Position numbers and translations under genes: made by a program. Under the pieces are notes generated by a model, which was given only the letters and a program-made list of their open reading frames with translations, had not been told where the DNA came from and did not search any database. Positions 1 through 52,588 of a stretch of 52,588 nt of DNA are shown here, in pieces. How positions within the stretch are numbered: position 1 is the first letter of the stretch; every line of letters begins with the position of its first letter. The DNA comes from Methanobacteriota archaeon (GTDB lineage Archaea > Thermoplasmatota > Thermoplasmata > RBG-16-68-12 > SOIM01). The DNA lies in the NCBI GenBank assembly GCA_020345725.1, contig CP070767.1, positions 179,215-231,802 on the forward strand, given 5' to 3'.

Positions 1-10
1 ATTAGAGAAA

Positions 11-1267
11 ATGGGGAACACAATAGCCGAGAAGATACTTCTGAAGGCTTCCGGGCAGAGTGATTTAGAACCTGGCGACATTGTAGAAGCCAATGTCGAC
101 ATTGCCATGTCACATGACAATGCCGCTCTCGTTTCCAAACATTTCAGAACCATAGGTGTCGAGAAGGTTTGGGATCCGAATAAGATAGTCATTCTCCTTG
201 ACCACAGGGTTCCGGCCAACTCGGTTCAGACTGCCACGGGTCACAAGGCAATAAGGGAGTTCGTCTCGGAACAGAACCTTCCCAACTTCTACGACATGAA
301 TGCGGGAATTTGTCATCAGATACTTCCTGAGAAGGGCCACGTAAGACCTGGTGAACTCGTCGTAGGGACAGATTCTCACACCACAACTCATGGAGCCTTT
401 GGAGCCTTCGCCACTGCCATTGGCGCAACCGAGATGTCCACGGTATGGGCAACTGGCCACCTTTGGTTGAAGGTTCCAGAGACAGTGCGGATGGAGGTCA
501 GCGGATCACTGCCAGATCAGGTCTATTCCAAGGATGTCATCTTGAACATAATAGGCACCCTGGGAAGCGATTATGCGGACTACAAGGCCGTCGAGTTCTA
601 TGGGAACACCATTTCTGCCCTATCTGTTGCGAGCCGTATGGTGGTTTCCAACCAAGCCATGGAGATGGGATCGAAAGCTGCCATAATTCCACCTGATGAG
701 AAGAATAATGAGTATGTCAGAGGGCGGACGGACACACCATTCACTCCTGTTTTGGCGGACGAGGATGCAGAATATCTGGATAGAAAGACCTTTGATGTGT
801 CTGCTTTAGAACCACAGATAGCATGTCAACACTCTCCCGCCAATGTCAAGAACGTATCGAAAGTTGCTGGAACACCTGTCGATCAGGCATTCTTGGGTTC
901 TTGTACTAACGGAAGACTGGAAGATCTGGAAGTTGCGGTAAACATCCTAAAGGGGAAGAAGATCGCGAGCTCTACAAGAATGATCATAATACCAGCTTCT
1001 TGGGAGATTTACTCGGAAGCAATGCATAAAGGCTTTCTGAAGGTGTTCATGGACTCAGGTGCAATCATTGTCAATCCAGGATGTGGTCCATGTCTCGGTG
1101 CACATGAGGGCATACTGGCCGATGGGGAGAAGGCAATATCCTCAAGCAACCGGAACTTCAAGGGGCGCATGGGAAGCACGGAATCCGAGGTCTATCTATC
1201 TTCACCAGCTGTAGTAGCTGCTTCTGCGTTGAAAGGCGAAATTACCGATCCGAGGACGATTGGATGA
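11..1267 (+). CDS. leuC: Aconitase-family dehydratase large subunit (3-isopropylmalate dehydratase LeuC / archaeal homoaconitase HacA type, 418 aa)
   Basis: ATG at 11. Archaeal-size (~420 aa) large subunit with Fe-S ligand blocks VGTDSHTT, GSCTNGR and NPGCGPC. Its stop overlaps the start of the small subunit (ATGA at 1264-1267). LeuC versus HacA cannot be settled from sequence alone. Confidence 0.85.
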   Translation: MGNTIAEKILLKASGQSDLEPGDIVEANVDIAMSHDNAALVSKHFRTIGVEKVWDPNKIVILLDHRVPANSVQTATGHKAIREFVSEQNLPNFYDMNAGICHQILPEKGHVRPGELVVGTDSHTTTHGAFGAFATAIGATEMSTVWATGHLWLKVPETVRMEVSGSLPDQVYSKDVILNIIGTLGSDYADYKAVEFYGNTISALSVASRMVVSNQAMEMGSKAAIIPPDEKNNEYVRGRTDTPFTPVLADEDAEYLDRKTFDVSALEPQIACQHSPANVKNVSKVAGTPVDQAFLGSCTNGRLEDLEVAVNILKGKKIASSTRMIIIPASWEIYSEAMHKGFLKVFMDSGAIIVNPGCGPCLGAHEGILADGEKAISSSNRNFKGRMGSTESEVYLSSPAVVAASALKGEITDPRTIG

Positions 1268-1752
1268 TTAAGGGCAAGGCTTGGAAGTATGGGGACGATA
1301 TCAACACCGACGTGATATTTCCAGGTAGATATCTGGCACTCACCGATCCTGAGGAAATGGCGAAGCACGCGATGGAAGACTTGGATTCAGATTTTGTGAA
1401 CAAGGTTCAGGAAGGAGATATCGTCGTAGCTGGTAGATTCTTCGGTTGCGGCTCGAGCAGGGAACAGGCGGTCACGTGCTTGAAGTATGCGGGAGTGTCA
1501 GCCATTGTTGCTGTGTCATTCGCTCGATTGTTCTTCAGGAATGCCGTCAACCTTGGCATGCCAGTAATTCAACTTCCCGATACGAAGAGAATGGAGAGTG
1601 GGCAGGAACTCGAGATAGATGTGGAGGGCGGGAACATGAAGATTGTCGATACAAACGAAGTCCTTGAGTTCAAACCTCTCCCAGAGTTCATATTAAAGAT
1701 AATCGATGACGGAGGTCTTGTCCCGAATCTGAAGAAGAAACTCGATCTATGA
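1264..1752 (+). CDS. leuD: Isopropylmalate/homoaconitate dehydratase small subunit (162 aa)
   Basis: Translationally coupled to the large subunit. Carries GDDINTDVIFPGRYL and GCGSSREQA motifs. The specificity loop reads YLAL (hydrophobic), which resembles the YLVM loop reported for methanogen isopropylmalate isomerase rather than the YLRT loop of homoaconitase (from memory of the published work). Confidence 0.8.
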   Translation: MIKGKAWKYGDDINTDVIFPGRYLALTDPEEMAKHAMEDLDSDFVNKVQEGDIVVAGRFFGCGSSREQAVTCLKYAGVSAIVAVSFARLFFRNAVNLGMPVIQLPDTKRMESGQELEIDVEGGNMKIVDTNEVLEFKPLPEFILKIIDDGGLVPNLKKKLDL

Positions 1753-1761
1753 GGTGTTAGA

Positions 1762-2880
1762 ATGGCAAAACACAAGATAGCATGGCTCCCAGGTGATGGA
1801 ACTGGTAATGATGTCATGGAAGCAGCGAAGATTGTGCTCGACACGCTCGGTTTGGATGCTGAGTTTATACATGGGGATGTCGGATGGGAATTCTGGAAGA
1901 AAGAAGGAGAGCCCCTGCCCGAGAGGACGATCCAACTCTTCAAGGAAACGGATTGTTGCCTTTTCGGGGCGATAACTTCGAAACCAAAGGAAGAGGCTGA
2001 GAAGGAGCTTGATCCCTCCCTACAAGGTCAAGGACTGGTGTATGCAAGCCCCATCGTGAGAGCAAGACAGATGTTTGACCTGTATTCGAACATGAGACCG
2101 TGCAAGGCTTACGTTGGAAACCCTTTGAACTACAGGAACGACATTGACCTGGTTGTCTTCAGAGAGAACACGGAAGGTCTCTACTCTGGCGTGGAGTTCT
2201 ATCCCGCCTCTGATGATCTAAGGAATGCTATTGCGGAAAGGCACGTTAAGATGAAGAGGTTCTTGGACTTGCCCGAGGAAGATGTTGCCATATCCATGCG
2301 CATCTTCACACGCAAGGCATGTCAGAGAATCGTGAGACAGGCATTCGAGTATGCAAAGGAATTCAACTGGAAGAGCGTTACAGTGATTGAGAAGCCCAAT
2401 GTCATAAGGGAAACCAGCGGTCTGATGGTGAGGGAGGCGAGGAAGGTAGCCGAGAATTATCCTGATATCCCCCTTTGGGAAACGAACATTGACGCCATGT
2501 GCATGTGGCTTTTGAAGAATCCTACAGACTATGACGTTCTGGTGACTTCCAACATGTTTGGAGACATCATTTCGGATCTCTGCGCACAGCTGGTGGGAGG
2601 TTTGGGCTTTGCCCCGAGTGGAAACATCGGGGACAACTATGCTCTCTTTGAGCCAACTCACGGTTCAGCGCCCAAATATGCGGGTATGTACAAGGTTAAC
2701 CCAACCGCCATGATACAATCCACAAGAATGATGCTTGACTGGCTTGGAGAGAAGGAGATGGCCCAGGACCTTGAGAACGCGATTGCCACAGTCATAAAAG
2801 AAGAGAAGGTCAGAACTTACGATATGGGAGGAAGCAACACTACTCTGGATATGGCAAATGAGTTCGCAAAGAAACTCTGA
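1762..2880 (+). CDS. leuB: Beta-decarboxylating dehydrogenase (isopropylmalate / homoisocitrate / isocitrate dehydrogenase family, 372 aa)
   Basis: SD GAGGTG lies 5 nt upstream of the ATG. Motifs IAWLPGDGTGNDV, NMFGDIISDL and EPTHGSAPKYAG are present. It sits directly downstream of leuCD. Substrate assignment is tentative. Confidence 0.75.
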   Translation: MAKHKIAWLPGDGTGNDVMEAAKIVLDTLGLDAEFIHGDVGWEFWKKEGEPLPERTIQLFKETDCCLFGAITSKPKEEAEKELDPSLQGQGLVYASPIVRARQMFDLYSNMRPCKAYVGNPLNYRNDIDLVVFRENTEGLYSGVEFYPASDDLRNAIAERHVKMKRFLDLPEEDVAISMRIFTRKACQRIVRQAFEYAKEFNWKSVTVIEKPNVIRETSGLMVREARKVAENYPDIPLWETNIDAMCMWLLKNPTDYDVLVTSNMFGDIISDLCAQLVGGLGFAPSGNIGDNYALFEPTHGSAPKYAGMYKVNPTAMIQSTRMMLDWLGEKEMAQDLENAIATVIKEEKVRTYDMGGSNTTLDMANEFAKKL

Positions 2881-2896
2881 AGGACTATCTCGGGTA

Positions 2897-3745
2897 TCAG
2901 AAATTCACGGGTATGGCGTGAGCTTCAACACCCATTCTTTCTTTCGGCAGTCCAAATGCAAGGACATACAACTGAGACAGGTGCAACACTGGGACTTTCT
3001 TCTCAACTTCTTCCTGTCCCTGATCGAACTGGAGATGGCAGAATGGACAAATATCAATGATGACATTAGCGTCTATTTCGTTGATGTTCACCATCTTCTG
3101 TGTGGTCATCTTCTGAGCAACATCCTTGGTCCTTGCCCTAACTCCGCCTCCAGCTCCGCAACATAGCTGCTTGTCCTTGTAGGGGATGCTCTTCGCTCCT
3201 GTGACTTCGACCAGTTCGTCCAATATCTTGGGTCTCTCGGGATCGTCAATCTCCTTCAGTGTTCTGGGTTTCAGGAAGTGGCATCCGTAGTGAACGGCGG
3301 CCTTCAAGTGGTCCTGCTTGTTCCTGACCTTTTTAGCGATGTTCTCCAAGCCCACATCTCTGTACAAGAACTCTGCGAAATGCCTCACCTTTGTGGTCCC
3401 GTTGTATTTCTTTCCAATTTGACTCAGGATGTTGTTGACTTTCTCCAACTTCTTTGGGTCCTCATGCAGTTGGTGACCGGATTCCGAGAGGGAACCATAG
3501 CAGCCGTTGCAGATGTTGAGTATCTCCACACCCTGTTCTTCTGCAAGAGCCAGATTCCGTGCTCCAAGTGCTCGCCAGGTCTCCTGATCGAATGATCGGA
3601 ATACGCCTGGAGCGGGACAGCAGGAGCTTCCCTCTAGGATCTTAGCTTCCACGCCCAAAGCCTCCAACACATCAAGGGTAGAGGACTCAATTCCAGGATA
3701 TCTGAGCGGTGTAATGCAACCAAGAAACAGACCAACCTTAGCCAT
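2897..3745 (-). CDS. hdrB: Heterodisulfide reductase subunit B (282 aa)
   Basis: Two CCG-type cysteine domains (GSSCCPAPG...NICNGCYG and KQLCCGAGGG...ICPFCHLQ). Starts 4 nt after the hdrC stop. Confidence 0.9.
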   Translation of the reverse strand: MAKVGLFLGCITPLRYPGIESSTLDVLEALGVEAKILEGSSCCPAPGVFRSFDQETWRALGARNLALAEEQGVEILNICNGCYGSLSESGHQLHEDPKKLEKVNNILSQIGKKYNGTTKVRHFAEFLYRDVGLENIAKKVRNKQDHLKAAVHYGCHFLKPRTLKEIDDPERPKILDELVEVTGAKSIPYKDKQLCCGAGGGVRARTKDVAQKMTTQKMVNINEIDANVIIDICPFCHLQFDQGQEEVEKKVPVLHLSQLYVLAFGLPKERMGVEAHAIPVNF

Positions 3746-3749
3746 TAAT

Positions 3750-4265
3750 TCACTCTCCTACCAGTTTGTCAAACCCAGTTGCTTTCATTATCTTGACGAT
3801 ATCTTCGTACAGTTTCGGGTCACACAGGATAGTGGGCGGGACTTCATCAAGATCAAGGGTCTTCCTGAGCTCTCTGAACTTATCACCCATTGGAATCGCG
3901 TGCCCTGTCTTGACTAACATACCAGCCGTCCTCTTGTGAGCTTCAGCCATGTGACCTTCCTCGACTGCCATGTTCCTAAGGGTCATTATGATGTCTGTTA
4001 TCTTGACCCCTCTGGGGCATCTCTCGTCACAGGTCATGCATGTTGTGCACAACCACAATTCATCCGATGGAAGCACGTCCTCTTTGAATCCAAGCTGGAC
4101 TCTTCTCATGAGCTTCCTGGTTCTGAAAGCCGTTATCCTTCCCGAAGGACAGCCACCTGTGCACGTAGCACATTGAAAACAAAGCGTTACCGTGTCCGCC
4201 CCCCGCTTGATAACATCCTTCGTAAATTCTGGATTTACGAGCTTTGGTTCTCTTTCTTCTGACAT
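3750..4265 (-). CDS. hdrC: Heterodisulfide reductase subunit C (2x[4Fe-4S], 171 aa from ATG 4265; the ORF track begins at TTG 4283)
   Basis: CFQCATCTGGCP and CTTCMTCDERCP ferredoxin motifs. SD GAGGT lies 6 nt upstream of ATG 4265. Confidence 0.88.
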   Translation of the reverse strand: MSEEREPKLVNPEFTKDVIKRGADTVTLCFQCATCTGGCPSGRITAFRTRKLMRRVQLGFKEDVLPSDELWLCTTCMTCDERCPRGVKITDIIMTLRNMAVEEGHMAEAHKRTAGMLVKTGHAIPMGDKFRELRKTLDLDEVPPTILCDPKLYEDIVKIMKATGFDKLVGE

Positions 4266-4403
4266 GTTCAAACCTCGTCTCAAATTTGTTGTTTTTCGAC
4301 GGGATTCTTGCGTTTTGAGATGTCTACTAGGTTTATTGCCACTTGGATATATTAACCTTTGTCAGCTCCTTGAACCCCTTCGCCAACGTGCAAGAAAACC
4401 ACC

Positions 4404-4607
4404 CTATGGTGGAGGGCCTTCAAGCACGATTTCTGTGACCACTCTCCTCGTATAGACAGCTACCTCGCCGCCCTCGGTAACGACTTGGACTTCGAATCCG
4501 TCCGCCTCGTACTTCTTCTTAGCTTCGTTCGCCTCAGCTTCCCCAGGGTAGGTCTCCCCGTCCCACATGTATTTCTTACCTTCAACTACGATGTGACTCG
4601 CGGGCAT
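4404..4607 (-). CDS. Small hypothetical protein (67 aa, no Cys, Lys/Glu-rich)
   Basis: ATG-initiated ORF, co-directional, between the hydrogenase protease and hdrC. No recognisable motif. Coding status is inferred only from position and ORF integrity. Confidence 0.45.
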   Translation of the reverse strand: MPASHIVVEGKKYMWDGETYPGEAEANEAKKKYEADGFEVQVVTEGGEVAVYTRRVVTEIVLEGPPP

Positions 4608-4644
4608 ATCATTCGCACCTCTCGGGGTCTAACTCCCAATTGTG

Positions 4645-5223
4645 CTACTTCCTCATGATGAATTTCTCATATATTATCTTAGAGGCTCTTGGGACCGCCT
4701 TTTCAACCGAATCAGATAGGCCCGGACTGACCTCCTCAGGTATGTTCTCAACTTGGCATGCAACCACTGCCACCCCCAAACCTCCCAGGTCCTTCAACTC
4801 CTTCAACATATTCGAGGTCGGGACTTGATGTAACGAGAAATCATCCGTCTTTCTCTCAGGAATGTCATCGATTGATATCTCGAATATCTCACCAGGGGCT
4901 TTCCCCTTGTCGACCGCGTCTACTATGACTAGATTGTGCGGCTTCTCATCGGAAAGAAGTATTGTGAACAACAAATCCCTCACTGATGTGCCTACATCCA
5001 AGACCAACGCTCCTTCTGGTATCTCGTAGTTCTCATTCATAAAATCAGCCACTGAAGGGCCGAATCCGTCATCTCCGAAAAGCAGGTTCCCGCATCCGAA
5101 CACAATGACATCCTTGGTCAAATACTCTGGCAGTTCTTCCATGATCTTCTTGTCCCCAGCCTGTCTGTGCCTCACTCTTGTTCTCCAAATTTCCGTCAGT
5201 TGGATTGATGGCAAGATCCCCAT
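4645..5223 (-). CDS. [NiFe]-hydrogenase maturation endopeptidase (HycI/FrcD/HyaD family)
   Basis: VIVFGCGNLLFGDDGFGPSVA and LVIVDAVD motifs. The first ATG is at 5223, but a start at ATG 5142 (MEELPEYLTKDVIVFGCGN) fits family N-termini better. Confidence 0.85.
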   Translation of the reverse strand: MGILPSIQLTEIWRTRVRHRQAGDKKIMEELPEYLTKDVIVFGCGNLLFGDDGFGPSVADFMNENYEIPEGALVLDVGTSVRDLLFTILLSDEKPHNLVIVDAVDKGKAPGEIFEISIDDIPERKTDDFSLHQVPTSNMLKELKDLGGLGVAVVACQVENIPEEVSPGLSDSVEKAVPRASKIIYEKFIMRK

Positions 5224-5377
5224 TTATTGTTTTCCCTGAACCATGACGATTTCCGACTACCAGTAAACACCCTTCGTAAGACGAGATATCTCAATGTCGA
5301 AATGAATCTATGTATCAACTCGAACCGTCACTTGGAAATCAAAATTCAATTGCACACTGGTGGTTTTCGCCATCATC

Positions 5378-5390
5378 ATATATTTATATT
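5378..5390 (+). promoter_or_regulatory. AT-rich TATA-like box (ATATATTTATATT) in the divergent protease/mvhG intergenic region
   Basis: It is the only strong TATA-like element in 5224-5440, about 55 nt upstream of the mvhG ATG. Orientation and usage are not determinable from sequence. Confidence 0.35.
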
Positions 5391-5440
5391 GGGTTCGTAT
5401 TCTCACAACTAACTTGTTATAATAGACAAGGGGGCAAAGG

Positions 5441-6364
5441 ATGGCGAGAATTGCAGAAGAATGGTTTGCAATATGTGGTGGATGTGAGGTCACAATTTTG
5501 GACATTGGTGAGCCACTTTTGGATCTTCTTCCACAGCTGGAATTCGTGCATATGCCCGTCATAATGGACCATAAGTACTATGGACAGACCGGAGAAAAGG
5601 ACAAGATAGAGATCCCTGAAGCTGACGTAGGTCTCATATCTGGGGGTGTCAGAAACGAGGAGCACAAGGAGATCGCCCAGGAGATGAGGAACAAGTGCAA
5701 GACGCTCGTCGCTTTGGGAACATGCGCAGCCTTTGGTGGCGTCCCAGCAATGGGAAACATGTACTTGACAGACGACATCTATGAAAAGGTCTACAGACAG
5801 TCGGTGACCACTGACTCGGGAGATACTCCCAACGTGGGGATACCACCCTTGACGGACAGAGTGTACGCGATAAGCGAGGTCGTCCCTGTGGACATAGTCC
5901 TCCCAGGGTGTCCAACGACACCTGAACTTGTCGTTGAAGGCTTGACGGCAATACTGGAGGGCAAGCCTCTGACGCTTTCTGAGAAAAGCGTCTGTGATGA
6001 ATGTCCCACTATTAGGGAGAAGAAGGCCGTGTCGACTTTGAAGAGGCCTCTTGCGTCCATTGAGTTCACACCTGGACAGCCACTTGACACTGTGAGATGC
6101 ATAATGGAGCAAGGATACCTCTGCCAGGGTCCTGCCACCAGAGGAGGATGCGGAGGCTCTGAAGGGACCCCAAGGTGCATCAAGGCCTTGATGCCCTGCA
6201 GAGGCTGTTTTGGCCCGATTCGAGAGAAGGCAAATCCGATGGTCGACATGATGGGCGCGCTATCGAGCATTGGTCTGGATCCCAAGCAGATTCCAGATAG
6301 ACCGGCCACTTTCAACCGGTTCTCGGGCGCACAAGGTCGTCTTAGACCATTGCCGAGGAGGTGA
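5441..6364 (+). CDS. mvhG: F420-non-reducing [NiFe] hydrogenase small subunit (group 3c, 307 aa)
   Basis: N-terminal WFAICGGCEVTILD. C-terminal Fe-S ligand clusters CDECP, CQGPATRGGCGG and CIKALMPCRGCFGP. Immediately followed by the large subunit. Confidence 0.9.
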   Translation: MARIAEEWFAICGGCEVTILDIGEPLLDLLPQLEFVHMPVIMDHKYYGQTGEKDKIEIPEADVGLISGGVRNEEHKEIAQEMRNKCKTLVALGTCAAFGGVPAMGNMYLTDDIYEKVYRQSVTTDSGDTPNVGIPPLTDRVYAISEVVPVDIVLPGCPTTPELVVEGLTAILEGKPLTLSEKSVCDECPTIREKKAVSTLKRPLASIEFTPGQPLDTVRCIMEQGYLCQGPATRGGCGGSEGTPRCIKALMPCRGCFGPIREKANPMVDMMGALSSIGLDPKQIPDRPATFNRFSGAQGRLRPLPRR

Positions 6365-6369
6365 GGAGA

Positions 6370-7812
6370 ATGGGAAAGACAATTGCGATTCAACCCGTAT
6401 CTAGGATTGAAGGACACGCCAAAGTTGAGATCGATTTGGACGATGCTGGCAATGTAGCCGACACCCGAGTTCACACTGTCGAGCTTAGAGGGTTCGAAAG
6501 ATTCTGTATTGGCCGACCCGTGGAGGAACTCCCGAGGATAATGACAAGGATCTGTGGGGTTTGTCCCTGGTCCCATCATCTCGCTTCTGCGAAAGCAACG
6601 GACGCAGTCTTCGGTGCCCAGATCCCTGAAGCGGGAAGGAAACTGCGAAGGCTATGCAACAGCATTGCCTACATGGAGGAGCACATTCTGCACTTCTATT
6701 TCCTGGCAGGACCGGACTTCGTAATGGGACCCGATGCGGACTACTCGGTGAGAAATGTCATCGGGATAGCGCAGAAGTTGCCAGATGTTGGAAGGAAAGT
6801 GGTAAGGGTAAGAGCTCTTGCAGCGCATATGTTGGAGATACTGTCTGGTAAGGCCATTCATCCAACCGCAGCGGTTCCTGGTGGTTTTAGCAAGCCACTG
6901 TCCGCGGCCGAGAAGGATAAGCTAGTCCCCATGGCAGAGGAGTGTCTGGACCTTGCGAAGTTCTCTATCAAGTACGCAAAAGAGGAGATCTTCCCCAAGT
7001 ACATCGATGCCGTGAAGACCCTCGGCGTGATCAACACTGGATTCCTTGGCACTGTCACGGATGATGGAACCCTGGACCTGTATGAGGGCAAGCTGAGGAT
7101 GATGACCCCGGACGGAAGCTACGAGGACTTCCCGGTCGAGAGCTACACGGACTACATTGGAGAGCACATCGAGCCCTGGACCTATCTCAAGTTCCCATAC
7201 AACAAGAAACAGGGGAACTTCTCAATGGATTTGGAAAGTCCAATGGGCATATACAGGACCAATACTCTGGCTCGAAACAACGTCGCTGACAAGTACGCGA
7301 CCCCGCTCGCACAGGCAGAGTTCCAGGAATTCAGAAGCGAGTTCGGTCGACCGGCACAAGCAACGTTGCTGTATCACTGGGCAAGACTCATCGAGCTTCT
7401 CTACAATGCAGAGCATGCGATGGAACTTCTCAACGACCCAGACATCTTGAGCACCGATACCAGAATACCAGTTCAGCCAAGGGCAGCCCGTGGCATAGGA
7501 CACGTCGAGGCACCCCGAGGAACTCTGATACACGACTACGAGACAGATGAGAACGGCATGGTCACGAATGTGAACCTAATCGTTGGAACAACTCACAACA
7601 ACGCACCAATCAACATGTCAGTGAAGCAAGCCGCTCAGAGCTTGATCAAGGGTGGTCAGTACGATGAGGGAATACTCAACATGGTCGAGATGGCGATCAG
7701 AGCCTACGACCCGTGTCTGAGCTGCGCAACACATAACCTGGACGGAACAATTGCAGTGAAACTCACAATCAGGGACTCGGACGGAAACATAGTGGACGTT
7801 CTGAAGAACTAG
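6370..7812 (+). CDS. mvhA: F420-non-reducing [NiFe] hydrogenase large subunit (480 aa from ATG 6370; the ORF track starts at GTG 6361)
   Basis: RIEGH, the N-terminal Ni-ligand pair RICGVCPWSHH and the C-terminal DPCLSCATH, followed by a 25-aa tail of the kind removed by the endopeptidase. SD GGAGGTGA at 6357-6364. Confidence 0.92.
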   Translation: MGKTIAIQPVSRIEGHAKVEIDLDDAGNVADTRVHTVELRGFERFCIGRPVEELPRIMTRICGVCPWSHHLASAKATDAVFGAQIPEAGRKLRRLCNSIAYMEEHILHFYFLAGPDFVMGPDADYSVRNVIGIAQKLPDVGRKVVRVRALAAHMLEILSGKAIHPTAAVPGGFSKPLSAAEKDKLVPMAEECLDLAKFSIKYAKEEIFPKYIDAVKTLGVINTGFLGTVTDDGTLDLYEGKLRMMTPDGSYEDFPVESYTDYIGEHIEPWTYLKFPYNKKQGNFSMDLESPMGIYRTNTLARNNVADKYATPLAQAEFQEFRSEFGRPAQATLLYHWARLIELLYNAEHAMELLNDPDILSTDTRIPVQPRAARGIGHVEAPRGTLIHDYETDENGMVTNVNLIVGTTHNNAPINMSVKQAAQSLIKGGQYDEGILNMVEMAIRAYDPCLSCATHNLDGTIAVKLTIRDSDGNIVDVLKN

Positions 7813-7822
7813 TCCACACAAC

Positions 7823-7840
7823 TCTTTTCCTTTTTCTTTC
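7823..7840 (+). terminator. T-rich tract (CTTTTCCTTTTTCTTTC), candidate archaeal oligo-T terminator after mvhA
   Basis: Lies in the 42-nt convergent spacer between the mvhA stop (7812) and the mvhD stop (7855). Confidence 0.4.
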
Positions 7841-7854
7841 CAATCCCTTCAAAA

Positions 7855-8271
7855 CTACATCTTGTAAGGACTGGGACCCAGTTGCTTCAGAGTATCTGTC
7901 ATCTCTTGGACAACTCTCGCGAATTTGTCCCCCTCTGATGCTGAAACCCACTCCAATTTGAACCTCTCAGGCTCAAGACCGAAGTCCTCAAGCATGAGGT
8001 CAATGGCCTCCGCCCTTGCCTCTGCCCTCAGGTTTCCCTCGAGATAGTGGCAGTCCCCCGGATGACATCCGCACATCAGAACACCATCAGCTCCCTTTGT
8101 CAGTGCATTGATCACCAGATTGGGATGCACCATTCCAGAACACATGACCCGGATTATCCTGATGTTCGGAGGTTATTGAATTCGAGACGTTCCAGCCAAA
8201 TCCGCACCAGCATAAGAACACCAGTTGCAGAGGAATCCTATGATCAGAGGTTCATAATCCTGTTCCTCCAA
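7855..8271 (-). pseudogene. mvhD: MvhD-domain gene interrupted by an in-frame TAA (8173-8175) at a conserved Tyr codon. The downstream ATG-ORF (7855-8145) lacks the CNWC motif.
   Basis: Manual translation gives (TTG)[50 protein letters not shown]...GCHPGDCHY. The three paralogues in this window have Y at the stop position. The only available start is a TTG abutting the hdrA TAG. Confidence 0.8.
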
Positions 8272-11200
8272 CTATGCCACCCCCAAACAAGCGTCAATCA
8301 TAGCATTTAGCTGGTCGAGCTTGAATTTCCATATGAATATACCTTCTTTGGGACATGTAGCTTGGCAACAACCGCAGCCCTTGCAGGCCGCTTCATTCAC
8401 GTCCACAGTCTTCTTAACCGAACCGCTGCTCATGTACTCTATCAGCGTTATCGCATCGTATGGGCAAGGTTCCACACAGTAGGCGCATCCATCGCAGTTC
8501 TTGTCCACCACGTGCGATATGGTGGGCTCGATTTCTATCTCGTCCTTGGATAGAATCGTTGCAGCCCGGGCAACTGCACCGTAAGCCTGAGCTATGCTCT
8601 CATCAACGAACTTGGGTCCGTGGGCAAGGCCGCACAGGAAGACTCCTTCAGTAGCGAAATCGACTGGTCTGAGTTTCATGTGTGCCTCAAGGAAGAAGTT
8701 GTCCTTTGTCAAAGGTATCTTCAGCATCTGTCCCACCTCTTCGCTGTCAGGCTGTGGAAGAACCGGGACGCTTAGAACCAGGAAGTCTGTTTCAATCTTC
8801 AAAGGCTCGTCCAACACCGGGTCCCTGAGTGTAATCGTTAGACCGTCACCTCCAGGAACCACGTTCGGCTCATTGTCATCGTCATATCGTACGAACACAA
8901 CTCCCTTTTCGGAAGCCTCTTGGAAATGGTCCTCGTTGAAGCCATATGTTCTGATGTCCTTGTAGAGAATATACACGTCCGCGTCTGGGTTCTTTTCCTT
9001 GATCTTCAGTGCGTTCTTGATAGCTTCAGAACAGCATATCCTGCTGCAGTTGGGTCTTTCCTCGTTTCTGGATCCGACACACTGTATCATTGCTATCTTG
9101 CTCTTACTAGCAAGGTCAATCTCTCCCTTCGTCATCTTCTCCTCGAACTCTAGCTGGGTCATTACGTTCGGGTTCTGTCCGTAGAGGTATTCGGATGGTT
9201 TGTGCTCTATTCCTCCCGTAGCAACAATCACCACACCGTGGTCTATTGTCTCTCCTCCTTCGAGAGTTGTGGTGAAGTTCCCAATGTAACCGTCTATCTT
9301 CTCGATTTTACTTCCGATGTGTACGTTCACTTTTGGATTCTCATTGACCCGTGTAGTAATCTCTTCCAATTTCTTCTGGGGGTCCGCCTTCGCAAGGAGG
9401 TGATGAATCCTCTTTAGATTTCCACCCAGTTCGTTTTCCCTTTCAACAAGATGTACATCGAATCCTTGGTCAGCAAGACCCAAGGCAGCGGTCATTCCGC
9501 TGAGGCCTCCTCCTATCACCAACGCGGTCTGGTTCACAGGTAGTTTCCCCTTCTGCAAGGGATCAAGGAGGGCAGTCTTTGCCACAACCATTCTGACAAG
9601 GTCCTTTGCCTTCTCAGTAGCCTTCTCCTTCTCGTGCATGTGAACCCACGAGCCCTGATCCCTTATGTTGGCCATCTCGAACAGATAGGGGTTCAATCCA
9701 GCCTCGTGAAGGGTCTCCTGAAACAACGGTTCATGGGTTCTTGGACTGCAGGAGGCAACTATCACTCTATTCAGATTCTCCTCCTTTATGACCTCCTTCA
9801 TCTTTGTCTGTGTGTCGTCCGAACAAGTGAAGAGGTTCTCGTCCGCGAAGACCACGTTGGGCAATGTCTTGGCGTATTCCACAACCCCAGGAACGTCCAC
9901 AACACTGCCTATGTTTATTCCGCAATGGCAGATGAAGACGCCAATCCTTGGCTCCTGACCAGTAACATCGATCTCTTCTGGATATTCTTTCTTCTGTGTC
10001 AGAGTATCTCTTGCCGATGACACCACATTTGCCGCTCTCGCAGCTGCCCCAGATGCCTCAGCAACTGTCCCAGGTATGTCCTTTGGACCTGCGAATGCTC
10101 CTCCGACGTATATGCCCGGCCTGGATGTGTCGAGCGGATCGAATAGCTTGGCCTCCACGAAGTTGTGTCCGTTAAGCTTGAATCCCAACCGGTGGCTCAA
10201 TATCTCTGCTTCCACGGGAGGGTTCATAGCTATTGACAGCACAACCATGTTGAAGACCTCTTGGACCACTTCACCCTTCTCTACATAGGAAACTATCAGA
10301 TCTTCTGTGTCTGGATCCTCCTCAACTCCCGAGACCCTTGACCTGACGAATCTCACTCCAGCCTCATCCTCAGCCCTGATGTAGTACTTCTCGAACTCCT
10401 TTCCGTACGCTCGCATGTCCATGAAGAATATGGTCGGCTCGATATCCTCGAAGTGCTCCTTTGCGATTATTGCTTCTTTGAGTGCATACATGCAGCAAAC
10501 AGCAGAACAGTATGTGTTACCCTTCGCCTTATCCCTGGAACCCACACACTGGATCCACGCCACCTTCTTAGGTATGTCTCCGTCTGAAGGTCTGACAACA
10601 GTACCCAGGTGAGGGCCAGTCGCACTCAACATCCTCTCAAACTCGAGGCTTGTGAGGACGTTCTTGAACCTTCCATATCCATATTCGCTTCTGATAGTCG
10701 GGTCGAACTTCGATGAACCTGGAGAGAGCACAATAGATCCAACTTGGAGCTCCAAGATTTTCTCCTTCTGATCGTATTCGACAGCCTCTGCCTTACACTC
10801 TCCCTCGCAGATTCCACAGCCAATGCACTTCTCCCTGTCTATCATGTAGACCAAGGGGACTGACTGAGGATACCTCACATAGACAGCCTTCCTGTGCCTC
10901 AATCCCTCGTTGAACTCGTCAATCGCTTCGGTGGGGCATTTCTCGGCACAAACACCGCAACCTGTACACTTCTCTTCATCGATGCGCCTTGGGTATTTCT
11001 TCAAAGTCACCAGGAAGTTGCCAGCTTCACCGTCAATCATCTCTACTTCCGCATTTGTAATGAGCTCAATGTTCTCATGGCGTCCTGTCGCAACGAGCTT
11101 GGGAGCCATTATGCACATAGCGCAGTCGTTGGTGGGGAACGTCTTGTCCAGCTGGGACATGACTCCGCCGATGCTTGGCCCTCTTTCCACCAGGTAGACC

Positions 11201-11289
11201 TTGAATCCTGCATCTGCCAGGTCGAGTGAGGACTGCATTCCGGAAATGCCGCCTCCGATGACCATCACTGCTCCTACGGGCTCTGCCAT
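8272..11289 (-). CDS. hdrA: Double-length HdrA-like flavo-iron-sulfur protein (1005 aa from ATG 11289; the ORF track starts at 11319)
   Basis: N-terminal half: GGGISGMQ, FPTNDCAMC, an inserted ferredoxin (CTGCGVCAEKCP, CIGCGICEGEC), CVGSRD and CCMYALKEA. C-terminal half is a complete canonical HdrA: VFICHCGINIG, ASCSPRTHEP, second GGGLSGMT, CVGSRNEERPNCSRICC, FFLEAHMKLRP and a C-terminal CDGCAYCVEPCP / CKGCGCCQATCP. SD GGGAGGTGA precedes ATG 11289. Confidence 0.9.
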   Translation of the reverse strand: MAEPVGAVMVIGGGISGMQSSLDLADAGFKVYLVERGPSIGGVMSQLDKTFPTNDCAMCIMAPKLVATGRHENIELITNAEVEMIDGEAGNFLVTLKKYPRRIDEEKCTGCGVCAEKCPTEAIDEFNEGLRHRKAVYVRYPQSVPLVYMIDREKCIGCGICEGECKAEAVEYDQKEKILELQVGSIVLSPGSSKFDPTIRSEYGYGRFKNVLTSLEFERMLSATGPHLGTVVRPSDGDIPKKVAWIQCVGSRDKAKGNTYCSAVCCMYALKEAIIAKEHFEDIEPTIFFMDMRAYGKEFEKYYIRAEDEAGVRFVRSRVSGVEEDPDTEDLIVSYVEKGEVVQEVFNMVVLSIAMNPPVEAEILSHRLGFKLNGHNFVEAKLFDPLDTSRPGIYVGGAFAGPKDIPGTVAEASGAAARAANVVSSARDTLTQKKEYPEEIDVTGQEPRIGVFICHCGINIGSVVDVPGVVEYAKTLPNVVFADENLFTCSDDTQTKMKEVIKEENLNRVIVASCSPRTHEPLFQETLHEAGLNPYLFEMANIRDQGSWVHMHEKEKATEKAKDLVRMVVAKTALLDPLQKGKLPVNQTALVIGGGLSGMTAALGLADQGFDVHLVERENELGGNLKRIHHLLAKADPQKKLEEITTRVNENPKVNVHIGSKIEKIDGYIGNFTTTLEGGETIDHGVVIVATGGIEHKPSEYLYGQNPNVMTQLEFEEKMTKGEIDLASKSKIAMIQCVGSRNEERPNCSRICCSEAIKNALKIKEKNPDADVYILYKDIRTYGFNEDHFQEASEKGVVFVRYDDDNEPNVVPGGDGLTITLRDPVLDEPLKIETDFLVLSVPVLPQPDSEEVGQMLKIPLTKDNFFLEAHMKLRPVDFATEGVFLCGLAHGPKFVDESIAQAYGAVARAATILSKDEIEIEPTISHVVDKNCDGCAYCVEPCPYDAITLIEYMSSGSVKKTVDVNEAACKGCGCCQATCPKEGIFIWKFKLDQLNAMIDACLGVA

Positions 11290-11290
11290 T

Positions 11291-12064
11291 CTAGTCACCT
11301 CCCACCCTAAGAGCAACATAATAGGGAGTCATTCCTTCTATATGGTCAACTGCAAGGAGGTTCTTCTGTCTCAGAGTTGCGATGTGCTCCACAATTCTGT
11401 CTGTTGGGAGTTTAGTGACCTGGGACAGCTCCTTTGCTGAAGCAGGTTTGCTTGATGTTATTTCAAGAATCAGGCTTCTTCGGAATTCATCCTCGATTGC
11501 AGCGTCTATGATCTCTCGCATCTCATCTTCTGTTTTCTTCTCTCCATAGACGTTTCCATCCTCTATCATTCCGACTTCGTGCCCAAGAAGGGCTCTGATA
11601 CGGAAATCAAGGGAAGTGTCAACTGCCGCTCCGACCCTGCTTGCCAGGTCCGAGTCTTCCATCACCTTTGAAGGACCCAATTCCTTTATCTTCTCGGTGA
11701 ATTCAGCGACCGTCGAGGCAAACCTCTCTCCCTCTGAAGCGCTTATCCACTCAAGACGGAATCTGTCCACTTCCAAGCCCGCTTTCTCCATGAGCCTCCT
11801 TATGACAAAGGCCCTCTTCTCTGTGTGATAGTTGCCCGAAATATAGTGACAATCGCCGATGTGACATCCACCTATCATGATTCCGTCCGCACCCTCTTTG
11901 AAAAGTGTCAGGACTATCATCGGGTCTACCCGGGCACTGCACATGACTCTGATGATTCTAATCTCTGGAGGATATTGGTATCGGCTCACTCCGGCCAAAT
12001 CGGCACCCGCATACGAGCACCAGTTGCAGAGAAAACCCACTATCTTAGGTTCGAACTCAGTCAT
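11291..12064 (-). CDS. mvhD: MvhD-domain protein with a C-terminal winged-helix-like domain (257 aa)
   Basis: [21 protein letters not shown] and GGCHIGDCHY (MvhD/FlpD domain). After a ~70-aa linker comes SAKELSQVTKLPTDRIVEHIATLRQKNLLAV (HTH-like). The ATG overlaps the stop of the upstream hdrA part (TGATG). Confidence 0.85.
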   Translation of the reverse strand: MTEFEPKIVGFLCNWCSYAGADLAGVSRYQYPPEIRIIRVMCSARVDPMIVLTLFKEGADGIMIGGCHIGDCHYISGNYHTEKRAFVIRRLMEKAGLEVDRFRLEWISASEGERFASTVAEFTEKIKELGPSKVMEDSDLASRVGAAVDTSLDFRIRALLGHEVGMIEDGNVYGEKKTEDEMREIIDAAIEDEFRRSLILEITSSKPASAKELSQVTKLPTDRIVEHIATLRQKNLLAVDHIEGMTPYYVALRVGGD

Positions 12065-14025
12065 CACATCGCCCCCTGGAGAATGCTCCTACCTTGAGCA
12101 AGTAGCTGATCATCTGTGTAATTCATCATCTGGATAGCTTTCTCGGGGCATGTCGCTCCGCAGCAACCGCACCCCTTGCAGGCCGCAGCAAGAACCTCTG
12201 CGACTCCGTCATCACTCAACCTGATGGCACCATAGGGGCAATTGGCTTCACACGTTCCACAACCGGTGCAGATTTCTGGGTCGACCTGGGCTAGTATCGC
12301 TTCCGCTTGAATGAACCCTCTGGCCATTGGAATCGCAGCACGAGAAGCAGTCCCCAGTCCTTGTGCAACGCTCTCCGTGATATCCGCAGGTCCCCTCGCT
12401 GTTCCGCACACAAAGATACCATCTGTCGCGAAGTCAATAGGTCTTAGCTTCATGTGGGCCTCAAGGAAGAACCCGTCCCGTCCGATAGGGATCTTGAGCT
12501 TCTTCGACAGGTCCGCGGCATCAGGAGGAGCGATCAAGGGAGTTGCCAGCACAACCATGTCGGCCTGCAGCTTCCTTTCTGTCTTGAGTGTCTCATGGTA
12601 ATAGTTCACGACCAACTTGTCCCCTTCCTGAGTTACCTTGGGAAGGTTGTCAGTCGTGTATCTTACGAACCTGATTCTCTTCTCCCTCGCCTTGTTGTAG
12701 TAGACCTCGTGGTCTGCTCCGTATGTTGTCACATCCCTGTTGAATATGGTTATCTCCGGTCCTCCAGTTGGAGCGGGGCCAGGAGCCGCCTCGCCCTCCG
12801 CTGAAACCATCCGCCTTCTTCTCCTTCTCCTCGATGATATCTCAGGGACGGAAACATCCACCTCTACTCTCTCGGCACCTTCTTCGCCCATTATCTCTGC
12901 AAAATTCTCTGTGATATACAGCGCGTTCTTTATCGAGATGACGCAGCAAATCCTCGAGCAGTAAGACTTATCCTGTCCCCTTGACCCAACACACTGGATG
13001 AAGGCTACATTCTTGATCTTGGGGAGCTTGCCGCTCTTACAAAGGATCTCAAACTCTGTCAGCGTCACTACATTGTCGTACATCCCGTATCCATAGAGTC
13101 CTTCAGGTATGTACTCCAACGCTCCTGTTGCTACAATGATCGTGCCCACCTTGACTTCCTTGCTGGAACCGTTGGTGACGATGGTTGTGTCGAAGTTTCC
13201 GATGAACCCACTCACGGACTCCACCTGCGAGTTCAAATGAACTGTGATATTCTCATGTGCCTGGACGTGTTCAATTAGCGGTTTGATCGTGTCCTCGGCA
13301 CTCTTGTCCCCCAGGGACAAACTGTTCAAGTTCCTTGTGAAACCTCCCAAAACACCCTCCTTCTCAACCAGATGGACATCAAAACCCTGGCGTGCAACGG
13401 AGAGGGCCGCGCTCAATCCTGCCACCCCACCTCCTATGACTAGAGACCGGGGAACAACGTCCACCTTCATCTCTTCTTGCGGAACCAACAGGGCAGCTTT
13501 GGAAACTGAGGATTTGATCAGGTCCTTCGCTTTCCGGGTCGCATCTTCCTTTTCCTTCATGTGGACCCAGGAACACTGCTCTCTGATGTTCGCAAACTCA
13601 AACAGATACTTGTTGAGACCTGCTTCCTCGCAAACTCCCTGGAACAGAGGTGCGTGCGTTCTGGGTGTGCAGGACGCCACTATGACTCTGTTCAGCTTGT
13701 GCTCTTTGATAGCATCTCGTATTGCAGTCAATCCGTCCTCCGCACAGGTGTAGAGGTTATCTCTGGCGAAAGCGACGTTTGGCAGTGTTTTCACATATTC
13801 CACAACAGCTGGAACATCCACGAATCCACCTATGTTCGTGCCGCAGTGGCACACAAATACTCCAATCCGCAGTTCTTCTGAGTCTGGTGTTGGCGGCGTT
13901 TCAGGAGCCTCCTCATCCGGTTCAACTGGGGGTTCGGCAATTGGTTCTTGCTGAACCACTGGAGTCTGTGGGGCCTGCTCTTCTTGCTCGATTGGAGTTT
14001 CCGGAGTCTGCTCCTCTGGCTCCAT
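12064..14025 (-). CDS. hdrA: HdrA, canonical-type C-terminal portion of a split long HdrA (653 aa) with a Pro/Glu-rich N-terminal tail and a poly-Arg insertion
   Basis: VFVCHCGTNIGG, ASCTPRTHAP, GGGVAGLS, CVGSRGQDKSYCSRICC, FFLEAHMKLRP, CTGCGTCEANCP and CKGCGCCGATCP. Residues 1-50 are low complexity (PETPIEQEEQAPQTP...). Seven consecutive Arg at 12811-12831. Confidence 0.9.
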   Translation of the reverse strand: MEPEEQTPETPIEQEEQAPQTPVVQQEPIAEPPVEPDEEAPETPPTPDSEELRIGVFVCHCGTNIGGFVDVPAVVEYVKTLPNVAFARDNLYTCAEDGLTAIRDAIKEHKLNRVIVASCTPRTHAPLFQGVCEEAGLNKYLFEFANIREQCSWVHMKEKEDATRKAKDLIKSSVSKAALLVPQEEMKVDVVPRSLVIGGGVAGLSAALSVARQGFDVHLVEKEGVLGGFTRNLNSLSLGDKSAEDTIKPLIEHVQAHENITVHLNSQVESVSGFIGNFDTTIVTNGSSKEVKVGTIIVATGALEYIPEGLYGYGMYDNVVTLTEFEILCKSGKLPKIKNVAFIQCVGSRGQDKSYCSRICCVISIKNALYITENFAEIMGEEGAERVEVDVSVPEISSRRRRRRRMVSAEGEAAPGPAPTGGPEITIFNRDVTTYGADHEVYYNKAREKRIRFVRYTTDNLPKVTQEGDKLVVNYYHETLKTERKLQADMVVLATPLIAPPDAADLSKKLKIPIGRDGFFLEAHMKLRPIDFATDGIFVCGTARGPADITESVAQGLGTASRAAIPMARGFIQAEAILAQVDPEICTGCGTCEANCPYGAIRLSDDGVAEVLAAACKGCGCCGATCPEKAIQMMNYTDDQLLAQGRSILQGAM

Positions 14026-15332
14026 TAACCAGTCACCCCCTTTGCAAGAACGGTTTCAACGGCTCTAGCTGCTGCGGCTGAAGCTTCGGCGACAGCCTCA
14101 GGTATGTCCATTGGTTCTCTGCAGTATCCTGCCAGATACACTCCTTCTCGAACAGTATCCATTGGCGCAAGTATCCTATCCTTGGATTCAAAGAACTTAA
14201 ACTCAGTAAGCGGAATGCCCAACATTTCCGCGATCTTGATTGCATCCGGCCTGGGAACCAAGGTTGTCGCGAGGACCACCATATCGAATTCCTCCTTCTC
14301 CGGTCGGCCTGCAACGTCGTACACTACGATTGGATTGTTATTCTCAGGATTCTCCTGGACGGTGGCATCCGAGTTGATGTATCTCACACCGTAGTCATTC
14401 TTGGCCCGCTCAACATATTCAAAGAAACCCTTCCCGAAGGCCCTGAGGTCCTTGTAGAATATCGTTGAATCGATATCGTCATGATGCTCTCTTGCGAGCA
14501 TGGCTTCCTTGGTAGAGAACATACAGCACACAGAGCAGCAGTATGCATGCCCCAATTGTGGGTTCCTTGAACCAACACACTGAATGAATGCGAGCTTGTG
14601 TGGTCTCTCTCCATCTGACCTTCTCTTCATCTCTCCCCCTGTAGGGCCAGATGCGTTGATCATCCTCTCATATTCCATGCCAGTGAAGACATTGGGATAT
14701 TTCCCATAGCCGTACTCTGATGCCGGAGTTGGGTCCCAGATGTCATACCCTATAGCCACGATTATTGAACCAACATCAAGTACGACCTCTTCGTCCTTCT
14801 GATCAAAATCAACTGCCTCTCTTTCACAGAGGATCTTGCAGGCTCCACATTTCTCCTTAATGAACCAAGTGCAGTTCTCTTTGTCTATTGTGACCACCCT
14901 GGGCACTGCCTGTGCGAATGGCATGTAGATTACCTTTCTCTCACCAAGACCTTGATCAAACTCGTTCGGAACCTTCTGCGGGCATTTCGCAACGCACTCT
15001 TCGCACCCAGTACATTTCGTCTCATCGACATATCGAGCTTTTCTCAGCACCTTCACCTTGAACTTCCCGGCTTCACCATCGACCCCCACGACCTCTGAAT
15101 AGGTCAGAACATCGATGTTTGGATGGCCGTAACAGTCTGCCATCTTGGGTGCAAGGATGCAGATGGAACAGTCATTCGTTGGGAACGTCTTATCCAGCTG
15201 AGCCATTCTACCCCCAATGCTCGGGGTCTTCTCAACGAGGTAGACCTTCCCGCCCTTGTCTGCTATGTCTAGCGATGCTTGAATACCGGCGATTCCGCCT
15301 CCAATCACCAATACGTCTGTGGACACATTCAT
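14025..15332 (-). CDS. hdrA: HdrA-like / QmoA-like flavoprotein, N-terminal portion of a split long HdrA (435 aa)
   Basis: GGGIAGIQ, FPTNDCSIC, CTGCEECVAKCP, CGACKILCE, CVGSRN and CCSVCCMFSTKEA. Collinear with the N-terminal halves of the three fused copies. The TAA stop overlaps the next ATG (TAATG). SD GGGAGGT. Confidence 0.88.
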   Translation of the reverse strand: MNVSTDVLVIGGGIAGIQASLDIADKGGKVYLVEKTPSIGGRMAQLDKTFPTNDCSICILAPKMADCYGHPNIDVLTYSEVVGVDGEAGKFKVKVLRKARYVDETKCTGCEECVAKCPQKVPNEFDQGLGERKVIYMPFAQAVPRVVTIDKENCTWFIKEKCGACKILCEREAVDFDQKDEEVVLDVGSIIVAIGYDIWDPTPASEYGYGKYPNVFTGMEYERMINASGPTGGEMKRRSDGERPHKLAFIQCVGSRNPQLGHAYCCSVCCMFSTKEAMLAREHHDDIDSTIFYKDLRAFGKGFFEYVERAKNDYGVRYINSDATVQENPENNNPIVVYDVAGRPEKEEFDMVVLATTLVPRPDAIKIAEMLGIPLTEFKFFESKDRILAPMDTVREGVYLAGYCREPMDIPEAVAEASAAAARAVETVLAKGVTG

Positions 15333-15430
15333 ACCTCCCTAGAATTCGGGTAACAATACTGATTATTCTGATTGTTGGGACATGTGATAGGCCTCATCCG
15401 ACCTCCCCTTTCCTTGAAATAGTCAAATCG

Positions 15431-15440
15431 AATATAAAGA
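15431..15440 (-). promoter_or_regulatory. TATA-like box (TCTTTATATT on the minus strand) in the only sizeable spacer of the hdrA array
   Basis: The 122-nt gap 15333-15454 contains TTTATAT about 100 nt upstream of the hdrA-N ATG. This may be an internal promoter. Confidence 0.3.
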
Positions 15441-15454
15441 CTACTCTAATTGGC

Positions 15455-15898
15455 TTATGCAACAACTTCCTCTCCTTCCCCCAGACTCTCCTTCTTTGTC
15501 TTCTTCCAATCTTCCCTTGACATCTCGAACAGTGGAGTTGTGAACCGCTCTTTCTTCTTGAACTCCCGTACGTATCTTTGACAATCAGGATAAGTGCACG
15601 GATCGCAGTGTTTCTCCTTGCAGGCAAGCTCCACGACAACATATCTTCGGTCCGCTTCGATTCGCCCCTTCTTCTCTACGGTGCGGAGCTCGAACATACT
15701 TGTAGTGAATGGCTTCTTCTTGCCCATCTCCCGCGTGAATCTCTGACAATCAGGATAGGTGCACGGATCGCAATGCCTCTCCTTGCAGGCGAGTTCCAGC
15801 AACATGTATCTTCGGTCAATCTCCTTGTCAGTTCCCTTCTGAGTTTTCCCAGGGTTCTTTGACTTGGGTTTCTTCTTTCTTTCTTTGCTCTTCGGCAT
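15455..15898 (-). CDS. Very basic, internally duplicated Cys-rich protein (147 aa); two copies of DRRYxxxELACKE(R/K)HCDPCTYPDCQR(F/Y)
   Basis: The ATG is 3 nt after the stop of the mvhD-hdrCB fusion. It has a 55-aa tandem repeat, each carrying C-x4-C-x2-C-x4-C plus a His, and Lys-rich termini. No family recognised. Confidence 0.75.
   Translation of the reverse strand: MPKSKERKKKPKSKNPGKTQKGTDKEIDRRYMLLELACKERHCDPCTYPDCQRFTREMGKKKPFTTSMFELRTVEKKGRIEADRRYVVVELACKEKHCDPCTYPDCQRYVREFKKKERFTTPLFEMSREDWKKTKKESLGEGEEVVA
15563..15817 (-). repeat. Intragenic direct repeat: two ~90-nt copies (15563-15652 and 15728-15817), period 165 nt
   Basis: Hand alignment shows a block nearly identical in both copies (GACAATCAGGATA(A/G)GTGCACGGATCGCA...CTCCTTGCAGGC...ATCTTCGGTC). 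It encodes the duplicated Cys motif. Confidence 0.85.
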
Positions 15899-15901
15899 CC
15901 C

Positions 15902-17551
15902 TCAATCCTCCAAAGCCTCTGCTACAGCAATCGTGAAATCCTTCAGGGGGATCTCCACCATTTCTCTTTCAACTGGGATCTCATCCCTGACTGAACAATC
16001 CAAATGAACGTAACACTTGGGACAAGCGGTAAGAACTGCGGCCGAATTGGTCTTCTTGGCTTCCACCATTCTTTCTATCTGCATCTTCTTAGCAGTTCCA
16101 TCACAGTTCATCCATGCACTCACTCCGCAGCATGCACCCTTGTCTCGAATTCTCTCCATCTCCACCAGGTTCATTCCATTGATCTTCGAAATTGCGTCCC
16201 TTGGGGCGTCATATATTCCACAATGCCTGGAAAGTCTGCAAGGTTCGTGATAAGTGACGTTCAAATCAAGCCCATCCTTGAATTTCAGCTTCCCAGCGTC
16301 CATCAGTTCACCTATGTACTGGGACATGTGGATCATCCGGAATTCCAAGTCCCCGGCCATTGCCTGATAGTCAATATTAAACGTCCTGAAACACTCCGCA
16401 CAGGTGTAGACAACAGTCTTGGCGCCGCTCTTCCGAATCAGGTCCAGATTGTGGTTCATCAGGTTCTCAACATTTGCCTCGTCGCCGGTCCAATTCAAGT
16501 CATGACCGCAACACTTCTCCCCATTGCTTACCACGGGTACGACCCCCGCCTTGTTCATGATCTTGACGGCGCTTCGGTTTATCTCACTAAGGTTCAATTC
16601 TCTGTCTTGGAAAATGATGTCCAGATGGGGCGTGCAGCCCGTGAAATAGAAGACTTCACCAGTGTCCGCGATTTGTAGGCTCTCATCCACCCAACCCAAC
16701 CTCTTCTGTTCGAAGTCTGTGTTTGCCATTATCCTCATGGTGGAATGCAGAAGCCCACCCTGTGAACAGACTGGAACAACCCCCAACATGGAAGCTTCGA
16801 CCCTCATACCTCTAATGAATTCAGCGTAGTCCACCTTGTATGGACACATAGCACTGCATTCAGCGCAGGTTGTGCAGGACCAGATGTCCTTCTCTCGTGC
16901 CAAATCGGTTGCAACTCCCTCTAGAGCTTTCACCACAATCAATCTGGGAGCGAACTTCTCATCGTTATTGGCTACTGAGCATACACTGGTGCATTTCCCG
17001 CATTCAACACAGTCAAAAGCTCCAGTGTCTTGTATGAGCTCTTTGATCATCACTGCACTACCGGCCTGCTCATCTGGAGGTTCTTTCTCTGTGAACTTCA
17101 GCGGATTCGGACCAAGTTCAGCAATCTGCTGATTGAATTCGTTCATGACTTCCGCGAACTTGGATCCCTCAGAGGCGGAAATCCATTCCAGTCGAAATCT
17201 ATCTGAGCCAACTCCCAGAATATCGAGGAGCTCTGAAACCATCTTTGCCCTCTTCTCCGCCTTCTCGTTTCCTGAGACATAGTGGCAGTCACCTATGTGG
17301 CAACCAGCCACAAGAACACCATCGACACCGCTCTCAAGAGCGTCAATAATGAACGAGGGCTCCACTCTGCCTGAACACATGACTCGAATGATCTTGATAT
17401 TTGGTGGATACTGCATTCTGGAAACGCCAGCCAGGTCCGCACCAGCATATGAACACCAATTGCAGCAGAAGGCAATTATGTTAGGCTCGAAGGGTGCGTC
17501 GGTGGCTGCTACCTGTTCCGTTTCTGCTTCCTGCATTTCTTCACCTCTCAT
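15902..17551 (-). CDS. MvhD-HdrC-HdrB triple fusion protein (549 aa)
   Basis: N-terminus: [31 protein letters not shown] (MvhD). Middle: CVECGKCTSVCS and CTTCAECSAMCP (HdrC-like 2x[4Fe-4S]). C-terminus: two CCG domains (FYFTGCTPH...KCCGHD and YHEPCRL...ACCGVSAW...CPKC). Confidence 0.88.
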   Translation of the reverse strand: MRGEEMQEAETEQVAATDAPFEPNIIAFCCNWCSYAGADLAGVSRMQYPPNIKIIRVMCSGRVEPSFIIDALESGVDGVLVAGCHIGDCHYVSGNEKAEKRAKMVSELLDILGVGSDRFRLEWISASEGSKFAEVMNEFNQQIAELGPNPLKFTEKEPPDEQAGSAVMIKELIQDTGAFDCVECGKCTSVCSVANNDEKFAPRLIVVKALEGVATDLAREKDIWSCTTCAECSAMCPYKVDYAEFIRGMRVEASMLGVVPVCSQGGLLHSTMRIMANTDFEQKRLGWVDESLQIADTGEVFYFTGCTPHLDIIFQDRELNLSEINRSAVKIMNKAGVVPVVSNGEKCCGHDLNWTGDEANVENLMNHNLDLIRKSGAKTVVYTCAECFRTFNIDYQAMAGDLEFRMIHMSQYIGELMDAGKLKFKDGLDLNVTYHEPCRLSRHCGIYDAPRDAISKINGMNLVEMERIRDKGACCGVSAWMNCDGTAKKMQIERMVEAKKTNSAAVLTACPKCYVHLDCSVRDEIPVEREMVEIPLKDFTIAVAEALED

Positions 17552-17566
17552 ACACGGCCTGGCTGT

Positions 17567-20500
17567 TCAAGTCTCCTCCTGCATAGTTGCGGGTGCCGAT
17601 GCCTTTCTCATCATCGCGATAATCTGGTCACTCGTGAATCCTCTCATTTGAATGGATTTGTTGCAGCAAGCAACAGAACAGGCACCACAGCCCTTGCATA
17701 GCGCTTCCACGATATGGGAGACCTTGGTACCATCTTCCCTCTCAACCAGTTCTGGAGCATTGAACTCACACGTTTCTACACACCTGCCGCAGCCCCTGCA
17801 TTTGTCCTCATCAACCACGGCTATGGTCGCCTCTGCCTCCAGAGCATCTTTGGCGAGAATGGTCATCGCCCTTGAAGCAGCTCCGCTGGCTTGCGCAATG
17901 TTCTCTTCGAAGAACTTCGGAAGATGGGCCAAACCACAGAGGAATATCCCATCAGCTGCGAAATCTATTGGCCGAAGCTTCATATGCGCCTCGAAGAAGA
18001 ATCCGTCCTTGTTCAATGGCACCTTCAGCATCTGGGAAAGAGGAACGTTGTCTGGATTTGAGACCGTGGCCGCGCTCAGTACCAGGATGTCTGGCTTGAT
18101 CAATATCTCCTCATTGAGGATCTGATCCAACACCGCCACTTCAAGCGAACCGTCCTGTCCGACTTCCACGACCGGTTTATCCTCCTCTGAGTACCTTGTG
18201 AAGATCACACCCTCATCAGCAGCCTTGTTGTAGAAATCCTCTCGGAAGCCATAGGTCCGCATGTCTCTGAACATCACATAGATGTTGGATTCCGGGTTAA
18301 CCTCTTTCGCCTTCAAAGCATTCTTCACCGCCTCAGTGCAACATATCCTGCTGCAGTAGGGTCGTTCCGGTACCCTGGAACCCACACATTGAATCATCGC
18401 AATTGTCTTGGCCTCCATTCCATCCGACTCATTGAGCATATTCTCGAATTCAAGTTGCGTCATGACCCTCTGGTCTTGTCCGTAGAGATATTCAGTCGGT
18501 TTGTACTCCAGACCTCCCGTTGCTACGATGATGGTGCCTACGCGGAATTCCTTTGTTCCGCCATTCGATTCTGTGACGCAGTCGAAGCTACCAACACAGC
18601 CTGAGACATCCTTGAGCTGGGTTTCTGTATAGGTCTCAATGAGAGGGTTTCCAGTGACCGAATCCTTGAGTTTGGAGAGGAACGTTTGCACATCCTCACC
18701 CTCCAGACCGTAGTGGATTCTTTTCATTAACCCTCCCAAATCCTTTTCTTTCTCCACGAGATGAACCTTGATTCCTTGATTGGCAAGTTCTTGGGCAACC
18801 GTCATCCCAGATAGGCCACCGCCCACAACGAGGGCTGACTTCTCAACTTCTATCATTATCTCTGGGAGAGGAACCAAAAGACGGGATTTCTCAACAGCCA
18901 TGGAGACTAGCAGCTTTGCTTTCTCAGTTGCCTCCTTCGGAAGGCTGGAATGCACCCAGGAGCATTGATCACGGATGTTTGCCATCTCGAAGACGTGGGC
19001 ATTCAAACCCGCCTCCATTATTGTGCTTTGGAATAGGGGAGCATGAGTTCGTGGTGTACATGATGCGACGATGACCCTGTTGAGGTTATGCTCCTTGATC
19101 TTCTCCTTGATGTTCTTCTGTGTGTCCTGGGAGCATGTGTACAAATTGGCCTCGGCATGTACGACATTGGGGAGCTCTTTTACATGTTCAACGACGCCGG
19201 GAACATCCACGACCCCACCGATGTTTATGCCGCAGTGACAGACAAAGACGCCTATCCTGGGTTCCTGTCCCGTCAAATCGATTTCGGGAGGATATTCCTT
19301 CTTTTCGATAAGCTTCCCTCGTTCGCTGGCCACGATACTCATTGCTTTTGCTGCAGCCCCAGATGCCTGAGAAACACTATCTGGAATGTCTTTTGGCGAA
19401 CTGAAGGCCCCACAGACAAATATGCCAGGGACCTTTGTATCCAGCGGACTGAAGATGTCTGTCTCGCAGAAATCATGCTTGTTCAGTTCAATTCCAAAAG
19501 TCTCCGCGACTTCCTGCGCGCTTTTGGGCGAATCTGTTCCAACCGAGAGCACAACTAGATTGAACACCTTTCTTCTCATCTCCCCTTTTTCTGAGTACCA
19601 AATCGTAAGATCGTGCGTCTCTGGATTCTCTTCAATACTGGCTACCCTTTGATTCCTGGTGAATTGCAGACCGTACTCCTTTTCAGCCCGAACATAGTAT
19701 TCGTCGAATTCCTTTCCAAACGCTCTCATGTCCATGAAGAAGATGTGGGATTTGAGACCCGGAGTGTGCTCTTCAGCTATCGTAGCCTCCTTTATCGCAA
19801 ACATGCAGCAGACGGACGAGCAGTAGGTGTTGCCCACCTGAACATCCCTGCTTCCCACACACTGGATGAAAGCCACATTCTCTGGAACCTCACCATTCGA
19901 GGGTCGAAGGACAACGCCTCCATAGGGTCCAGTCGGGCTGAGCATCCTCTCCAATTCTAGTGAGGATATGACATTCGGATATCGCCCATATCCATATTCC
20001 CTTTTGAGCTTAAGGTCAAACTCGGTGAAACCTGGAGCCAGGATTATGGCACCAACGTCAATCTCAATAGGTCTCTCCTCTTCTGTGAAGTCTATGGCAC
20101 CAGCCTCACACTGGGTCTCGCATATACCGCACCCAATGCACGCTTCCTGATCTATTGTATGGGCCGGTGGTACCGCTTGAGGATACTTCATGTAGATTGC
20201 CTTTCTCACCTTCAGTCCTTTGTTGTATTCATCTGGGACTTCTACAGGACATCTCTGTGTGCATAGACCACAGCCAGTGCATTTCTCCTCATCAACGCAC
20301 CGGACCTTTCTTTTCACTGTGACTCTGAAGTGGCCAATCTCCCCGTCGATCTTCTCAACTTTGGAATTGGTAAGAAGCTCAACGTTATGATGCCTTCCAG
20401 TTGCCACCAGTTTGGGTGCCATTATGCACATCGCGCAATCGTGAGTGGGGAATGTCTTGTCCAACTGGGACATCGCCCCTCCTATTCTCGGGGAACTGTC

Positions 20501-20635
20501 CACTAGGTAGACCTTCAAATCGGTATCTGCAAGATCAAGAGCGCACTGGGTGCCAGAGATTCCTCCGCCAACAACAAGAACAGCCCCGACCTTATCTGAG
20601 ATCCTCTCTATCACCTTCTCTGAGGTCCTCTCCAC
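17567..20635 (-). CDS. hdrA: Double-length HdrA-like flavo-iron-sulfur protein (1022 aa, GTG start)
   Basis: Same two-half architecture as 8272-11289: GGGISGTQ, FPTHDCAMC, CTGCGLCTQRCP, CIGCGICETQC, then VFVCHCGINIGG, ASCTPRTHAP, GGGLSGMT, CVGSRVPERPYCSRICC, FFFEAHMKLRP, CRGCGRCVETC and CKGCGACSVAC. Confidence 0.9.
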   Translation of the reverse strand: MERTSEKVIERISDKVGAVLVVGGGISGTQCALDLADTDLKVYLVDSSPRIGGAMSQLDKTFPTHDCAMCIMAPKLVATGRHHNVELLTNSKVEKIDGEIGHFRVTVKRKVRCVDEEKCTGCGLCTQRCPVEVPDEYNKGLKVRKAIYMKYPQAVPPAHTIDQEACIGCGICETQCEAGAIDFTEEERPIEIDVGAIILAPGFTEFDLKLKREYGYGRYPNVISSLELERMLSPTGPYGGVVLRPSNGEVPENVAFIQCVGSRDVQVGNTYCSSVCCMFAIKEATIAEEHTPGLKSHIFFMDMRAFGKEFDEYYVRAEKEYGLQFTRNQRVASIEENPETHDLTIWYSEKGEMRRKVFNLVVLSVGTDSPKSAQEVAETFGIELNKHDFCETDIFSPLDTKVPGIFVCGAFSSPKDIPDSVSQASGAAAKAMSIVASERGKLIEKKEYPPEIDLTGQEPRIGVFVCHCGINIGGVVDVPGVVEHVKELPNVVHAEANLYTCSQDTQKNIKEKIKEHNLNRVIVASCTPRTHAPLFQSTIMEAGLNAHVFEMANIRDQCSWVHSSLPKEATEKAKLLVSMAVEKSRLLVPLPEIMIEVEKSALVVGGGLSGMTVAQELANQGIKVHLVEKEKDLGGLMKRIHYGLEGEDVQTFLSKLKDSVTGNPLIETYTETQLKDVSGCVGSFDCVTESNGGTKEFRVGTIIVATGGLEYKPTEYLYGQDQRVMTQLEFENMLNESDGMEAKTIAMIQCVGSRVPERPYCSRICCTEAVKNALKAKEVNPESNIYVMFRDMRTYGFREDFYNKAADEGVIFTRYSEEDKPVVEVGQDGSLEVAVLDQILNEEILIKPDILVLSAATVSNPDNVPLSQMLKVPLNKDGFFFEAHMKLRPIDFAADGIFLCGLAHLPKFFEENIAQASGAASRAMTILAKDALEAEATIAVVDEDKCRGCGRCVETCEFNAPELVEREDGTKVSHIVEALCKGCGACSVACCNKSIQMRGFTSDQIIAMMRKASAPATMQEET

Positions 20636-20646
20636 GGATTCTGATG

Positions 20647-21651
20647 CTATTCAACCACCCCCGAAAGCAGTCCTCTTACACAGACCGAGAAGTGGCACAC
20701 GTTGCTTCTTCTCCTCTCGCAGTTGTAACATCTCAATGTAAGCAGCAGTTCCCTCACTATCCATTTCTTTGTCGCTTCATCTACGTCTGGAAGACTGGCA
20801 ATACTCATCTGGATGCTCTCCTTCTGAACCTTCGCCCATAGAGGTAAGGTGGAGATCTCCTGCCCCTCTTCTATCTGGGAAATATACAAAGGCGACGTGC
20901 CTTGGATTTCCGTCATCGTAACAAGTCCTCTATCGCGCAGTAGTACAATGTGCCTCAGAACATCCCTCTCCGGCAGATTAACCCTCTCGGATATCTCTTT
21001 CACAGATTGAGGCTGTCCTTTGGTTGCGAGAAGGACCCTGCATCTCCCATATTCCTCCAATATCGCCTTTTCCACGACTTCGTGGACCTTTCCGTTCGGA
21101 TTCATACGATTGAATGCATTGGGTTTGGTCTCAAGCAGGTGTTCCTTGTTCATCAACAGACTCAGTCTGAAATCGTCGACTGCACTGCGGGCCACATACA
21201 AACCTTCCATTATGTCGATGTCAGGAGCATCACCCGCAACAGGATTAGGTCCCAATTCGGTCACCGTGTTTACGAACTCCGTCACAATCTCTGCAAAAAG
21301 CTTGCCTTCTGAAGCGGACACCCATTCCATTCTCAATCTCTCTGGCTCAAGACCAGTGAGTTCTAGTAGTCTCCTTAGTGTGTCTATTCGCCTCGCTGCG
21401 TGATTGTTCCCCTCTTGATAATGACAATCTCCTGGATGACAACCGCAGATTAGCACTCCATCGGCACCTCTGAGGAAGCCTTCGATAACCACGGCTGGGT
21501 CGACACTACCACTGCACATTACTCTTATGATCCTCAAGTTAGGTGGATAGGTGAATCTGGAGACTCCGGCCAAATCGGCTCCTGCATAAGAGCACCAGTT
21601 GCAGAGGAATCCGACAATCTTGGGAGTGAAACCGTTGTCCTGCTTCTCCAT
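20647..21651 (-). CDS. mvhD: MvhD-domain protein with a winged-helix-like domain and an extra ~70-aa Cys-containing C-terminal extension (334 aa)
   Basis: [21 protein letters not shown] and CGCHPGDCHY. HTH-like SVKEISERVNLPERDVLRHIVLLRDRGLV. The extension, absent from the 257-aa paralogue, ends in CYNCERRRSNVCHFSVC. Confidence 0.8.
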   Translation of the reverse strand: MEKQDNGFTPKIVGFLCNWCSYAGADLAGVSRFTYPPNLRIIRVMCSGSVDPAVVIEGFLRGADGVLICGCHPGDCHYQEGNNHAARRIDTLRRLLELTGLEPERLRMEWVSASEGKLFAEIVTEFVNTVTELGPNPVAGDAPDIDIMEGLYVARSAVDDFRLSLLMNKEHLLETKPNAFNRMNPNGKVHEVVEKAILEEYGRCRVLLATKGQPQSVKEISERVNLPERDVLRHIVLLRDRGLVTMTEIQGTSPLYISQIEEGQEISTLPLWAKVQKESIQMSIASLPDVDEATKKWIVRELLLTLRCYNCERRRSNVCHFSVCVRGLLSGVVE

Positions 21652-21652
21652 C

Positions 21653-24600
21653 TCAGCCCCCCTCTATAGCGGCTGTCAGCTGGGCAATGATTTGGTCGCG
21701 GGAGAAATGCTTCAAGGTGATCGCTCTCTCTGGACATCCTGCTGCACATGTACCACATCCTTTGCACAGCGGTTCTGAGACTTTGGACTTGTTTGTTTCC
21801 GGATCTACTTCTATAGCTCCGAATGGACAGATGAACTCACATGTCTTGCACCCAACACAGAGGTCCTCATTCACGCAAGACACTACGCCCTCCGATTCAA
21901 TCTCGTCCTTGCTTAATATCGTCAAGGCTCTCGCAGCTGCAGCCATCGCCTGGGATATGTTCTCATCCACGAACTTGGGCGACTGGGCCAAACCGCAGAC
22001 AAAGATGCCATCTGTTGCGAAATCTACTGGTCTCAGTTTTGCATGAGCTTCAAGGAAGAACCCATCCTTGCTGAGTGGCACCTTCAGTATCTCGGATAGG
22101 CCATCATTGTCGGGATTCGGCCGAGTTGCGGCGTTCAGAACCAGGAGATCTGGCTTTATGAGGAGGTCAACCATGAGGAATTTGTCCTTTACCCTTACCT
22201 CAAGTGGCTCTCCTTGTGTGACAATCGGTGGGCTATCCTCTTCGAACCGAATGAATATGACACCCTCTTTGCTGGCTTCTTTGTAGTACTTCTCTCGGAA
22301 ACCGTACGTGCGTACGTCCCTGAAGACCACATAGACAGAGCTGTCTGGGAACCTCTTTTTCAATTCGAGTGCATTTCCAATAGCTGTAGTGCAACAGATT
22401 CTGCTACAATTAGGATATTCCTCATTCCTCGAACCCACACACTGTATTATGACCACTTCCTTTGGTGCCTTGAAATCACCTTTGTACATCCTTTCTTCGA
22501 GCTCGAGTTGAGTGATGACTCTGGAATCTTCACCATACAGATACTCCTCGGGCTTGTATTCCACCGCTCCGGTAGCGACAACGATCACACCATGGTCTAT
22601 TTCGCTGCCATCTGATAACCTGCTTTTGAAATTGCCAACATATCCGCTCGTTCTCTCCAGTTCTGTCTTGAGATGAACATGTATCTTTGGGTTGTTCTGG
22701 CAGGCATCGCTCTTCTCCTTCAGAATCGCCTGTGGATCTTCTCCCGTGAGTGAATGGGTGACTCTCCTCATGTTGCCGCCCAGTACATCCTCCTTCTCAA
22801 CTAGATGGACATCAAAACCCTTCTTGGCAATCTCCAAGGAAGCTGTCATGCCACTGAGTCCTCCACCTATCACAAGAGCTGACTTGGTGACGGAATGAGG
22901 GATTTTCTCCAGAGGCCCCAAGAGCCCAGCCTTGGCAACTGCCATACGAACAAGTCTCTTGGCCTTCTTGGTTGCTTCCACGTGATTGTCCGAATGGACC
23001 CAAGAACACTGTTCCCTGATATTGGCCATTTCAAAGAGATAGGGATTTAGTCCACCTTCCCTGATTGTTTCCTGAAAGAGTCCCTCATATGATCTTGGAC
23101 TGCAGGATGCCACTATGACCCTGTTCAGATTGTGTTCCTCTATCCTCTCCCGGATGCTCTGTTGGGTGTCAAGGGAGCAAGTGTAGAGATTGGCTTCGGC
23201 ATGCACAACGTTAGGAAGTGTCTTGGCATACTCCGCCACATCAGGAACATCCACAACTCCACCGATGTTTATGCCGCAGTGACAGATAAAGACGCCCACT
23301 CTGGGCTCGACACCCTCGATATCTTTTTCAGCTGGATATTCCTTCTCTTGAAGGTCATTCTCACTCTTCTCTGGAAGTGAACCGGCCATCGATGCCGCTC
23401 CGCTGGCTTGGGCAACCGTATCGGGTATGTCTCTTGGTCCAGAGAGCATTCCGGATACATAGACTCCGGGAACAGAGGTCTCAAGGGGAGTGAACATGCC
23501 GGTTTCACAGAAGTCAAATTCGTTAAGTGAGATGCCCAACATCTTGGAGATGTCCTCAATATTCTCCGGCGGCTCTAGGCCAACAGAAAGGACAACAAGG
23601 TCGAAGACCTCTTCTCGAATCTCCCCCAACTCTGAGTAGGTGATGACAAGTCTATCATCATCGAGGGTCTCCCCCACGGATGCAATTCGGTTATTCCGTA
23701 TTATCCCGACTCCATACTCTTCTTCGGCCCTGACTCGGTAATCCTCGAACTCCTTTCCAAATGCTCTCATGTCCATACAGAATATGCGCGATCGGATGTC
23801 TGGATGGTGGTCATGTGCATCGATTGCCTCCTTTAAGGCGTACATGCAACATACCGATGAACAGTAGATGCCTCCATAGACTTCGCTCCGAGAACCTACG
23901 CACTGTATGAAGGCGATATTCCTGGGAGGCTTTCCATCTGAAGGTCTCTGAATCTCCCCCATTGTGGGTCCTGTGGCGCTCAACATCCTCTCCAATTCGA
24001 GGCTGGTGATTACATTCGGGAGAACACCGTATCCATATTCAGAAATCGCTCTGGGATTGTATGGCTTGGCACCGAACCCAATGATGATCGACTCGACATT
24101 GAGAGTGACTTCTTCAGGCTTCTGTTCAAAGTCGATTGCCTCGGCTTCGCAGAATCTCTGACAAGCCCGGCACTTTCCAGTCCGGAAATAGGTGCAGTTT
24201 TTCTCATCAATCACAAAGGTAGTGGGTATAGCTTGCGGATACATTCTGTAGGCGGCTTTTCTCTCAGACTGGTCCATGTCGAACTCATTTGGCACCTTTA
24301 CTGGGCACTTCTCCGCGCAAACACCACAGCCTACGCACTTCTTGTCGTCCACGTACCGGGGGTGATTAAGAACGGTGACTCGAAAATCACCTTTCTGTCC
24401 CTCGACATGTGTAATTTCGGAGCTCATCATCAGTTGTATGTTGGGATGTCTTCCCACCTCCACGAGCTTGGGAGAAAGGATGCACATAGCACAGTCGTTC
24501 GTTGGGAAGGCCTTGTCCAGTTGAGCCATTCTTCCCCCCAGGGCCGGGGCTTTTTCGACAATGGTGACGCGAACGCCTGCATTTGCCAGGTCCAATGCTG

Positions 24601-24664
24601 CCTGAATGCCGGCTATGCCACCTCCAACTATCAGGACTCCCTGTTCCATTGAACATGACTCCAT
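21653..24664 (-). CDS. hdrA: Double-length HdrA-like flavo-iron-sulfur protein (1003 aa); first gene of the array
   Basis: GGGIAGIQ, FPTNDCAMC, CVGCGVCAEKCP, CRACQRFCE, then VFICHCGINIGG, ASCSPRSYEG, GGGLSGMT, CVGSRNEEYPNCSRICC, FFLEAHAKLRP, CVGCKTCEFICP and CKGCGTCAAGCP. Confidence 0.9.
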   Translation of the reverse strand: MESCSMEQGVLIVGGGIAGIQAALDLANAGVRVTIVEKAPALGGRMAQLDKAFPTNDCAMCILSPKLVEVGRHPNIQLMMSSEITHVEGQKGDFRVTVLNHPRYVDDKKCVGCGVCAEKCPVKVPNEFDMDQSERKAAYRMYPQAIPTTFVIDEKNCTYFRTGKCRACQRFCEAEAIDFEQKPEEVTLNVESIIIGFGAKPYNPRAISEYGYGVLPNVITSLELERMLSATGPTMGEIQRPSDGKPPRNIAFIQCVGSRSEVYGGIYCSSVCCMYALKEAIDAHDHHPDIRSRIFCMDMRAFGKEFEDYRVRAEEEYGVGIIRNNRIASVGETLDDDRLVITYSELGEIREEVFDLVVLSVGLEPPENIEDISKMLGISLNEFDFCETGMFTPLETSVPGVYVSGMLSGPRDIPDTVAQASGAASMAGSLPEKSENDLQEKEYPAEKDIEGVEPRVGVFICHCGINIGGVVDVPDVAEYAKTLPNVVHAEANLYTCSLDTQQSIRERIEEHNLNRVIVASCSPRSYEGLFQETIREGGLNPYLFEMANIREQCSWVHSDNHVEATKKAKRLVRMAVAKAGLLGPLEKIPHSVTKSALVIGGGLSGMTASLEIAKKGFDVHLVEKEDVLGGNMRRVTHSLTGEDPQAILKEKSDACQNNPKIHVHLKTELERTSGYVGNFKSRLSDGSEIDHGVIVVATGAVEYKPEEYLYGEDSRVITQLELEERMYKGDFKAPKEVVIIQCVGSRNEEYPNCSRICCTTAIGNALELKKRFPDSSVYVVFRDVRTYGFREKYYKEASKEGVIFIRFEEDSPPIVTQGEPLEVRVKDKFLMVDLLIKPDLLVLNAATRPNPDNDGLSEILKVPLSKDGFFLEAHAKLRPVDFATDGIFVCGLAQSPKFVDENISQAMAAAARALTILSKDEIESEGVVSCVNEDLCVGCKTCEFICPFGAIEVDPETNKSKVSEPLCKGCGTCAAGCPERAITLKHFSRDQIIAQLTAAIEGG

Positions 24665-24864
24665 ATTGCCAGACCTATAGGTACCTCAATCTCGTATCAG
24701 GACCTTTTCTTGTCTATATCACACAATCAGTATTTAGGTATTTGTGGATTTTGTTTTCCGAGAGAATTGTGGAAGAAAACGTCAGATTTTCGACGGATGA
24801 GACTCATAGCTCGACATTATGTGACGCAAATGTGCCATTATCGTTAATGATAGTGACTATTTCA

Positions 24865-24880
24865 GCGAAAAGCTTAAATC
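24865..24880 (+). promoter_or_regulatory. BRE/TATA-like element (GCGAAAAG CTTAAATC) upstream of the 30-aa mini-gene
   Basis: A purine-rich BRE-like stretch directly 5' of a TATA-like box. The centre is ~38 nt upstream of ATG 24915, which places the expected TSS just before the SD GGAGA (24905-24909). Confidence 0.45.
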
Positions 24881-24914
24881 GAAACGACCGAACTAGTAGT
24901 AATTGGAGATAAAA

Positions 24915-25007
24915 ATGACAGAATACGGCCCCAAAGACGAGTCCTCCTATGGGAGTTGCTTGGGTTGTGACGTTTGCAGCGGATCGAGTTGTCCATTAGA
25001 GAATTAG
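24915..25007 (+). CDS. Cys-rich mini-protein, 30 aa: MTEYGPKDESSYGSCLGCDVCSGSSCPLEN
   Basis: Not in the ORF track (<60 aa). It has an ATG preceded by GGAGA at a 5-nt spacing, its own BRE/TATA-like box and T-tract terminators downstream. Motif is C-x2-C-x2-C-x4-C-P. Confidence 0.5.
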   Translation: MTEYGPKDESSYGSCLGCDVCSGSSCPLEN

Positions 25008-25018
25008 TGTTCTCTCTC

Positions 25019-25037
25019 CGTTTTTCTCAGGTTTTCT
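25019..25037 (+). terminator. Two oligo-T tracts (CGTTTTTCTCAGGTTTTCT) after the mini-gene
   Basis: T5 and T4 runs lie 12-30 nt after the TAG, in the convergent spacer before the nadA-like stop at 25058. Confidence 0.4.
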
Positions 25038-25057
25038 GTGGCTATTTGGATTGCCGT

Positions 25058-26134
25058 CTAGAGCAGCGTGGTTAGCGCCGTTTTGGCTCTTTTGGAAATG
25101 TCTTCGGAAACAGAAAGTTTGACTGCAGGGATTCTGGTCCTTCCCTCACTGGTTGTCTGAAAATGCTCCTTCTGGTGTACGTCAATCTCGTAGTATGGCT
25201 CGTCCTTGTACGCGTATTTGATATCCGCAATTGGTCCGCCGGTCTCCAGTATCATCTTTGCCTTCTGAACCCTTGGTACGGTGGTATAGGACATGTTGGG
25301 GCATCTCATATTGATTGAGTAGATGGAAAGGTCCGTTTCTCTCTTTAGCCTGTCCACAACGCCCTCCACAGTGCCGACCAACCATGTTGTCTTGTCGGAT
25401 TCCTTGGGGGTCCGTACGAGTCCACCAGTTCCCCCGAAGTAAGCATTCTTCTCAAAACCGAACTTGCGCAGAGGAGTATCGACCTCCGCGTGCATCTCCA
25501 ATCCTAGATTCTCACCGTGAAGCTTCACCAGCTCATCGTACGTCTCCATGAAGAAATCTGCCGGAACGTTGACGTGACTTGGGCAGAAGACGTCATTCGT
25601 TGGTATAGATATGACTTCGAAATCCGGATATTTGGGCTGGAGAACGTCCCTCATCCAGTTGTTCACATTGACATCGCCGATAAACGCAACTCTGCCCTTT
25701 CCGTTTCTTTCTTTGGCTATTCTCTCAGCAACATTCAGGCCGACCGTGCCGTTGTACACTCCATCGCACTCAGCCTTGATTGAGGAAGGTGTATTGATGT
25801 AGGCCAGTGTCAAATCAGGGTTGAGCTTCCTCGCCTCTTCTACATGGTTCACTGCAACGATATCAGTGTCTCTCTGCTTCTTGATCATGGGGCAGCGAGG
25901 TTTGTCTATGACACCGTCCTTAACCGTGATCTCGGGTATGAAGACCTCCACTTCTCCATCAGCCATGTTGTACAGATCCTCGGCCATATAGAGGACCCCG
26001 CAGAATAGGACTTTCTTTCTCTTGAACCTGGGAGCGTTCCTGACAATCGCGGTTGTCCCATACACAAAATCTGAGATTTCCTGGGTTGGACCATCCTGAT
26101 AATTGTGAGAAATTACCACCAGAGGTTCCGCCAT
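25058..26134 (-). CDS. nadA: Quinolinate synthase (NadA)-like [4Fe-4S] protein, divergent (358 aa from ATG 26134; the ORF-track N-terminal 44 aa overlap the upstream gene)
   Basis: Collinear with archaeal NadA as I remember it: VVISHNYQ, ISDFVYG, VLFCGVLYMAEDL, three Cys in RCPM / VFCPSH / MRCPNM, GGTGGL, and a C-terminal ISKRAKTALTTLL. Contains insertions relative to ~300-aa NadA. Confidence 0.65.
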   Translation of the reverse strand: MAEPLVVISHNYQDGPTQEISDFVYGTTAIVRNAPRFKRKKVLFCGVLYMAEDLYNMADGEVEVFIPEITVKDGVIDKPRCPMIKKQRDTDIVAVNHVEEARKLNPDLTLAYINTPSSIKAECDGVYNGTVGLNVAERIAKERNGKGRVAFIGDVNVNNWMRDVLQPKYPDFEVISIPTNDVFCPSHVNVPADFFMETYDELVKLHGENLGLEMHAEVDTPLRKFGFEKNAYFGGTGGLVRTPKESDKTTWLVGTVEGVVDRLKRETDLSIYSINMRCPNMSYTTVPRVQKAKMILETGGPIADIKYAYKDEPYYEIDVHQKEHFQTTSEGRTRIPAVKLSVSEDISKRAKTALTTLL

Positions 26135-26145
26135 TACCTTGTCTC

Positions 26146-27000
26146 CTACTTCTTCTCCCCCAAGAGGTACTTCATCGCTCCTACCACATCGCCCACCTTT
26201 GCTCCCCAGGGAACCATCGCCATCTTTCCTTCCTTGTCGAATCCACCGGTCTGGAGCTCGCAGCATTTTATCAAAGTCGGGACTCCTGATTTCTTTGCGA
26301 TATTCTTTGGGCAGATGTCTATGAGTGGCAGCTCCTTCCCGCAGAGATCCTTTGCCACTCTTCTTGAGAGATCACAGCCAACGATTGTTGCATCTGCTAT
26401 CTTGGGATTCTTGTCGATGTAGAGACACTTCTTCTTCGGGACCTTGGCTCCTCCCGCTTCACAGCCGAAGAGGATTTCTTTTGTCTTTGCTTTCTTTGCG
26501 AGCATCCTCATGTCGACAATTTCCTCTTTGATTCTGACAGGAGTCTTGACTTCTTCAGTCTTCAAGGCCATTTCAACGAGAGATGTAAGTTTAGCAGGAA
26601 ATGGTGGAACAACATCAACGACCCTGATATCCTTGAATCGGAGTTTGTGAATGAACGAGACGTGCTCGAATAGTCCCTTTACAACCACGGTGTCCTTGCG
26701 AGATCTGGATGCCCTTCTTGCAAGCAATGGTATGCTCAGAACGTCTACTCCCGGGTCCTCAATGAATGCAGTATTCTTTGGCAGGGAGATTATCTTGATT
26801 GACAAGATCTTGCTGAACAGTGCCTTCGTTTCTTTCTTTCTCAGCTCAACCACTGCGAACTGCCTCTTGTTTTTCAACACGACGTACTTGGTTCTTCTAT
26901 ATGCTCTCTTGCCTTTCAGTTTCTTATTGATTTCCTTCGCATCCAGTTTGAAATCGACATCCCAAACTGACACATCTCGGCAATGTTCTGGAATTATCAT
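26146..27000 (-). CDS. Hypothetical basic protein (284 aa from ATG 27000) with a Cys-rich C-terminal third
   Basis: The ATG overlaps the stop of the radical SAM gene (ATGA at 26997-27000). The C-terminal region has FGCEAGG, KKCLY, VGCD, DLCGK, DICPK and KCCELQTGG. No family recognised. Confidence 0.6.
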   Translation of the reverse strand: MIIPEHCRDVSVWDVDFKLDAKEINKKLKGKRAYRRTKYVVLKNKRQFAVVELRKKETKALFSKILSIKIISLPKNTAFIEDPGVDVLSIPLLARRASRSRKDTVVVKGLFEHVSFIHKLRFKDIRVVDVVPPFPAKLTSLVEMALKTEEVKTPVRIKEEIVDMRMLAKKAKTKEILFGCEAGGAKVPKKKCLYIDKNPKIADATIVGCDLSRRVAKDLCGKELPLIDICPKNIAKKSGVPTLIKCCELQTGGFDKEGKMAMVPWGAKVGDVVGAMKYLLGEKK

Positions 27001-28013
27001 TGACTCACCAACGGACACAGTGGATCGGTCGCGCAAAGATCTCCAGTATTCTCGTAAGCGGACGCTCTACAGCCTCCTCCACAGTAGACTAGATATTTAC
27101 AATTCATGCAAGTGTCTGAAAGACGGTCTATTGACCTCATCTTATCCAAGAATGCGTTGTCATTCCAAATATCCGCGAATTTCTGCTCACGGAGATTCCC
27201 TAGCTTCACAGAGAAGTATCCACACGGCTTCACCCACCCATCTGGGGTTATTGCACAGAGTTGCTTTCCGCAGACACATCTGGATCCAACGAAGGATTTG
27301 TCAGCCTTGTTTTCTGGTAGGTCTTTTCCAAGGAAATGGAAACTGGGAGTTATCAGCTGAAATGGAATGGTCAGGTTTCTTCTCTTCTCTTCTATGTATG
27401 AGAAAGCTTCTCTCATTGCTTCCGGATCGGGAATGTACTTCTCGTTCTCGCTGCCCCTGCCTACACTGACAAACGGTCTTACGCGAAAAGCATCCACTCC
27501 GAGACCAGTCACGAAGTCGATTATATCTGGAACTTCCTTGTGATTCTGCTGTGTTATTGTGAGTCTGACTGCCGTCTTGATGCCTTCTCCCTCCGCGGCC
27601 TTGATAGCCCTTATCGCCCGTTCGAATGCTCCCTTCATCCCCCTGAAGGCGTCATGAGTCTCTCCAAGTCCGTCTATGCTGACCTGTATCTCTGATACAC
27701 CTCTTTCCTTGAGTTTGGATGCTAACTCCTCGTCAAGCAGGATCCCATTTGTGAACACCCTGTATCTTATTGAATTCTCATTCAAGAATGATCCCAGCTC
27801 CAGAACTAAGTCCTTCCTGCAGAGCGGTTCTCCACCAGTCATTGTGAGAAGCTTCATTCCGTTCTCCTTCAAATCCAGAACCATGCTCTTCGCTTCTTCC
27901 ACGCTGAGCTCATCAGGTAGCGGTTGTCGTGCCTTCGCAAAACAATGGGGGCAGCTGAGGTTGCATGCCAGTGTTACCTGGTAGCGAACGTCTCGGATGG
28001 ACCACATATCCAT
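26997..28013 (-). CDS. Radical SAM enzyme with a C-terminal SPASM-type auxiliary-cluster domain (338 aa)
   Basis: Canonical CNLSCPHC (CX3CX2C) at residues 17-24, GGEPL, and a C-terminal Cys cluster CVCGKQLC...KPCGY...CMNCKYLVYCGGGCRASAY typical of SPASM/twitch maturases (anSME/PqqE/AhbD-like). Confidence 0.85.
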   Translation of the reverse strand: MDMWSIRDVRYQVTLACNLSCPHCFAKARQPLPDELSVEEAKSMVLDLKENGMKLLTMTGGEPLCRKDLVLELGSFLNENSIRYRVFTNGILLDEELASKLKERGVSEIQVSIDGLGETHDAFRGMKGAFERAIRAIKAAEGEGIKTAVRLTITQQNHKEVPDIIDFVTGLGVDAFRVRPFVSVGRGSENEKYIPDPEAMREAFSYIEEKRRNLTIPFQLITPSFHFLGKDLPENKADKSFVGSRCVCGKQLCAITPDGWVKPCGYFSVKLGNLREQKFADIWNDNAFLDKMRSIDRLSDTCMNCKYLVYCGGGCRASAYENTGDLCATDPLCPLVSQ

Positions 28014-28031
28014 TTAAAGAACAAGTGTTTG

Positions 28032-28040
28032 ATTATAAAA
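28032..28040 (-). promoter_or_regulatory. TATA box (TTTTATAAT on the minus strand) ~23 nt upstream of the radical SAM ATG
   Basis: The spacing implies a leaderless or near-leaderless transcript for the rSAM / unknown / nadA-like operon. Confidence 0.4.
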
Positions 28041-28106
28041 TGATTGGGATGTGCAGTCTCGAGAAGGCATGTTCCAATACATTATCAGTCGAATGACCCA
28101 TATGCG

Positions 28107-28610
28107 CTATTTTGCCCAGGGGCAGTTCTGTTTGTTGGGGCAGTCCTTACATTCATAGTACTTGTGGAAGAGAGGGAGTATCACAAAACCCACAATAACA
28201 AAGGACAGCGTCAAGGCCAGGAAGAACCATGAAAAATCGGTGAACAGCAAGAAGAGGCTGCCCAACAGGGGATAGATCCACACTAAGGATAGGAACGGAA
28301 TATATGTCTTGAACATCCTCTGGAACTGGGAGATATCTCTCCTTTTGAAGAGTTTGGAGGCAATCGTTCCATATCCAGAAGGACAGCGTCCGCCTCCATA
28401 CGAAGGACAGTAGGTACAGACATACCTGAGAAACAGGACAAGAGCCAGGACTATGAACGACAGGTAGAGAATACCGAAGAGAATCCCCACATATGATAGT
28501 ATTATGAATCCAAGAACGTAGGTGGTCAGACTCGGGATGTTGGCAATGACTGTTTCTTTTACTGTGGACCTTACCGCATGGTGTCCTATTGAAAATGCAT
28601 ACTTCCCCAT
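28107..28610 (-). CDS. Integral membrane protein (167 aa, ~4 TM) with two Cys-rich loops
   Basis: Hydrophobic segments (LTTYVLGFIILSYVGILFGILYLSFIVLALVLFL, FLSLVWIYPLLGSLFLLF, FFLALTLSFVIVGFVILPLF). Cys loops: CTYCPSYGGGRCPSGYG and a C-terminal YECKDCPNKQNCPW. Preferred over the overlapping alternative-frame ORF 28153-28620. Confidence 0.6.
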   Translation of the reverse strand: MGKYAFSIGHHAVRSTVKETVIANIPSLTTYVLGFIILSYVGILFGILYLSFIVLALVLFLRYVCTYCPSYGGGRCPSGYGTIASKLFKRRDISQFQRMFKTYIPFLSLVWIYPLLGSLFLLFTDFSWFFLALTLSFVIVGFVILPLFHKYYECKDCPNKQNCPWAK

Positions 28611-28672
28611 CTAACATCAAAAGACTTCCGATTTTGCATTTATCCTTTTGGAGTTGGAAGGATTTGAAGATG

Positions 28673-31600
28673 CTACTCCGGTTCTTGTTCCTTCTTCTTC
28701 CTCATCAATAGCAGGAGTGCTATCACTACAATTATGATGATGATTGCTGCTGCCAGAATGGGGATAATGGGTAGACCCGAAGGCTGTTCTGCCCTCTCAG
28801 TGATGTCTATCTCCCAGTCAGTATCTGGACGTCTGCCAATGTTATCCAGCGTATCGTTCGCCTCTATGTAGTACCAAACCCCATCAGTTGTAGCATCAGA
28901 GCCTGGAATTGTCGCTGTGAATGTATCTGAAGCGGACGGGGTCATTGCAATCCGAATATACGAACCAGCTTGTGATCTCTTGTAGAATAAGGAAGCTGTG
29001 CTTACCCCATTGCTGTCTGTTATGGTGGCTTCCACAGGTATGTCTTCACCAGCGGTTCCAGACGAGATAGCCTGATGATTTATCGTCGGAGGCGTGCTGT
29101 CGATTTCAAATGACCATACTGTTACATTGACATTCGAGGGCGAGGAAATGTCCTCAACTGTAAGTCGGACGTTGTGCGAGCCATCTGGCAGGGATGCTGA
29201 CAGAGTAAATGTCACTTGGTCCGCTGTGATCACCGCGGAACCTGTGACGTCAATTCCATCCACTTCGATGACGATGCTAGACAAGTCAACACCAGAAGCG
29301 TCTTCATAACCCGCACGTATGGTAGGTGTGTTGTCACTTGTTAATGAGTTGTTGGTGGGTTGGAGGGATGTGATGTTGGGAGCCAGTGTATCCACTATGA
29401 ACCACCAAGTTGCCGATGACATTATGCTCATAGGTGAATTGTCCCTGACCTCCAGGTATGCATTGTGTACCCCTTCTGTCAGTGGTGTTGCTGGCGTATA
29501 CGATATCTGTGAAGATGTGACAGTTGCAGATGATGTGAAGTCGATCCCATCAATCATAAGGATTACTCCTGCTGTGTCTATTCCAGACTCGTCGCTGTAG
29601 TTGGCGCCTATGACAGGCAGATTGTCACTTATGATGGACTGATTCAACGGTTGCATATCCATAATCTCAGGTGCCACTGGATTGACCAAGAACCACCATG
29701 TTACCGTTGCCCTGTTTTGCGGTGCAGACTGATCGCCAACCTCCAATCGGACATCATGCCGCCCTTCGGAAAGCGTAGATGCTGGCATATATGAAACGTA
29801 GTTCGGTGTCACCGTTGCCAGAGGTGTGACATCTATGAGATCAACGAATATTGTGACATCGGTTACGTTAATCCCAGAATCATCACTGTAGCTAGTTCTA
29901 ATAACTGGGGTGGAGTCCAATATTGTCGATTCATTTGCAGGCTGCTGTATCGTGATCAAGGGGGGAGTGGTGTCCACCAGGAACCACCAAGTCTTCGAAG
30001 CCACATTGTGATTCGCGGAATCGTCCTGAACTTCTAGATATGCATCGTGGAGACCTTCCGTCAAGGGTACGAGTGGTGTGTAAATAATGTCCAGCGGTGT
30101 TATTGTTGCCAGAGACGTTACGTCTATAGAATCTACTTCCAGAACCACAGTGGTAATATCTATCCCGGATGAATCCGCGTAGTCGGCTCTTATCACGGGG
30201 CTGGCGTCGCCTATGATAGATTCGTTGATTGGCTGCATGTTTGTGATTGATGGCGGTATCGTATCTACAATCGTTGTGTCAACATTGAACCACCATGTCT
30301 TTACTGCCGTGTTCATGGGTGTGGAGCTGTCATTGACTTGCAGAGAAACATTGTGCCTGCCGTTTGGCAATGGGACGACAGGCGTATACATCACTCCGGT
30401 AGGTGTGATTGTGGAACTGGCAGTCACATCTACTGTGTCCAACTTCAACATCACTGAGCCTGTATCTATCCCTGAAGGATCACTGTAGCTGGCGCTTATG
30501 GTTGGCGTGTCATCTCCGACTGTAGATCCATTGTTTGGCAGTAAGTTGGTAATGTCTGGTGGTTGTGTATCTACAGTGAACTGCCACGTGACCACCGCCT
30601 TGTTCTGGTTGATGGAATCGTCCCTGACCTCCAGATAAACGTCATGGATGCCATCAGAAAGAGGAAGAGCTGGTATGTAGGTCACATTGGAATCAGTAAC
30701 AATGGCCGAAGGTGTCCCATCAATACCATCAACCATTAGAAGAACGCTGGTGGTGTTGATGCCGGAAACATCGCTGTAGTTGGCGCCTATGATTGGCATG
30801 GCGTTTCCGATTACCGATTGGTTTATGGGCAGTAACCCAGAAATGACTGGTGGCGTTGTCTCCACAGGGGGGATTGTGAATGAGTTGTTGCTCTTATCCC
30901 AGTTGGTGCGAAGTGCAGAATCTGTTACGTTAACCCTGACATAGCAGTCAGAAGAGGGAGTGTTTGGAACCGTCCAAAGAAAGGTTCCGTCATTCGATTC
31001 CCCATCAGCGATTTGTGAATACTGTCCAGTTATTCCATCTATCGAATATTCGATTCGAATGGTTAGAGGAGCAGTTCCACCTGAGGCAGTCCAATTGATT
31101 GCGTGTTGAGTGCCGACCTTCCAGATCTCACCAGCATTGGGATCTTCCACCTCAACCTTCAATGGAGGAGATGTCTCATCGTTTATCCATACCTGAACAC
31201 CAAAACCCTCTCCAGCAGCGCCAATGTCCATGTATCCATCATCGTTAATATCACCTGCAGCCACACCTATGACCTTACCCACAGGCAGTGTTGCAGATGC
31301 ATCAGTCCAGGTGGACCCTCCGTCACCTTTCCATATCCTGATGCCATTTCCCCCGTAGCCAGCCGCCAATATGTCAGGGTATTTGTCCCCAACTAGGTCA
31401 GCCAGAATCACTCCATAGTACAGATCGTTAGTAGGTAGACCATTAGAGGCAAGAGTCCAATTGCTCGTGCCATCTCCCAGCCATGCCTTGATCCCGTGAC
31501 CGCCCATGTCCATCGAGGAGACAATGTCCAGGTTGCCGTCGAGATCGATGTCTCCCATGGTCACTCCGTTCCATTGATCGGTCCAGGGCAGTCCATTAGA

Positions 31601-32335
31601 CGCCTCTGTCCATATGCCTGTCCCGTCTCCAAGCCAAACATGAAGACCAGCACCTGCGGCAGCAAGATCGGTATTATTGTCATTGTTAACATCATCCATC
31701 CACACACTGAAGTAACTTCCACTTGTTGGAAGGTTTGTCGAGGCTTGCGTCCAGACACCTGCTCCGTTCCCAGTGAAAACCTTCACACCACCAAACACAT
31801 CATTCCCAACTGCAAGATCCAAGTTGTCATCATTGTTTATGTCAGCAAGGAATAGGCCTGTATTCCAAACCTCTCCAGGCAAGCCTGTGGAGGCAGGAGT
31901 CCAGGAACCTGCGCCATTGCCGGTCCAAACACCGACAGTGCCAGGACCATAGTCATAATTGGAGGCTGCAAGGTCCAGATCTCCATCGTTGTTGATATCA
32001 CCCAGACTCACGCCAGCATCGAAGGTCGTGCTTGGAAGGCCAGTGGAGGCAGGGGACCAGTTACCCGCTCCATCCCCAGTCCATACACGTACTCCTGAGT
32101 AGCCTGCTGTAGCAATGTCCAAGTTGCTGTCATTATTGATGTCACCGAACCAAATGCTATGCTGACTTGAGGCTCCTGGCAAACCAGCTGAAGCGGATAC
32201 AAAGCCAGTCCCTATCGGGTCCTCTTCTGAATGAGCTTGAACATCCATGGAAGTGAGCAAGTTCCCAAACGATGCCCCAATTAGAACCGCGGTCAAGGCG
32301 AGTGGGAACCAGCGAGTTGTTGACTTGAATTTCAA
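28673..32335 (-). CDS. Large surface protein (1220 aa, TTG start): signal peptide, FG-GAP/VCBS-type (integrin-alpha-like) beta-propeller repeats, six Ig-like repeats, C-terminal TM anchor
   Basis: N-terminal hydrophobic signal. About 7 repeats of GDINNDxxLDL...VWxGxGxGxW (aa ~60-385). Six ~97-aa repeats (aa 494-1081). C-terminus LPIIPILAAAIIIIIVVIALLLLMRKKKEQEPE. Confidence 0.8.
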   Translation of the reverse strand: MKFKSTTRWFPLALTAVLIGASFGNLLTSMDVQAHSEEDPIGTGFVSASAGLPGASSQHSIWFGDINNDSNLDIATAGYSGVRVWTGDGAGNWSPASTGLPSTTFDAGVSLGDINNDGDLDLAASNYDYGPGTVGVWTGNGAGSWTPASTGLPGEVWNTGLFLADINNDDNLDLAVGNDVFGGVKVFTGNGAGVWTQASTNLPTSGSYFSVWMDDVNNDNNTDLAAAGAGLHVWLGDGTGIWTEASNGLPWTDQWNGVTMGDIDLDGNLDIVSSMDMGGHGIKAWLGDGTSNWTLASNGLPTNDLYYGVILADLVGDKYPDILAAGYGGNGIRIWKGDGGSTWTDASATLPVGKVIGVAAGDINDDGYMDIGAAGEGFGVQVWINDETSPPLKVEVEDPNAGEIWKVGTQHAINWTASGGTAPLTIRIEYSIDGITGQYSQIADGESNDGTFLWTVPNTPSSDCYVRVNVTDSALRTNWDKSNNSFTIPPVETTPPVISGLLPINQSVIGNAMPIIGANYSDVSGINTTSVLLMVDGIDGTPSAIVTDSNVTYIPALPLSDGIHDVYLEVRDDSINQNKAVVTWQFTVDTQPPDITNLLPNNGSTVGDDTPTISASYSDPSGIDTGSVMLKLDTVDVTASSTITPTGVMYTPVVPLPNGRHNVSLQVNDSSTPMNTAVKTWWFNVDTTIVDTIPPSITNMQPINESIIGDASPVIRADYADSSGIDITTVVLEVDSIDVTSLATITPLDIIYTPLVPLTEGLHDAYLEVQDDSANHNVASKTWWFLVDTTPPLITIQQPANESTILDSTPVIRTSYSDDSGINVTDVTIFVDLIDVTPLATVTPNYVSYMPASTLSEGRHDVRLEVGDQSAPQNRATVTWWFLVNPVAPEIMDMQPLNQSIISDNLPVIGANYSDESGIDTAGVILMIDGIDFTSSATVTSSQISYTPATPLTEGVHNAYLEVRDNSPMSIMSSATWWFIVDTLAPNITSLQPTNNSLTSDNTPTIRAGYEDASGVDLSSIVIEVDGIDVTGSAVITADQVTFTLSASLPDGSHNVRLTVEDISSPSNVNVTVWSFEIDSTPPTINHQAISSGTAGEDIPVEATITDSNGVSTASLFYKRSQAGSYIRIAMTPSASDTFTATIPGSDATTDGVWYYIEANDTLDNIGRRPDTDWEIDITERAEQPSGLPIIPILAAAIIIIIVVIALLLLMRKKKEQEPE
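29093..30856 (-). repeat. Six tandem coding repeats (~291-306 nt each) of an Ig-like domain
   Basis: Consensus PPxITNxxPxNxSxIxDxxPxIxAxYSDxSGIDxxxVxLxVDxIDVTxxATxTxxxxxYTPxxPLxEGxHxxYLEVxDxSxxxNxAxxTWWFxVDT. Copies are diverged at the DNA level. Confidence 0.85.
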
Positions 32336-32348
32336 ACGAACACCGTGA

Positions 32349-35300
32349 TTATTTTCGAGCAGCTATTGCGATCGGACTATCACACTCTGGACATATTGTG
32401 TCATTCATTCCGAGTTCATGTCCACAATTCTCGCAAGTATCAGGGGCCTCTGCACCGGCAGGTGTTTCCTCTCTCTTTCTTCTCTTGAGTGCAAGGAAGA
32501 GTAGAAGTATCAAGAATACGGCCGCCACAAGGATTGCCAGTATCCACCAGGGGAAAGCACCCACTTCCTGCGCGCTCGCCGTAACCCTGACCGTCATTGT
32601 GTCTGTGCCGGTATTTCCAGCCATGTCCTTGATCGTGAGAGTGACTTCGTACTCGCCAACTTCTCCGAACCTGAACTGGCCAGAACAGTCAGGGATTTCG
32701 AACTCCTCATTGAGATATGGGAAAGTCCAACTGCAATTATTGGGGTCTATTCCGCTTCCATCGATTCCGTCGTCCGAACCGCTGGAGTCAAATACCACAA
32801 TGTGCCCGACACTAATCTCAACGTCATCACCAGCATCGGCATTGGGGGACTGTGTGTCCAGAAAGACAGTGATATATCCGATAGTTCCCACATTACCAAC
32901 CCTGTCGATGCTCCCGAAGTATATCCTATGCTCTCCTTCAGTCATCGTTCCCGCGACGAGTGGACCCGAATAGGTTGATGTGCAGGCAGTGTCGTCTATT
33001 CCGTAACAAATGGAAGATACTCCAGATCCTTCACCATCGTCTGCAGTTATTGAGATCGTTGCCAGAGCGGTGTTGATGTAGTTTGTTTCTGTGCTATCAT
33101 ATCCTGGTATTACGCTCGTGGGTGCAGTGTTGTCCAGGTACAATATCTCGGTAACCTCGATCTCCTCCGTGCCCAACTCATCAGTGCTCTTGAAAAGGAC
33201 TTCTCTCTCCCCGTCATCTCCAGACAATTGGAGAGGTACACTGAACGCGGTCCAGTCTTCTATTACCACTCCGTCCTTCTTGATCTGATACCAAGTGGTT
33301 CCAGCTCCACTACCAGCTCCATCTTCAACTGTGAAGCTGATTGGCGTCATCGAGCTAACGTATGTAATGCTTGGAGCAGTGTGGTTTGGCTCACCAGTCA
33401 CCATTTGTGTGGTAGGGGCGGTGTTATCCAAATATACCTGGAATGTTCTCTCGCTTTCCTCGTTGTTGACATTGTCCTTGCTCTTGACGATAACATCCCA
33501 CAAACCGTCCTCACCCGTGAGGTAGATAGCTCCACCGGTGTAATGAGTCCAGTCAACTTCTATGATTCCGTCCTTCTTGATTTGGTATTGGGTGGAACTC
33601 TCTCCGCTTCCCAATCCATCATCAGCTGCGAAATAAATCGGGGTCTGGGAAGTGAGATAGGTAGTTCCAGAAGCATTGTGGTGTGGCGCACCTACACTCA
33701 TGTCGGATACAGGTGGGCTATTGTCCAAGTAGATATGTTCTGTCTTTGCAAGTTCCTCGTTGCCAAGTGTATCCCTGGCTTTGAATTTGACATATATCAA
33801 TCCGTCACTCTTGGAGCTCGAGATCGCAAAATTGCCTGTGTACGGGCTATATAGCGGCTCAGACTCTCCAAAGGCGTAGTAGAGATACTCGATGGATTCC
33901 ACTCCAACACCCGAATCGTCACTCGATGTCAGGTTGAGCGGTGTAAGCGAAGTTACATATGTGTTGGTACTGATTGGATCCGTGTACTGTGGGAACAAGA
34001 TGTTGAGTGAAGTGGTTGGAGCAGTTGTATCGATAGCGAAGGACCATGTGGCAGTAGATACGAGCGAATTGGTGTCAGCAACGGAGATGTAGACTTCATG
34101 GTCGCCATCATTCAAGGGTATTGCTGGTGTGAATTGAATGTCTCCTGAGGTCTTTATCGACATCGAGGTGACGTTCATTGAATCCACCTCCAGCACAACG
34201 CTTCCAAGATCAATCCCAGAAGTGTCAGCATAATCTGCCCCAATTGTTGGCTGGTTGCTGTTTATGATTGAGAGATGATCTGGCTGCAGGTTTGATATTA
34301 TCGGAGGTTGTGTGTCAACTATGAACCACCACGTCTCCACTGCTGTGTTTTTGGGGTTGGAATTGTCGCTTACCTGAAGATACACATCATGTACTCCATC
34401 AAGAAGTGGAACAAGGGGAACATAGGATACATCACCTGAAGTCACAGTAGCACTTGAAGTCACATCGATTGAATCCACCTTCAGGATCACACTTCCAGTG
34501 TCGATCCCTGACACATCGAAATAGAATGCGCTGATGGCGGGAGTCGTTTCAGTTGTAGAAGATTCATTTGCAGGCTGCGGGTTCATGATTGCAGGGGGTA
34601 ACGTGTCCACCACGAACCACCACGTTGCAGAGGCCTTGTTCTGATTGGAGGAATCGTCCATTACTTCCAGATACACGTCATGCGTGCCTTCCGTCAGTGG
34701 AATCAAAGGTGTATACGAGATGCCTGTGGCTGTTATTGTGGCATCGGCAGTGACGTCTACGCTGTCCACTTCCATCCGAACACTGCTGGTGTCGACTCCA
34801 GATTCATCCCAATATTCGGCACTGATAACCGGCACGTTTTCGCCTATGGTCGATTGGTTGGTGGGCAACGTGTTGTTGATCAGCGGTGGGGTGTAGTCAA
34901 TAGTCACTCCCGTTATGTCAACCATATCAATCCAATGAGTTATTGGCCCTGTAATGTGGTTGTAGAATCCCATCGCTACGTAGATCTCTCCCGTAGGTCC
35001 CGACGTGAACGTGTTCAGGTAACTGTACTCATACCATCCCACAGTCTGCCCGCTCATTCCGATCACAGTGAAGTCCGGATAGTCCTCAGGATCTGTCGTT
35101 CCCGCATACGCCAGTACTTCAAGAGGCGACCCAGTTGATTCGCTGTACAACTGGAAATTCACGCCAATGTCCAATGAGGTGCTTGCAGGAGCCTGGACAA
35201 TTCTCTCAATCCATACTGAAAGCTGCGGATAAGGTGGCGTGGGAAGCCCATGACAGAACAATTCAACTGAATAGGATCCGTCAAAAGCATATAAACTGGA

Positions 35301-35489
35301 TATCGCGACGTTGAAATATGCCGGGTCATAGTTGAAATCACCAACCCAATCGCCAAAACCGCCTTCAAAACTCTCGGATATCTGTGCCGAGCTGATCATC
35401 GAACCGTGCTGAAGCACTGTCAGTAGAACCAAGACACCAAGAACTGCAGAGGCTCTCCTCCGTGTTTGTACGCCCTTTCTTGTCATCAT
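32349..35489 (-). CDS. Large surface protein (1046 aa): signal peptide, N-terminal domain, three copies of the same Ig-like repeat, four copies of a second Ig-like repeat, PKD-like domain, TM helix, cytoplasmic zinc-ribbon tail
   Basis: Signal MMTRKGVQTRRRASAVLGVLVLLTVL. TM FPWWILAILVAAVFLILLLFLAL followed by KRRKREE. Tail CENCGHELGMNDTICPEC (CX2C-X10-CX2C). Located 13 nt upstream of the 1220-aa gene. Confidence 0.8.
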   Translation of the reverse strand: MMTRKGVQTRRRASAVLGVLVLLTVLQHGSMISSAQISESFEGGFGDWVGDFNYDPAYFNVAISSLYAFDGSYSVELFCHGLPTPPYPQLSVWIERIVQAPASTSLDIGVNFQLYSESTGSPLEVLAYAGTTDPEDYPDFTVIGMSGQTVGWYEYSYLNTFTSGPTGEIYVAMGFYNHITGPITHWIDMVDITGVTIDYTPPLINNTLPTNQSTIGENVPVISAEYWDESGVDTSSVRMEVDSVDVTADATITATGISYTPLIPLTEGTHDVYLEVMDDSSNQNKASATWWFVVDTLPPAIMNPQPANESSTTETTPAISAFYFDVSGIDTGSVILKVDSIDVTSSATVTSGDVSYVPLVPLLDGVHDVYLQVSDNSNPKNTAVETWWFIVDTQPPIISNLQPDHLSIINSNQPTIGADYADTSGIDLGSVVLEVDSMNVTSMSIKTSGDIQFTPAIPLNDGDHEVYISVADTNSLVSTATWSFAIDTTAPTTSLNILFPQYTDPISTNTYVTSLTPLNLTSSDDSGVGVESIEYLYYAFGESEPLYSPYTGNFAISSSKSDGLIYVKFKARDTLGNEELAKTEHIYLDNSPPVSDMSVGAPHHNASGTTYLTSQTPIYFAADDGLGSGESSTQYQIKKDGIIEVDWTHYTGGAIYLTGEDGLWDVIVKSKDNVNNEESERTFQVYLDNTAPTTQMVTGEPNHTAPSITYVSSMTPISFTVEDGAGSGAGTTWYQIKKDGVVIEDWTAFSVPLQLSGDDGEREVLFKSTDELGTEEIEVTEILYLDNTAPTSVIPGYDSTETNYINTALATISITADDGEGSGVSSICYGIDDTACTSTYSGPLVAGTMTEGEHRIYFGSIDRVGNVGTIGYITVFLDTQSPNADAGDDVEISVGHIVVFDSSGSDDGIDGSGIDPNNCSWTFPYLNEEFEIPDCSGQFRFGEVGEYEVTLTIKDMAGNTGTDTMTVRVTASAQEVGAFPWWILAILVAAVFLILLLFLALKRRKREETPAGAEAPDTCENCGHELGMNDTICPECDSPIAIAARK
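32850..34022 (-). repeat. Four tandem coding repeats (~97 aa) of a second Ig-like domain type
   Basis: aa 490-880. Recurrent pattern TYxTSxTPIxFxAxDGxGSGxxxxxYQIKKDG...W..Y.......EDG...V..KS.DxxxNEE......YLDNTAP. Confidence 0.7.
34023..34892 (-). repeat. Three tandem coding repeats of the same ~97-aa Ig-like domain found in the 1220-aa protein
   Basis: aa 200-489: ...YTPLIPLTEGTHDVYLEVMDDSSNQNKASATWWFVVDT..., matching the consensus of 29093-30856. Confidence 0.8.
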
Positions 35490-35697
35490 ATCATCCTGCC
35501 CTGCTCCTCAATCCAAGCTAAAATGACATGTTGGATACGTGAATTGGATTAACGTGCTATATATAAGAAATTTACTTAATTGACAATGAGAACTCCTCAA
35601 CGAGGCCACTGACCCGCATTGAGAAAAGGTTATTACTGTTCAACACACTTCACAAACGTCAGCGAGGATTCTGGCGAAAGGGGAGGAAGGATCTGGA

Positions 35698-36768
35698 ATG
35701 AGTGCCAGGTTGAAGAACCGCATACTCTGTCGGGGTGTCAGGGTCCCTGATGAGCTCAAGACTGGTAGGAAGAGCGGAGCAGGTCCTGCCGGCGGAAGAT
35801 ACCTGGAAGTTAACAATAGCGTTGTGAATGCCCCCATTTATGGCTTTTCGGAAAACTCACCAATATCACTTGAATTCTTTGACGGACGCTACTCTCTCGG
35901 GGACAATGGTGACACATGTCCCACCAATCTCATCGAAGAACCGTCATTCTACACCGGAAACACCTCGGACGGAATCCCGATGAAGAAGATAGCGCTTCAG
36001 CATGGAGTGAACTGTCTCGCCACAACCGTTTGTCAGAGATGTCTGTACTGGAGAACCGGAGAAGAGTGTTATTTCTGCGGCATAGAGCTCTCTCTGAAGC
36101 ACGACACCACAATTCCATCAAAGAGTCCAAGGCAACTGGCGGAAGTCGGTGCTTTGGCGGAAAAGGAAGGTTTCAATCACTGCACTCTCACAACCGGCAC
36201 ATCAAATCTGAGGGACAGAGGAGCAGAGCTCCTGGCGAAATCGGCGGAAGCGCTCAGAGATAACACTGGTATGAAAATCCATGTCCAGCTGGAGCCTGTT
36301 GATGGGGAATGGATATCGCTTCTGAAGGAAAGCGGAGCGGATACGATCGGAGTACACATCGAATCCCTGGATGCTCGAGTTTTTGGGACCAAATGTCCTG
36401 GAAAAGCCCATCAATGGGAGAAGTATTGGGAGACTTGGCACGACGCATTAGAAGTATTCGGAGATAATCAGGTCAGCTCGTACGTTATTCTCGGGCTGGG
36501 AGAAGAGGAAGAACCTTCAAAGAAGGGCATAGAGAGAATGTGCCAGTCTGGAATAATCCCTTATCTCGTGCCACTCAGACCTATCAATGGAACGAAACTG
36601 GAGAACGCTCTCCCACCAACTCCTGAGATAATGATGGAATACTACCTGTACGCCATTGATTGCATGAAGACCTATGGTGTCAACCCAACAAAGAATCTAG
36701 CTGGTTGCGTGAGATGCGGAGCCTGCTCTGCTTTGGTAGATTTCTATGAGGAATCTCATGCTTTCTGA
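35698..36768 (+). CDS. Radical-SAM-like TIM-barrel protein with a non-canonical Cys cluster (356 aa); possibly MSMEG_0568-family
   Basis: SD GGGGAGGA precedes the ATG. Cys cluster CLATTVCQRCLYWRTGEECYFC (C-x5-C-x2-C-x8-C-x2-C, nt 36013-36078). BioB/HydE-like downstream blocks (GADTIGVHIESLD, VILGLGEEEE). The subfamily call rests on gene context only. Confidence 0.6.
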   Translation: MSARLKNRILCRGVRVPDELKTGRKSGAGPAGGRYLEVNNSVVNAPIYGFSENSPISLEFFDGRYSLGDNGDTCPTNLIEEPSFYTGNTSDGIPMKKIALQHGVNCLATTVCQRCLYWRTGEECYFCGIELSLKHDTTIPSKSPRQLAEVGALAEKEGFNHCTLTTGTSNLRDRGAELLAKSAEALRDNTGMKIHVQLEPVDGEWISLLKESGADTIGVHIESLDARVFGTKCPGKAHQWEKYWETWHDALEVFGDNQVSSYVILGLGEEEEPSKKGIERMCQSGIIPYLVPLRPINGTKLENALPPTPEIMMEYYLYAIDCMKTYGVNPTKNLAGCVRCGACSALVDFYEESHAF

Positions 36769-37717
36769 TATTGTTGCAGGAGTTAGAAACTATCCAGGTT
36801 TGATAAGAAAGCACGCCATATCCAGGCTTGTTGATGTCCTCCGTCCAATTCAGGATTTCGGTGACACCGTTCTCGGCTTCGGAGAGGATGCAGCCGCCTT
36901 GAGATTGGGGAATGAGTTCCTTCTCTTCGCATCAGATGGCATCTGGTCGAAACTGCACGCGGACCCGAGATGGGCAGGTTACTGTTCTGTCTTGGTGAAC
37001 GTGAACGACATTTACGCGATGGGGGGCAAACCTTTCGCCTTGACAAACAACATATCGTTCACAAGCGAGGAGGAAGGAGAATTGGTGGCTGAAGGGATCA
37101 GGGATGCCTGCCAGAAGTTCGAAGTGCCAATGGTCGGAGGTCACACTCATCCAGATTCAGATTCTCTTACTGTTTCAGTTTCGGTAGTAGGTAGGGCAAG
37201 CAAGCTGATAACAAGCAGAGACTGCCAAGTGGGCGATGACTTGATTGTGGCGATTGATTTGGATGGGAGAAAGCGAGGGGAGTTCCTGAACTGGGATTCA
37301 ACTTCTCACAAGTCCTCAGAGGTTGCGCGCAATCAACTGGACAGTCTGATTGAAATCGCCCAAAAGGATTTGGCAACTGCGGGAAAGGACCTGTCGAACC
37401 CTGGTATTCTTGGGACAATTGGCATGTTGCTAGAGACTTCAGAAAAAGGAGCAGTCATAGATTTGGGTGTATTGCCCATCCCTGATGGAATAGATATGAC
37501 AGAATGGGTATTGATGTATCCTGGTTACGGATTCGTGCTATCTTGCCAAAAGGATAGAAGTAGCGAGATTTCTGAGGTTTTCCTAGAGAGGAACATCGAG
37601 GCATCAGTGATTGGTGAGGTCACTGAAGGAAGCAAGGTCACTCTGAAGCAATCAGGGGAAGAAGAGACTCTATTCGATTTCCAAATCGACTCGATAACCG
37701 GCATCAAGATGAGGTAG
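36746..37717 (+). CDS. AIR synthase-related (PurM/ThiL/HypE-fold) protein (323 aa; alternative ATG at 36758)
   Basis: FGEDAAAL, ASDGIW, VNDIYAMGGKP, VGGHTHPDS and DLSNPGILGT blocks typical of the PurM superfamily. Overlaps the stop of the upstream gene. Confidence 0.75.
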   Translation: MRNLMLSDIVAGVRNYPGLIRKHAISRLVDVLRPIQDFGDTVLGFGEDAAALRLGNEFLLFASDGIWSKLHADPRWAGYCSVLVNVNDIYAMGGKPFALTNNISFTSEEEGELVAEGIRDACQKFEVPMVGGHTHPDSDSLTVSVSVVGRASKLITSRDCQVGDDLIVAIDLDGRKRGEFLNWDSTSHKSSEVARNQLDSLIEIAQKDLATAGKDLSNPGILGTIGMLLETSEKGAVIDLGVLPIPDGIDMTEWVLMYPGYGFVLSCQKDRSSEISEVFLERNIEASVIGEVTEGSKVTLKQSGEEETLFDFQIDSITGIKMR

Positions 37718-37720
37718 TTC

Positions 37721-38200
37721 ATGATTGAGAAAGGACCGATTGTGGAGGAGTTTGGCGAAGAGGATTGTGAAGAGTTGGAGAATCTCTACCGAACTGTCTG
37801 GCCAACCGCTGCTGAGTACCCTGAGCACTGGAGACAGAACAGGATGTTGAGGTCGGATCAGGTTCGGGAGGAAATGAGGAAAGGAATCCGGTTCTTTGGA
37901 ATCAGGGATCAAGGAAAGATAGTCGGTGTTTACAAGGCCAGAATAACTGAAGACGAATGTTTTGGAGAACATCAATCCATTCTTGCCTCCCACAGAGGAA
38001 CTGGAATAGCCTCCCGGATGTACGACCAATTCAAGAAACTGGCAAAGGACAACGGTTGCAGGATAAATAGCGTCAACGTCCTCATGGGTCAGGAACCAAC
38101 GCTCAGATTAGTAGAAAAACATGGTTTCCACAAGGTCGGAGAACCCTTCGAGCAGTCGCCTGGGATGCTTGTCCAGAGGTTTGAAAGGAACGTTGATTAG
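37721..38200 (+). CDS. GNAT-family N-acetyltransferase (159 aa)
   Basis: Acetyl-CoA-binding block HRGTGIASRMYDQFKKLAKDNG (R/Q-x-x-G-x-G/A). Lies 3 nt after the AIR-synthase-related gene. Confidence 0.75.
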   Translation: MIEKGPIVEEFGEEDCEELENLYRTVWPTAAEYPEHWRQNRMLRSDQVREEMRKGIRFFGIRDQGKIVGVYKARITEDECFGEHQSILASHRGTGIASRMYDQFKKLAKDNGCRINSVNVLMGQEPTLRLVEKHGFHKVGEPFEQSPGMLVQRFERNVD

Positions 38201-38397
38201 ATCTCCAAATACATCTTGACGATACTTCCAATGACCAGTTTATCCTTGAGATCTTCCTGGACACGGAGCTCTACCTTCTCACCCCTCAAATCTTGAAGAG
38301 TAACTCTGAACATCTCCGGTTCTGGTTCTATCTCTTTGACCTCAAATGCGTTCACAAATTCCGTCATCTTATCCCTATTGGACAATGGGTGTAGCAT
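38197..38397 (-). CDS. Small hypothetical protein (66 aa)
   Basis: ATG ORF co-directional with the osmC-like gene upstream. Its 3' end overlaps the GNAT stop by 4 nt (convergent). No motif recognised. Confidence 0.35.
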   Translation of the reverse strand: MLHPLSNRDKMTEFVNAFEVKEIEPEPEMFRVTLQDLRGEKVELRVQEDLKDKLVIGSIVKMYLEI

Positions 38398-38419
38398 AAA
38401 ATAGATTTCTCAGAAGAAG

Positions 38420-38845
38420 CTATTCGGCTATGACTATCTCTGGCTTGACTTCAACTTCGGATTTTATGGAGTTGGCAATGAAGCATCTTGAATGTAGGAG
38501 CTCCAGAGCCCTCTCCGTCTTCCTCACGTCTTCCTCACTCTTCACCACAATCTTGGGTGTCAAGACTATTCTCGTGAAAGACAGAACTTTCTCTCCTTCT
38601 TCCAGATACCCAACCGCGTCACAGTCGTAGGACAAATACTCAATCCTCATCTTCTCAGCATATGCAATGAAAGTCATCAGAAAGCAAGTGTTCTCTGCAG
38701 CCACGAACAGCTCTTCCGGTGTTATGTAGCCTTCAACTCCCTTGAATTCAGGGGGAGAAGAGAAGTCCATGGCATTACCGCTCTCGGTCTCCAGACTGCA
38801 GATTCTGTTTTTCTTCCATGCCACCTTCGTGTTGTATTCGTACAT
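38420..38845 (-). CDS. OsmC/Ohr-family peroxiredoxin-like protein (141 aa)
   Basis: TPEELFVAAENTCFLMTF and HSRCFIANSI, the two conserved Cys contexts of the OsmC family. Confidence 0.75.
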   Translation of the reverse strand: MYEYNTKVAWKKNRICSLETESGNAMDFSSPPEFKGVEGYITPEELFVAAENTCFLMTFIAYAEKMRIEYLSYDCDAVGYLEEGEKVLSFTRIVLTPKIVVKSEEDVRKTERALELLHSRCFIANSIKSEVEVKPEIVIAE

Positions 38846-38859
38846 ACTTCACCATCCAT

Positions 38860-39990
38860 TCAGGAGGCCTTCCTCAAAGCCTTCCTGTAGACTTCCAAGG
38901 TTCCCTTTGCCGTCTTCTTCCAGGAGAACCCTTCCACCTTCTTTCTCGCGGCCTTTCCGAGCCTGGCTGCCAGCTTCTTGTCTGTAAGTATCTTAACCAT
39001 AGATTCTGCCAACCCTCTGACATCTCCACATTCCAACAGTACCCCACTCTTGCCATCATCGACGAGTTCCGGGATTCCTCCCACCCGGTAGGCAATCACG
39101 GGTTTCTCGAATGCCATTGCTTCCATGAGTGTCAGACCCCAGCCTTCCATTCGGGACGGGAGCACGAAGACATCGCATTCTCTGTAGTAGCGGGGCAACC
39201 TACCATCAGAGACGAAATCTTTGAACACCACATTCCTATGTATGCCAATCCTCTCGGCCAAATCCGCAAACATGTCCTTTTCATTGAAAAACTGTCCCCC
39301 GGTCAAGCCGCTCTTACCCACAATCGTTAGCTTTACATTGGGAATTCTATCAATCACCTGCTCGGCTGCCAGTAGAAGGAATTCAACACCCTTCCGAGCC
39401 TCAAGTCCGCCCACATACAGTATGGAAGGCCTCGAAGATGCCTTGTTGTCCCTGTTCCCTGTTCCAAACTTTGACAGATCGATGCCATTGTAGATTAGGT
39501 GAGTGTTCACTCCGAATTCCTTCTTCAAAGCCTCCTTCCAGTAATTCGAAACGACAATCTTCTCATCCAGTAGATGTACCGATTTCTCCTGTAGATTCGT
39601 AAGAGTACGTCCCCTGAACTCATCTATGTGGTGAATCGTCCTGACCGTAGGGGCATCCAAATTCCCAGAATCTTTGAGCTCGAACAAGGCATTGGCACCA
39701 ACACAATCCTGTGAATGATATATATCAAAATCTAGAGGCAGATTCTTTCTATAGGCTGCTATCATCCTCTTTACATCGCTCACGATCTTGCCAGTCGAGG
39801 AGTAATTGTATACTGAGTGTGGGACAGCGGTCTTTCTGTAGAATCCATCCTTGAAACCTCTTTCACCCTTCTTCTTCAAAGAGAATAGATGTACATCATG
39901 ACCCATGTCCGCCAAAGCCTCCGAAAGATTGAGGGCATGAACGACTCCTCCTCTTGGTTTGGTGCTGTATGTCAGCATAGCGATTTTCAC
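38860..39990 (-). CDS. GT-B (GT4-like) glycosyltransferase (376 aa from GTG 39990; the ORF track starts at TTG 39996)
   Basis: N-terminus (M)KIAMLTYSTKPRGGVVHALNLSEAL. C-terminal EGWGLTLMEAMAFEKPVIAYRVGGIPELV (E-x7-E). SD GGTGAT lies 6 nt before the GTG. It may belong to the MSMEG_0565 subfamily (unverified). Confidence 0.8.
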   Translation of the reverse strand: MKIAMLTYSTKPRGGVVHALNLSEALADMGHDVHLFSLKKKGERGFKDGFYRKTAVPHSVYNYSSTGKIVSDVKRMIAAYRKNLPLDFDIYHSQDCVGANALFELKDSGNLDAPTVRTIHHIDEFRGRTLTNLQEKSVHLLDEKIVVSNYWKEALKKEFGVNTHLIYNGIDLSKFGTGNRDNKASSRPSILYVGGLEARKGVEFLLLAAEQVIDRIPNVKLTIVGKSGLTGGQFFNEKDMFADLAERIGIHRNVVFKDFVSDGRLPRYYRECDVFVLPSRMEGWGLTLMEAMAFEKPVIAYRVGGIPELVDDGKSGVLLECGDVRGLAESMVKILTDKKLAARLGKAARKKVEGFSWKKTAKGTLEVYRKALRKAS

Positions 39991-40046
39991 TCGCAAATCA
40001 CCACTGCCATATCGATTTCCTGAGTATCTCTAGTTCGTATAAAACA

Positions 40047-41255
40047 CTATTGGGAAGGTTCAGGTTCGGGTTCAGTTCCAACAAGTTGTTCGACCAGTTG
40101 CACAAGGTCCATCGTCTTGATGTCGAGTCCTGCCTTCTTCGCACCTGCGTTGAGATTGACAACACAGAAAGGACAAGGTGTCACTATTAACTCAGCACCC
40201 GTCTCCACGGCCTCCCGTACCCTTCCTACAGCTATGTTCTCAGCCTGCTCATTGAAGGCTATCTTGAAACCTCCCCCGGCACCGCAGCAACGGGATTTCT
40301 CCCTTCTTCTCGGCATCTCTAGTAGCTCAAGGCCAGGTATCTTCTCGAGGACCTTCCTGGGTTCGTCAAAGACTCCTGCATGCCTTCCAAGATGGCATGG
40401 GTCGTGGTACACTACCTTCTTGTTGAACTCTTTCGTGAACTTGAGCTTCTTCTCCTTAATCAACTTCCAGATGTACTCGCTGATGTGGTAAACGTCAAAG
40501 GGTCTGTAGCCGACCAAGGCCGGGTAGTTCTCTTTGATGGTCTTATAGCAGCCAGCACATGCCGTGACAAGTTCCTTTACCCCTCTCCTCTCCACCTGAT
40601 GGATGTTATGCTGGATGTATTCCTCCTTCACCTTGTCCCCCAGACCCGTTCTGAGCAAAGGAGAGCCGCAACACCACTCGTCCGGTCCCAAGACGGTAAA
40701 CTCGACACCTGCAGCTTGAAGGATCTTCACCGTCGCTTGAGCAAGGAACTGCATTCGATAGGAGGCAGTGCAACCCACAAAATACGCCACGTCCGGATTG
40801 TCCGAGAGCTTCGTTCCCTCGGGTACCCAATTCCCACGCTTATCCAATAGGTCCTTCTCCGGGTCGTTGGCATCGAAGAATGGATTCCTCTTGTTTGGAT
40901 CGTAGATCCTCTTCCTCAGTTCCTTGTGACCTGGCAAGGGATCCATTCCATTGTGCGCAAGCCATTCCTTGACATCCTCCCACACCTCTGAGAGCTTGAT
41001 CTCGACATGGCAGACCTCATCGCATATGCCACAAGATGTGCAGTGGAACAGAGTCTCGTAAAATGATTGGTCCTGGTCCTTTTTCTTTCTGTTCTCAAAG
41101 AAACCTCTCTCCCCCATCCTCTTGAGGTAGAATATCTTGCCTCTGGGACAATCGGCCTCCCATCCGAACTGATCATAGGCAGGGCAAGTTGCCTTACAGT
41201 AGCCACACTGCAGACAGGAATACAGGTCCAGGTCAATGTCAGCAACTTTGTCCAA
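40047..41255 (-). CDS. HdrD/GlcF-like iron-sulfur protein: 2x[4Fe-4S] plus two CCG domains (402 aa, TTG start)
   Basis: CLQCGYCKATCP and CTSCGICDEVCH. FVGCTASY...WCCGSP and YHDPCHLGR...RCCGAGGG...CPFC. SD GGAGGATGA precedes the TTG. Lies 4 nt after the flavoenzyme gene. Confidence 0.85.
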   Translation of the reverse strand: MDKVADIDLDLYSCLQCGYCKATCPAYDQFGWEADCPRGKIFYLKRMGERGFFENRKKKDQDQSFYETLFHCTSCGICDEVCHVEIKLSEVWEDVKEWLAHNGMDPLPGHKELRKRIYDPNKRNPFFDANDPEKDLLDKRGNWVPEGTKLSDNPDVAYFVGCTASYRMQFLAQATVKILQAAGVEFTVLGPDEWCCGSPLLRTGLGDKVKEEYIQHNIHQVERRGVKELVTACAGCYKTIKENYPALVGYRPFDVYHISEYIWKLIKEKKLKFTKEFNKKVVYHDPCHLGRHAGVFDEPRKVLEKIPGLELLEMPRRREKSRCCGAGGGFKIAFNEQAENIAVGRVREAVETGAELIVTPCPFCVVNLNAGAKKAGLDIKTMDLVQLVEQLVGTEPEPEPSQ

Positions 41256-41259
41256 TCAT

Positions 41260-44004
41260 TCATCCTCCGGTTTGAGATCCGGCAATCTTGGTTCTTGGCA
41301 GAGCCTTCTTCATCATTCCCAATAGGTTCAGGCCGATATTCATCAGAAAACCTGGGATGGGAATTCCCCATTTGATTCTCATTTCAGTCATCTTCCCAGG
41401 GTTCATGATATTATCAATGTCGATTATCTCTTTAATATTGCGAATTATGCGAGCTCCTTCCTTTCCATGAAGGTTGTTTAGGTTCCAAGCGAACCAGACA
41501 CCCAGGCCAGAGGGTCGTCCATCCAATTTGACGGCCTCATCGATAATCCTCTTCACGAAACCCATTGAAGCGAGGCTCTCTATGGCAAACCTCTCATTTG
41601 ACAGGTAGAATGGCATGAATGCGACCGAGTTCCTGTCGACTACAACGCCTCTCAGGGTGGACATTATCTTCATCTCCCTGCTTATCTTCGCAGCTCTGCT
41701 GAGCATCTCCGCAAGGCGCGTGGTTGGGATGACCCCCTCTCCAATCGTCCCACCTGGACCCAGTCTCCTTATTCTCATCTCGTAAGATCTCTCTTTCCAC
41801 TCATGAGTTGCCAGTTCTTCGGACTCCTTCTTCCCCCCGCTCTCAACCATTAGCTTATCGAGGGACTTCTCATTGACTTCATTGACTGCAGCAGAATCTC
41901 TGAGTGCAATGCTCAATAGCGAACCCACCTCGGGCGCCTCCTTTCCCAGCATTCTGAGAAACTCGAAGTTCTTCTCGTCATAGAACCCAATATTGTATGG
42001 GGTGATGTTCGATTGTGATATCTTCATCAAGGGTTGTTGCAGTGCCATTGCGTTCTTGAAGGAATATGCCAGGGGCCTGGTTTCTTCTGCCAGCGGATAC
42101 AGCTTCACCGCCACTTCGGTTACGATGCCCAGACTTCCCTCCGAACCCGAAAAAAGAGCATTGAGATCGTACCCAGGGCCTCTGTTGGAGCATCCTCCTG
42201 ACTCTGTGTCTATCATTCCTCCGTTGCTCATGACAGCTTTCAAGAATCCGACCTGTGAGTATGCCGTCCCGTACTTGTATGACCCAACTCCCGCACCGCC
42301 AGTGTTTGTCCAGCCACCAATCGTCGCAACAGGAGCGCTTGAGGGGCAAGCACCTATCATGAGACCTTTCCTTTCTACCTGTGTGTACAACTCCTCCCAT
42401 GTGACAGAAGGCTCGCAGTAGGCCAACATCCTATCCTCATCGATGTCCAAGACTTCTCTCATTGAAGACAGATCCAGCAATATTCCACCCTGGGTGGCTA
42501 TTGCGCCTCCGAATCCCCAACTCCCGCCTCCTCGGCCAATCAATGGGATCTTATTCTCCCTGGACAATTGAACGATTGCAGCTATCTGCTCTGCGTTCTG
42601 GGGCCTTGCCACTGCATCCGGAATCATATCAAATGCGATTTCCACAAGCTTCGGAAGGGGTGCCAGATCGTGAGTGTAGTAGTATTTCGTAAACTCGTCA
42701 AACGCCACATTCTGTTCTCCAACAATGGATTCCAATCTCTTTCTGAGCCGAGCGTTCAAGACACCCTTCTTGGGTGGCCAGGATTTCTTGAGGCGAGATC
42801 TTGAGATCTTCTTCCTCCACGTGCCTACGTCCTTTTGGAGAGCATACTTGGAGATGATTCTGTCCATTGCAGGTGAAGCGATCCTTCCCTTGCTGTCAGC
42901 CCCTGTCTTTATCGATGCCATCGTCCTTCCAACTGGACCTCCATCCTCCTTCTGGGTTTGACTCTCTATCCATGAACTCAGATCTTTGCGGTAGCCTCCC
43001 ACAGAGGGGAGCAGTTTCCCAATCTTTGCCCTCAGATCGTTCAAATCCACCTTGGTCGAGACATCCTTGGGAAGGGATATCCCTACTGCAACGTATTGTC
43101 TATCAAGCAACAAGCACGAGAAGGCCAGAAGTGTGTTGATGCTGCTCGCACCAGAAAGGAAGCTGTTGAAAGAAGCGAGAGGAACAATGATCTTGTCCAC
43201 GAATGCATGACCCATATCGACCATCTTGTCCGAGAAGAATCTCCTCCTCCATCTTCCGTTTGAAACCTCGGTAGTCTCTCTCTTTCCATTGAGTCCCTCA
43301 AGTTCTGTGCTGATTCTCTCTTCCTCCACATTCAGGACGTCCTTGGGGCCAGCATAGGTTATGCCCAAGATGTTGGTGGGCTCCTTTCCCGAGTAAGAAG
43401 GCACAATCAAGAAGGAGATGTTGTATGGCGAAGTGCTCCCTCCAATCACTTTGTCAAGAGCTTCAAGAATCGTTTCAGGATTTGGGAAGGAGAATGTGAT
43501 CGGCAAAATGGCCTCCCATGAAGGTATGAGCTTCAGAGTGACCTGCGTCAATTTCCCCAATGTGTCGTATGAACCGACAAATAGTCTGTTGAGATCGTAC
43601 CCAGTACTGAAGTTCGATATCGGATGATAACCAGTATCGATTGTCTTCCCGCTACCAAGAACAATCCTGAGAGACCTCACCTGTTCTTCTGGTCCGCCTT
43701 GGGAGAAGCTTCCCATGCTTGGAAGGCGTTTTGATATCCATTCACCAATCGTCATTCCCTTGGACCCAGCCGGATAGGAGGCCAGCGTTCGGTTATGTTT
43801 TCTCAATGAGGAAAGCAACCCTGCGCAGGACGTGTCCGGAGTGCAAGTCACAAAAAAATTGTCGCTACTTATCCTGACGCTTTCTCCTGCCAAGGATTCT
43901 GACCCCCTTCCTCTTCTTGAGTGCACAGACAGATTCATCAGTTTTTCTAGCGTCTGGACACTACCCATTTGGGTGCTTTTGGGTTCGAATCGGAGTAATG
44001 CCAT
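41260..44004 (-). CDS. FAD-linked oxidase, tandem GlcE-like (degenerate) plus GlcD-like modules (914 aa); D-lactate/glycolate dehydrogenase family
   Basis: The C-terminal module has an intact PCMH FAD-binding domain (PDAVARPQNAEQIAAIV...IPLIGRGGGSWGFGG...GGWTNTGGAGVGSYKYG...GYDLNALFSGSEGSLGIVTEVAVKLYP). The N-terminal ~400 aa repeat the fold (MTIGEWIS...GYDLNRLFVGSYDTLGKLTQVTLKLIP) but lack the GxGG loop. Confidence 0.75.
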   Translation of the reverse strand: MALLRFEPKSTQMGSVQTLEKLMNLSVHSRRGRGSESLAGESVRISSDNFFVTCTPDTSCAGLLSSLRKHNRTLASYPAGSKGMTIGEWISKRLPSMGSFSQGGPEEQVRSLRIVLGSGKTIDTGYHPISNFSTGYDLNRLFVGSYDTLGKLTQVTLKLIPSWEAILPITFSFPNPETILEALDKVIGGSTSPYNISFLIVPSYSGKEPTNILGITYAGPKDVLNVEEERISTELEGLNGKRETTEVSNGRWRRRFFSDKMVDMGHAFVDKIIVPLASFNSFLSGASSINTLLAFSCLLLDRQYVAVGISLPKDVSTKVDLNDLRAKIGKLLPSVGGYRKDLSSWIESQTQKEDGGPVGRTMASIKTGADSKGRIASPAMDRIISKYALQKDVGTWRKKISRSRLKKSWPPKKGVLNARLRKRLESIVGEQNVAFDEFTKYYYTHDLAPLPKLVEIAFDMIPDAVARPQNAEQIAAIVQLSRENKIPLIGRGGGSWGFGGAIATQGGILLDLSSMREVLDIDEDRMLAYCEPSVTWEELYTQVERKGLMIGACPSSAPVATIGGWTNTGGAGVGSYKYGTAYSQVGFLKAVMSNGGMIDTESGGCSNRGPGYDLNALFSGSEGSLGIVTEVAVKLYPLAEETRPLAYSFKNAMALQQPLMKISQSNITPYNIGFYDEKNFEFLRMLGKEAPEVGSLLSIALRDSAAVNEVNEKSLDKLMVESGGKKESEELATHEWKERSYEMRIRRLGPGGTIGEGVIPTTRLAEMLSRAAKISREMKIMSTLRGVVVDRNSVAFMPFYLSNERFAIESLASMGFVKRIIDEAVKLDGRPSGLGVWFAWNLNNLHGKEGARIIRNIKEIIDIDNIMNPGKMTEMRIKWGIPIPGFLMNIGLNLLGMMKKALPRTKIAGSQTGG

Positions 44005-44081
44005 TGTTCTATTTAAGTTTAGAGTAATTCGTAAATTTGGCGTCTAATCTCGTCGATTTCAGTAGGGTATCTCTCGACTAA

Positions 44082-44999
44082 CTAGAAGGGATATTGCTTT
44101 CCCAAAACCTCGGTAGATGCCAATGCAGCCTGTGCTCCTTGAGCACAAGAAGTCACAATCTGTCTAGCTCCCCCGGTGATGTCCCCCGCGGCATACACAC
44201 CCTTCACATTCGTTCGCTGAAAATCATCCACTTTGATATAGCCGTTATCGTCAACTTCTACACCGAGATCTCTTACAAGCCCTGTATTGGGGATCAGTCC
44301 AATGGACACGAATGCACCATCGAAATTCTCAGTCCTTCTCTCTTCGGTATTCACGTCCTTCAGTTCAATGCTTTCGAGCTTCTCGTCTCCGTTGAAACAA
44401 CAGACCACGGTATCGTAAACAATATTGACCCCTTTCTTCTCAAGCTCTTCCTGGTATCTCATTTCCGCTCTCAATTGATCTCTTCTGTGTATCATATGAA
44501 CATCCATTCCTAAATTCTTCAGATACAGGGCCTCAACTGCTGCCGTATTCCCTCCTCCGACCACGGCCACCTTCTTGTCCCTGAAAAAGAAACCGTCACA
44601 TGTCGCACAATAGGAGATACCTTTGCCAGAGAACTTCCTCTCCCCTGGTACACCCAAGGTTCGGTAGATTGCACCTGTTGCGAAGACCACTGCTTTGACC
44701 TCGTACTTGCCCTTGGAGGTTACAATGCCAAAACCTTCTTCCGTTTTGGTCAAGCTCTTGACAGGTTCCAGTTCATGGGGCTCTATGTACTTCTTCAGAT
44801 GATTCTTGAATATCTCTGCTAGGTCCATGCCTGAGATGTTCTCGTAGCCTGGGTAGTTCTCGATCCATGGAGATACGACTATTTGGCCACCAACCAACTT
44901 TTCTTCCAGAACAATGGTTGAGATGCCTGCTCGGACCGCATAGATGCCTGCAGCCACTCCAGCTGGACCAGCTCCGATAACAGCCAGCTCGTAATCCAT
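44082..44999 (-). CDS. trxB: Thioredoxin reductase (305 aa from ATG 44999)
   Basis: VIGAGPAG, redox-active CATCDG, GGGNTAAVEALYL and HRRDQLR (an NADPH-type motif). Confidence 0.88.
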   Translation of the reverse strand: MDYELAVIGAGPAGVAAGIYAVRAGISTIVLEEKLVGGQIVVSPWIENYPGYENISGMDLAEIFKNHLKKYIEPHELEPVKSLTKTEEGFGIVTSKGKYEVKAVVFATGAIYRTLGVPGERKFSGKGISYCATCDGFFFRDKKVAVVGGGNTAAVEALYLKNLGMDVHMIHRRDQLRAEMRYQEELEKKGVNIVYDTVVCCFNGDEKLESIELKDVNTEERRTENFDGAFVSIGLIPNTGLVRDLGVEVDDNGYIKVDDFQRTNVKGVYAAGDITGGARQIVTSCAQGAQAALASTEVLGKQYPF

Positions 45000-45030
45000 G
45001 GTCAAACCCTCACAAGTAATGGTTTCCCGC

Positions 45031-45037
45031 TATTTAA
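45031..45037 (-). promoter_or_regulatory. TATA-like box (TTAAATA on the minus strand) ~35 nt upstream of the trxB ATG
   Basis: Located in the 55-nt spacer. It is immediately preceded, on the minus strand, by CTTTTT, which could terminate the upstream Mo-enzyme gene. Confidence 0.3.
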
Positions 45038-45054
45038 GGAAAAAGTCTTTCCAA

Positions 45055-45618
45055 CTAGGAATACCTCTCCTCCTTCCAAGGGTCGGCAGAGTCGCTGTAT
45101 CCCCTCTTCTCCCAGAATCCCAGTTCTTTCTCTTCTGTGAACACGACCTTCCTCACCCATTTCGCGCTCTTGTATGCGTATTTCTTGGGAATGACCAATC
45201 TCAAAGGGCCACCATGCTCAGGCTGCAAAGCTTCGCCTTCAAATCCGAATGCCAGAAGAACCTCATCATCCATCATATCCTCAAGTGGCAAGCTTGTTGT
45301 GTACCCCTCTTCCGCAATCACGGTCACGAAATGTGCATCCGCCTTGGGGTTGGCAAGCTTCACTATCTCGCTGAATCTCACTCCCTCCCACTCGTTGTCC
45401 AATCTGCTCCATCCAGTTACGCAGTGGAAGTCACTCGTAACTTTCACACTTGGAAGGTCATTGAACTCTTTCCAGTTCATTGTCACAGAATTCTCAACAA
45501 GACCTTCGACCCGGAAGTCCCACTCCTTATCATTGAATTCTGGGACGCTCCCTTCGTGAAGGACAGGAAACTTCTTCGTGGTCCTCTGGCCGGGTGGTAT
45601 TCTCTCCTTTTCATTCAT
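45055..45618 (-). CDS. Small sulfite-oxidase-fold molybdopterin oxidoreductase domain protein (187 aa)
   Basis: DFHCVTGWS (Mo-ligand Cys context) and HGGPLRLVIPKKYAYKSAKWV. Its start abuts the mobB stop (TGAATG). Confidence 0.75.
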   Translation of the reverse strand: MNEKERIPPGQRTTKKFPVLHEGSVPEFNDKEWDFRVEGLVENSVTMNWKEFNDLPSVKVTSDFHCVTGWSRLDNEWEGVRFSEIVKLANPKADAHFVTVIAEEGYTTSLPLEDMMDDEVLLAFGFEGEALQPEHGGPLRLVIPKKYAYKSAKWVRKVVFTEEKELGFWEKRGYSDSADPWKEERYS

Positions 45619-46329
45619 TCATACCCCCCCCTTTGCAGGGCTTTGAACCTCAATAGTAGCAGAATCGAAATCCCCTACTCCCCTCAGCGAATTGAGCATG
45701 GCTAGGACGGCATTTCCAAAAATCTCTGCAGGGAATTTCTTCAAGGGAATCTTCTTACCATCCACTGTCACACATATGCTCTTCCTACCATAGTGCTTGC
45801 AGTCCTCCGTCTTTGCATCTTTGGACATGACCCTTTCTGCAAAGGTAGCACAGTCAAAACCGCAGTCCTCGCAGTCAAGTAGCGGAAGATGATTATAGAC
45901 CCTCTCAAACTCTATCTTGGATTTGATGTATTCCACTATGTCGTCTTCGTTCTCTTTGAGCCTAAAGACAGTGTTCTCCCCTTCTTCGATATCTCCAACC
46001 GCTACCTTCGGATAGGTTGAAGACTTGTAACCTTCCACCAGGATTACATCGGTATCAATGTTCTTCTGGATAGCGTCTATGATTTTCTCAAGCGGCACTG
46101 TCCTCTTCAACATGAAGCTGGTTTCCTGGTCACCACCTGCCACCAACAGCTGGGCTCCTGCCTCAGCATGTCTCCATGTGTCCTTTCCTTCCGTGTCAAT
46201 TGTGAAACCCTCTTTCTTGATGTGCTTCACCGTTACGACAGAGTGACCTTCCTCGGTTAAACGACGGACTATCTTCTCAATCAGAGTGGTCTTTCCAGAT
46301 TTCGATCTTCCGTAGATGTTCAGAATCAT
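45619..46329 (-). CDS. mobB: Molybdopterin-guanine dinucleotide biosynthesis protein MobB fused to a Cys-rich Fe-S-like domain (236 aa)
   Basis: P-loop YGRSKSGKTT near the N-terminus. The C-terminal LPLLDCEDCGFDCATFAERV...DCKHY resembles the putative Fe-S domain seen at the N-termini of RnfB and CdhE/AcsC. Confidence 0.75.
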   Translation of the reverse strand: MILNIYGRSKSGKTTLIEKIVRRLTEEGHSVVTVKHIKKEGFTIDTEGKDTWRHAEAGAQLLVAGGDQETSFMLKRTVPLEKIIDAIQKNIDTDVILVEGYKSSTYPKVAVGDIEEGENTVFRLKENEDDIVEYIKSKIEFERVYNHLPLLDCEDCGFDCATFAERVMSKDAKTEDCKHYGRKSICVTVDGKKIPLKKFPAEIFGNAVLAMLNSLRGVGDFDSATIEVQSPAKGGV

Positions 46330-46392
46330 GACACAACCCCATGTTGAACATACAAACCTCGGCTAAAATCATTTCGAAGTTGAGTCCCAAAA

Positions 46393-46422
46393 GCCCAGAT
46401 GAAGAGACGTCTCCTCATCTGG
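46393..46422. repeat. 30-nt near-perfect palindrome CCCAGATGAAGAGACGTCTCCTCATCTGGG (13 of 14 arm positions pair)
   Basis: Read directly in the 303-nt non-coding spacer between pssA (end 46633) and mobB (start 46329). Function is unknown (hairpin or binding site). Confidence 0.5.
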
Positions 46423-46632
46423 GTTACCACAACGACTGCCGTTACAGCTCCGTCAAGTATTTCCAGGAAGTAGAATGATTTTAATCTTTCGGTATTATTT
46501 CAGGCTCTCATGTGAATGTGGCTATGAAAGATTCGAATATTTGACAAAATGACAAGATTTTTCCACAGGCAAGGCAGTTTCGACCATTAGAATGAAGTCT
46601 CCTTCTCTGGCGAACACTTCCGTGGATTGGGA

Positions 46633-47409
46633 CTAGGATCTCTCACTGCCTATGGCTTCTGCCGAGACCCCTTCAACATCTCCTCCTCTCGTAGCAAGGA
46701 AAGGTCCAGCAACCACGTACAGAATACCTAATGAAAGGGCCGCAGTAGCAAGAACTACGCCAATCACTGGCTCTAATCTTGTCAGCTTAATGATGGAAAC
46801 TAGTATCAACAATCCAAGAGCCACTCCAGCCCAGATCTTCAGCGTTCCTTCGATCTTCACATATCCTATCTCACTGACCACGAGTATCGAAGTCAGAGTC
46901 GCAATCAGAAGTAGTGGATACTGGAAGCTGTCCCAGATAAGACCGCTTTTGCCAATAAGCAGGCACAGTGCAACAATCAAGAAGGTGTTTGCCGCAGTGG
47001 GGAGGCCCACGAAATGAGAAGTGGGAGATTTCCTGGAAGCATATCTTGCCAGGTGAATCACGCCCGCCACAACAACAATCCCAGGGACGATTACAGCAAG
47101 AGCATTGTCGATTGAGACCAAGGCTGATCCTTTGGAGAGATCGTAGAACGTGGAATACAGAAGGATGGCGGGTGCGAAACAGAATGAAATCGTGTCTGAA
47201 GAAATGTCTAAGTGGCGGCCCAGACTGTGCTTTGTTCCGAATCTCCGAGCAACAACTCCGTCCAATCCGTCAAGAACGATTGCCAGGACCAGGAAGACGT
47301 AAGCAAACAAGAACTTGCCATCGATGATGTAGGTTATGGCAATGAACCCTGAGACTCCGTTTCCTATCGTCAGGAGATCTGCATAAGAAACCTTCCTAAG
47401 CCAAGTCAT
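46633..47409 (-). CDS. pssA: CDP-alcohol phosphatidyltransferase, likely archaetidylserine synthase (258 aa from ATG 47409; the ORF track starts at TTG 47418)
   Basis: DGLDGVVARRFGTKHSLGRHLDISSD matches D-G-x2-A-R-x8-G-x3-D-x3-D. Multi-TM protein. Overlaps and follows the psd-like gene. Confidence 0.75.
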   Translation of the reverse strand: MTWLRKVSYADLLTIGNGVSGFIAITYIIDGKFLFAYVFLVLAIVLDGLDGVVARRFGTKHSLGRHLDISSDTISFCFAPAILLYSTFYDLSKGSALVSIDNALAVIVPGIVVVAGVIHLARYASRKSPTSHFVGLPTAANTFLIVALCLLIGKSGLIWDSFQYPLLLIATLTSILVVSEIGYVKIEGTLKIWAGVALGLLILVSIIKLTRLEPVIGVVLATAALSLGILYVVAGPFLATRGGDVEGVSAEAIGSERS

Positions 47410-48013
47410 AGACCACAACCCCTATCGAAGTCTCTCCGGCCTTGACCTTCTGCCCCTTCTTCACGATCATCCTGACACTCTCTGGCATTTCGACAGTAAC
47501 CCCTGATCCGAATGCGATCATGCCAATCCTCTGACCTTTTTGCAAGTACATTCCAGGCCTAACATACGGAATAATCCTCCTTGCCACAAGCCCGGCTGTC
47601 TGTATCACCTTCACAGGTCCAATCTTGGACATGATGGTTGTCTCCACTCTCTCGTTCTTTTCAGCCTTCTCCGAATAGGCAGGTGAATGGCGTCCAGAGA
47701 ATCTCTCCACCTTCAGGACTCTGCCCCCAATGGGGGCTCGGTTCACATGGACGTTATGGATGTTCATGAAGATGGATAGTGATCCCCGCTTCTGGTCTAC
47801 TCTGAGGACCTTTCCGTCCGCAGGAGACACTACTCCCTTTCCTATTGCTCTTGGTGGGTCTCTGTAGAACAGCATCATCAGGATGGCAATCAGAAAGAAG
47901 GCGTTGGCAACGAAATAGAGAGGAAAGGACTTGTACTGGATGGATGCGACAGTTGCAAAGATCCCGATTAGGAGAGGAATGGCTATCCAATAGATGGTAC
48001 CCTTGGCAATCAC
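47396..48013 (-). CDS. psd: Phosphatidyl/archaetidylserine decarboxylase-like proenzyme (205 aa, GTG start)
   Basis: Two N-terminal TM helices, a short-form PSD-like core, and a Gly-Ser site (IAFGSGV) near the C-terminus. Genomic pairing with pssA. Confidence 0.6.
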   Translation of the reverse strand: MIAKGTIYWIAIPLLIGIFATVASIQYKSFPLYFVANAFFLIAILMMLFYRDPPRAIGKGVVSPADGKVLRVDQKRGSLSIFMNIHNVHVNRAPIGGRVLKVERFSGRHSPAYSEKAEKNERVETTIMSKIGPVKVIQTAGLVARRIIPYVRPGMYLQKGQRIGMIAFGSGVTVEMPESVRMIVKKGQKVKAGETSIGVVVYDLA

Positions 48014-48059
48014 AACTTGGCAACAAAGGAATGGAATTAAAGTCTTTTCCCTTTCGTTT

Positions 48060-48716
48060 TCAATTGCTCAGAACGATTTTGGCGTCCACAACGATCAAAC
48101 CATCTTCTCTCGCCAAGACTGGGTTCAAGTCAAGTTGTTCCACTCGGTCTTTCATATCATCAGCCATTTTGGAGACATTGAGCAGTAAGTTCTTGATTGC
48201 CGTTCTATCAATGCGTATTCCTCGGAACCCTTCAAGAAGCTTGGCACCCTTGATTTCCGACATCATCTCTTCAGCGTCGTAGTCACTGATTGGCATTGTT
48301 CTGAATGTGACATCCTTGTACAGCTCAGCGAGAACTCCGCCCAAGCCGAACATGATGGTGGGACCGAACACTGAATCATTGACCACGCCAATGATGAGCT
48401 CCACTTCACCTTCTTCCATATGCTCGACGAGTAGAGCCTTGTTAGGGAATCTCCTTCTCAGTTCATCAATCGCATTGTTGAGTTCATCTCGATCCTTTAT
48501 GTCGAGCACAACTCCTTCCACATCCGTCTTGTGCAGAATCTCTTTGGAGCAGACTTTGGCAACAAGCGGAAATGGAAAGGGAACGGATTCGAGCTGTTCG
48601 CCATCCTCCACAACGATGAAGTTTGTAGTTGGGATTTTATGTTCTTTCAGCAAGGACTTCGTTTCATCCTCTCGCAGCACCGATCGGCTGTTCTGTTGTT
48701 CCAGCATTTCATCCAT
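48060..48716 (-). CDS. ATP-grasp domain protein resembling the beta subunit of ADP-forming acetyl-CoA synthetase (218 aa from ATG 48716)
   Basis: LREDETKSLLKEHKIPT, VAKVCSKEILHKTDVEGVVL, FGPTIMFGLGGVLAELYKDVTFR and DLNPV. No alpha subunit is present in the window. Confidence 0.7.
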   Translation of the reverse strand: MDEMLEQQNSRSVLREDETKSLLKEHKIPTTNFIVVEDGEQLESVPFPFPLVAKVCSKEILHKTDVEGVVLDIKDRDELNNAIDELRRRFPNKALLVEHMEEGEVELIIGVVNDSVFGPTIMFGLGGVLAELYKDVTFRTMPISDYDAEEMMSEIKGAKLLEGFRGIRIDRTAIKNLLLNVSKMADDMKDRVEQLDLNPVLAREDGLIVVDAKIVLSN

Positions 48717-49066
48717 GGTCCTGTCAGAGCATATTCTATGGATACAAATAACATTCTCTTGAAGGAGAATCAATCGACGTACAGATGCTCATACACTTCC
48801 TCGAAAAGACCCTTCCAGAAACAGTCCAGAGCCGTAGCTATGCTCGAAAACAAGGGCAACAAGTTAGGCATCACGCTTACTTAGCCACACCTGTCCTTCT
48901 CTTCTTACCCTTCTTCTTCTTCTTCGTATCCTTCTTCGGTTTCTCTTCGACCACATAATCGAAGGGGTTCTCTCTCATCATCATGCTAGCGACTCTAGCT
49001 TTCAAAAGCCGAGTAATATCCTAAAAAGAAATTGAGACGGTTATCATGCATGATAACACGAGAGGA

Positions 49067-49945
49067 TTACAAATTCTCGATTCTTATGACGCACTTGTCG
49101 TCCCCTTTTCCTATAGTCCTCTCCAAATTCACCATCGCGCAACTCCTGCATCTGACGGCAATCCTTGAGATGATGGCTCTGGTCAACATGCAGAAGACTG
49201 GATTCCTCTTCGCTTCCTCCCCCCACGGACATACGGATGCTTCCATGACGACCCTACTCGATGAAGCTTTCACCGTTTTGAAATCCGCTCCGAGTTGATT
49301 GAACACAAGTTGCACCACCTCGGCGACCCTCTCCGAATCTACCTCCTCGGTCTTCGAAATGTACTTGTCGCAGTACAAGTTCTCGATGTTGTCGCACATC
49401 TCCTTCACAAATCTGGTTCTCATTCCTTGAGGAGCTGGGAAGAGGATGGTGGGCAGTATGTTGGTCAACAGCGAGCGCAGTTCGTTTTGTGATTCTTGTG
49501 CGGATCTCTCCTTCATCTTCTCGCTCAGTTTCTCTGCGTGCTCCTCCCTCTCCACGCGATAGTCAACTGCCTTTCGGACAGTATTGACCAAGTCATATCC
49601 ATCAAAGGGACTCTTAAGGTAGTCATAGGCTCCCTTTTTGATGGCTTGAGCGACCACATCCATTGTCCCGTCCTCAGCAAGAACGATGAAGGGCAGGTCT
49701 TCATGATGGGTAGTTACAAAATCCAAGAGATCGAGACTGTTCAGCTTGTCCGTCTTTGCGTCCGCGACTATCACTGCGACCTCGTTCGAAAGCAACAACA
49801 TCGCGGCCTCCTCACCATCGCTGACCCTGAGGATTCTGTAACCATCCCTTCCAAGATGTTGAGAAACATATTCGTACAGTTCATCGTCCTTGTGGACGAG
49901 GAGTATCTTCTTCTTTTCGGACTCCATGGACGACCCTTGCTGCAT
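49067..49945 (-). CDS. Response regulator: REC domain plus a C-terminal Cys-containing output domain (292 aa)
   Basis: REC hallmarks: HKDD acidic pocket, phospho-acceptor context VIVAD, and YLKSP. The C-terminus (CPWGEEAKRNPVFCMLTRAI...GDDKCVIRI) is reminiscent of V4R-type ligand-binding domains (tentative). Confidence 0.7.
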   Translation of the reverse strand: MQQGSSMESEKKKILLVHKDDELYEYVSQHLGRDGYRILRVSDGEEAAMLLLSNEVAVIVADAKTDKLNSLDLLDFVTTHHEDLPFIVLAEDGTMDVVAQAIKKGAYDYLKSPFDGYDLVNTVRKAVDYRVEREEHAEKLSEKMKERSAQESQNELRSLLTNILPTILFPAPQGMRTRFVKEMCDNIENLYCDKYISKTEEVDSERVAEVVQLVFNQLGADFKTVKASSSRVVMEASVCPWGEEAKRNPVFCMLTRAIISRIAVRCRSCAMVNLERTIGKGDDKCVIRIENL

Positions 49946-49956
49946 TGAAGAAGTCC

Positions 49957-50667
49957 CTATTCATCGAAGGAGGTCTTCAGTATCTTTATTCCCCCACCAG
50001 AAATCTCGAATGGGAGATAGTCGAGAGGTACATCCGTGCTCCTCATCTTCCTTATGTCGATCAACCTCTCTCTTCTATTGGTGTAGGGATTCTCCCTTCT
50101 GAAAAGCCAGATCGCTCCGTACGTTGAATACATCGCCACGTTGTTGTACTGTTCTCCAACTGCGTCATCGCATATGACGAGGGATGTACACCCCTTTTTG
50201 GAGAGCATGAAGACTAGCAGGTCCAGCTGTTCTCGGAATCTCTCGATGGGCATGCCCAACGCATATACTCCTACGTTATCAACAACGACATGTGTAACAT
50301 TCTCCGGGATCCAATTGGCGATGTCCTTGAGATGGATTTCCATGCCCTTCTCCGATGGGTCGGAAAATCTTGCTTCGATCATTCTCCTCTCAAGCACCTC
50401 GTGGATTTTAAGAAGTCCCTCATCCTCATATTTCTGCAAGTCCCAGCCAAAGCCAAGAGCTTGAGATCTCAGATCCTCAGGGCGTTCCTCGGTTGCAACG
50501 TAAGCGCATCTATCTCCCTTTTCGCAGTGTTCAACAATGTAGTGAAGTCCCAGAACGGTCTTCCCGACGCCTGCGTCCCCGGTCACGAGAATGGTCTTTC
50601 CTTCGGGATAGCCCTCTATGATAGTGTCGAGCTCTTTCAACCCAGTGCTTACTCTACCTATCGCCAT
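49957..50667 (-). CDS. Single-domain KaiC/RecA-superfamily ATPase (236 aa)
   Basis: STGLKELDTIIEGYPEGKTILVTGDAGVGKT (Walker A), VVVDNV (Walker B-like) and a C-terminal FEISGGGIKI, typical of archaeal KaiC-like proteins. Confidence 0.8.
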   Translation of the reverse strand: MAIGRVSTGLKELDTIIEGYPEGKTILVTGDAGVGKTVLGLHYIVEHCEKGDRCAYVATEERPEDLRSQALGFGWDLQKYEDEGLLKIHEVLERRMIEARFSDPSEKGMEIHLKDIANWIPENVTHVVVDNVGVYALGMPIERFREQLDLLVFMLSKKGCTSLVICDDAVGEQYNNVAMYSTYGAIWLFRRENPYTNRRERLIDIRKMRSTDVPLDYLPFEISGGGIKILKTSFDE

Positions 50668-50762
50668 TTTCTCACTGTGAATGCAAAAATGGTAGGACTT
50701 AAAGAGTTTGTGCGGTCTTTATCGCATTTGATAATAGGCCAGACGATATGTTCGATCGCTTT

Positions 50763-51530
50763 CTAGTCAGTGGCCAGGTCTTCCCCAGCTTCGAATGCCG
50801 TTTGAATCTCGTTGTAGAGGTCCTCGAATCCCTGAAGGTTGAGGGACGAAATGGGAAGCAGAGGACGGAATGCTCCAACACTCTCAAGGGCCTTGAAGAA
50901 CTCGGAACTTGCAAGGATTGCTGGGCTACCAGTTTCCTCCTCCAGTGAAGTGTTCAATGCGTCCGGACTCTTTGACCATTCCAGGATTCTTTCAAGCTTC
51001 TCTTCGGAGAGAAGATCTGCCTTGGAGAGGATGGTGGCCAAAGGAATGGAAAACCTAAATTGGGTCGTAGCGGAAAGCATGATTGATGACACGTAACCAG
51101 AAGGTGTGCCTGCAAGTATGGGATCAACAAGAAAGACGATCATCGCATCATCTCTTCCGAACTCCTCCACAATCACTCTGCTGGATTCCCTGAAAGTGAA
51201 GAGCTCCATCTGTCCTGGAGTGTCAACGAGAATGTAATTCGTGTCAAAGCCCTTGATTGTCTCGGAAACCTCTGTTGCATTCAGGGCGAGCATGTCAGCG
51301 CAGTAGATCTGTGCGGCATTGGGTCCAAGGTCGGTGTCTTTCATTGCCTCTTTGAGCGTGATCCAATCCTGAATGTCCACGTTTGGGTTGTAGACAAGAT
51401 TCTCCGCTCCCGGATCGAGGTTTACTGTGATTGCATCATAGCCCTGTGTATTCATCCAGACCTGGAAGGCGTGCACAGCGATGCTCTTTCCGCTGCCGGC
51501 TGTGCCGATGAAGTAGATTATCTTAGACAT
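50763..51530 (-). CDS. GPN-loop GTPase (255 aa)
   Basis: GTAGSGKS P-loop, VNLDPGAE, the GPN motif (DLGPNAA) and DTPGQMELF. The family is restricted to archaea and eukaryotes. Confidence 0.85.
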   Translation of the reverse strand: MSKIIYFIGTAGSGKSIAVHAFQVWMNTQGYDAITVNLDPGAENLVYNPNVDIQDWITLKEAMKDTDLGPNAAQIYCADMLALNATEVSETIKGFDTNYILVDTPGQMELFTFRESSRVIVEEFGRDDAMIVFLVDPILAGTPSGYVSSIMLSATTQFRFSIPLATILSKADLLSEEKLERILEWSKSPDALNTSLEEETGSPAILASSEFFKALESVGAFRPLLPISSLNLQGFEDLYNEIQTAFEAGEDLATD

Positions 51531-51616
51531 AGGATCACTCGGAACATATACTAGAGACTTCTAGACAGAATAAGGATTACTCACTTTAAATTGTGTATGT
51601 CCCTGAGAATGCGGGC

Positions 51617-52588
51617 CTACTTGGTGTAGTCGTGGCTATACCAGAAAGCGACTCCGTTTTGAATATCCATTTTGTGCCAGTCGTTGAAAGACCCATGCAG
51701 TCCATCGGAGTAACTCTGGTAGTTGTATATAGCGGATGCATTGTATGACATGCAGCTCCAGTATCCATAAGGTGCATTTTCATGCGTGGCAGGCGTCCAC
51801 CCAAGGTTGAGGTTGTGTCCTAGTTCGTGGCAGAATGCATAGGCAAGTGCATTGCTTGTTCTTCTTCCATTCAATCCGAATTCGAGAATCCTTCCGTGTG
51901 AGATGAAGAAATCATCAGCAGTGAAGAACTGCTCAGCTCTGCCAATCGAAGTAGCGTTCTCGGAGTAATTGTGTCCGATTATGGCATAGCGGAACGAACC
52001 CTTCCTGTTTGTAGAGAAATGCCTGGGTTCCCTCACTCCGTCGCCATCATAGTCAGCCCGGACTTCTCCGTTCTTGAAATTGTAGAAGTCAAAGGTCGTG
52101 TCGTTTGCGTAGGTGAACCGAAGCAATGACTTATGCTTTAGCCACTCTCCTCCACCTCTGGCATCACTGCCGGCTATGCCTGCTGGCCAGCCCAGGTCAA
52201 CATGCAACCTTATTCCCCGCGTGAGGAAAATGCCTTTTAGGAGTCTCAATTGTCCCGGATTGATTCTGTGATTCTGGTCGTTTTGGGTTTTATTCCCCTT
52301 TGACTTCTTGACCTTCTCCTTCTTCATGAAGTCAACTTCAACGTAGATGTCCTTGCAGAAACAATTCTGTCTCTCCGCCGGATTGCTGAAGAGCGTGTCT
52401 ACCGCACCACTGTTGGTGTTGCCCACCGGGCCCAAGGGTTGACCAATCTCACCATATGGCTCATTGGTATCGATGTTGGAATCATTGTCGTAGTTGCCCC
52501 AACCATCCCAAATACCGTCACGATCTGTATCATAATACTGCGGGTTTGTGCCAATCATCTTCTCGTAGTCGTCATGAAGCCCGTCCTT
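51617..52588 (-). CDS. Zinc metalloprotease (HEXXH, metzincin-like) with an N-terminal Asp-rich calcium-binding-type repeat region; 5' end runs off the window
   Basis: HELGHNLNLGW...H...CMSY. DTDRDGIWDGWGNYDNDSNIDTNE resembles thrombospondin-type-3 / Asp-box repeats. The frame stays open to position 52588. Confidence 0.65.
   Translation of the reverse strand, partial: KDGLHDDYEKMIGTNPQYYDTDRDGIWDGWGNYDNDSNIDTNEPYGEIGQPLGPVGNTNSGAVDTLFSNPAERQNCFCKDIYVEVDFMKKEKVKKSKGNKTQNDQNHRINPGQLRLLKGIFLTRGIRLHVDLGWPAGIAGSDARGGGEWLKHKSLLRFTYANDTTFDFYNFKNGEVRADYDGDGVREPRHFSTNRKGSFRYAIIGHNYSENATSIGRAEQFFTADDFFISHGRILEFGLNGRRTSNALAYAFCHELGHNLNLGWTPATHENAPYGYWSCMSYNASAIYNYQSYSDGLHGSFNDWHKMDIQNGVAFWYSHDYTK

Follow-up and report, generated by a model that had tools for sequence, protein, structure and literature searches.

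The region at positions 7855-24664 of the window (the whole 52,588-nucleotide stretch of DNA analysed) quite probably encodes four paralogous HdrA-type cores for flavin-based electron bifurcation, of the kind represented by BamE and BamF, as judged from domain architecture, conservation of cluster-ligand cysteines, homology to BamE and BamF, synteny and distribution. ORF calling reproduced the coordinates and junctions of the original prediction, namely ten tightly packed, co-directional ORFs on the minus strand with a single 122-nt spacer. These genes, and the flanking genes identified by domain search, are as follows.

21653-24664, minus strand: A1, long fused HdrA of the BamE type, 1003 aa
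20647-21651, minus strand: D1, MvhD with linker and winged HTH, 334 aa
17567-20635, minus strand: A2, long fused HdrA, 1022 aa, GTG start
15902-17551, minus strand: D2, MvhD-HdrC-HdrB triple fusion, 549 aa
15455-15898, minus strand: X, Cys-rich basic protein, 147 aa
15333-15454, minus strand: spacer between X and A3n, 122 nt
14025-15332, minus strand: A3n, free-standing HdrA of the N-half type, 435 aa
12064-14025, minus strand: A3c, free-standing HdrA of the C-half type, 653 aa
11291-12064, minus strand: D3, MvhD with linker and winged HTH, 257 aa from ATG
8272-11289, minus strand: A4, long fused HdrA, 1005 aa from Met11 of a 1015-aa ORF
7855-8271, minus strand: D4, short plain MvhD with an in-frame TAA
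6361-7812, plus strand: mvhA
5441-6364, plus strand: mvhG
4645-5223: hycI, adjoining the free hdrB and hdrC
3750-4283, minus strand: free hdrC, Fer4_8 domain
2897-3745, minus strand: free hdrB, two CCG domains

From A1 to D4, the junctions are 1, 11, 15, 3, 122, -1, -1, 1 and 0 nt (-4 instead of -1 between A3c and D3 if a GTG start is used). A1 is identical to NCBI UCD92524.1, and D1 matches UCD92523.1. The domain content proposed for the modules agrees with the Pfam and NCBIfam maps (FlpD in all four partners, HTH_20 in D1, two CCG domains in D2), and E-values reach down to 0, so the domain matches are not due to chance. The mvhG and mvhA genes (5441-7812) encode a [NiFe] hydrogenase and converge on the array; MvhA retains the motifs RICGVCPWSHH and DPCLSCATH. 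Domain search also bore out the prediction that the MvhD-type partners lie beside one mvhGA and one free hdrCB, these being the only hydrogenase and free HdrCB in the window. The spacer contains a TATA-like element (TTTATATT), with GGGAGGT immediately 5' of the A3n start codon (ATG), and may be an internal archaeal promoter, a sigma-70 promoter scan being inapplicable to archaea.

Architecture of the long HdrA proteins and their partners

Each long protein has two Pyr_redox_2/NAD_binding_8 regions together with Fer4 domains, according to Pfam and NCBIfam. A1, A2 and A4 thus carry two TrxR-like FAD domains per chain, each with GxGxxG and CVGSR...C..CC motifs, and in module 3 the same two units come from neighbouring genes with a 1-nt overlap. 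The N half of A1 (approximately residues 1-452) comprises TrxR1/FAD, C58-x2-C61 and an inserted 2x[4Fe-4S] ferredoxin domain; the C half (residues 453-1003) comprises an N-terminal FeS domain, TrxR2/FAD and a C-terminal 2x[4Fe-4S] ferredoxin domain. In alignments to the HdrA of PDB 5ODC and to the BamE of Desulfosarcina, the halves are complementary: Cys-x2-Cys and the inserted ferredoxin belong to the first, the N-terminal FeS domain and the C-terminal ferredoxin to the second. The N half shares 40-50% identity with residues 143-511 of 5ODC HdrA, and residues 3-153 and 514-647 correspond to the C half. A single chain thus has one copy of each accessory domain that is present twice in the canonical homodimer, and would form one bifurcation site. 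The C-terminal half had been taken for a complete canonical HdrA, which it is not: in alignment with 5ODC HdrA, FPTNDCxxC (Cys194/Cys197) and the entire inserted ferredoxin domain are absent. At the level of sequence, the domain maps and this alignment do support the reading of the ~1000-aa proteins as covalent asymmetric HdrA pseudo-dimers; a fused HdrA of the BamE type is also defined by the binding of two FAD and seven [4Fe-4S] clusters and by bifurcating activity. All six subunit types of the canonical (MvhADG-HdrABC)2 complex (5ODC) were found in the window, but the canonical HdrA of ~650 aa forms a symmetric homodimer with two bifurcation sites, whereas here one chain replaces the dimer. 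At 1003-1022 aa, the long proteins exceed that length; their NCBIfam matches to HdrA and HdrA2 are each broken into three stretches and score below the equivalog cut-offs (716-754 bits versus 1400 for HdrA; 979-1021 bits versus 1100 for HdrA2). An AF2 model of A1 (pLDDT 76.8, pTM 0.79) has 5odc_A, HdrA, as its best match in the PDB.

The expected cluster cysteines, C58/C61 and K278 are invariant across 13 diverse long HdrAs, and the cluster ligands are all kept in A1, A2 and A3. All of 33 long HdrAs compared have the N-half lysine (K278 in A1), two residues from the position expected from Lys280 of Geobacter BamE, whereas the equivalent C-half position in these sequences varies (K/G/A/T/S). 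This pattern fits the cryo-EM finding that the bifurcating FAD of BamE occurs only in TrxR1, beside the conserved Lys280 (preprint 10.64898/2026.04.10.717634, April 2026).

A full FlpD/MvhD domain is present in all four partner proteins. D1 (FlpD, 2.5e-54; HTH_20, 4.3e-07) continues from MvhD into a helical linker, a winged HTH and then a Cys-containing tail of ~70 aa; D3 (FlpD, 7.2e-53) consists of MvhD, linker and winged HTH, with orthologues of ~270 aa at Thermoplasmata loci; and both align with the MvhD-linker-wHTH layout of Desulfosarcina BamF. D2 (FlpD, 2.5e-56) adds Fer4_8 and two CCG domains, both with complete CCG motifs. D2 is equivalent to BamF plus BamD/HdrD in a single chain and is 30% identical to Desulfosarcina BamD; its full-length homologues make up at least 120 cluster representatives (55-84% identity), of which the named ones are Thermoplasmata. 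Of 80 genomic loci, nearly all have an MvhD gene directly after the long HdrA gene. In Bathyarchaeia, a single long HdrA has an MvhD-wHTH gene upstream and a plain MvhD gene downstream, an arrangement that makes module boundaries ambiguous, so that D3 could belong with A4 rather than A3.

Both repeats of protein X read C-x4-C-x2-C-x4-C; the protein matches neither Pfam nor NCBIfam and is a member of no described family. It is rare (18 close homologues, and 27 cluster representatives in a set of 1.84 billion proteins) and, in the synteny comparison, always lies between genes of the D2 and A3n types. Its AF2 model is unusable (pLDDT 37).

Conservation of the array and comparison with known systems

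The array HdrAs are 48-57% identical over their full lengths and are separated in a neighbour-joining tree, which is without support values; the original description of the copies as true diverged paralogues is supported by these sequence comparisons, but its figure of about three quarters identity for copies 1 and 3 is not, the first ~90 residues being 54% identical. Homologues of the long HdrA number more than 598 in genomes spanning archaea and bacteria. Independent assemblies of related Thermoplasmata have the same gene order at six loci (L001, L002, L004, L007, L008 and L015), where each paralogue has its own orthologues, and an independently assembled 182-kb JGI contig has the same order with orthologues that are 76-91% identical. 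Across the Thermoplasmata loci, the block long HdrA (b)-D2-X-A3n-A3c-D3-long HdrA (e)-D4 is kept with tight or overlapping junctions; the number of modules differs by lineage, from 2 to 5. HdrA-MvhD pairs lie beside hdrCB and mvhGA in Bathyarchaeia and Thermoplasmata, and beside bam genes in bacteria.

Among the loci compared, an orthologue of A2 occurs only in L001, a close relative of the window (13964-17089, 86% identical), which also has an extra, fairly recent copy of A1 (76% identical). A3n (TrxR1/FAD, Cys-x2-Cys and inserted ferredoxin) has orthologues that are 59-91% identical, encoded every time by a separate gene, in the same six loci and in L017. A3c consists of a Pro/Glu-rich leader, an N-terminal FeS domain, TrxR2/FAD and a C-terminal ferredoxin, and its TrxR2/FAD bears a 45-aa poly-Arg insertion that is kept in the orthologues of L001, L002, L007 and L015. 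Orthologues of A4 in L002, L004, L007 and L015 are 60-62% identical; in A4 itself, a glycine (DQGSWVH) replaces a cysteine found in all 32 other long HdrAs compared. The predicted nonsense codon in D4 is there (TAA, 8173-8175), in a gene that is uninterrupted in its orthologues from related loci (151-154 aa). The codon is not one used for Pyl or Sec, and among ordinary stops in the window TAG is the most frequent. Module 4 appears damaged in this MAG.

The original prediction knew of no characterised system with such a layout, a statement outdated by three publications (PMC4153887, PMC9012536 and the April 2026 preprint). In the last of these, cryo-EM of Geobacter metallireducens proteins defines BamE as a fused HdrA dimer and BamF as an MvhD-wHTH adaptor encoded directly downstream; BamE is ~1000 aa long, with Cys-x2-Cys near the N terminus, a second FAD domain, and inserted and C-terminal ferredoxin domains, its high-potential partner is HdrD/HdrBC-like, and it dimerises in the core of BCRII, which is a dimer of BamED cores (10.64898/2026.04.10.717634). 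A locus of Desulfosarcina variabilis (L049) has a gene order that matches bamBCDEFGHI: AOR-like, small protein, HdrD-like, long HdrA, MvhD-like, NuoE-like, NuoF-like and NuoG-like. A1-A4 are collinear with Desulfosarcina BamE and 43-49% identical to it (A1, 49% over 994 aligned positions), likeness to BamE and BamF having been measured on this orthologue while the structures are those of the Geobacter metallireducens proteins. By tblastn, Desulfosarcina BamB (the tungsten AOR-family subunit), BamC and the NuoEFG-like BamG, BamH and BamI have no match in the window, which differs from class II benzoyl-CoA reductase in having only BamD-, BamE- and BamF-like parts, with MvhGA and HdrCB as neighbours instead. 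The window proteins have cysteine in place of the selenocysteine of the bacterial proteins, and BamE is present in one copy, in contrast to four tandem paralogues here, one of them split and one with its adaptor fused to HdrCB.

Within the same broad lineage (Thermoplasmata), Methanomassiliicoccales have a longer HdrA with two predicted FAD sites that adjoins mvhD, mvhG and mvhA, with hdrBC elsewhere (Borrel 2014, PMC4153887). Module 4 with mvhGA resembles this unit, although mvhGA runs opposite to the array, the MvhD of module 4 is interrupted, and the cultured methanogens of the order have one hdrA copy rather than four long ones. ANME archaea have fused HdrA3/HdrA4 and tandem HdrA5/6 and 12/13, and the HdrA of the Moorella MetFV-HdrABC-MvhD complex has been discussed along with them; complementarity of Cys197 and the N-terminal domain between two HdrA units was read as an internal heterodimer (Chadwick 2022, PMC9012536). 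The tandem unfused pairs of ANME parallel A3n and A3c of module 3, but that account words the order as the unit with the N-terminal domain first, whereas the Cys197 unit comes first in the window and in BamE, and the ANME and Moorella genomic partners are FdhAB-like proteins and MetFV, unlike those in the window. A multi-copy family of fused HdrA had already been noted (mSystems 2024). The only novelty is the multiplication of a known building block into a conserved Thermoplasmata cluster; no published description of this particular array was found in the literature.

Possible electron path and alternative interpretations

From homology (43-49% identity) to the cryo-EM structures of the bacterial complex, we infer an electron path and its partners. 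Each core would be a fused HdrA pseudo-heterodimer, made from two genes in module 3. The N half would supply TrxR1 with the bifurcating FAD, the lysine after the CC motif, the Cys-x2-Cys (equivalent of Cys197), a [4Fe-4S] cluster toward HdrC-type subunits and the inserted ferredoxin domain with its two clusters; the C half would supply the N-terminal FeS domain, a second FAD domain that is probably non-bifurcating, and, as electron acceptor, the two-cluster ferredoxin domain at the C terminus. MvhAG (H2), or donors encoded elsewhere, would pass electrons to the adjacent MvhD-type [2Fe-2S] protein as the entry adaptor, and the winged helix of D1 and D3 would serve for docking, as it does in BamF, rather than as a transcription factor. 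The high-potential branch would lead to a disulfide reductase of the HdrCB type, namely the free HdrCB or the HdrCB part of D2. The array arose by old duplications, and the retention of three paralogue groups and of gene order across Thermoplasmata MAGs argues for specialised, non-redundant modules; it is plausible that the four serve different putative partners.

Several cores might assemble as one multi-site machine. That the conserved cluster specifies a single large hetero-oligomeric complex, with the long HdrAs pairing mutually and sharing MvhAG and HdrCB, is unlikely in our estimation: the b-to-D4 block with its tight junctions, the single mvhGA and free hdrCB in the window, and the dimeric state of BCRII itself are consistent with it, but every long HdrA has a full domain set and its own adaptor, and module numbers from 2 to 5 among lineages are easier to reconcile with separable units. 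A similarly low probability attaches to the paralogues being redundant isoenzymes or partly decaying copies, kept by drift or differential expression and lacking distinct partners. The two defects of module 4 (the MvhD stop codon and the glycine at an otherwise invariant cysteine) and the recent extra A1 in L001 point in that direction; against it are the age of the paralogues, each with its own orthologues in distant MAGs, the different adaptor architectures (plain, wHTH, HdrCB fusion), the complete cluster ligands of A1-A3, and the conservation of both the split and the poly-Arg insertion in module 3.

QmoA and QmoB are flavoproteins derived from HdrA, and the N half resembles QmoA in being without the HdrA N-terminal domain; the long proteins had been considered possible QmoA-QmoB-type fusions, which would act in a quinone-linked, non-bifurcating chain. 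We find this very improbable, since the highest-scoring curated models are HdrA2, HdrA and HdrA_Methbact (700-1020 bits) with no Qmo model among the top NCBIfam matches, the qmoC model grazes only the HdrC-like part of D2 (43.9 bits versus a cut-off of 300), and the neighbours are mvhGA and hdrCB, no membrane QmoC-like gene or apr gene having been found in the window. Derivation of the sequence from a MAG was the sole point found in favour of a collapsed or chimeric repeat assembly, an explanation effectively refuted because copies at 48-57% identity are too diverged for mis-assembly and independent assemblies of related Thermoplasmata (the JGI contig and several other MAGs) repeat the order; base composition is also even over the region. 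The array is therefore not an artefact of assembly.

Four separable bifurcation cores remain the preferred reading, within an undescribed cluster of long HdrA, MvhD-HdrCB fusion, rare Cys-rich protein, permanently split HdrA, MvhD-wHTH, long HdrA and MvhD. A more speculative and rather improbable proposal is that the sub-cluster of D2, X and the split HdrA, with a long HdrA, constitutes an unrecognised bifurcating system with X as its dedicated small redox partner. X might be a dithiol/disulfide protein substrate of the fused HdrB-like domain, in a role like that of DsrC, or a new carrier of metal clusters. If this proposal is true, the sub-cluster system would allow Hdr-type bifurcation independent of CoM-S-S-CoB.

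Layout and conservation of the HdrA array

The ten genes of the array are all co-directional; counted from the ATG starts of the original prediction, their successive junctions measure 1, 11, 15, 3, 122, -1, -1, 1 and 0 nt. According to Pfam and NCBIfam, which give no family match for the 147-aa protein X, the 1003-, 1022- and 1005/1015-aa proteins (the long HdrAs A1, A2 and A4) each combine several 4Fe-4S ferredoxin motifs with two flavin/Rossmann regions, and the same domain content is divided over two adjacent genes of 435 and 653 aa (the split HdrA, A3n and A3c). A complete MvhD/FlpD domain is found in four array proteins (the adaptors D1 to D4), of which one additionally has an ArsR-type HTH_20 domain and another an HdrC-like dicluster domain and two CCG (HdrB-like) domains. 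On the downstream side lie convergent mvhG and mvhA genes, the latter encoding a protein that keeps both [NiFe] ligand motifs, and then hycI, hdrC and hdrB. The ORF list, junctions and domain maps agree with the gene layout first proposed.

Features of the window discussed here
2897-4283, minus strand: hdrC and hdrB
5441-7812, plus strand: mvhG and mvhA
7855-24664, minus strand: ten-gene HdrA/MvhD array
8272-11289, minus strand: A4, long HdrA of module 4
12064-14025, minus strand: A3c, C-half-type gene of the split HdrA
15455-15898, minus strand: X, 147-aa Cys-rich protein
20647-21651, minus strand: D1, MvhD-wHTH protein of module 1
25058-28610, minus strand: NadA-like, DUF7714, radical-SAM/SPASM and 167-aa proteins, directly upstream of the array
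28673-35489, minus strand: 1220- and 1046-aa proteins with FG-GAP, Big_13 and PKD repeats
40047-44004, minus strand: 914-aa FAD protein and 402-aa HdrD-like protein

The A1 protein is identical to the NCBI MAG protein UCD92524.1, encoded on a 1.99-Mb contig of 'Methanobacteriota archaeon'; an exact look-up of A1 on contigs gave no record. The array is not an assembly artefact: its order recurs in several Thermoplasmata MAGs and on L001, an independently assembled 182-kb JGI contig where the gene order is the same, the orthologues share 76-91% identity and an additional long HdrA is present. The NadA-like/DUF7714/radical-SAM/167-aa group is also syntenic on this related contig (L001 3050-6602). 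The 1220- and 1046-aa repeat proteins are presumably surface proteins without relation to the array. The 914-aa protein, which has about 460 unannotated N-terminal residues followed by FAD_binding_4 and FAD-oxidase_C domains, and the 402-aa protein after it (Fer4_8 and two CCG domains) form a second CCG-type oxidoreductase pair, an unrelated one that is similar to lactate/glycolate dehydrogenase-HdrD systems. A sigma-70 promoter scan (4 promoter-like sites, 14 expected) and a terminator scan (15 terminator-like sites, 14.7 expected) are uninformative for an archaeon.

Gene block common, in this order, to Thermoplasmata MAG loci L002, L004, L007, L008 and L015
1: long HdrA
2: MvhD-HdrCB fusion
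3: small Cys-rich protein
4: split HdrA, about 432 + 622 aa
5: MvhD-wHTH, about 270 aa
6: long HdrA, about 1012 aa
7: short MvhD, 151-154 aa, intact

Loci L002, L007, L008, L009 and L015 have, ahead of the array and some 5-10 kb upstream of the match, an HdrA-like gene of 680-720 aa together with hdrC, hdrB and a short mvhD; the window has no such HdrA-like gene, and its hdrCB genes are displaced beyond the inverted mvhGA. Outside the clade, collinear homologues of about 1000 aa are very common, with thousands of matching protein clusters and, in a scan of a genome collection, more than 598 genomic matches to the long HdrA among the matches listed, ranging over Bathyarchaeia, Thermoplasmata, Methanomassiliicoccales, Archaeoglobi, Asgard archaea, Desulfobacteraceae, Chloroflexota, Syntrophobacterales and others; the window's own genome was not among them. 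An MvhD gene directly follows the long HdrA in nearly all of the 80 loci fetched, which include tandem sets of 2-5 units in Thermoplasmata, Bathyarchaeia, Asgard archaea and a few bacteria, and the MvhD-HdrC-HdrB fusion is common in Thermoplasmata metagenomic data. The gene for protein X lies invariably between D2-type (MvhD-HdrCB fusion) and A3n-type (split HdrA) genes. X is basic, with two C-x4-C-x2-C-x4-C repeats; its family, which has a member at L082 772-996, also includes single-repeat forms of 70-80 aa. An exhaustive profile search of 1.84 billion proteins found only 27 representatives of this very small family and no link to any known family, and an AlphaFold2 model of X from 14 sequences was unusable (pLDDT 37).

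Complementary HdrA halves and the likeness to BamE

All halves were aligned to the HdrA of 5ODC, the canonical MvhADG-HdrABC structure, with the reference sequence rebuilt from a PDB-search alignment. The N-terminal halves and A3n carry the FAD domain and the FPTNDCxxC motif, which comprises C58/C61 of A1 and Cys194/Cys197 of the 5ODC HdrA; they also have a two-cluster ferredoxin domain as an insertion, and the CVGSR...C..CC cluster motif. From the C-terminal halves the Cys197 motif and the whole ferredoxin insertion are missing, and these halves are not the complete canonical HdrA for which they had been taken. The halves are complementary: every accessory element that is doubled in the canonical homodimer occurs exactly once per polypeptide. 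The central idea of a covalent, asymmetric HdrA pseudo-dimer is correct. Among 33 long HdrAs, the Lys following the N-half CC motif is invariant, whereas the equivalent C-half position may be K, G, A, T or S, a pattern that fits a single bifurcating flavin. The AlphaFold2 model of A1 (pLDDT 76.8, pTM 0.79) has HdrA (5odc_A) as its best PDB match; sequence and fold searches of a PDB copy that did not contain the class II benzoyl-CoA reductase models matched only the canonical HdrA of about 650 aa and no fused HdrA.

The building block of the array, thought at first to belong to no characterised system, has been covered by the literature from 2014 to 2026. The HdrA of Methanomassiliicoccales was described as longer, with two predicted FAD sites, and adjoining mvhDGA (Borrel et al. 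2014, PMC4153887). Fused and tandem HdrAs of ANME archaea, and also the HdrA of the Moorella MetFV-Hdr complex, were found to have lost Cys197 and the N-terminal domain in complementary fashion, and an internal heterodimer was proposed (Chadwick et al. 2022, PMC9012536). A 2024 survey in mSystems reported two-HdrA-domain fusions, with as many as six copies in one archaeal assembly. In an April 2026 preprint that presents class II benzoyl-CoA reductase as solved by cryo-EM (10.64898/2026.04.10.717634), the BamE subunit is a fused HdrA dimer, of which the bifurcating FAD resides in the N-terminal TrxR1 domain beside a conserved Lys and near the Cys59-Cys62 pair, the second FAD being judged structural and non-bifurcating; BamF, an adaptor of the MvhD type that exceeds MvhD by more than 100 residues, docks the input module through a winged helix-turn-helix (wHTH), and BamD is the high-potential outlet, similar to HdrBC/HdrD. 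Searches of the literature on Thermoplasmata and Methanomassiliicoccales genomes found no description of the array or its accessory features.

The Desulfosarcina variabilis locus (L049) has the order AOR-like, small protein, HdrD-like, long HdrA, MvhD-like, NuoE-like, NuoF-like, NuoG-like, corresponding to bamBCDEFGHI. Its BamE aligns collinearly with A1-A4 (43-49% identity, about 1000 positions), and its BamF has the MvhD-linker-wHTH build common to D1 and D3. Two positions that are Cys in the window proteins are in-frame TGA codons in L049, presumed to encode selenocysteine: the Cys197 equivalent of BamE (FPTNDCSM*IL, about 10155) and the second Cys of the BamF CxxC motif (CHW*AYG, about 13375). 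Past its wHTH, D1 has a C-terminal tail (residues ~265-334) with four Cys (CYNC...CHFSVC), which D3 and Desulfosarcina BamF lack. The window itself does not encode a benzoyl-CoA reductase, as a search of it found no homologue of BamB, BamC, BamG, BamH or BamI, and the alternative reading of the long proteins as QmoAB-type fusions is unsupported by NCBIfam model scores.

Divergence and integrity of the modules

The array HdrA paralogues are 48-57% identical over their full length, with about 30% identity between N and C halves, and the MvhD domains are 57-62% identical to each other; over their first ~94 residues, copies 1 and 3 share 54% identity rather than the three-quarters estimated by hand for about 90 residues. 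In a rough neighbour-joining tree without support values, the paralogues form orthologous sets: A1 clusters with the first and A4 with the last long HdrA of other arrays, A2 has an orthologue only in the close relative of the window, and the split pair forms a deep, separate clade. Module 3 is split in every locus compared. Within its second FAD domain, A3c has a 45-aa insertion (residues ~395-440) consisting of an acidic stretch and then RRRRRRR; a similar insertion is present in the split-HdrA orthologues of L001, L002, L007 and L015 and missing from the fused paralogues. Module boundaries may also be drawn differently: because a single long HdrA of Bathyarchaeia is flanked by MvhD-wHTH upstream and plain MvhD downstream, followed by hdrCB and mvhGA, D3-A4-D4 could form a single unit together with mvhGA.

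In this MAG, module 4 seems to be damaged. The last MvhD gene, D4, has an in-frame TAA at 8173-8175, and A4 has Gly in the sequence DQGSWVH, at a position where each of the other 32 long HdrAs in the comparison has Cys; the module 4 orthologues of other loci are intact. These two lineage-specific defects are due either to decay of the module or to consensus errors. Recoding of the D4 stop is rejected, the codon being TAA, neither TAG nor TGA, and TAG being the commonest ordinary stop. A TAG separates A4 from D4, which lies in the same frame; since the orthologues of the two genes overlap out of frame, a read-through fusion is unlikely. The 41 window genes end in TAG (21), TGA (16) or TAA (4); with TAG the commonest stop, the amber avoidance expected of pyrrolysine-using Methanomassiliicoccales is not apparent.

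Proposed electron flow and significance

By homology, each module is a putative single-site HdrA-type bifurcating core; the electron path, the partners and the specialisation of the paralogues are inferred. [quoted passage not shown] MvhAG would be the obvious donor, for one of the modules at least. As in BamF, the wHTH extensions of D1 and D3 probably serve as docking elements and not as regulators.

HdrA-type modules are among the main routes of anaerobes to low-potential ferredoxin. The array, observed here in its architecture, ligand conservation, homology, synteny and distribution, is real, and is a lineage-conserved multiplication, with some undescribed accessories, of a building block that is established, widespread and by now structurally characterised; nothing is overturned, as both building block and wiring were known already. 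Four diverged BamE-like cores with varied MvhD adaptors, one hydrogenase and one HdrBC suggest interchangeable plug-in units for different donors and acceptors. If so, the Thermoplasmata array, together with homologous pairs in Bathyarchaeia and Asgard archaea, would be a natural variant set for partner specificity in HdrA bifurcation, and the many generically annotated long hdrA copies of uncultured archaea would become easier to interpret.

Follow-up and report, generated by a model that had tools for sequence, protein, structure and literature searches.

The window (the whole stretch of DNA that was analysed, 52,588 nucleotides) carries on its minus strand, within an array of genes for Hdr-like proteins, a complete ORF of 147 amino acids plus stop at 15455..15898, whose translation matches exactly the one given in an earlier note on this DNA. 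The ORF and its surroundings comprise the following features:

15902..17551, (-) strand: fusion of MvhD (FlpD), an HdrC-like 4Fe-4S dicluster and an HdrB-like part with 2x CCG; 549 aa, pI 4.9
15455..15898, (-) strand: small basic protein with two Cys4 repeats (ORF translation, pI 9.41)
15818..15898, (-) strand: N-terminal Lys-rich tail, aa 1-27, with 11 K/R and 3 D/E
15653..15817, (-) strand: repeat 1, aa 28-82, from the direct repeat and the alignment of the repeats
15746..15787, (-) strand: Cys4 motif 1, C38-x4-C43-x2-C46-x4-C51, CKERHCDPCTYPDC; columns invariant
15488..15652, (-) strand: repeat 2, aa 83-137, built like repeat 1
15581..15622, (-) strand: Cys4 motif 2, C93-x4-C98-x2-C101-x4-C106, CKEKHCDPCTYPDC; columns invariant
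15333..15454, (-) strand: intergenic region of 122 nt, 3' of the ORF, with a TATA-like TTTATATT and a GGGAGG ribosome-binding site
14025..15332, (-) strand: HdrA core, a TrxR-like FAD domain with an inserted ferredoxin, aligning to HdrA2 residues 137-563

The start of the ORF just past an mvhD-hdrCB fusion, reported in the earlier note, was confirmed, and the domains of the fusion were identified as FlpD/MvhD, the dicluster and two CCG domains. Exactly 3 nt separate the stop of the MvhD-HdrC-HdrB fusion from the ATG of the ORF, a GGAGG lies 7-8 nt 5' of this ATG, and the ORF is translationally coupled to the fusion. The gene encoded next, the HdrA core, covers only part of HdrA2 and therefore lacks the canonical N- and C-terminal Fe-S domains of HdrA. 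The intergenic region preceding it probably serves as promoter and leader for the HdrA-core operon; its TATA-like TTTATATT, near 15431-15438, is flanked by an inverted repeat (TAGTC-N14-GACTA, 15420-15443), present as a single copy in a search of the window and by itself not significant. Neither a sigma-70 promoter nor an intrinsic terminator was detected between 15200 and 16000 with consensus models, which are not applicable to archaea. The array also encodes an MvhD-ArsR-HTH fusion. The pI of the ORF product is far above those of its Hdr-like neighbours (4.9-5.8) and the median of the proteins in the window (5.3).

The protein is 100% identical to the NCBI entry 'hypothetical protein JSV43_00920 [Methanobacteriota archaeon]', and no description of the 147-aa protein was found in the literature. 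Conservation, on which the earlier note had made its reading depend, was found: the ORF belongs to a conserved family, and it is a real gene, evolving under purifying selection (dN/dS of 0.07-0.15 in comparisons with six homologues). Its family comprises 271 clusters and is unannotated, all of them being named 'hypothetical' and covered by no Pfam or NCBIfam model. This uncharacterised family is lineage-specific to Thermoplasmata archaea, being confined to Thermoplasmata/Methanomassiliicoccales-type MAGs; an apparent bacterial (Paceibacterota) occurrence was rejected, since the contig concerned shares 96% identity with one from Thermoplasmatota. Its members take a two-domain form, a one-domain form of 73-98 aa or a single-domain mini form of 46-50 aa, share the core signature hhhE-h-[SA]-C-x4-C-x-P-C-T-Y-P-x-C-Q-R-[FY], and retain a pI of ~9.5 in all subfamilies. 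When all ORFs of the window and of 79 loci were searched with the domain profile (hmmsearch), no other copy of the domain emerged, and on these grounds the ideas that the ORF is an HdrA N-terminal domain that has split off, or that its domain recurs in the big neighbours, were discarded.

Approximately 40% of the residues of the 147-aa protein are charged. The tail formed by aa 1-27 differs in length and sequence among the aligned family members and, as judged from structural models (pLDDT <50), is probably disordered. The two tandem 55-aa repeats that had been described were recovered as residues 28-82 and 83-137, with 58% identity at the amino acid level and 68.5% at the nucleotide level. 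The duplication seen in the DNA has the 165-nt period originally noted, but the repeat search delimited it as a 129-nt block with 75% identity (15524-15652 and 15689-15817) rather than one of 90 nt. C-x4-C-x2-C-x4-C is indeed present in both repeats (Cys38/43/46/51 and Cys93/98/101/106), and C51 and C106 are the last Cys of their respective repeats. All eight Cys are invariant across 137 aligned homologues, as are E35/E90, P45/P100, Y48/Y103 and P49/P104 (50-137 homologues). The supposedly invariant His did not hold: His is shared only by the two repeats here and by the closest relatives of the protein, while among 413 family domains the position is occupied by Lys in 335, His in 44 and Q/R/A/N/S in 34, and it was therefore rejected as a fifth conserved ligand. 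The proposal of one metal centre per repeat is well supported by the alignment, in which four Cys per domain, together with the Glu, Pro, Tyr and Pro, are invariant.

Neither the complete protein nor either repeat alone gave any match above threshold in Pfam, NCBIfam or PHROGs. The earlier statement that the motif could be placed in no known family thus stands for above-threshold matches of the query, but not for its relatives, 39 of 50 of which showed sub-threshold matches to PF04060 ('Putative Fe-S cluster'; best E 3.6e-5, 16.7-21.6 bits against a gathering threshold of 23 bits). No Pfam family was more frequent in the 50, nor did any score better, and a precomputed match to it exists in 4 of the 120 homologues listed. 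In the relatives, the region of Cys motif 2 matches profile positions 6-27, the match ending at 27 of 33. The query itself has no PF04060 match even at E<=10, and gives weak NCBIfam matches to RsxB/RnfB-type models over the same segment. Alignment by hhalign with six bona fide PF04060 domains brought the three Cys, the [YF]-P and the aromatic position into register (P 5.9e-4), E. coli RsxB and the RnfB/CFeSP domains of the PDB being among the in-register partners; it spans 19 columns and has a probability of only 29%. Column shuffles scored 8.9 +/- 2.3, and none of 300 reached the 20.6 of the actual alignment; with the Cys columns fixed, this score was reached by 4 of 300. The zinc families IBR and Zn_Tnp_IS91 produced weak matches in 35-39 of the 50 members, with E-values only about tenfold worse than those of PF04060. 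At this sub-threshold, motif level, PF04060 would be the sole family resemblance. The query has no match to Fer4, whose motif C-x2-C-x2-C-x3-C-P is absent, nor to CCG (HdrB-type, PF02754), the CCG domains sitting in the neighbouring gene; with one C-x2-C pair per repeat, it lacks the two knuckles of classical zinc ribbons and rubredoxin-like proteins. Matches of the protein and the domain profile to PDB sequences (retroviral Gag CA, and C2H2 'CTWPxC' strings of Sp1/KLF with E >0.5) were discarded as due to chance.

Structure prediction, which the earlier note had advised, was run twice with AlphaFold2 on alignments of 17 and 137 sequences, giving no confident fold (pLDDT 43 and 51; Cys loops <50). 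The low-confidence models suggest tentative beta-alpha-beta units, with a predicted order in repeat 1 of strand (RRYMLLELA), Cys loop, helix ((P)DCQRFTRE), basic linker and strand (FTTSMFEL), and a predicted C-terminal helix (aa 128-139) after repeat 2. A Foldseek search of the PDB with the better model returned nothing significant (best E 0.057, generic ferredoxin-like folds only, to which we give no weight), and no known DNA-binding fold or family was found in the 147-aa protein with Pfam, NCBIfam, the PDB or Foldseek.

Gene order was compared across the 53 loci holding two-domain or 73-98-aa one-domain members, with the 46-50-aa mini form left out. Hdr-like genes are directly adjacent and in the same orientation in 50 of them, 28 of which show the complete MvhD-HdrCB > ORF > HdrA core order; the canonical arrangement is double-HdrA > MvhD-HdrCB > ORF > HdrA core > HdrA > MvhD > double-HdrA. 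This order is maintained down to ~35% identity of the ORF (median identity of the neighbours, 57-70%), and in related loci the ORF is preceded by a gap of 3-30 nt or an overlap and followed by a gap of 100-220 nt. Linkage of the homologues to hdr genes, suggested as a check in the earlier note, therefore holds for nearly all these loci but fails for the paralogues L002, L004 and L008 and for the mini form, which lie elsewhere. One paralogue group is located immediately 5' of genes for ParA/Mrp (ApbC-like), NifX-like Nitro_FeMo-Co, CbiA-Fer4, NifU_N (IscU) and Zip, and the mini form comes after IscS-IscU-PyrD-PyrK; paralogues and mini form alike stand alone, each gene having an upstream gap of its own. 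Their position outside hdr operons means that the domain is not Hdr-specific. Fe-S genes are very abundant in anaerobic archaeal genomes, and for this reason such neighbours constitute weak evidence.

PF04060 corresponds to the [4Fe-4S] FdI domain of RnfB/RsxB and CdhE/AcsC, and can be compared with the repeats through the sequences CGQCGYPGCRPY and CDPCTYPDCQRY. Common to both are a C-x2-C-x4-C core, in which [YF]-P precedes the third Cys, and an aromatic residue or Ala three residues past this Cys, at the start of the helix; CDPCTYPDCQRF and CDPCTYPDCQRY show this core, its Pro two positions ahead of the third Cys, as well as the helix with its aromatic residue or Ala. Both are also small (~50 aa), and the repeats, like PF04060, would be single-cluster modules. 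However, the fourth Cys of PF04060 lies ~16-17 residues after the third, whereas here it is found ~4-5 residues upstream of the first, and the Gly residues following Cys1 and Cys2 in PF04060 are replaced by x-P and T. The FdI domain is helical and forms the N-terminal part of a larger subunit, whereas the repeats are predicted to be beta-alpha-beta and the family consists of stand-alone or tandem proteins which, unlike PF04060, are strongly basic. The FdI domain of RnfB highly likely binds a [4Fe-4S] cluster and has been modelled as a small mobile electron-shuttle domain, and the similar N-terminal domain of CFeSP carries a [4Fe-4S] cluster (PMC9588780). The polyferredoxin-type subunits MvhB/HdrC are also small, Cys-rich, encoded in mvh/hdr operons and built of tandem cluster-binding units that extend electron-transfer chains, but they have the Fer4 motif, with other Cys spacing and fold, and are acidic, whereas the ORF product is basic. 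Electron-transfer Fe-S proteins are usually acidic.

The reading that we favour, with a probability of about 0.4, is that the ORF encodes a basic metalloprotein with two centres, which would assist electron transfer in the acidic Hdr-like complex as an accessory subunit. Each ~55-residue repeat would fold around one metal centre with the four invariant Cys as ligands, most likely [4Fe-4S] by analogy with the C-x2-C-x4-C site of RnfB/CFeSP, the fourth ligand coming from upstream. Made together with the MvhD-HdrC-HdrB fusion through translational coupling, the protein would probably dock on the acidic Hdr-like subunits and supply one or two additional redox centres wiring the modules of a multi-HdrA flavin-based electron-bifurcating complex; the HdrA core encoded next, without terminal Fe-S domains, is a possible electron target. 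From these features we infer the identity of the metal, the association with Hdr and the role in electron transfer. The near-constant place of the gene within Hdr-like clusters suggests that it probably encodes an overlooked small metal subunit. An Fe-S subunit is also favoured by the paralogues, which likewise adjoin Fe-S proteins or Fe-S biogenesis genes, whereas the missing PF04060 match of the query, the sub-threshold scores of its relatives, the low hhalign probability, the nearly as frequent zinc-family matches, the absence of the fourth Cys of PF04060, the lack of a confident fold, the high basicity and the occurrence of paralogues and mini form outside hdr operons argue against it. It is rather doubtful that the modules pair, in tandem or as dimers, into a ferredoxin-like sandwich with two [4Fe-4S] clusters, the tandem form being an obligatory wire subunit of giant multi-HdrA electron-bifurcating complexes and the mini and paralogous forms serving other Fe-S enzymes. 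In this view each module would consist of beta-strand, Cys4 loop, helix and beta-strand, and the 46-50-aa forms would pair by dimerisation.

The basicity conserved in all subfamilies, against acidic surroundings in the window, is consistent with a metal-dependent (Zn or redox-sensing Fe-S) regulator that would bind DNA or RNA through its Cys4 modules and Lys-rich tail, although we consider such a function unlikely. Its candidate target would be the promoter/leader directly downstream, which would drive the HdrA-core operon, and a 100-220-nt intergenic region with a TATA-like element is always found 3' of the gene; the stand-alone paralogues and mini form with their own upstream gaps, as well as the weak matches to zinc-finger families, point in the same direction. 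Compact Cys4 motifs are known in Fe-S proteins that bind nucleic acids, such as EndoIII/MutY (C-x6-C-x2-C-x5-C), SoxR (C-x2-C-x-C-x5-C) and WhiB-like proteins (C-xn-C-x2-C-x5-C). These likewise are basic and hold four ligands in a short loop with a C-x2-C, a comparison at the motif level only, but no sequence or profile similarity to them was found, their folds differ, and the ORF product has no DNA-binding domain or recognised DNA-binding family. Moreover, the array already contains a dedicated MvhD-ArsR-HTH fusion, the N-terminal tail is not uniformly basic in distant members, and the palindrome at 15420-15443, not significant alone, fits a dimeric HTH better than readers built of tandem direct repeats. 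The tight coupling (3 nt) with the gene for an enzyme subunit points to co-production in stoichiometric amounts, which also argues against a regulator.

The same synteny that underlies the proposed Fe-S subunit could reflect a purely structural Zn(Cys)4 mini-subunit without redox role, which would hold the Hdr-like complex together as a molecular glue, in the manner of the small zinc-binding subunits found in RNA polymerase or ribosomes; its basic charge would complement its acidic partners. Four Cys in 14 residues with a C-x2-C knuckle and the last Cys at the N-terminus of a helix are reminiscent of a treble-clef-like Zn site, and the layout is shared with zinc knuckle, treble-clef and IBR fingers, which gave weak matches (IBR, Zn_Tnp_IS91). 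Nevertheless, all these scores are below threshold, PF04060 scores best of all families, the second C-x2-C or C-x2-H pair of these fingers is missing, as are the two C-x2-C pairs of classical zinc ribbons, and the invariant non-ligand E, T-Y-P and Q-R suggest more than a structural knot, making this role clearly improbable. Least probable of all is an Fe-S cluster carrier or maturation factor that would bind clusters transiently on its Cys4 loops and pass them on to further Fe-S enzymes as well as to the Hdr-like proteins, which are very rich in clusters. The domain does appear in three distinct Fe-S-related contexts, including the paralogues directly 5' of the ParA/Mrp-to-Zip genes and the mini form after IscS-IscU. 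However, Fe-S neighbours are common in such genomes, the main subfamily is fixed in one enzyme operon, and no similarity to Nfu, A-type, Mrp/Nbp35 or Grx proteins was found. In known carriers, 2-3 Cys at a subunit interface usually hold the cluster, unlike the complete intramolecular Cys4 site seen here.

Multi-HdrA/MvhD/HdrCB arrays occur widely among uncultured Thermoplasmata, also in lineages basal to Methanomassiliicoccales; on the basis of genomic reconstructions, a role in coupling H2 oxidation to ferredoxin reduction has been proposed for the arrays (bioRxiv 10.1101/2020.03.09.984617). The ORF, annotated only as 'hypothetical protein', lies between the HdrCB-type and HdrA-type modules and is the most conserved non-enzyme element of the arrays; it is therefore a concrete candidate as a missing subunit, possibly contributing two extra redox centres. 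Its family defines a compact Cys4 module of ~45 residues in single-domain and tandem forms. Should this module bind [4Fe-4S], it would add to the known minimal cluster-binding motifs and lend itself well to spectroscopy and design; if it belongs to a Zn- or cluster-dependent regulator, it would represent a new type of archaeal regulator tied to redox metabolism.

The ORF that the earlier note had claimed at 15455-15898 was found on the minus strand, with a translation identical to the one given there. The gene immediately upstream (15902..17551, minus strand) contains FlpD/MvhD, 4Fe-4S dicluster and two CCG domains and is therefore, as had been proposed, an MvhD-HdrC-HdrB fusion. Its stop codon is separated from the target ATG by exactly the 3 nt reported, and a GGAGG lies within its 3' end. 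Pairwise comparisons of the query protein with six homologues yielded dN/dS values of 0.07-0.15; thus, the ORF is a genuine gene under selection. Its product is organized as follows:

aa 1-27, Lys-rich tail
aa 28-82, repeat 1
aa 83-137, repeat 2
after repeat 2, short acidic tail

Identity between the two repeats is 58% at the protein and 68.5% at the DNA level, with third codon positions being the least conserved (0.58, vs 0.73-0.75 for the first two). Regarding the duplication described at the DNA level, the 165-nt period stood, but the repeated block is a single 129-nt direct repeat of 75% identity instead of 90 nt. Each repeat bears an invariant Cys4 module: C-x4-C-x2-C-x4-C was found in both, as claimed, and all eight Cys are invariant in the tandem form (137 sequences aligned). 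In the domain alignment, the invariant columns are E, C, C, P, C, Y, P and C, and the signature reads hhhE-h-[SA]-C-x4(5)-C-x-P-C-[TV]-Y-P-x-C-[QP]-R-[FY]. The His previously considered invariant is not so, since across the 413 family domains this position holds K (335), H (44) or another residue (34), and it is therefore not a ligand.

Within one protein, the two repeats are on average more alike in their 31-residue cores (0.74 for the window protein, with a range of 0.48-0.87) than either window repeat is to those of distant members (0.56-0.58). The flanks of repeat 1 and of repeat 2 are distinct from each other and orthologous throughout a large clade. These data point to an ancient duplication, probably followed by partial concerted evolution or maintained under shared constraints. 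A 98-aa one-domain variant (locus L009, 7911-8207) resembles repeat 1 in its N-terminal part and repeat 2 in its C-terminal part, a hybrid make-up expected from unequal recombination between repeats. No further copy of the domain was found within any neighboring protein.

Searching 5.8 billion proteins with a word index returned 18 close homologues with the same two-repeat plan, of 119-165 aa except for one frameshifted sequence of 196 aa, all of them named hypothetical proteins and originating from Methanobacteriota or Methanomassiliicoccales MAGs. When 1.84 billion cluster representatives were searched exhaustively with a HMMER profile, only 27 matched at E<=1e-3, among them further proteins with two domains and others, of 48-100 aa, with one. 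With a profile of 50 members, 271 clusters were retrieved, in which "hypothetical protein" was every source-given name. A scan of a single genome for each GTDB species gave 74 loci in Thermoplasmata- or Methanomassiliicoccales-type MAGs, with the exception of one contig assigned to Candidatus Paceibacterota (L061, DATEYD010000314.1). Over 3.5 kb, this contig shares 96% identity with the Thermoplasmatota contig L074, and was thus almost certainly mis-binned into a bacterial MAG. The family is therefore new, unannotated and lineage-restricted. Published genome analyses of these lineages describe the presence of multiple hdr/mvh homologues (bioRxiv 10.1101/2020.03.09.984617; PMC12220078), with no mention of this ORF.

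ORFs were called in all loci and their neighbors clustered and labeled from the proteins of the window, which separated three subfamilies. Subfamily A comprises the two-domain proteins and a few one-domain variants (73-98 aa), and shows the gene order double-HdrA (~1000 aa) > MvhD-HdrCB > ORF > HdrA core (~433 aa) > HdrA (~620-660 aa) > MvhD (~258 aa) > double-HdrA. This order recurs in precomputed gene calls around three close homologues. The co-occurrence with hdr genes was borne out: Hdr-like genes adjoin the ORF in 50 of the 53 loci with two-domain or 73-98-aa one-domain members, with full canonical flanks in 28 and partial flanks in 22. In most of these loci, the ORF is ~35-45% identical to that of the window, and its neighbors show median identities of 57-70%. 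Upstream, the ORF overlaps its neighbor or lies 3-30 nt from it; downstream, the gap is 100-220 nt long, with a TATA-like element ~100 nt ahead of the HdrA-core start. The ORF therefore closes the MvhD-HdrCB unit as its last gene. Its linkage to the MvhD-HdrCB/HdrA-core junction is strong and ancient, with translational coupling. The L009 variant occupies this same position, showing that a single domain can suffice there.

The Hdr-like array of the window is unusually large. Three paralogous genes (8272-11319, 17567-20635 and 21653-24664, all on the minus strand) each encode a single polypeptide of ~1000 aa with two HdrA-like FAD/NAD domains and several 4Fe-4S domains, and are interleaved with mvhD genes beside mvhAG, hycI and hdrBC. 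The mvhD gene next to mvhG/mvhA (7855-8271, minus strand) contains an in-frame TAA at 8173-8175 in place of a Tyr codon of the L001 orthologue (SRIQ*PPNIR vs SRIQYPPNIR), and is either a pseudogene, an assembly point error or a recent nonsense mutation; several more MvhD copies are present in the array. Elsewhere in the window, two giant proteins of 1220 and 1046 aa (28673-32335 and 32349-35489, minus strand; pI 4.05) with FG-GAP, Big_13 and PKD domains are probably surface or adhesion proteins with no relation to the target ORF.

Directly past the stop of the ORF, in the intergenic region 15333-15454, a perfect inverted repeat TAGTC-N14-GACTA (15420-15443) flanks a TATA-like TTTATATT box. L003 and L005 share this arrangement, and L001 part of it; the repeat has one copy in the window, and at least one match appeared in 53 of 100 shuffles, so that alone it is not significant. 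It may serve as the operator of a dimeric regulator, for instance the 334-aa MvhD-HTH fusion encoded at 20647-21651 (minus strand) between two double-HdrA genes and kept in L001, L003, L016 and L025. This protein, in which an MvhD/FlpD [2Fe-2S]-type domain is joined to an HTH of the ArsR/SmtB type (HTH_20, HTH_5), looks like a redox-sensing transcription factor made from an electron-transfer subunit. In more distant clades (L014-L049), the gaps 3' of the ORF (e.g., L042 8346-8556) share a BRE/TATA-like motif, AACGAAAC(A/G)NATAA, ~100-120 nt before the start codon of the HdrA core, which implies that the HdrA-core operon has its own promoter and an unusually long 5' leader.

The other two subfamilies are found in different contexts. 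Subfamily B comprises paralogues outside the hdr array (L002, L004 and L008), which are the three exceptions to the Hdr-like adjacency. In L002 and L004 they are preceded by an HTH_10 gene and small ORFs, and followed by ParA/Mrp, two Nitro_FeMo-Co, two CbiA-Fer4, NifU_N and Zip genes. The CSMAG_404 genome carries both an A copy (L006) and a B copy (L008). Subfamily C (22 loci, L057-L079, e.g., L057 7977-8126) is a single-domain form of 46-50 aa, MPExVxKWNxxYExIETSC...CxPCTYPNCQR...FGK, whose gene follows IscS-IscU-PyrD-PyrK and converges on a homocitrate-synthase-like gene; A and C coexist in at least 17 genomes.

The query had no significant match in Pfam, NCBIfam, PHROGs or PDB. In NCBIfam, two weak matches aligned residues 74-116 and 93-116 with the Fe-S segment of PRK07118- and RsxB-type models. 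When 50 members were scanned singly against Pfam, 39 matched PF04060 (putative Fe-S cluster), the best-scoring family (best E 3.6e-5). Zn_Tnp_IS91 was equally frequent (39 of 50) and IBR matched 35, these zinc-finger families scoring only about tenfold worse. In members examined in detail, PF04060 scored 16.7-21.6 bits, below its gathering score of 23, and a precomputed PF04060 match was present in 4 of 120 database homologues among those listed. These matches run from profile position 6 to 27 (of 33), taking in C-x2-C-x4-C and the next helix but not the fourth Cys. The family domain profile was aligned by hhalign with six bona fide domains (E. coli RsxB, three RnfB structures and two CFeSP structures), giving 19 columns in register (probability 29%, P 5.9e-4), with three Cys, [YF]-P and an aromatic residue in common. 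The score of 20.6 was reached by none of 300 column shuffles of PF04060 (8.9 +/- 2.3, maximum 17.8) and by 4 of 300 with the three Cys columns fixed (9.7 +/- 2.9). The likeness, short and sub-threshold as it is, therefore exceeds that expected from composition and Cys spacing alone. In RnfB, this domain (FdI) is small and mobile, and is thought to hold a [4Fe-4S] cluster and shuttle electrons; the N-terminus of the corrinoid iron-sulfur protein has the same fold and Cys motif (PMC9588780).

AlphaFold2 models had mean pLDDT values of 43 (17 sequences) and 51 (137 sequences), with only the order of secondary structure being reproducible. At this low confidence, each repeat is predicted to form a strand, the Cys loop, a helix beginning at or just before the fourth Cys, and a strand, with a C-terminal helix after repeat 2. 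A Foldseek search with the model returned nothing significant (best E 0.057). Pairing of two beta-alpha-beta units in a ferredoxin-like manner, compatible with the generic Foldseek matches, is an idea and not a result.

Altogether, the ORF product is likely a small Cys-rich accessory protein, distantly like PF04060 in sequence, in which each module would hold a metal center. A [4Fe-4S] cluster is favored, given that the C-x2-C-x4-C core is of the PF04060 type and that all three subfamilies lie in Fe-S-related contexts. Basicity (pI ~9-10) is kept in A, B and C, and all Hdr-like neighbors in the window have pI 4.9-5.8; the favored reading is that the protein docks onto these acidic subunits as an accessory electron-transfer subunit. 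The conserved basicity, together with the promoter region directly after the gene, also suggests a regulator that binds nucleic acids in a Zn- or cluster-dependent manner. The gene neighborhoods of subfamilies B and C, in turn, suggest an Fe-S carrier or maturation factor, and a purely structural Zn subunit is a further rival. As an accessory electron-transfer subunit, the protein may make up for terminal Fe-S domains absent from the adjacent HdrA core (14025..15332, minus strand), which aligns with residues 137-563 of HdrA2 only. The ORF is thus a concrete, testable candidate for a missing subunit of the uncharacterized multi-HdrA complexes.

Follow-up and report, generated by a model that had tools for sequence, protein, structure and literature searches.

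A conserved Cys-rich microprotein gene convergent with a radical SAM/SPASM operon in Thermoplasmata, possibly encoding a minimal ferredoxin-type peptide

In synthetic 16-residue [4Fe-4S] peptide maquettes, a cubane cluster assembles on as little as a CX2CX2C heptapeptide with a fourth cysteine close by, and a Cys-rich core is found at the C-terminus of SCIFF-type precursors. Natural peptides of about 30 amino acids with a single ferredoxin motif, the semidoxins, were recently reported in bacteria, their functions being untested; one of them, protodoxin-1 (PD1) of Thermoanaerobacter, KLKNGIAYIDPKKCRDCGRCIDICPVGAIS, binds a [4Fe-4S] cluster at -438 mV as a monomer/dimer mixture, and about 7 residues precede the first cysteine and 5-9 follow the CP in PD1 and the designed semidoxins (PMC12648291). 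Small ferredoxin partners are also used by archaeal thiol-forming sulfurtransferases, e.g. MA1822 with L-ASST (bioRxiv 10.1101/2025.02.10.637553), and coenzyme M synthesis in bacteria employs XcbA, a [2Fe-2S] thioaldehyde reductase (PMC9457059).

The window, i.e. the whole 52,588-nucleotide stretch of archaeal DNA analysed here, contains a mini-gene with the following features.

24865..24880, plus strand: BRE/TATA promoter of the mini-gene, GCGAAAAG at 24865-24872 and CTTAAATC at 24873-24880
24905..24909, plus strand: Shine-Dalgarno-like GGAGA, 5 nt 5' of the mini-gene ATG, read directly
24915..25007, plus strand: mini-gene, with ATG at 24915 and a TAG ending at 25007 (30 codons plus TAG); product MTEYGPKDESSYGSCLGCDVCSGSSCPLEN (30 aa)
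24957..24995, plus strand: invariant core C-x2-C-x-V-C-x-G-x2-C-P, from the orthologue alignment
25019..25040, plus strand: oligo-T tracts T5 and T4 (tracts at 25022-25036), 3' of the mini-gene stop, read directly

Like the semidoxins, the mini-gene peptides have about 30 residues and a single CX2CX2CX3CP-type motif, are encoded by a stand-alone gene in strict anaerobes, and are rare and mostly overlooked. In contrast to semidoxins, they end 3 residues past the CP and have no hydrophobic strands around the motif, so that a beta-alpha-beta half-fold is not possible; they show a 4-residue last spacer in the window clade, and they are archaeal (Thermoplasmata/Methanomassiliicoccales) with a fixed partner operon. 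There is no detectable homology to semidoxins beyond the motif, and metal binding by the peptides presented here is a prediction. The conserved core is of the size of the peptide maquettes, but it belongs to a natural, selected gene product rather than to a designed one. The likeness to HdrC (COG1150) lies in the single CX2CX2CX3CP motif, the CL(E/Q)C of which resembles the first HdrC motif, whereas HdrC has 160-200 aa, two motifs, a helical domain and HdrB as partner, and the peptides have 29-40 aa and one motif. A functional analogy can be proposed with MA1822/L-ASST and the ferredoxin domain of MMP16/ComF, where a small Fe-S electron supplier is encoded beside a thiol-making enzyme; those, however, are complete ferredoxin domains with two clusters (MA1822 has a NIL domain as well), and their partner enzymes are COG1900 proteins rather than radical SAM, XcbA-like or NadA-like proteins. 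Archaeal ComF/MMP16 was also considered as a NadA-like protein and rejected, being a COG1900 protein.

The BRE/TATA element, the GGAGA and the oligo-T tracts lie where the original prediction had placed them, and the translation from 24915 agrees with the CX2CX2CX4CP open reading frame of 30 aa that it had described. Transcription of the mini-gene is expected to start at about 24903 and to give an RNA of about 130 nt, and the oligo-T tracts after the stop codon probably act as an archaeal terminator. That the open reading frame is free-standing with a promoter of its own was borne out by comparison with relatives, since the archaeal promoter is conserved among them: the block AGCGAAAnn(C/T)TTAAATC is the best-conserved intergenic stretch in all five close loci (the window, L001, L024, L002 and L023), and a second clade has the promoter GGGCAAA(A/G)(C/A)TATATAAGG about 27 nt 5' of its ATG, a distance that suggests a near-leaderless transcript. 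In L001, L024, L002 and L023, GGAGA or GAGGA occurs at the equivalent position upstream of the peptide gene, and T4-T7 tracts follow within about 10-25 nt of its stop codon. A scan for sigma-70 promoters and intrinsic terminators gave nothing above chance, the models not being applicable to an archaeon.

Orthologues of 29-40 aa were found at 14 related loci in Methanomassiliicoccales/Thermoplasmata assemblies (those named being L001-L007, L023, L024 and L029-L031), which yielded 11 distinct sequences besides that of the window. The peptide frame was open in nine of the nine orthologues tested, while every other frame was closed somewhere, and it stayed open although the amino-acid sequences diverge by 40-60%; indels come in multiples of three, and the start codon, the Shine-Dalgarno sequence and the promoter are kept. 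Among close relatives dN/dS was 0.10-0.21. In the codons of the seven invariant residues (C, C, V, C, G, C and P), none of the 14 first and second positions varied, whereas six of the seven third positions did (Fisher p = 1.3e-4). What is conserved is the protein and not the nucleotide sequence only; conservation of the nucleotide sequence alone was the outcome that the original prediction had named as refuting it. When the window was simulated 200 times with a first-order Markov model, the motif C..C..C.{3,4}CP was never found in a small M-started open reading frame (0/200) and occurred anywhere on average 0.015 times per simulated window. Judged by these patterns of substitution, the mini-gene is a real gene under purifying selection. 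The alternative, that the frame is open by chance within a conserved element that does not code for protein, for example a terminator, a promoter region or an antisense RNA, is very unlikely: the shortness of the open reading frame and the lack of a call in most annotations would suit it, but the open frame, the synonymous-biased substitutions and the conserved expression signals argue against it, as does the absence of an RNA-structure signal (folding z about +1 for each strand). This folding result, together with the lack of any Rfam match over the whole window, also led to the rejection of a structured RNA or riboswitch. A Cys-sensing leader peptide acting by attenuation was rejected too, since its strand has nothing downstream to be controlled and since such a leader would have no use for the invariant V, G and P.

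The gene has largely escaped annotation, being absent or mislabelled, as had been anticipated. An exact look-up of the window peptide and of the radical SAM protein in the contig index returned no record. A word-indexed protein search led by the 40-aa form found P0001 only, and an exhaustive HMMER search of 1.84 billion representatives with the window peptide plus P0001 as query returned P0001 and one spurious low-complexity protein of 256 aa and nothing else. A collection of about 15 billion predicted proteins holds, out of the 11 distinct orthologous sequences, none but the 38/40-aa forms of one near-identical cluster, a scarcity that would also suit the non-gene alternative. The label HdrC that JGI/IMG gives to one 38-aa member of this cluster is an over-annotation.

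Downstream of the mini-gene and on the opposite strand lies an operon whose gene order, radical SAM/SPASM, DUF7714 (XcbA family) and NadA-like, is conserved.

25058..26134, minus strand: NadA-like (quinolinate-synthase-fold) Fe-S protein, last operon gene; Pfam NadA 90.6 bits
26146..27036, minus strand: DUF7714/XcbA-family protein; Pfam DUF7714 219.6 bits, NCBIfam CoM_XcbA_fam 228.6 bits against a cut-off of 150
26997..28013, minus strand: radical SAM/SPASM enzyme, first operon gene; Pfam Radical_SAM plus SPASM

The radical SAM domain of the first enzyme begins at residue 12, and its SPASM domain ends near the C-terminus. The AhbD and NirJ models describe small-molecule enzymes. Among the NCBIfam models, AhbD (235 bits) and NirJ2 (215 bits) scored best, both below the cut-off of 500, whereas peptide-maturase models reached at most 160 bits; the peptide-associated families of the same length that lack an N-terminal recognition domain, GeoRSP (160 bits) and ACGX (140 bits), match the enzyme at full length. 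The true start of the DUF7714 protein is likely the ATG at 27000, which overlaps the radical SAM stop codon as ATGA. The NadA-like protein scored 87 against the cut-off of 294 of the NCBIfam NadA equivalog and matched NadA in the PDB with just E = 6e-15; its four cysteines are invariant in 39 homologues. As all homologues begin M(A)EP..ISHNYQ, its start is probably 26134 rather than that of the listed open reading frame (25058-26266). None of 55 homologues carries a fused Cys-motif extension.

In the window, the DUF7714 and NadA-like genes separate the mini-gene from the radical SAM gene, and the mini-gene converges with the NadA-like gene with 50 nt between the stop codons. The same convergent arrangement holds in every case, with the peptide gene about 5-60 nt from the NadA-like stop, and it persists in L029-L031, where hydrogenase genes replace the hdrA of the other flank. 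In the window and the 14 related loci, each copy of the peptide gene has the radical SAM gene within about 2 kb, unless the contig is too short to reach it (L007). Linkage of the peptide gene to the NadA-like 3' end is strict, and the genomic tie to a radical SAM/SPASM enzyme put forward in the original prediction becomes a linkage to the whole operon that survives the change of the other flank.

The operon also exists without the peptide, in its more distant copies. No Cys-rich small open reading frame was found within 1.5 kb of the operon in L009, L010, L018, L019, L021, L025 and L027, and a scan of 6-8 kb on each side revealed no small open reading frame with the Cys motif in L008-L011, L016, L018-L022 and L025-L028. 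In L010, L013, L021 and L022, an HdrC-like 2x[4Fe-4S] protein is encoded directly after the NadA-like gene, and where the contig continues (L010, L021 and L022) it is followed by HdrB- and then HdrA/MvhD-like genes, so that HdrC-like genes occupy in these lineages the slot that the peptide gene occupies in others. In L018, a ferredoxin of 101 aa is encoded about 1.2 kb from the operon. The neighbourhood in the window is itself rich in Hdr genes, with several HdrA-like genes, HdrB, HdrC, an HdrBC fusion and MvhD, the genuine HdrC sequences lying at 3750-4283 and within 15902-17551.

As far as the aligned sequences tell, the only conserved feature of the 30-residue microprotein is a ferredoxin-type C-x2-C-x2-C-x3/4-C-P at its extreme C-terminus, the N-terminal region differing between clades. 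In the window peptide the motif is formed by Cys 15, 18, 21 and 26 and Pro27, giving CX2CX2CX4CP; the last spacer has 4 residues throughout the window clade and 3 in the deeper clade, and the exact CX2CX2CX3CP is found in the peptides of L003-L007 and L029-L031. Those of L003 and L004 reach 22.6 and 22.5 bits with Pfam Fer4_17, just above its gathering score of 22.2, and deeper-clade peptides also show weaker Fer4_8/9/10 matches. The window, L001 and L002 peptides gave no match to Fer4-clan models or one of 13.5 bits, and for the window peptide neither Pfam nor NCBIfam models were matched even at E<=10. When five orthologues were compared with NCBIfam at E<=10, the sole matches were weak ones to ferredoxin segments, and in a PDB profile search ferredoxin and PsaC ranked best at non-significant scores. 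The peptides agree with the Fer4 consensus in a hydrophobic residue after the CP and in a Gly near the second and third cysteines. The tail of only 3 residues after the CP and the hydrophilic N-terminal half mean that the beta-alpha-beta flanks of ferredoxin halves, with their hydrophobic strands, are missing, and AlphaFold2 returned neither secondary structure nor an autonomous fold (pLDDT 52.8). The spacing of 2-2-3/4 within 12-13 residues is not that of the two separated CX2C knuckles of rubredoxins and zinc ribbons, and a Pfam search of the peptides gave no match of either type.

These observations lead us to propose, tentatively and as the best of the readings considered, that the mini-gene product is a minimal [4Fe-4S]-binding peptide with a ferredoxin motif that gives electrons to the Fe-S enzymes of the operon; its metal binding, electron transfer and partner are inferred. 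The four cysteines would bind a low-potential [4Fe-4S] cluster, either one per monomer or two shared across a homodimer as in half-ferredoxins, and the holo-peptide would be a small partner dedicated to the adjacent enzymes, either carrying electrons to them or acting as their docking subunit. The radical SAM/SPASM enzyme, which needs a one-electron reductant, may be the recipient; the XcbA-family and NadA-like proteins are Fe-S proteins as well, and the electrons may be supplied by the surrounding Hdr/Mvh machinery. The HdrC-like proteins found in the peptide's slot point to electron transfer. The proposal also draws on the persistence of the peptide beside the operon in L029-L031, and the semidoxins and the ferredoxin partners of archaeal thiol-forming sulfurtransferases serve as precedents. 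Several features count against a carrier: the non-classical 4-residue last spacer of the window peptide and its failure to match any model, the missing ferredoxin-half flanks with the low pLDDT, the similarity to HdrC confined to 19 motif columns (aligned by hhalign with a probability of 53%), the strict linkage to the radical SAM/SPASM operon, which fits a RiPP precursor equally well, and the fact that the closest solved relatives of the radical SAM protein are peptide maturases.

The original prediction had left the choice between a RiPP precursor and a mini metal-binding peptide. As a RiPP or cofactor precursor, the peptide would be modified at its Cys-rich C-terminal core by the radical SAM/SPASM enzyme, possibly together with the XcbA-like and NadA-like proteins, to give thioether cross-links as in ranthipeptides/SCIFF and sactipeptides, or an excised small thiol compound. 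This is possible, though unlikely. Such precursors are likewise small, with a Cys-rich C-terminal part following a hydrophilic N-terminus, and are encoded within 2 kb of a radical SAM/SPASM gene; the peptide is seen only beside the operon, in three sub-clades and with a changing other flank; and the solved structures closest to the radical SAM protein are SkfB (E = 1e-32, aligned from SkfB residue 112), PqqE, SuiB and CteB, to which the full-length GeoRSP and ACGX matches may be added. On the other hand, orthologous operons, their radical SAM proteins 47-57% identical, showed no such peptide in the DNA scanned, the enzyme scores higher with AhbD/NirJ than with any peptide maturase, no RiPP-precursor model was matched at E<=10 (NCBIfam, five orthologues), and the gene is convergent to the operon instead of upstream and co-directional. 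Variation falls in the 'leader' and spares the core, opposite to what most RiPP families show, and this core fits a metal-binding motif. Of those neighbours for which families were looked up, none was a PqqD/RRE, peptidase or exporter gene, which is not decisive since GeoRSP/ACGX-type maturases also lack an RRE. A single Fe-S-type motif and a constant tail-to-tail position with a three-enzyme operon thus make a minimal ferredoxin-like helper more likely than a modified-peptide precursor, and it is the metal-binding half of the prediction that is favoured, by the operons without peptide, the HdrC-like slot, the Fer4_17 match and the lack of a precursor model.

Two further explanations are improbable. 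The peptide might be a structural Zn (or other metal) microprotein or a small regulatory subunit without a redox role, which binds an operon enzyme or modulates its expression, for instance by convergent-transcription interference at the 3' end of the NadA-like mRNA. Four cysteines within 12-13 residues can bind Zn, AlphaFold2 gave no autonomous fold, and with stop codons only 5-50 nt apart the convergent transcripts must meet or overlap at their 3' ends; Zn knuckles and ribbons, however, normally consist of two separated CX2C pairs and not of CX2CX2CX3CP, and purifying selection on the amino-acid sequence indicates that the product matters and not transcription alone. The peptide might otherwise be a redox thiol/disulfide or sulfur-carrier microprotein: its C-terminal cysteines would switch from the dithiol to a (poly)sulfide or disulfide state and back, and Hdr-like (CCG-domain) and XcbA-like enzymes would use it as a substrate or as a shuttle for sulfur, much as DsrK uses the C-terminal cysteine arm of DsrC. 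The saturation of the neighbourhood with heterodisulfide-reductase-type genes plus MvhD is in agreement with this, and so are the reduction of a thio-compound by the XcbA family and the DsrE/TusA/ThiF and PAPS-reductase-like genes observed in other contexts of the operon. Nevertheless, CX2CX2CX3CP with an invariant Pro is a signature of cluster ligation, unlike known sulfur-carrier arms, the peptide is retained at loci without an adjacent hdrA, and there is no homology to DsrC or TusA.

Returning to the carrier, a more far-reaching form of the proposal, which we regard as doubtful, is that the peptide is a natural 'proto-ferredoxin': a selected product of 29-40 residues whose functional part is a cluster-binding loop of about 13 residues, simpler and smaller than the half-ferredoxin fold, and which would be the dedicated donor of an undescribed radical SAM/XcbA-like/NadA-like pathway in Thermoplasmata, possibly of thiol-cofactor synthesis, wired to Hdr/Mvh electron bifurcation. 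Alternatively, the three enzymes could turn the ribosomal peptide into a new thiol-containing product. If cluster binding were true, the peptide would rank with the smallest Fe-S proteins found in nature, from a class of genes so small that annotation misses them, and because it has a defined genomic partner, unlike the bacterial semidoxins, the role of a minimal ferredoxin-type peptide becomes directly testable. The radical SAM/SPASM, XcbA-family and NadA-like operon is flagged at the same time as a conserved uncharacterised module of Methanomassiliicoccales-related archaea that probably has to do with sulfur or thiol chemistry and that is joined, in some lineages, with HdrCBA in one string of genes.

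The mini-gene, a 30-codon ORF with four Cys codons, is housed on the plus strand of a 393-nt gap close to the operon of rSAM/SPASM, DUF7714 (XcbA family) and NadA-like genes. The ORF, its upstream promoter, the GGAGA and the oligo-T tracts were all read in the sequence where the original prediction had placed them, and the two genes that it had counted between the mini-gene and the rSAM/SPASM gene of the opposite strand are the DUF7714 and NadA-like genes.

Features of the mini-gene, its gap and the operon
start 24664, minus strand: double HdrA-like gene (1003 aa), one border of the gap
24865-24880, plus strand: promoter element GCGAAAAG-CTTAAATC, read from sequence
24905-24909, plus strand: GGAGA, read from sequence
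24915 (ATG) to 25007 (TAG), plus strand: mini-gene, translating to MTEYGPKDESSYGSCLGCDVCSGSSCPLEN
25022-25036, plus strand: T5 and T4 tracts, read from sequence
25058 (stop) to 26266 as called, minus strand: NadA-like gene, other border of the gap; start at 26134 (MAEP...) according to homologues, the ORF call being over-extended
26146-27036, minus strand: DUF7714 gene; probable start ATG 27000 (overlapping the rSAM stop as ATGA), the mechanical ORF call being over-extended
26997-28013, minus strand: rSAM/SPASM gene

The four-Cys motif in this small ORF is not due to chance: a small ORF with C..C..C.{3,4}CP was found in none of 200 windows generated by Markov simulation, and the 14 further instances that the real window contains all fall within ORFs longer than 200 codons, mostly Hdr-type Fe-S genes. 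When the NadA-like protein was used as a query against one genome per species, four loci from Methanomassiliicoccales/Thermoplasmata MAGs were obtained, and all four contained an orthologous ORF at the equivalent place, convergent to the NadA-like gene. Further copies were provided by a metagenome scan (L007), by the contigs L005 and L006 that carry P0001, the sole such database protein, and by the contigs of NadA-like homologues (L023, L024 and L029-L031). There are 11 distinct orthologous sequences of 29-40 aa besides that of the window (P0057 and P0058, further members of the P0001 cluster, counted), and their alignment revealed as invariant the start Met, the four Cys and a single Val, Gly and Pro each. 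Only the reading frame of the mini-gene is stop-free in the nine orthologues tested (9/9), and length changes are whole codons. The dN/dS values among the mini-genes of the window and of the close loci L001 and L024 were 0.16, 0.21 and 0.10, and within the seven invariant core residues none of the 14 first and second codon positions varies, versus six of the seven third positions (Fisher p = 1.3e-4). At the RNA level, the mini-gene region folds no better than shuffled controls on either strand, and it has no match in Rfam. As the original prediction anticipated for a true gene, the dN/dS values and the codon-position pattern indicate that the ORF is kept as a protein in related genomes next to the rSAM-bearing operon. 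Judged by these sequence comparisons, the mini-gene is a real gene whose product is a protein, and it is very improbable that the ORF is a non-gene.

The stretch AGCGAAAnn(C/T)TTAAATC is the best conserved of the intergenic region across the five close loci, and its spacing fits a transcript whose leader, about 12 nt long, contains GGAGA/GAGGA. In the second clade, GGGCAAA(A/G)(C/A)TATATAAGG is located about 27 nt upstream of the ATG, a distance that would suit a near-leaderless archaeal mRNA. The real start in this clade is probably the methionine of MDP..., which gives 38 aa, since the first ATG is replaced by CTG in L029 and the 38-aa form is the one called by IMG.

The three operon genes are a unit kept together in many loci, across Thermoplasmata-type contigs, and the mini-gene was found only in those that share 60% identity or more with the window in the NadA-like protein; the NadA-like homologue P0022 (L025/L026) shows this identity (60%), yet no mini-gene adjoins it. 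The mini-gene-bearing loci fall into three sub-groups, and the mini-gene is always convergent to the NadA-like gene and 5-60 nt from its stop codon. On its other side, the mini-gene has hdrA as a divergent neighbour, both in the window, L001, L002, L023 and L024 and where the contigs of L003 and L004 end. The exception is L029-L031, where hdrA is replaced at that position by the gene of a hydrogenase small subunit together with a fragment for the large subunit; here, too, 5 nt separate the mini-gene, which has a TATA box of its own, from the stop codon of the NadA-like gene. Therefore, the mini-gene is linked to the operon rather than to hdrA. Near more distant operon copies no Cys-rich small ORF was present within 1.5 kb (seven loci checked), and no Cys-motif small ORF within 6-8 kb on each side, contig permitting; the distant peptide-free loci scanned were L008/9, L010/11, L016, L018, L019, L021/22, L025/26 and L027/28. 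The wider neighbourhood is syntenic between the window (35698-39996) and L029 (2424-6744), although the latter is devoid of the HdrA block, since genes for an MSMEG_0568-family radical SAM protein, an AIR-synthase-like protein and a GT4 glycosyltransferase are near the operon in both.

With 228.6 bits, the DUF7714 protein exceeds the cut-off of 150 of the NCBIfam XcbA-family model; in Xanthobacter, XcbA is a [2Fe-2S] protein by which sulfoethanethioaldehyde is reduced to coenzyme M (PMC9457059). The NadA-like protein, with four invariant Cys, belongs to a small separate subfamily of 55 clusters and scores far under the NadA equivalog cut-offs. The rSAM/SPASM enzyme stayed far under the cut-offs even of its top models, AhbD with 235 bits and NirJ2 with 215, and peptide-maturase models scored more weakly (GeoRSP 160, StsB 140, PqqE 133); its best solved-structure match, SkfB, is aligned from residue 112 on, past the N-terminal domain of SkfB. 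Elsewhere the operon adjoins PAPS-reductase-like, DsrE/TusA/ThiF and ferredoxin genes, and these neighbours suggest a possible role of the operon in sulfur or thiol chemistry. In one lineage (L010, L013, L021 and L022), the operon runs straight, on the same strand, into an HdrC-like 2x[4Fe-4S] gene directly after the NadA-like gene, followed in L010, L021 and L022, where the contig runs on, by HdrB-like and HdrA/MvhD-like genes. This arrangement suggests an undescribed Hdr-coupled pathway for sulfur/thiol chemistry.

What is conserved in the peptide corresponds exactly to the cluster-binding loop of a ferredoxin. The deeper clade bears the classical CX2CX2CX3CP, which matches Pfam Fer4_17 with 22.6 bits (gathering score 22.2) and three other Fer4 families more weakly. 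In agreement with the Fer4 consensus, CP is followed by a hydrophobic residue in every case (L, I or M). In the last spacer of the window clade one residue is added (SGSS), and the peptide of this clade no longer matched any model. In the alignment the N-terminal part is wholly different between clades, in both length and sequence. AlphaFold2 predicted no autonomous fold; a peptide folding only around a metal centre would give such a result, which proves nothing. We tentatively favor the explanation that the peptide is a minimal [4Fe-4S]-binding unit that would pass electrons to, or dock on, the operon's Fe-S enzymes, with the Hdr/Mvh system around it as a plausible electron source.

The original prediction had left open a metal-binding peptide or a RiPP precursor, and the Fer4_17 match, together with the lack of any match to RiPP-precursor models, favors the former. 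That the rSAM/SPASM enzyme matures the peptide would agree with the strict linkage of the peptide to the operon and with the existence of RRE-less peptide maturases of this size, but orthologous operons lack the peptide, an HdrC-like gene occupies the equivalent slot in other loci, and both the convergent orientation and the conservation pattern argue against a precursor, which we consider unlikely. A Zn-binding or regulatory micro-protein appears quite doubtful, and a thiol/disulfide or sulfur carrier slightly more so.

The nearest kind to such a minimal [4Fe-4S]-binding peptide is that of the recent natural mini-ferredoxins, although the peptide described here differs in its smaller length, its archaeal origin and its link to a defined operon. 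'Semidoxins' are natural single-motif ferredoxins of about 30 aa, one of which, PD1, binds [4Fe-4S] at -438 mV as a monomer/dimer mixture, its function being untested (PMC12648291). In contrast to semidoxins, the peptides here stop three residues past CP and have no flanking hydrophobic strands, and they therefore fall outside the semidoxin fold; they resemble minimal synthetic cluster-binding peptides. A small ferredoxin, MA1822, is a subunit of the archaeal thiol-forming enzyme L-ASST, and a ferredoxin domain is present in MMP16 (bioRxiv 10.1101/2025.02.10.637553). Protein databases contain next to nothing of this family: exact look-up yielded no more than one cluster of 38/40-aa forms. Its JGI/IMG member P0057 (38 aa) is labelled 'heterodisulfide reductase subunit C', an over-annotation that could spread: its likeness to HdrC is confined to one 19-column Cys motif. 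The mini-gene offers a clean testable case of a micro-protein, putatively of a minimal Fe-S type, for which there is a candidate partner. It also directs attention to three enzymes that are uncharacterised.

Between the divergent hdrA and mini-gene promoters (24777-24830), an inverted repeat CGTC-N8-GACG, whose spacer varies by locus, and TCGAC(A/G) boxes repeated about 18 nt apart are kept in five loci, and are candidate binding sites for a regulator such as the MvhD-ArsR-type HTH fusion (20647-21651). The Hdr/Mvh island (2897-24664) is unusually large: besides HdrB, HdrC, MvhD and NiFe-hydrogenase small- and large-subunit genes, it contains five or more HdrA-like genes, of which three are fusions (1003-1022 aa), as well as MvhD-HTH and MvhD-HdrC-HdrB (549 aa) fusions. 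Within the Hdr gene string, a 147-aa protein without Pfam family (15455-15898, minus strand) is made up of a unit of about 50 residues present twice, each copy having C-x4-C-x2-C-x4-C (ELACKE+HCDPCTYPDCQR). Just upstream of the rSAM gene, a predicted 167-aa membrane protein (28107-28610, minus strand) with the Cys-rich motifs CTYCPSYGGGRCPSGYG and YYECKDCPNKQNCPW has no match in Pfam or NCBIfam; it is kept in L001 (83%) and L002 (59%) and does not belong to the operon in the other clades. The operon is also flanked by the genes of two very large repeat-rich surface proteins of 1220 and 1046 aa with C-terminal membrane anchors (28673-35489, minus strand), whose homologues bear FG-GAP, Big_13 and PKD-type repeats and which are syntenic in L023 and L024.

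Follow-up and report, generated by a model that had tools for sequence, protein, structure and literature searches.

A three-gene archaeal locus predicted to encode a radical SAM/SPASM enzyme, an XcbA-family protein and a NadA-fold paralogue is, with a probability of about one half, a biosynthetic module for coenzyme M (CoM, 2-mercaptoethanesulfonate) or for a sulfonated thiol closely resembling it. We infer this product, and the step assigned to each enzyme, from what was observed directly: the anatomy of the locus, the families, order and coupling of its genes, their phyletic and neighbourhood patterns, and their transcription in Candidatus Ethanoperedens GB50.

Organization and conservation of the locus

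The window analysed here is a stretch of 52,588 nucleotides from a Methanobacteriota archaeon. On its minus strand lie the ORFs of gene 1 (26997-28013, 338 aa), gene 2 (26146-27000, 284 aa counted from its ATG) and gene 3 (25058-26134, 358 aa counted from its ATG). The gene 1 stop overlaps the gene 2 start in an ATGA at 26997-27000, and 11 nt (GAGACAAGGTA, 26135-26145) separate the gene 2 TAG from the gene 3 ATG; these coordinates and junctions bear out the coupling described in the first-pass annotation, which had also proposed a promoter-like box ahead of gene 1 and a leaderless-type transcript. Sequence inspection and locus comparison located a TATA-like box, TTTTATAAT, on the minus strand at 28032-28040; it lies upstream of two possible start codons, the ATG at 28013 (18 nt away) and the one at 28007 (24 nt away). 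An A/T-rich TATA-like box at equal spacing from a conserved ATGTGG start was found in 13 of 14 compared loci (the exception is L028), hence the true start of gene 1 is probably the second ATG, at 28007. A transcript that is leaderless or carries a very short leader is plausible.

The gene order (radical SAM, XcbA-like, NadA-like) is kept in 17 further loci from Thermoplasmata and from Methanosarcinales of the GoM-Arc1 type. Genes 1 and 2 abut (0 nt) or overlap in all 17 related loci that hold both, and the distance between genes 2 and 3 ranges from -26 to +46 nt across the trio loci. The lowest identities to the window proteins are 51% for gene 1, 37% for gene 2 and 49% for gene 3. Because order and gene 1/gene 2 junction are conserved in 17 of 17 loci from two classes, the linkage of the trio exceeds chance. 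Scanning a genome collection with the NadA-like alignment recovered only Thermoplasmata (seven loci) and GoM-Arc1-type Methanosarcinales (three loci).

Variant loci demonstrate that the module is separable into a radical SAM/NadA-like pair and an XcbA-like gene, since the pair occurs without XcbA in loci L004 and L005, and in MAGs of Methanomethylophilaceae-type methanogens an XcbA-like gene is found by itself. The pair in these two loci (radical SAM and NadA-like genes 53% and 60% identical to those of the window) adjoins CysH, a bona fide PAPS/APS reductase that generates sulfite (253 bits, cut-off 154). In a third variant, L006, the NadA-like gene is accompanied by CysH (163 bits, cut-off 154) and by an aldehyde dehydrogenase whose best matches are lactaldehyde, sulfoacetaldehyde and phosphonoacetaldehyde dehydrogenases. 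Upstream of the trio in L028 lies LarE (304 bits, cut-off 150).

Family assignment of the three proteins

Profile HMMs, the means of classification put forward in the first-pass annotation, placed all three proteins: an XcbA-family member, an AhbD/NirJ-like radical SAM/SPASM enzyme and a NadA paralogue. It is gene 2 that indicates a specific product class, because it belongs to the family of the last enzyme of bacterial CoM synthesis. The protein scores 228 bits with the NCBIfam model NF052538 'XcbA family' (cut-off 150), a 'subfamily' model on which the family membership rests, and 219.8 bits with Pfam PF24830 (DUF7714; cut-off 25); the GoM-Arc1 orthologue also passes the XcbA-family model, with 208 bits. 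The earlier description of gene 2 as unrecognised therefore does not hold for its sequence. It does hold for the predicted fold (AF2 model, pLDDT 96.6), with which a search of the PDB found no structural relative. The protein is basic (pI 9.8) and contains KCCELQTGG, as annotated before; the eight Cys once placed in its last third are its total, and seven of them (C180-C247) lie there. C180, C209, C230 and C246 occur in every one of 58 archaeal and bacterial members compared, and C247 in at least 90% of them; actinobacterial members, too, share the four invariant Cys. The conserved Cys could bind an Fe-S cluster or serve as a redox disulfide. We classify gene 2 as a predicted Cys-rich Fe-S protein of the XcbA family (DUF7714).

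XcbA of Xanthobacter is a [2Fe-2S] enzyme that, in vitro, reduces sulfoethanethioaldehyde to CoM, the reaction that completes the bacterial pathway, and a redox-active [2Fe-2S] cluster and thioaldehyde reduction are known for the Xanthobacter protein only (PMC9457059). In comparison with XcbA-E of Xanthobacter autotrophicus Py2 (Wu et al. 2022, PMC9457059), gene 2 shares the family and the invariant Cys, and its proposed terminal step, thioaldehyde to thiol, would be the same. The partners differ: neither the window nor any of the 17 archaeal trio loci contains xcbB (comA), the aspartase/fumarase-type lyases xcbC and xcbD or the PLP enzyme xcbE, and the XcbA-like protein is instead accompanied by the radical SAM/SPASM enzyme and the NadA paralogue, and the hosts are strictly anaerobic archaea rather than a bacterium. 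The Carbonactinospora member belongs to a ComA-XcbA-lyase-PLP-lyase cluster, with 2-KPCC-like and SDR genes next to it.

Gene 1 carries CNLSCPHC at residues 17-24, in which C17, C21 and C24 form the CX3CX2C motif, and ten Cys between residues 246 and 333 in its C-terminal SPASM region. Pfam matches to Radical_SAM (101 bits) and SPASM (41.9 bits, cut-off 21.5) agree with the radical SAM motif and SPASM-like Cys cluster reported from the first reading. Orthologues in the 17 loci are 51-87% identical. The top NCBIfam matches, AhbD (235 bits) and NirJ2 (215 bits), cover the whole protein and fall short of the equivalog cut-offs of 500. Gene 1 was accordingly rejected as AhbD or NirJ2 itself, and no ahb or nir genes lie nearby. 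Alignments with SkfB, AlbA and StsB begin only at about residue 94-116 of those proteins. Gene 1 is thus assigned, by sequence comparison, as an AhbD/NirJ-like radical SAM/SPASM enzyme without an N-terminal peptide-recognition domain. It looks like a small-molecule enzyme, its nearest relatives being decarboxylating or C-C-cleaving SPASM enzymes. With AhbD, AhbC and NirJ (haem and haem d1 synthesis) and with MftC, the best-scoring families over its full length, it shares the radical SAM core and a full SPASM domain with no N-terminal extension, and these enzymes provide a precedent for radical decarboxylation or C-C cleavage on small molecules. Unlike AhbD, AhbC and NirJ, it scores less than half the equivalog cut-offs and has no tetrapyrrole genes nearby.

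Gene 3 aligns with NadA of Thermotoga maritima (TmNadA) and Pyrococcus horikoshii, an alignment that upholds the motifs (HNYQ, CPM, CPSH, CPNM) and insertions recognised earlier and adds a C-terminal extension of ~65 aa. In the TmNadA alignment C81, C184 and C278 coincide with the three [4Fe-4S] ligands, and almost the whole catalytic set (H10, N11, Y12, T27, Y112, N114, H187, H215, E217 and T236) is kept. At the position of TmNadA Y21, a catalytic Tyr required to form quinolinate, the window protein and 22 of 25 family members have Tyr, and three (P0038, P0042 and P0044) have Phe. An AF2 model (pLDDT 94) matched NadA structures (4P3X, 5KTN and others) in Foldseek with TM 0.77-0.80 at 20-22% identity. 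Gene 3 thus shares with quinolinate synthase the three-domain fold, the cluster ligands and most active-site residues. It differs in overall identity (~20-25%), in an extra invariant Cys45 and a set of invariant residues of its own, and in its scores: 90.5 bits with Pfam NadA, and 87.3 against 294 and 62.9 against 262.9 bits with the NadA equivalog models (NF006878 and TIGR00550). We regard gene 3 as a NadA-fold paralogue on the basis of sequence and predicted structure. Databases label it 'quinolinate synthase NadA'.

No nadB- or nadC-like ORF is among the annotated ORFs of the window, as the first reading had noted, and none was found in the flanks of related loci either. The closed genome of Ca. 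Ethanoperedens GB50 encodes a separate nadA_2 of canonical size (912 bp) away from the trio. The earlier view that this is not an NAD operon is sustained by the linkage in 17 loci, by the score of 87 against 294 bits and by this second nadA; in Ca. Ethanoperedens the gene 3 orthologue is not the sole nadA, and the linkage of gene 3 to its partners is conserved. A reading of gene 3 as no more than a divergent NadA that serves NAD synthesis, with unrelated Fe-S proteins as neighbours, is the least probable one, as the NadA fold, motifs and database name in its favour are set against the sub-cut-off scores (87 against 294, 63 against 263), strict radical SAM linkage in two classes, absence of nadB and nadC nearby, the canonical-size nadA of Ca. 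Ethanoperedens and the family-specific invariants including Cys45.

Genomic neighbourhood and the CoM requirement of GoM-Arc1 archaea

Downstream of the trio, on the minus strand at 8272-24664, lies an array of HdrA-like, MvhD-like and HdrB/C-like genes recognised with Pfam and NCBIfam; its HdrB and HdrC score above the equivalog cut-offs for CoB-CoM heterodisulfide reductase. The array is functional context outside the trio transcript. In L001, L002, L011 and L012, too, HdrA-like genes come after the trio, and a co-directional HdrC-HdrB-HdrA follows it in GoM-Arc1 L018 and in GB50. The Hdr linkage therefore recurs in two archaeal classes, Thermoplasmata and GoM-Arc1, and is missing in several trio loci (L009, L013, L015, L017 and L028).

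Convergent with the trio, on the plus strand at 24915-25007, a mini-gene encodes a 30-aa peptide ending in C-x2-C-x2-C-x4-C-P. Homologues of 29-40 aa with the same C-terminal motif and their own TATA-like box are present in all ten Thermoplasmata loci that reach far enough, 3-50 nt past the gene 3 stop, and none occurs in the three GoM-Arc1 loci, L004-L006 or L028. The motif is of the ferredoxin type (CxxCxxCxxxCP), and the peptide gave weak matches to ferredoxin modules and none to a RiPP precursor family. By its sequence and position the mini-gene appears to be an accessory to the module that is confined to Thermoplasmata. The adjacency of the Hdr array and the mini-gene, called suggestive in the first-pass annotation, thus recurs: Hdr genes follow the trio in both lineages and the mini-gene is kept in Thermoplasmata. 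Directly upstream of gene 1 (28107-28610, minus strand) is a Cys-rich membrane protein of 167 aa that matched no Pfam or NCBIfam family; it occurs at the equivalent position in L002, L011 and L012 only (58-83% identity), and its peripheral membership in the module is uncertain.

Ca. Ethanoperedens (GoM-Arc1) is an ethane oxidiser that forms ethyl-CoM (PMC7175092). In the GTDB family f__EX4572-44, mcrB and mcrG are present in seven of seven listed genomes and mcrA in six, three of the seven genomes being 91-99% complete (PMC12068725 Table S1). All seven were scored 0 for comA, comB, comC, comD/E, cysteate synthase, MMP16 and COG1900 (PMC12068725 Table S1), absences that were called by another group with an HMM or KO screen, which divergent genes could escape. 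The trio is a strong candidate for an undescribed CoM route because it is found in these CoM-using ethane oxidisers scored without the known CoM genes. In GB50 it comprises FHEFKHOI_00052-00054 followed by hdrC_1, hdrB_1 and hdrA_1, all of which are transcribed in ethane culture; trio transcripts are moderate and housekeeping-like, at ~170-320 normalised units compared with thousands for catabolic genes.

With the archaeal CoM pathways (ComA-ComB-ComC or cysteate synthase, then ComDE, then ComF/MMP16) the trio would share its end product, and it shares their physiological setting, MCR/ACR- and Hdr-containing archaea. It differs in holding none of the known archaeal CoM enzyme families, the module-bearing GoM-Arc1 having been scored negative for them (PMC12068725 Table S1). 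ComA had no match in the window or the archaeal trio loci, and the other known CoM Pfam families are absent among the neighbours.

A candidate route to a sulfonated thiol and its alternatives

In the route we propose, the NadA paralogue and the AhbD/NirJ-like enzyme would together produce a sulfonated C2 carbonyl or thiocarbonyl precursor. The site-differentiated [4Fe-4S] cluster of the NadA-like enzyme would form the C-SO3 bond, sulfite displacing the phosphate of a DHAP-like or PEP-like C3 compound, and the enzyme would then isomerise or dehydrate the product, a course that parallels the first half of NadA catalysis. Gene 3 retains the cluster Cys and the H/N/Y/E core, which fits phosphate elimination and dehydration at a unique Fe site. 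For the radical SAM enzyme we propose radical C-C cleavage or oxidative decarboxylation of the C3 intermediate, which would thereby be shortened or oxidised (compare AhbD, NirJ and MftC). In the last step the XcbA-family Fe-S protein would reduce sulfoethanethioaldehyde to the thiol, as XcbA of Xanthobacter does, and the adjacent Hdr may consume the product as a CoM-type heterodisulfide or deliver low-potential electrons. No obvious sulfite-adding enzyme of known type is present in the window or its 10-kb flanks, so the sulfite-adding role is assigned to the NadA paralogue purely by inference.

Several observations count against a CoM product. The retained NadA residues could equally mean quinolinate-like ring formation, LarE in L028 hints at other thiolation chemistry, and related basal Thermoplasmata are reported to be non-methanogenic. 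Further points are the absence of Hdr in several loci and the 33-35% identity of gene 2 to bacterial members.

Some of these observations favour a different, non-CoM cofactor or metabolite, such as a pyridine-derived thiol or thiocarboxylate, an alternative that we consider possible though somewhat unlikely. Here a pyridine dicarboxylate ring would be built by the NadA paralogue and tailored by the radical SAM enzyme, with the XcbA-like protein reducing a C=S group and Hdr supplying electrons. The nearly complete NadA catalytic set, a bona fide LarE (a sulfur transferase acting on a pyridine dicarboxylate nucleotide) and a window lineage that may be without MCR are in line with such a product. 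LarE, however, accompanies only one of 18 loci, the Y21 equivalent is Phe in three family members, and the linkage to CysH and aldehyde dehydrogenase points to sulfite and small-aldehyde chemistry; moreover, the sole characterised XcbA works in CoM synthesis and GoM-Arc1 requires a CoM pathway beyond those scored.

A catabolic or redox complex that exchanges electrons with the Hdr array, for example in sulfonate or thiol breakdown, would account for three Fe-S enzymes beside large Hdr/Mvh arrays, and Hdr-like complexes of non-methanogens do act on sulfur compounds. We find it quite improbable, given the housekeeping-like transcript levels in Ca. Ethanoperedens, a CysH linkage that suits sulfite supply rather than release, the rarity of stoichiometric SAM use in catabolism and the many loci in which Hdr is not adjacent.

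The first-pass annotation had left open a cofactor or a peptide-modification pathway; the former gains from the XcbA-family assignment and the latter is weakened by the lack of a peptide-binding domain in gene 1. Maturation of the Cys-rich mini-peptide by the SPASM enzyme, as a sactipeptide- or ranthipeptide-like RiPP or a small Fe-S peptide with genes 2 and 3 as accessory tailoring enzymes, is similarly hard to credit. Cross-linking of Cys-rich peptides is common among SPASM radical SAM enzymes, and a four-Cys peptide of 29-40 aa adjoins the trio in 11 of 11 Thermoplasmata loci including the window; yet the radical SAM and NadA-like genes persist without it in the three GoM-Arc1 loci, L004-L006 and L028, its motif is the standard ferredoxin one, it matched no RiPP precursor family, it is convergent with the trio behind its own promoter-like box, gene 1 lacks the ~100-aa N-terminal domain of SkfB, AlbA and StsB and best matches small-molecule enzymes, and no PqqD-like partner was found nearby.

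If the trio does direct the synthesis of CoM, it would be a candidate fourth coenzyme M biosynthesis operon.

Organization and conservation of the trio

Gene 1 (26997-28013, 338 aa), gene 2 (26146-27000, 284 aa) and gene 3 (25058-26134, 358 aa) are open reading frames on the minus strand, encoding a radical SAM (rSAM)/SPASM protein, an XcbA-like protein and a NadA-like protein, respectively. The sequence bears out the layout described in the first-pass annotation: the stop codon of gene 1 and the start codon of gene 2 share an ATGA (26997-27000), the spacer between genes 2 and 3 is 11 nt long (26135-26145), and a box, TTTTATAAT, lies upstream at 28032-28040, comparable boxes being kept in related loci. 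A TATA-like A/T-rich box was found ~25 nt 5' of a conserved ATGTGG start in all of the 14 loci compared but the metagenomic locus L028 (related loci are numbered L001-L030). Its spacing from this start indicates that the second ATG of gene 1, at 28007, is probably the true start; a leaderless or near-leaderless transcript of the trio is plausible.

We gathered related loci in three ways, through homologues of gene 2, through homologues of gene 3, and by scanning a collection of one genome per species with a NadA-like alignment and two peptide patterns, a scan by which divergent members can be missed. The order of the trio was identical in 17 further loci, two of which end before gene 3. Across 17 loci, the junction between genes 1 and 2 was 0 nt or an overlap in all cases, and that between genes 2 and 3 spanned -26 to +46 nt. 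The conserved order and tight junctions demonstrate a real linkage, as the first reading of the operon had supposed, rather than chance adjacency. Seven of the 10 loci from the genome collection belong to Thermoplasmata and three to GoM-Arc1 Methanosarcinales, a group of ethane oxidizers (Ca. Methanoperedenaceae archaeon GB37, ex4572_44 and one uncultured MAG). The GoM-Arc1 proteins are 51-56% (gene 1), 37-39% (gene 2) and 49-56% (gene 3) identical to those of the window. Flanking genes vary by lineage, and so the conserved unit is the trio itself. Searches of the literature for DUF7714, coenzyme M (CoM) biosynthesis with NadA, rSAM or XcbA, Ethanoperedens and related MAGs returned no description of it. 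The trio is a real, conserved unit that is new to the searchable literature.

The three proteins

Gene 2 had at first been described as unrecognized; however, it falls in the XcbA family, scoring 228 bits against NCBIfam NF052538 'XcbA family protein' (cut-off 150, passed) and 220 bits against Pfam DUF7714. Eight cysteines had been placed in the last third of the protein, a count that holds for the protein overall, with seven in the last third. Among 58 archaeal and bacterial family members, C180, C209, C230 and C246 (gene 2 numbering) are conserved throughout and C247 almost throughout. A PDB sequence search with gene 2 found no match, and a PDB fold search with its AlphaFold model (pLDDT 96.6) gave no meaningful match (best TM ~0.2), indicating that the XcbA fold is without a solved relative that might hint at its mechanism. 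In Xanthobacter autotrophicus, XcbA is a redox-active [2Fe-2S] protein that converts sulfoethanethioaldehyde to CoM in the final step of the bacterial pathway (PMC9457059). DUF7714 is found inside bona fide CoM clusters of bacteria; the Carbonactinospora cluster runs ComA, DUF7714, lyase, PLP enzyme and lyase, adjoined by 2-KPCC-like and SDR genes.

Gene 1 matches Pfam Radical_SAM (101 bits) and SPASM (42 bits). Its top curated families over the full length are AhbD (235 bits) and NirJ2 (215 bits), both far below their cut-offs of 500 bits. The peptide maturases SkfB, AlbA and StsB align to gene 1 only from their residues 94-116, indicating that gene 1 is without their N-terminal peptide-binding region.

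The gene 3 model (pLDDT 94) matched the NadA structures of T. maritima (TmNadA) and P. horikoshii in Foldseek with TM 0.77-0.80 at 20-22% identity. By alignment, gene 3 retains the three cluster cysteines and most NadA catalytic residues (TmNadA residue numbers were derived through a 7-residue tag offset, and gene 3 is reported for residue conservation alone). It also carries a C-terminal extension and many family-specific invariant residues, including an extra Cys45, and scores only 87 and 63 bits against NadA equivalogs with cut-offs of 294 and 263 bits. In GB50, a closed Ca. Ethanoperedens genome, a separate nadA_2 (912 bp) lies elsewhere than the trio, so that the NadA-like gene of the trio is there a paralogue and not the sole NadA; this agrees with the initial view that the trio is not a plain NAD operon. 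Two proteins with 32-35% identity to gene 3 (P0071 and P0072) were set aside as a different family, their neighbors being a DNA methylase and a dCTP-deaminase-like gene. In L024-L027, where such distant NadA-fold proteins (32-35% identical to gene 3) are encoded, the adjacent genes are for an N6/N4 DNA methyltransferase and a dCTP-deaminase-like protein, a different context for the fold that is possibly one of nucleotide or DNA modification.

Neighboring genes and variant loci

Downstream of the trio in the window comes an array in which four HdrA-like genes are accompanied by genes of the MvhD-like and HdrB/C-like types, with an Mvh-type hydrogenase next to it. L001, L002, L011 and L012 likewise have HdrA-like genes after the trio. 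In the GoM-Arc1 locus L018, HdrC, HdrB and an HdrA-MvhD fusion are co-directional 3' of the trio, and in L019, also GoM-Arc1, the sizes of unannotated ORFs match these Hdr genes. The position next to Hdr genes had been called suggestive: the link indeed recurs in both Thermoplasmata and GoM-Arc1, but it is absent at L009, L013, L015, L017 and L028, and is therefore recurrent, not obligatory. The HdrB and HdrC at 2897-4283 score above the CoB-CoM heterodisulfide reductase equivalog cut-offs. Related basal Thermoplasmata have been reported as non-methanogenic, with their Hdr acting on an unknown heterodisulfide.

The array itself (8272-24664, minus strand) includes three HdrA-like proteins of ~1000 aa, each with two FAD/NAD(P)-binding (HdrA-type) regions, and shorter ones of 653 aa and 435 aa. 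MvhD-like domains are found on their own (11291-12067), in an HTH fusion (20647-21651) and as part of a fusion with an HdrC/HdrB-like module (15902-17551). Genes for an isopropylmalate/isocitrate-type dehydrogenase and for both subunits, large and small, of an aconitase-family enzyme (11-2880, plus strand, and 2897-7812) adjoin the HdrB/HdrC and Mvh-type hydrogenase genes. The equivalogs that they match best are HacA (514 bits against 550) and HacB2 (191 against 230), of the methanogen homoaconitase, and the homoisocitrate dehydrogenase AksF2 (362 against 540). Homoaconitase and homoisocitrate dehydrogenase act in coenzyme B precursor synthesis; all scores are under the cut-offs, so that leucine or lysine synthesis is equally possible.

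A mini-gene of 29-40 aa with its own promoter is convergent with the NadA-like gene in Thermoplasmata only (24915-25007, plus strand, in the window; 11221-11129 in L011; 10104-10012 in L001; 6283-6167 in L013; 5760-5644 in L009; and others). Its peptide varies at the N-terminus but keeps an invariant CxxCxxCx(3-4)CP motif of the ferredoxin type at the C-terminus; it could be a 'half-ferredoxin' dimerizing around clusters, or else carry electrons or sulfur for the module. At 28107-28610 (minus strand), a 167-aa membrane protein of no known family carries two Cys-rich motifs, CTYCPSYGGGRCPSGYG and YYECKDCPNKQNCPW; it is kept directly upstream of the rSAM gene in L002, L011 and L012. In several Thermoplasmata, a further conserved block, divergently oriented, is found upstream of the trio (35698-41255 in the window; 1-5669 in L007; 1692-7238 in L011; 1208-6744 in L015; 1-1321 in L009), encoding an MSMEG_0568-family radical SAM protein, an AIR-synthase-like protein (364.4 bits against the 365 cut-off of 'methanogenesis marker 2'), GNAT, OsmC, an MSMEG_0565-family glycosyltransferase and a TfrB/HdrD-like protein. 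This block may be functionally linked to the trio. It directly adjoins the trio region in L011 and L015; in the window, two very large surface-protein genes (28673-35489, minus strand), of 1220 aa with FG-GAP repeats and 1046 aa with PKD/Ig-like domains, lie in between. The pair recurs in L001 and L012 and seems to have been inserted into a neighborhood that is conserved. In L028, a bona fide LarE, an ATP-dependent sacrificial sulfur transferase, is encoded directly upstream of the trio (623-1426; 304 bits against 150), with an aldehyde:ferredoxin oxidoreductase convergent downstream.

Parts of the trio also occur separately. In L004 and L005, the rSAM and NadA-like genes (53% and 60% identical, respectively) form a divergent pair and a CysH-type PAPS/APS reductase replaces XcbA (253 bits against 154; the L004 variant region is 6053-9065). 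In L006 (377-5277), the NadA-like gene occurs with CysH (163 bits against 154), with an aldehyde dehydrogenase whose top matches are lactaldehyde, sulfoacetaldehyde and phosphonoacetaldehyde dehydrogenases, and with an ATP-grasp enzyme; these genes sit inside a polysaccharide gene cluster. The CysH-linked clade (L004-L006) has Phe, not Tyr, at the position equivalent to TmNadA Y21. CysH makes sulfite, the sulfur donor in every known sulfonate-forming step of CoM synthesis, and the variant loci may represent a route to a sulfonated acid decorating glycans. In Ca. Methanomethylophilaceae and related digester MAGs, the XcbA-like gene occurs alone, without rSAM or NadA-like genes; this solitary protein might be an alternative terminal CoM synthase in such methanogens. 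Its setting in L021-L023 and L029-L030 is conserved, comprising a NUDIX or AAA gene, the XcbA-like gene, TPR, PyrK, PyrD and a SufS-like cysteine desulfurase. The occurrence of the rSAM/NadA-like pair with CysH, and of XcbA-like proteins alone, suggests two sub-modules, one of the rSAM and the NadA paralogue, for a sulfite-dependent precursor, and one of XcbA, for a terminal thiol-forming reduction.

A candidate route to coenzyme M

CoM is essential to methanogenesis and anaerobic alkane oxidation. Ca. Ethanoperedens thermophilum makes ethyl-CoM, the identity of which was verified with an authentic standard (PMC7175092). A screen of all GTDB archaea for CoM genes by Chadwick et al. 2025 (PMC12068725) lists in its Table S1, for the EX4572-44 family (genera Ethanoperedens and EX4572-44), mcrB and mcrG in 7/7 and mcrA in 6/7 genomes, with known archaeal CoM genes not detected by that screen; three of the seven genomes are 91-99% complete. 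Where that paper treats the CoM pathways, of which three are known, archaeal XcbA homologues go unmentioned (PMC12068725). In GB50, the trio corresponds to FHEFKHOI_00052 ('pqqE_2'), 00053 (hypothetical) and 00054 ('nadA_1'), followed directly by hdrC_1, hdrB_1 and hdrA_1, all of which are transcribed in an ethane culture.

The trio is best filed as a variant of CoM (or CoM-like thiol) biosynthesis built on an XcbA-family enzyme, and we put the probability that its product is CoM or a CoM-like thiol at about one half. Our confidence in the individual steps is much lower. The first half of the NadA reaction is the displacement of the DHAP phosphate by an enamine; as a mirror of this half-reaction, sulfite would displace the phosphate of a C3 phosphate ester at the open Fe site of the NadA paralogue, and isomerization or dehydration would then yield a C3 sulfonated carbonyl compound. 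The AhbD/NirJ/MftC-like rSAM could shorten C3 to C2, either through radical C-C cleavage or through an oxidative decarboxylation, which would leave sulfoacetaldehyde or the thio form of it, the XcbA-like protein would reduce sulfoethanethioaldehyde to CoM, and Hdr may consume the product or provide electrons. We know of no earlier work implicating the two partner families, NadA and AhbD-type rSAM, in CoM-type chemistry. Only tentatively do we propose a fourth, independently evolved CoM route, in which a NadA paralogue forming the carbon-sulfonate bond, an AhbD-like rSAM and an XcbA-type reductase would feed GoM-Arc1 and run in Hdr-rich Thermoplasmata, possibly without MCR.

Another cofactor, such as a pyridine-derived thiol, is an unlikely product that nevertheless deserves weight, given the near-complete NadA catalytic set of gene 3 and the LarE gene upstream of one trio. 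There is a small chance that the trio belongs to a catabolic or redox complex. Maturation of the conserved mini-peptide as a RiPP is slightly more doubtful still: the peptide is absent from GoM-Arc1, its motif is that of a plain ferredoxin, its gene has its own promoter, and the rSAM is without a peptide-binding domain. Plain NAD synthesis, a poor fit to the conserved linkage, the NadA scores and the second nadA, is the least credible reading.

Since cultured ethane oxidizers make ethyl-CoM and known archaeal CoM genes were not found in them, the source of their cofactor needs explaining, and the trio is a concrete, clonable three-gene candidate for this supply. If the CoM reading is true, NadA and AhbD-type radical SAM, both well-studied folds, would gain a new chemistry, and CoM auxotrophy of methanogens and alkanotrophs would be predicted better from their genomes. 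The reading would also give a lead on the thiol of the many Hdr complexes of non-methanogenic Thermoplasmata; if the fourth route operates there, CoM or a close analogue would be the long-sought Hdr thiol substrate outside alkane metabolism.
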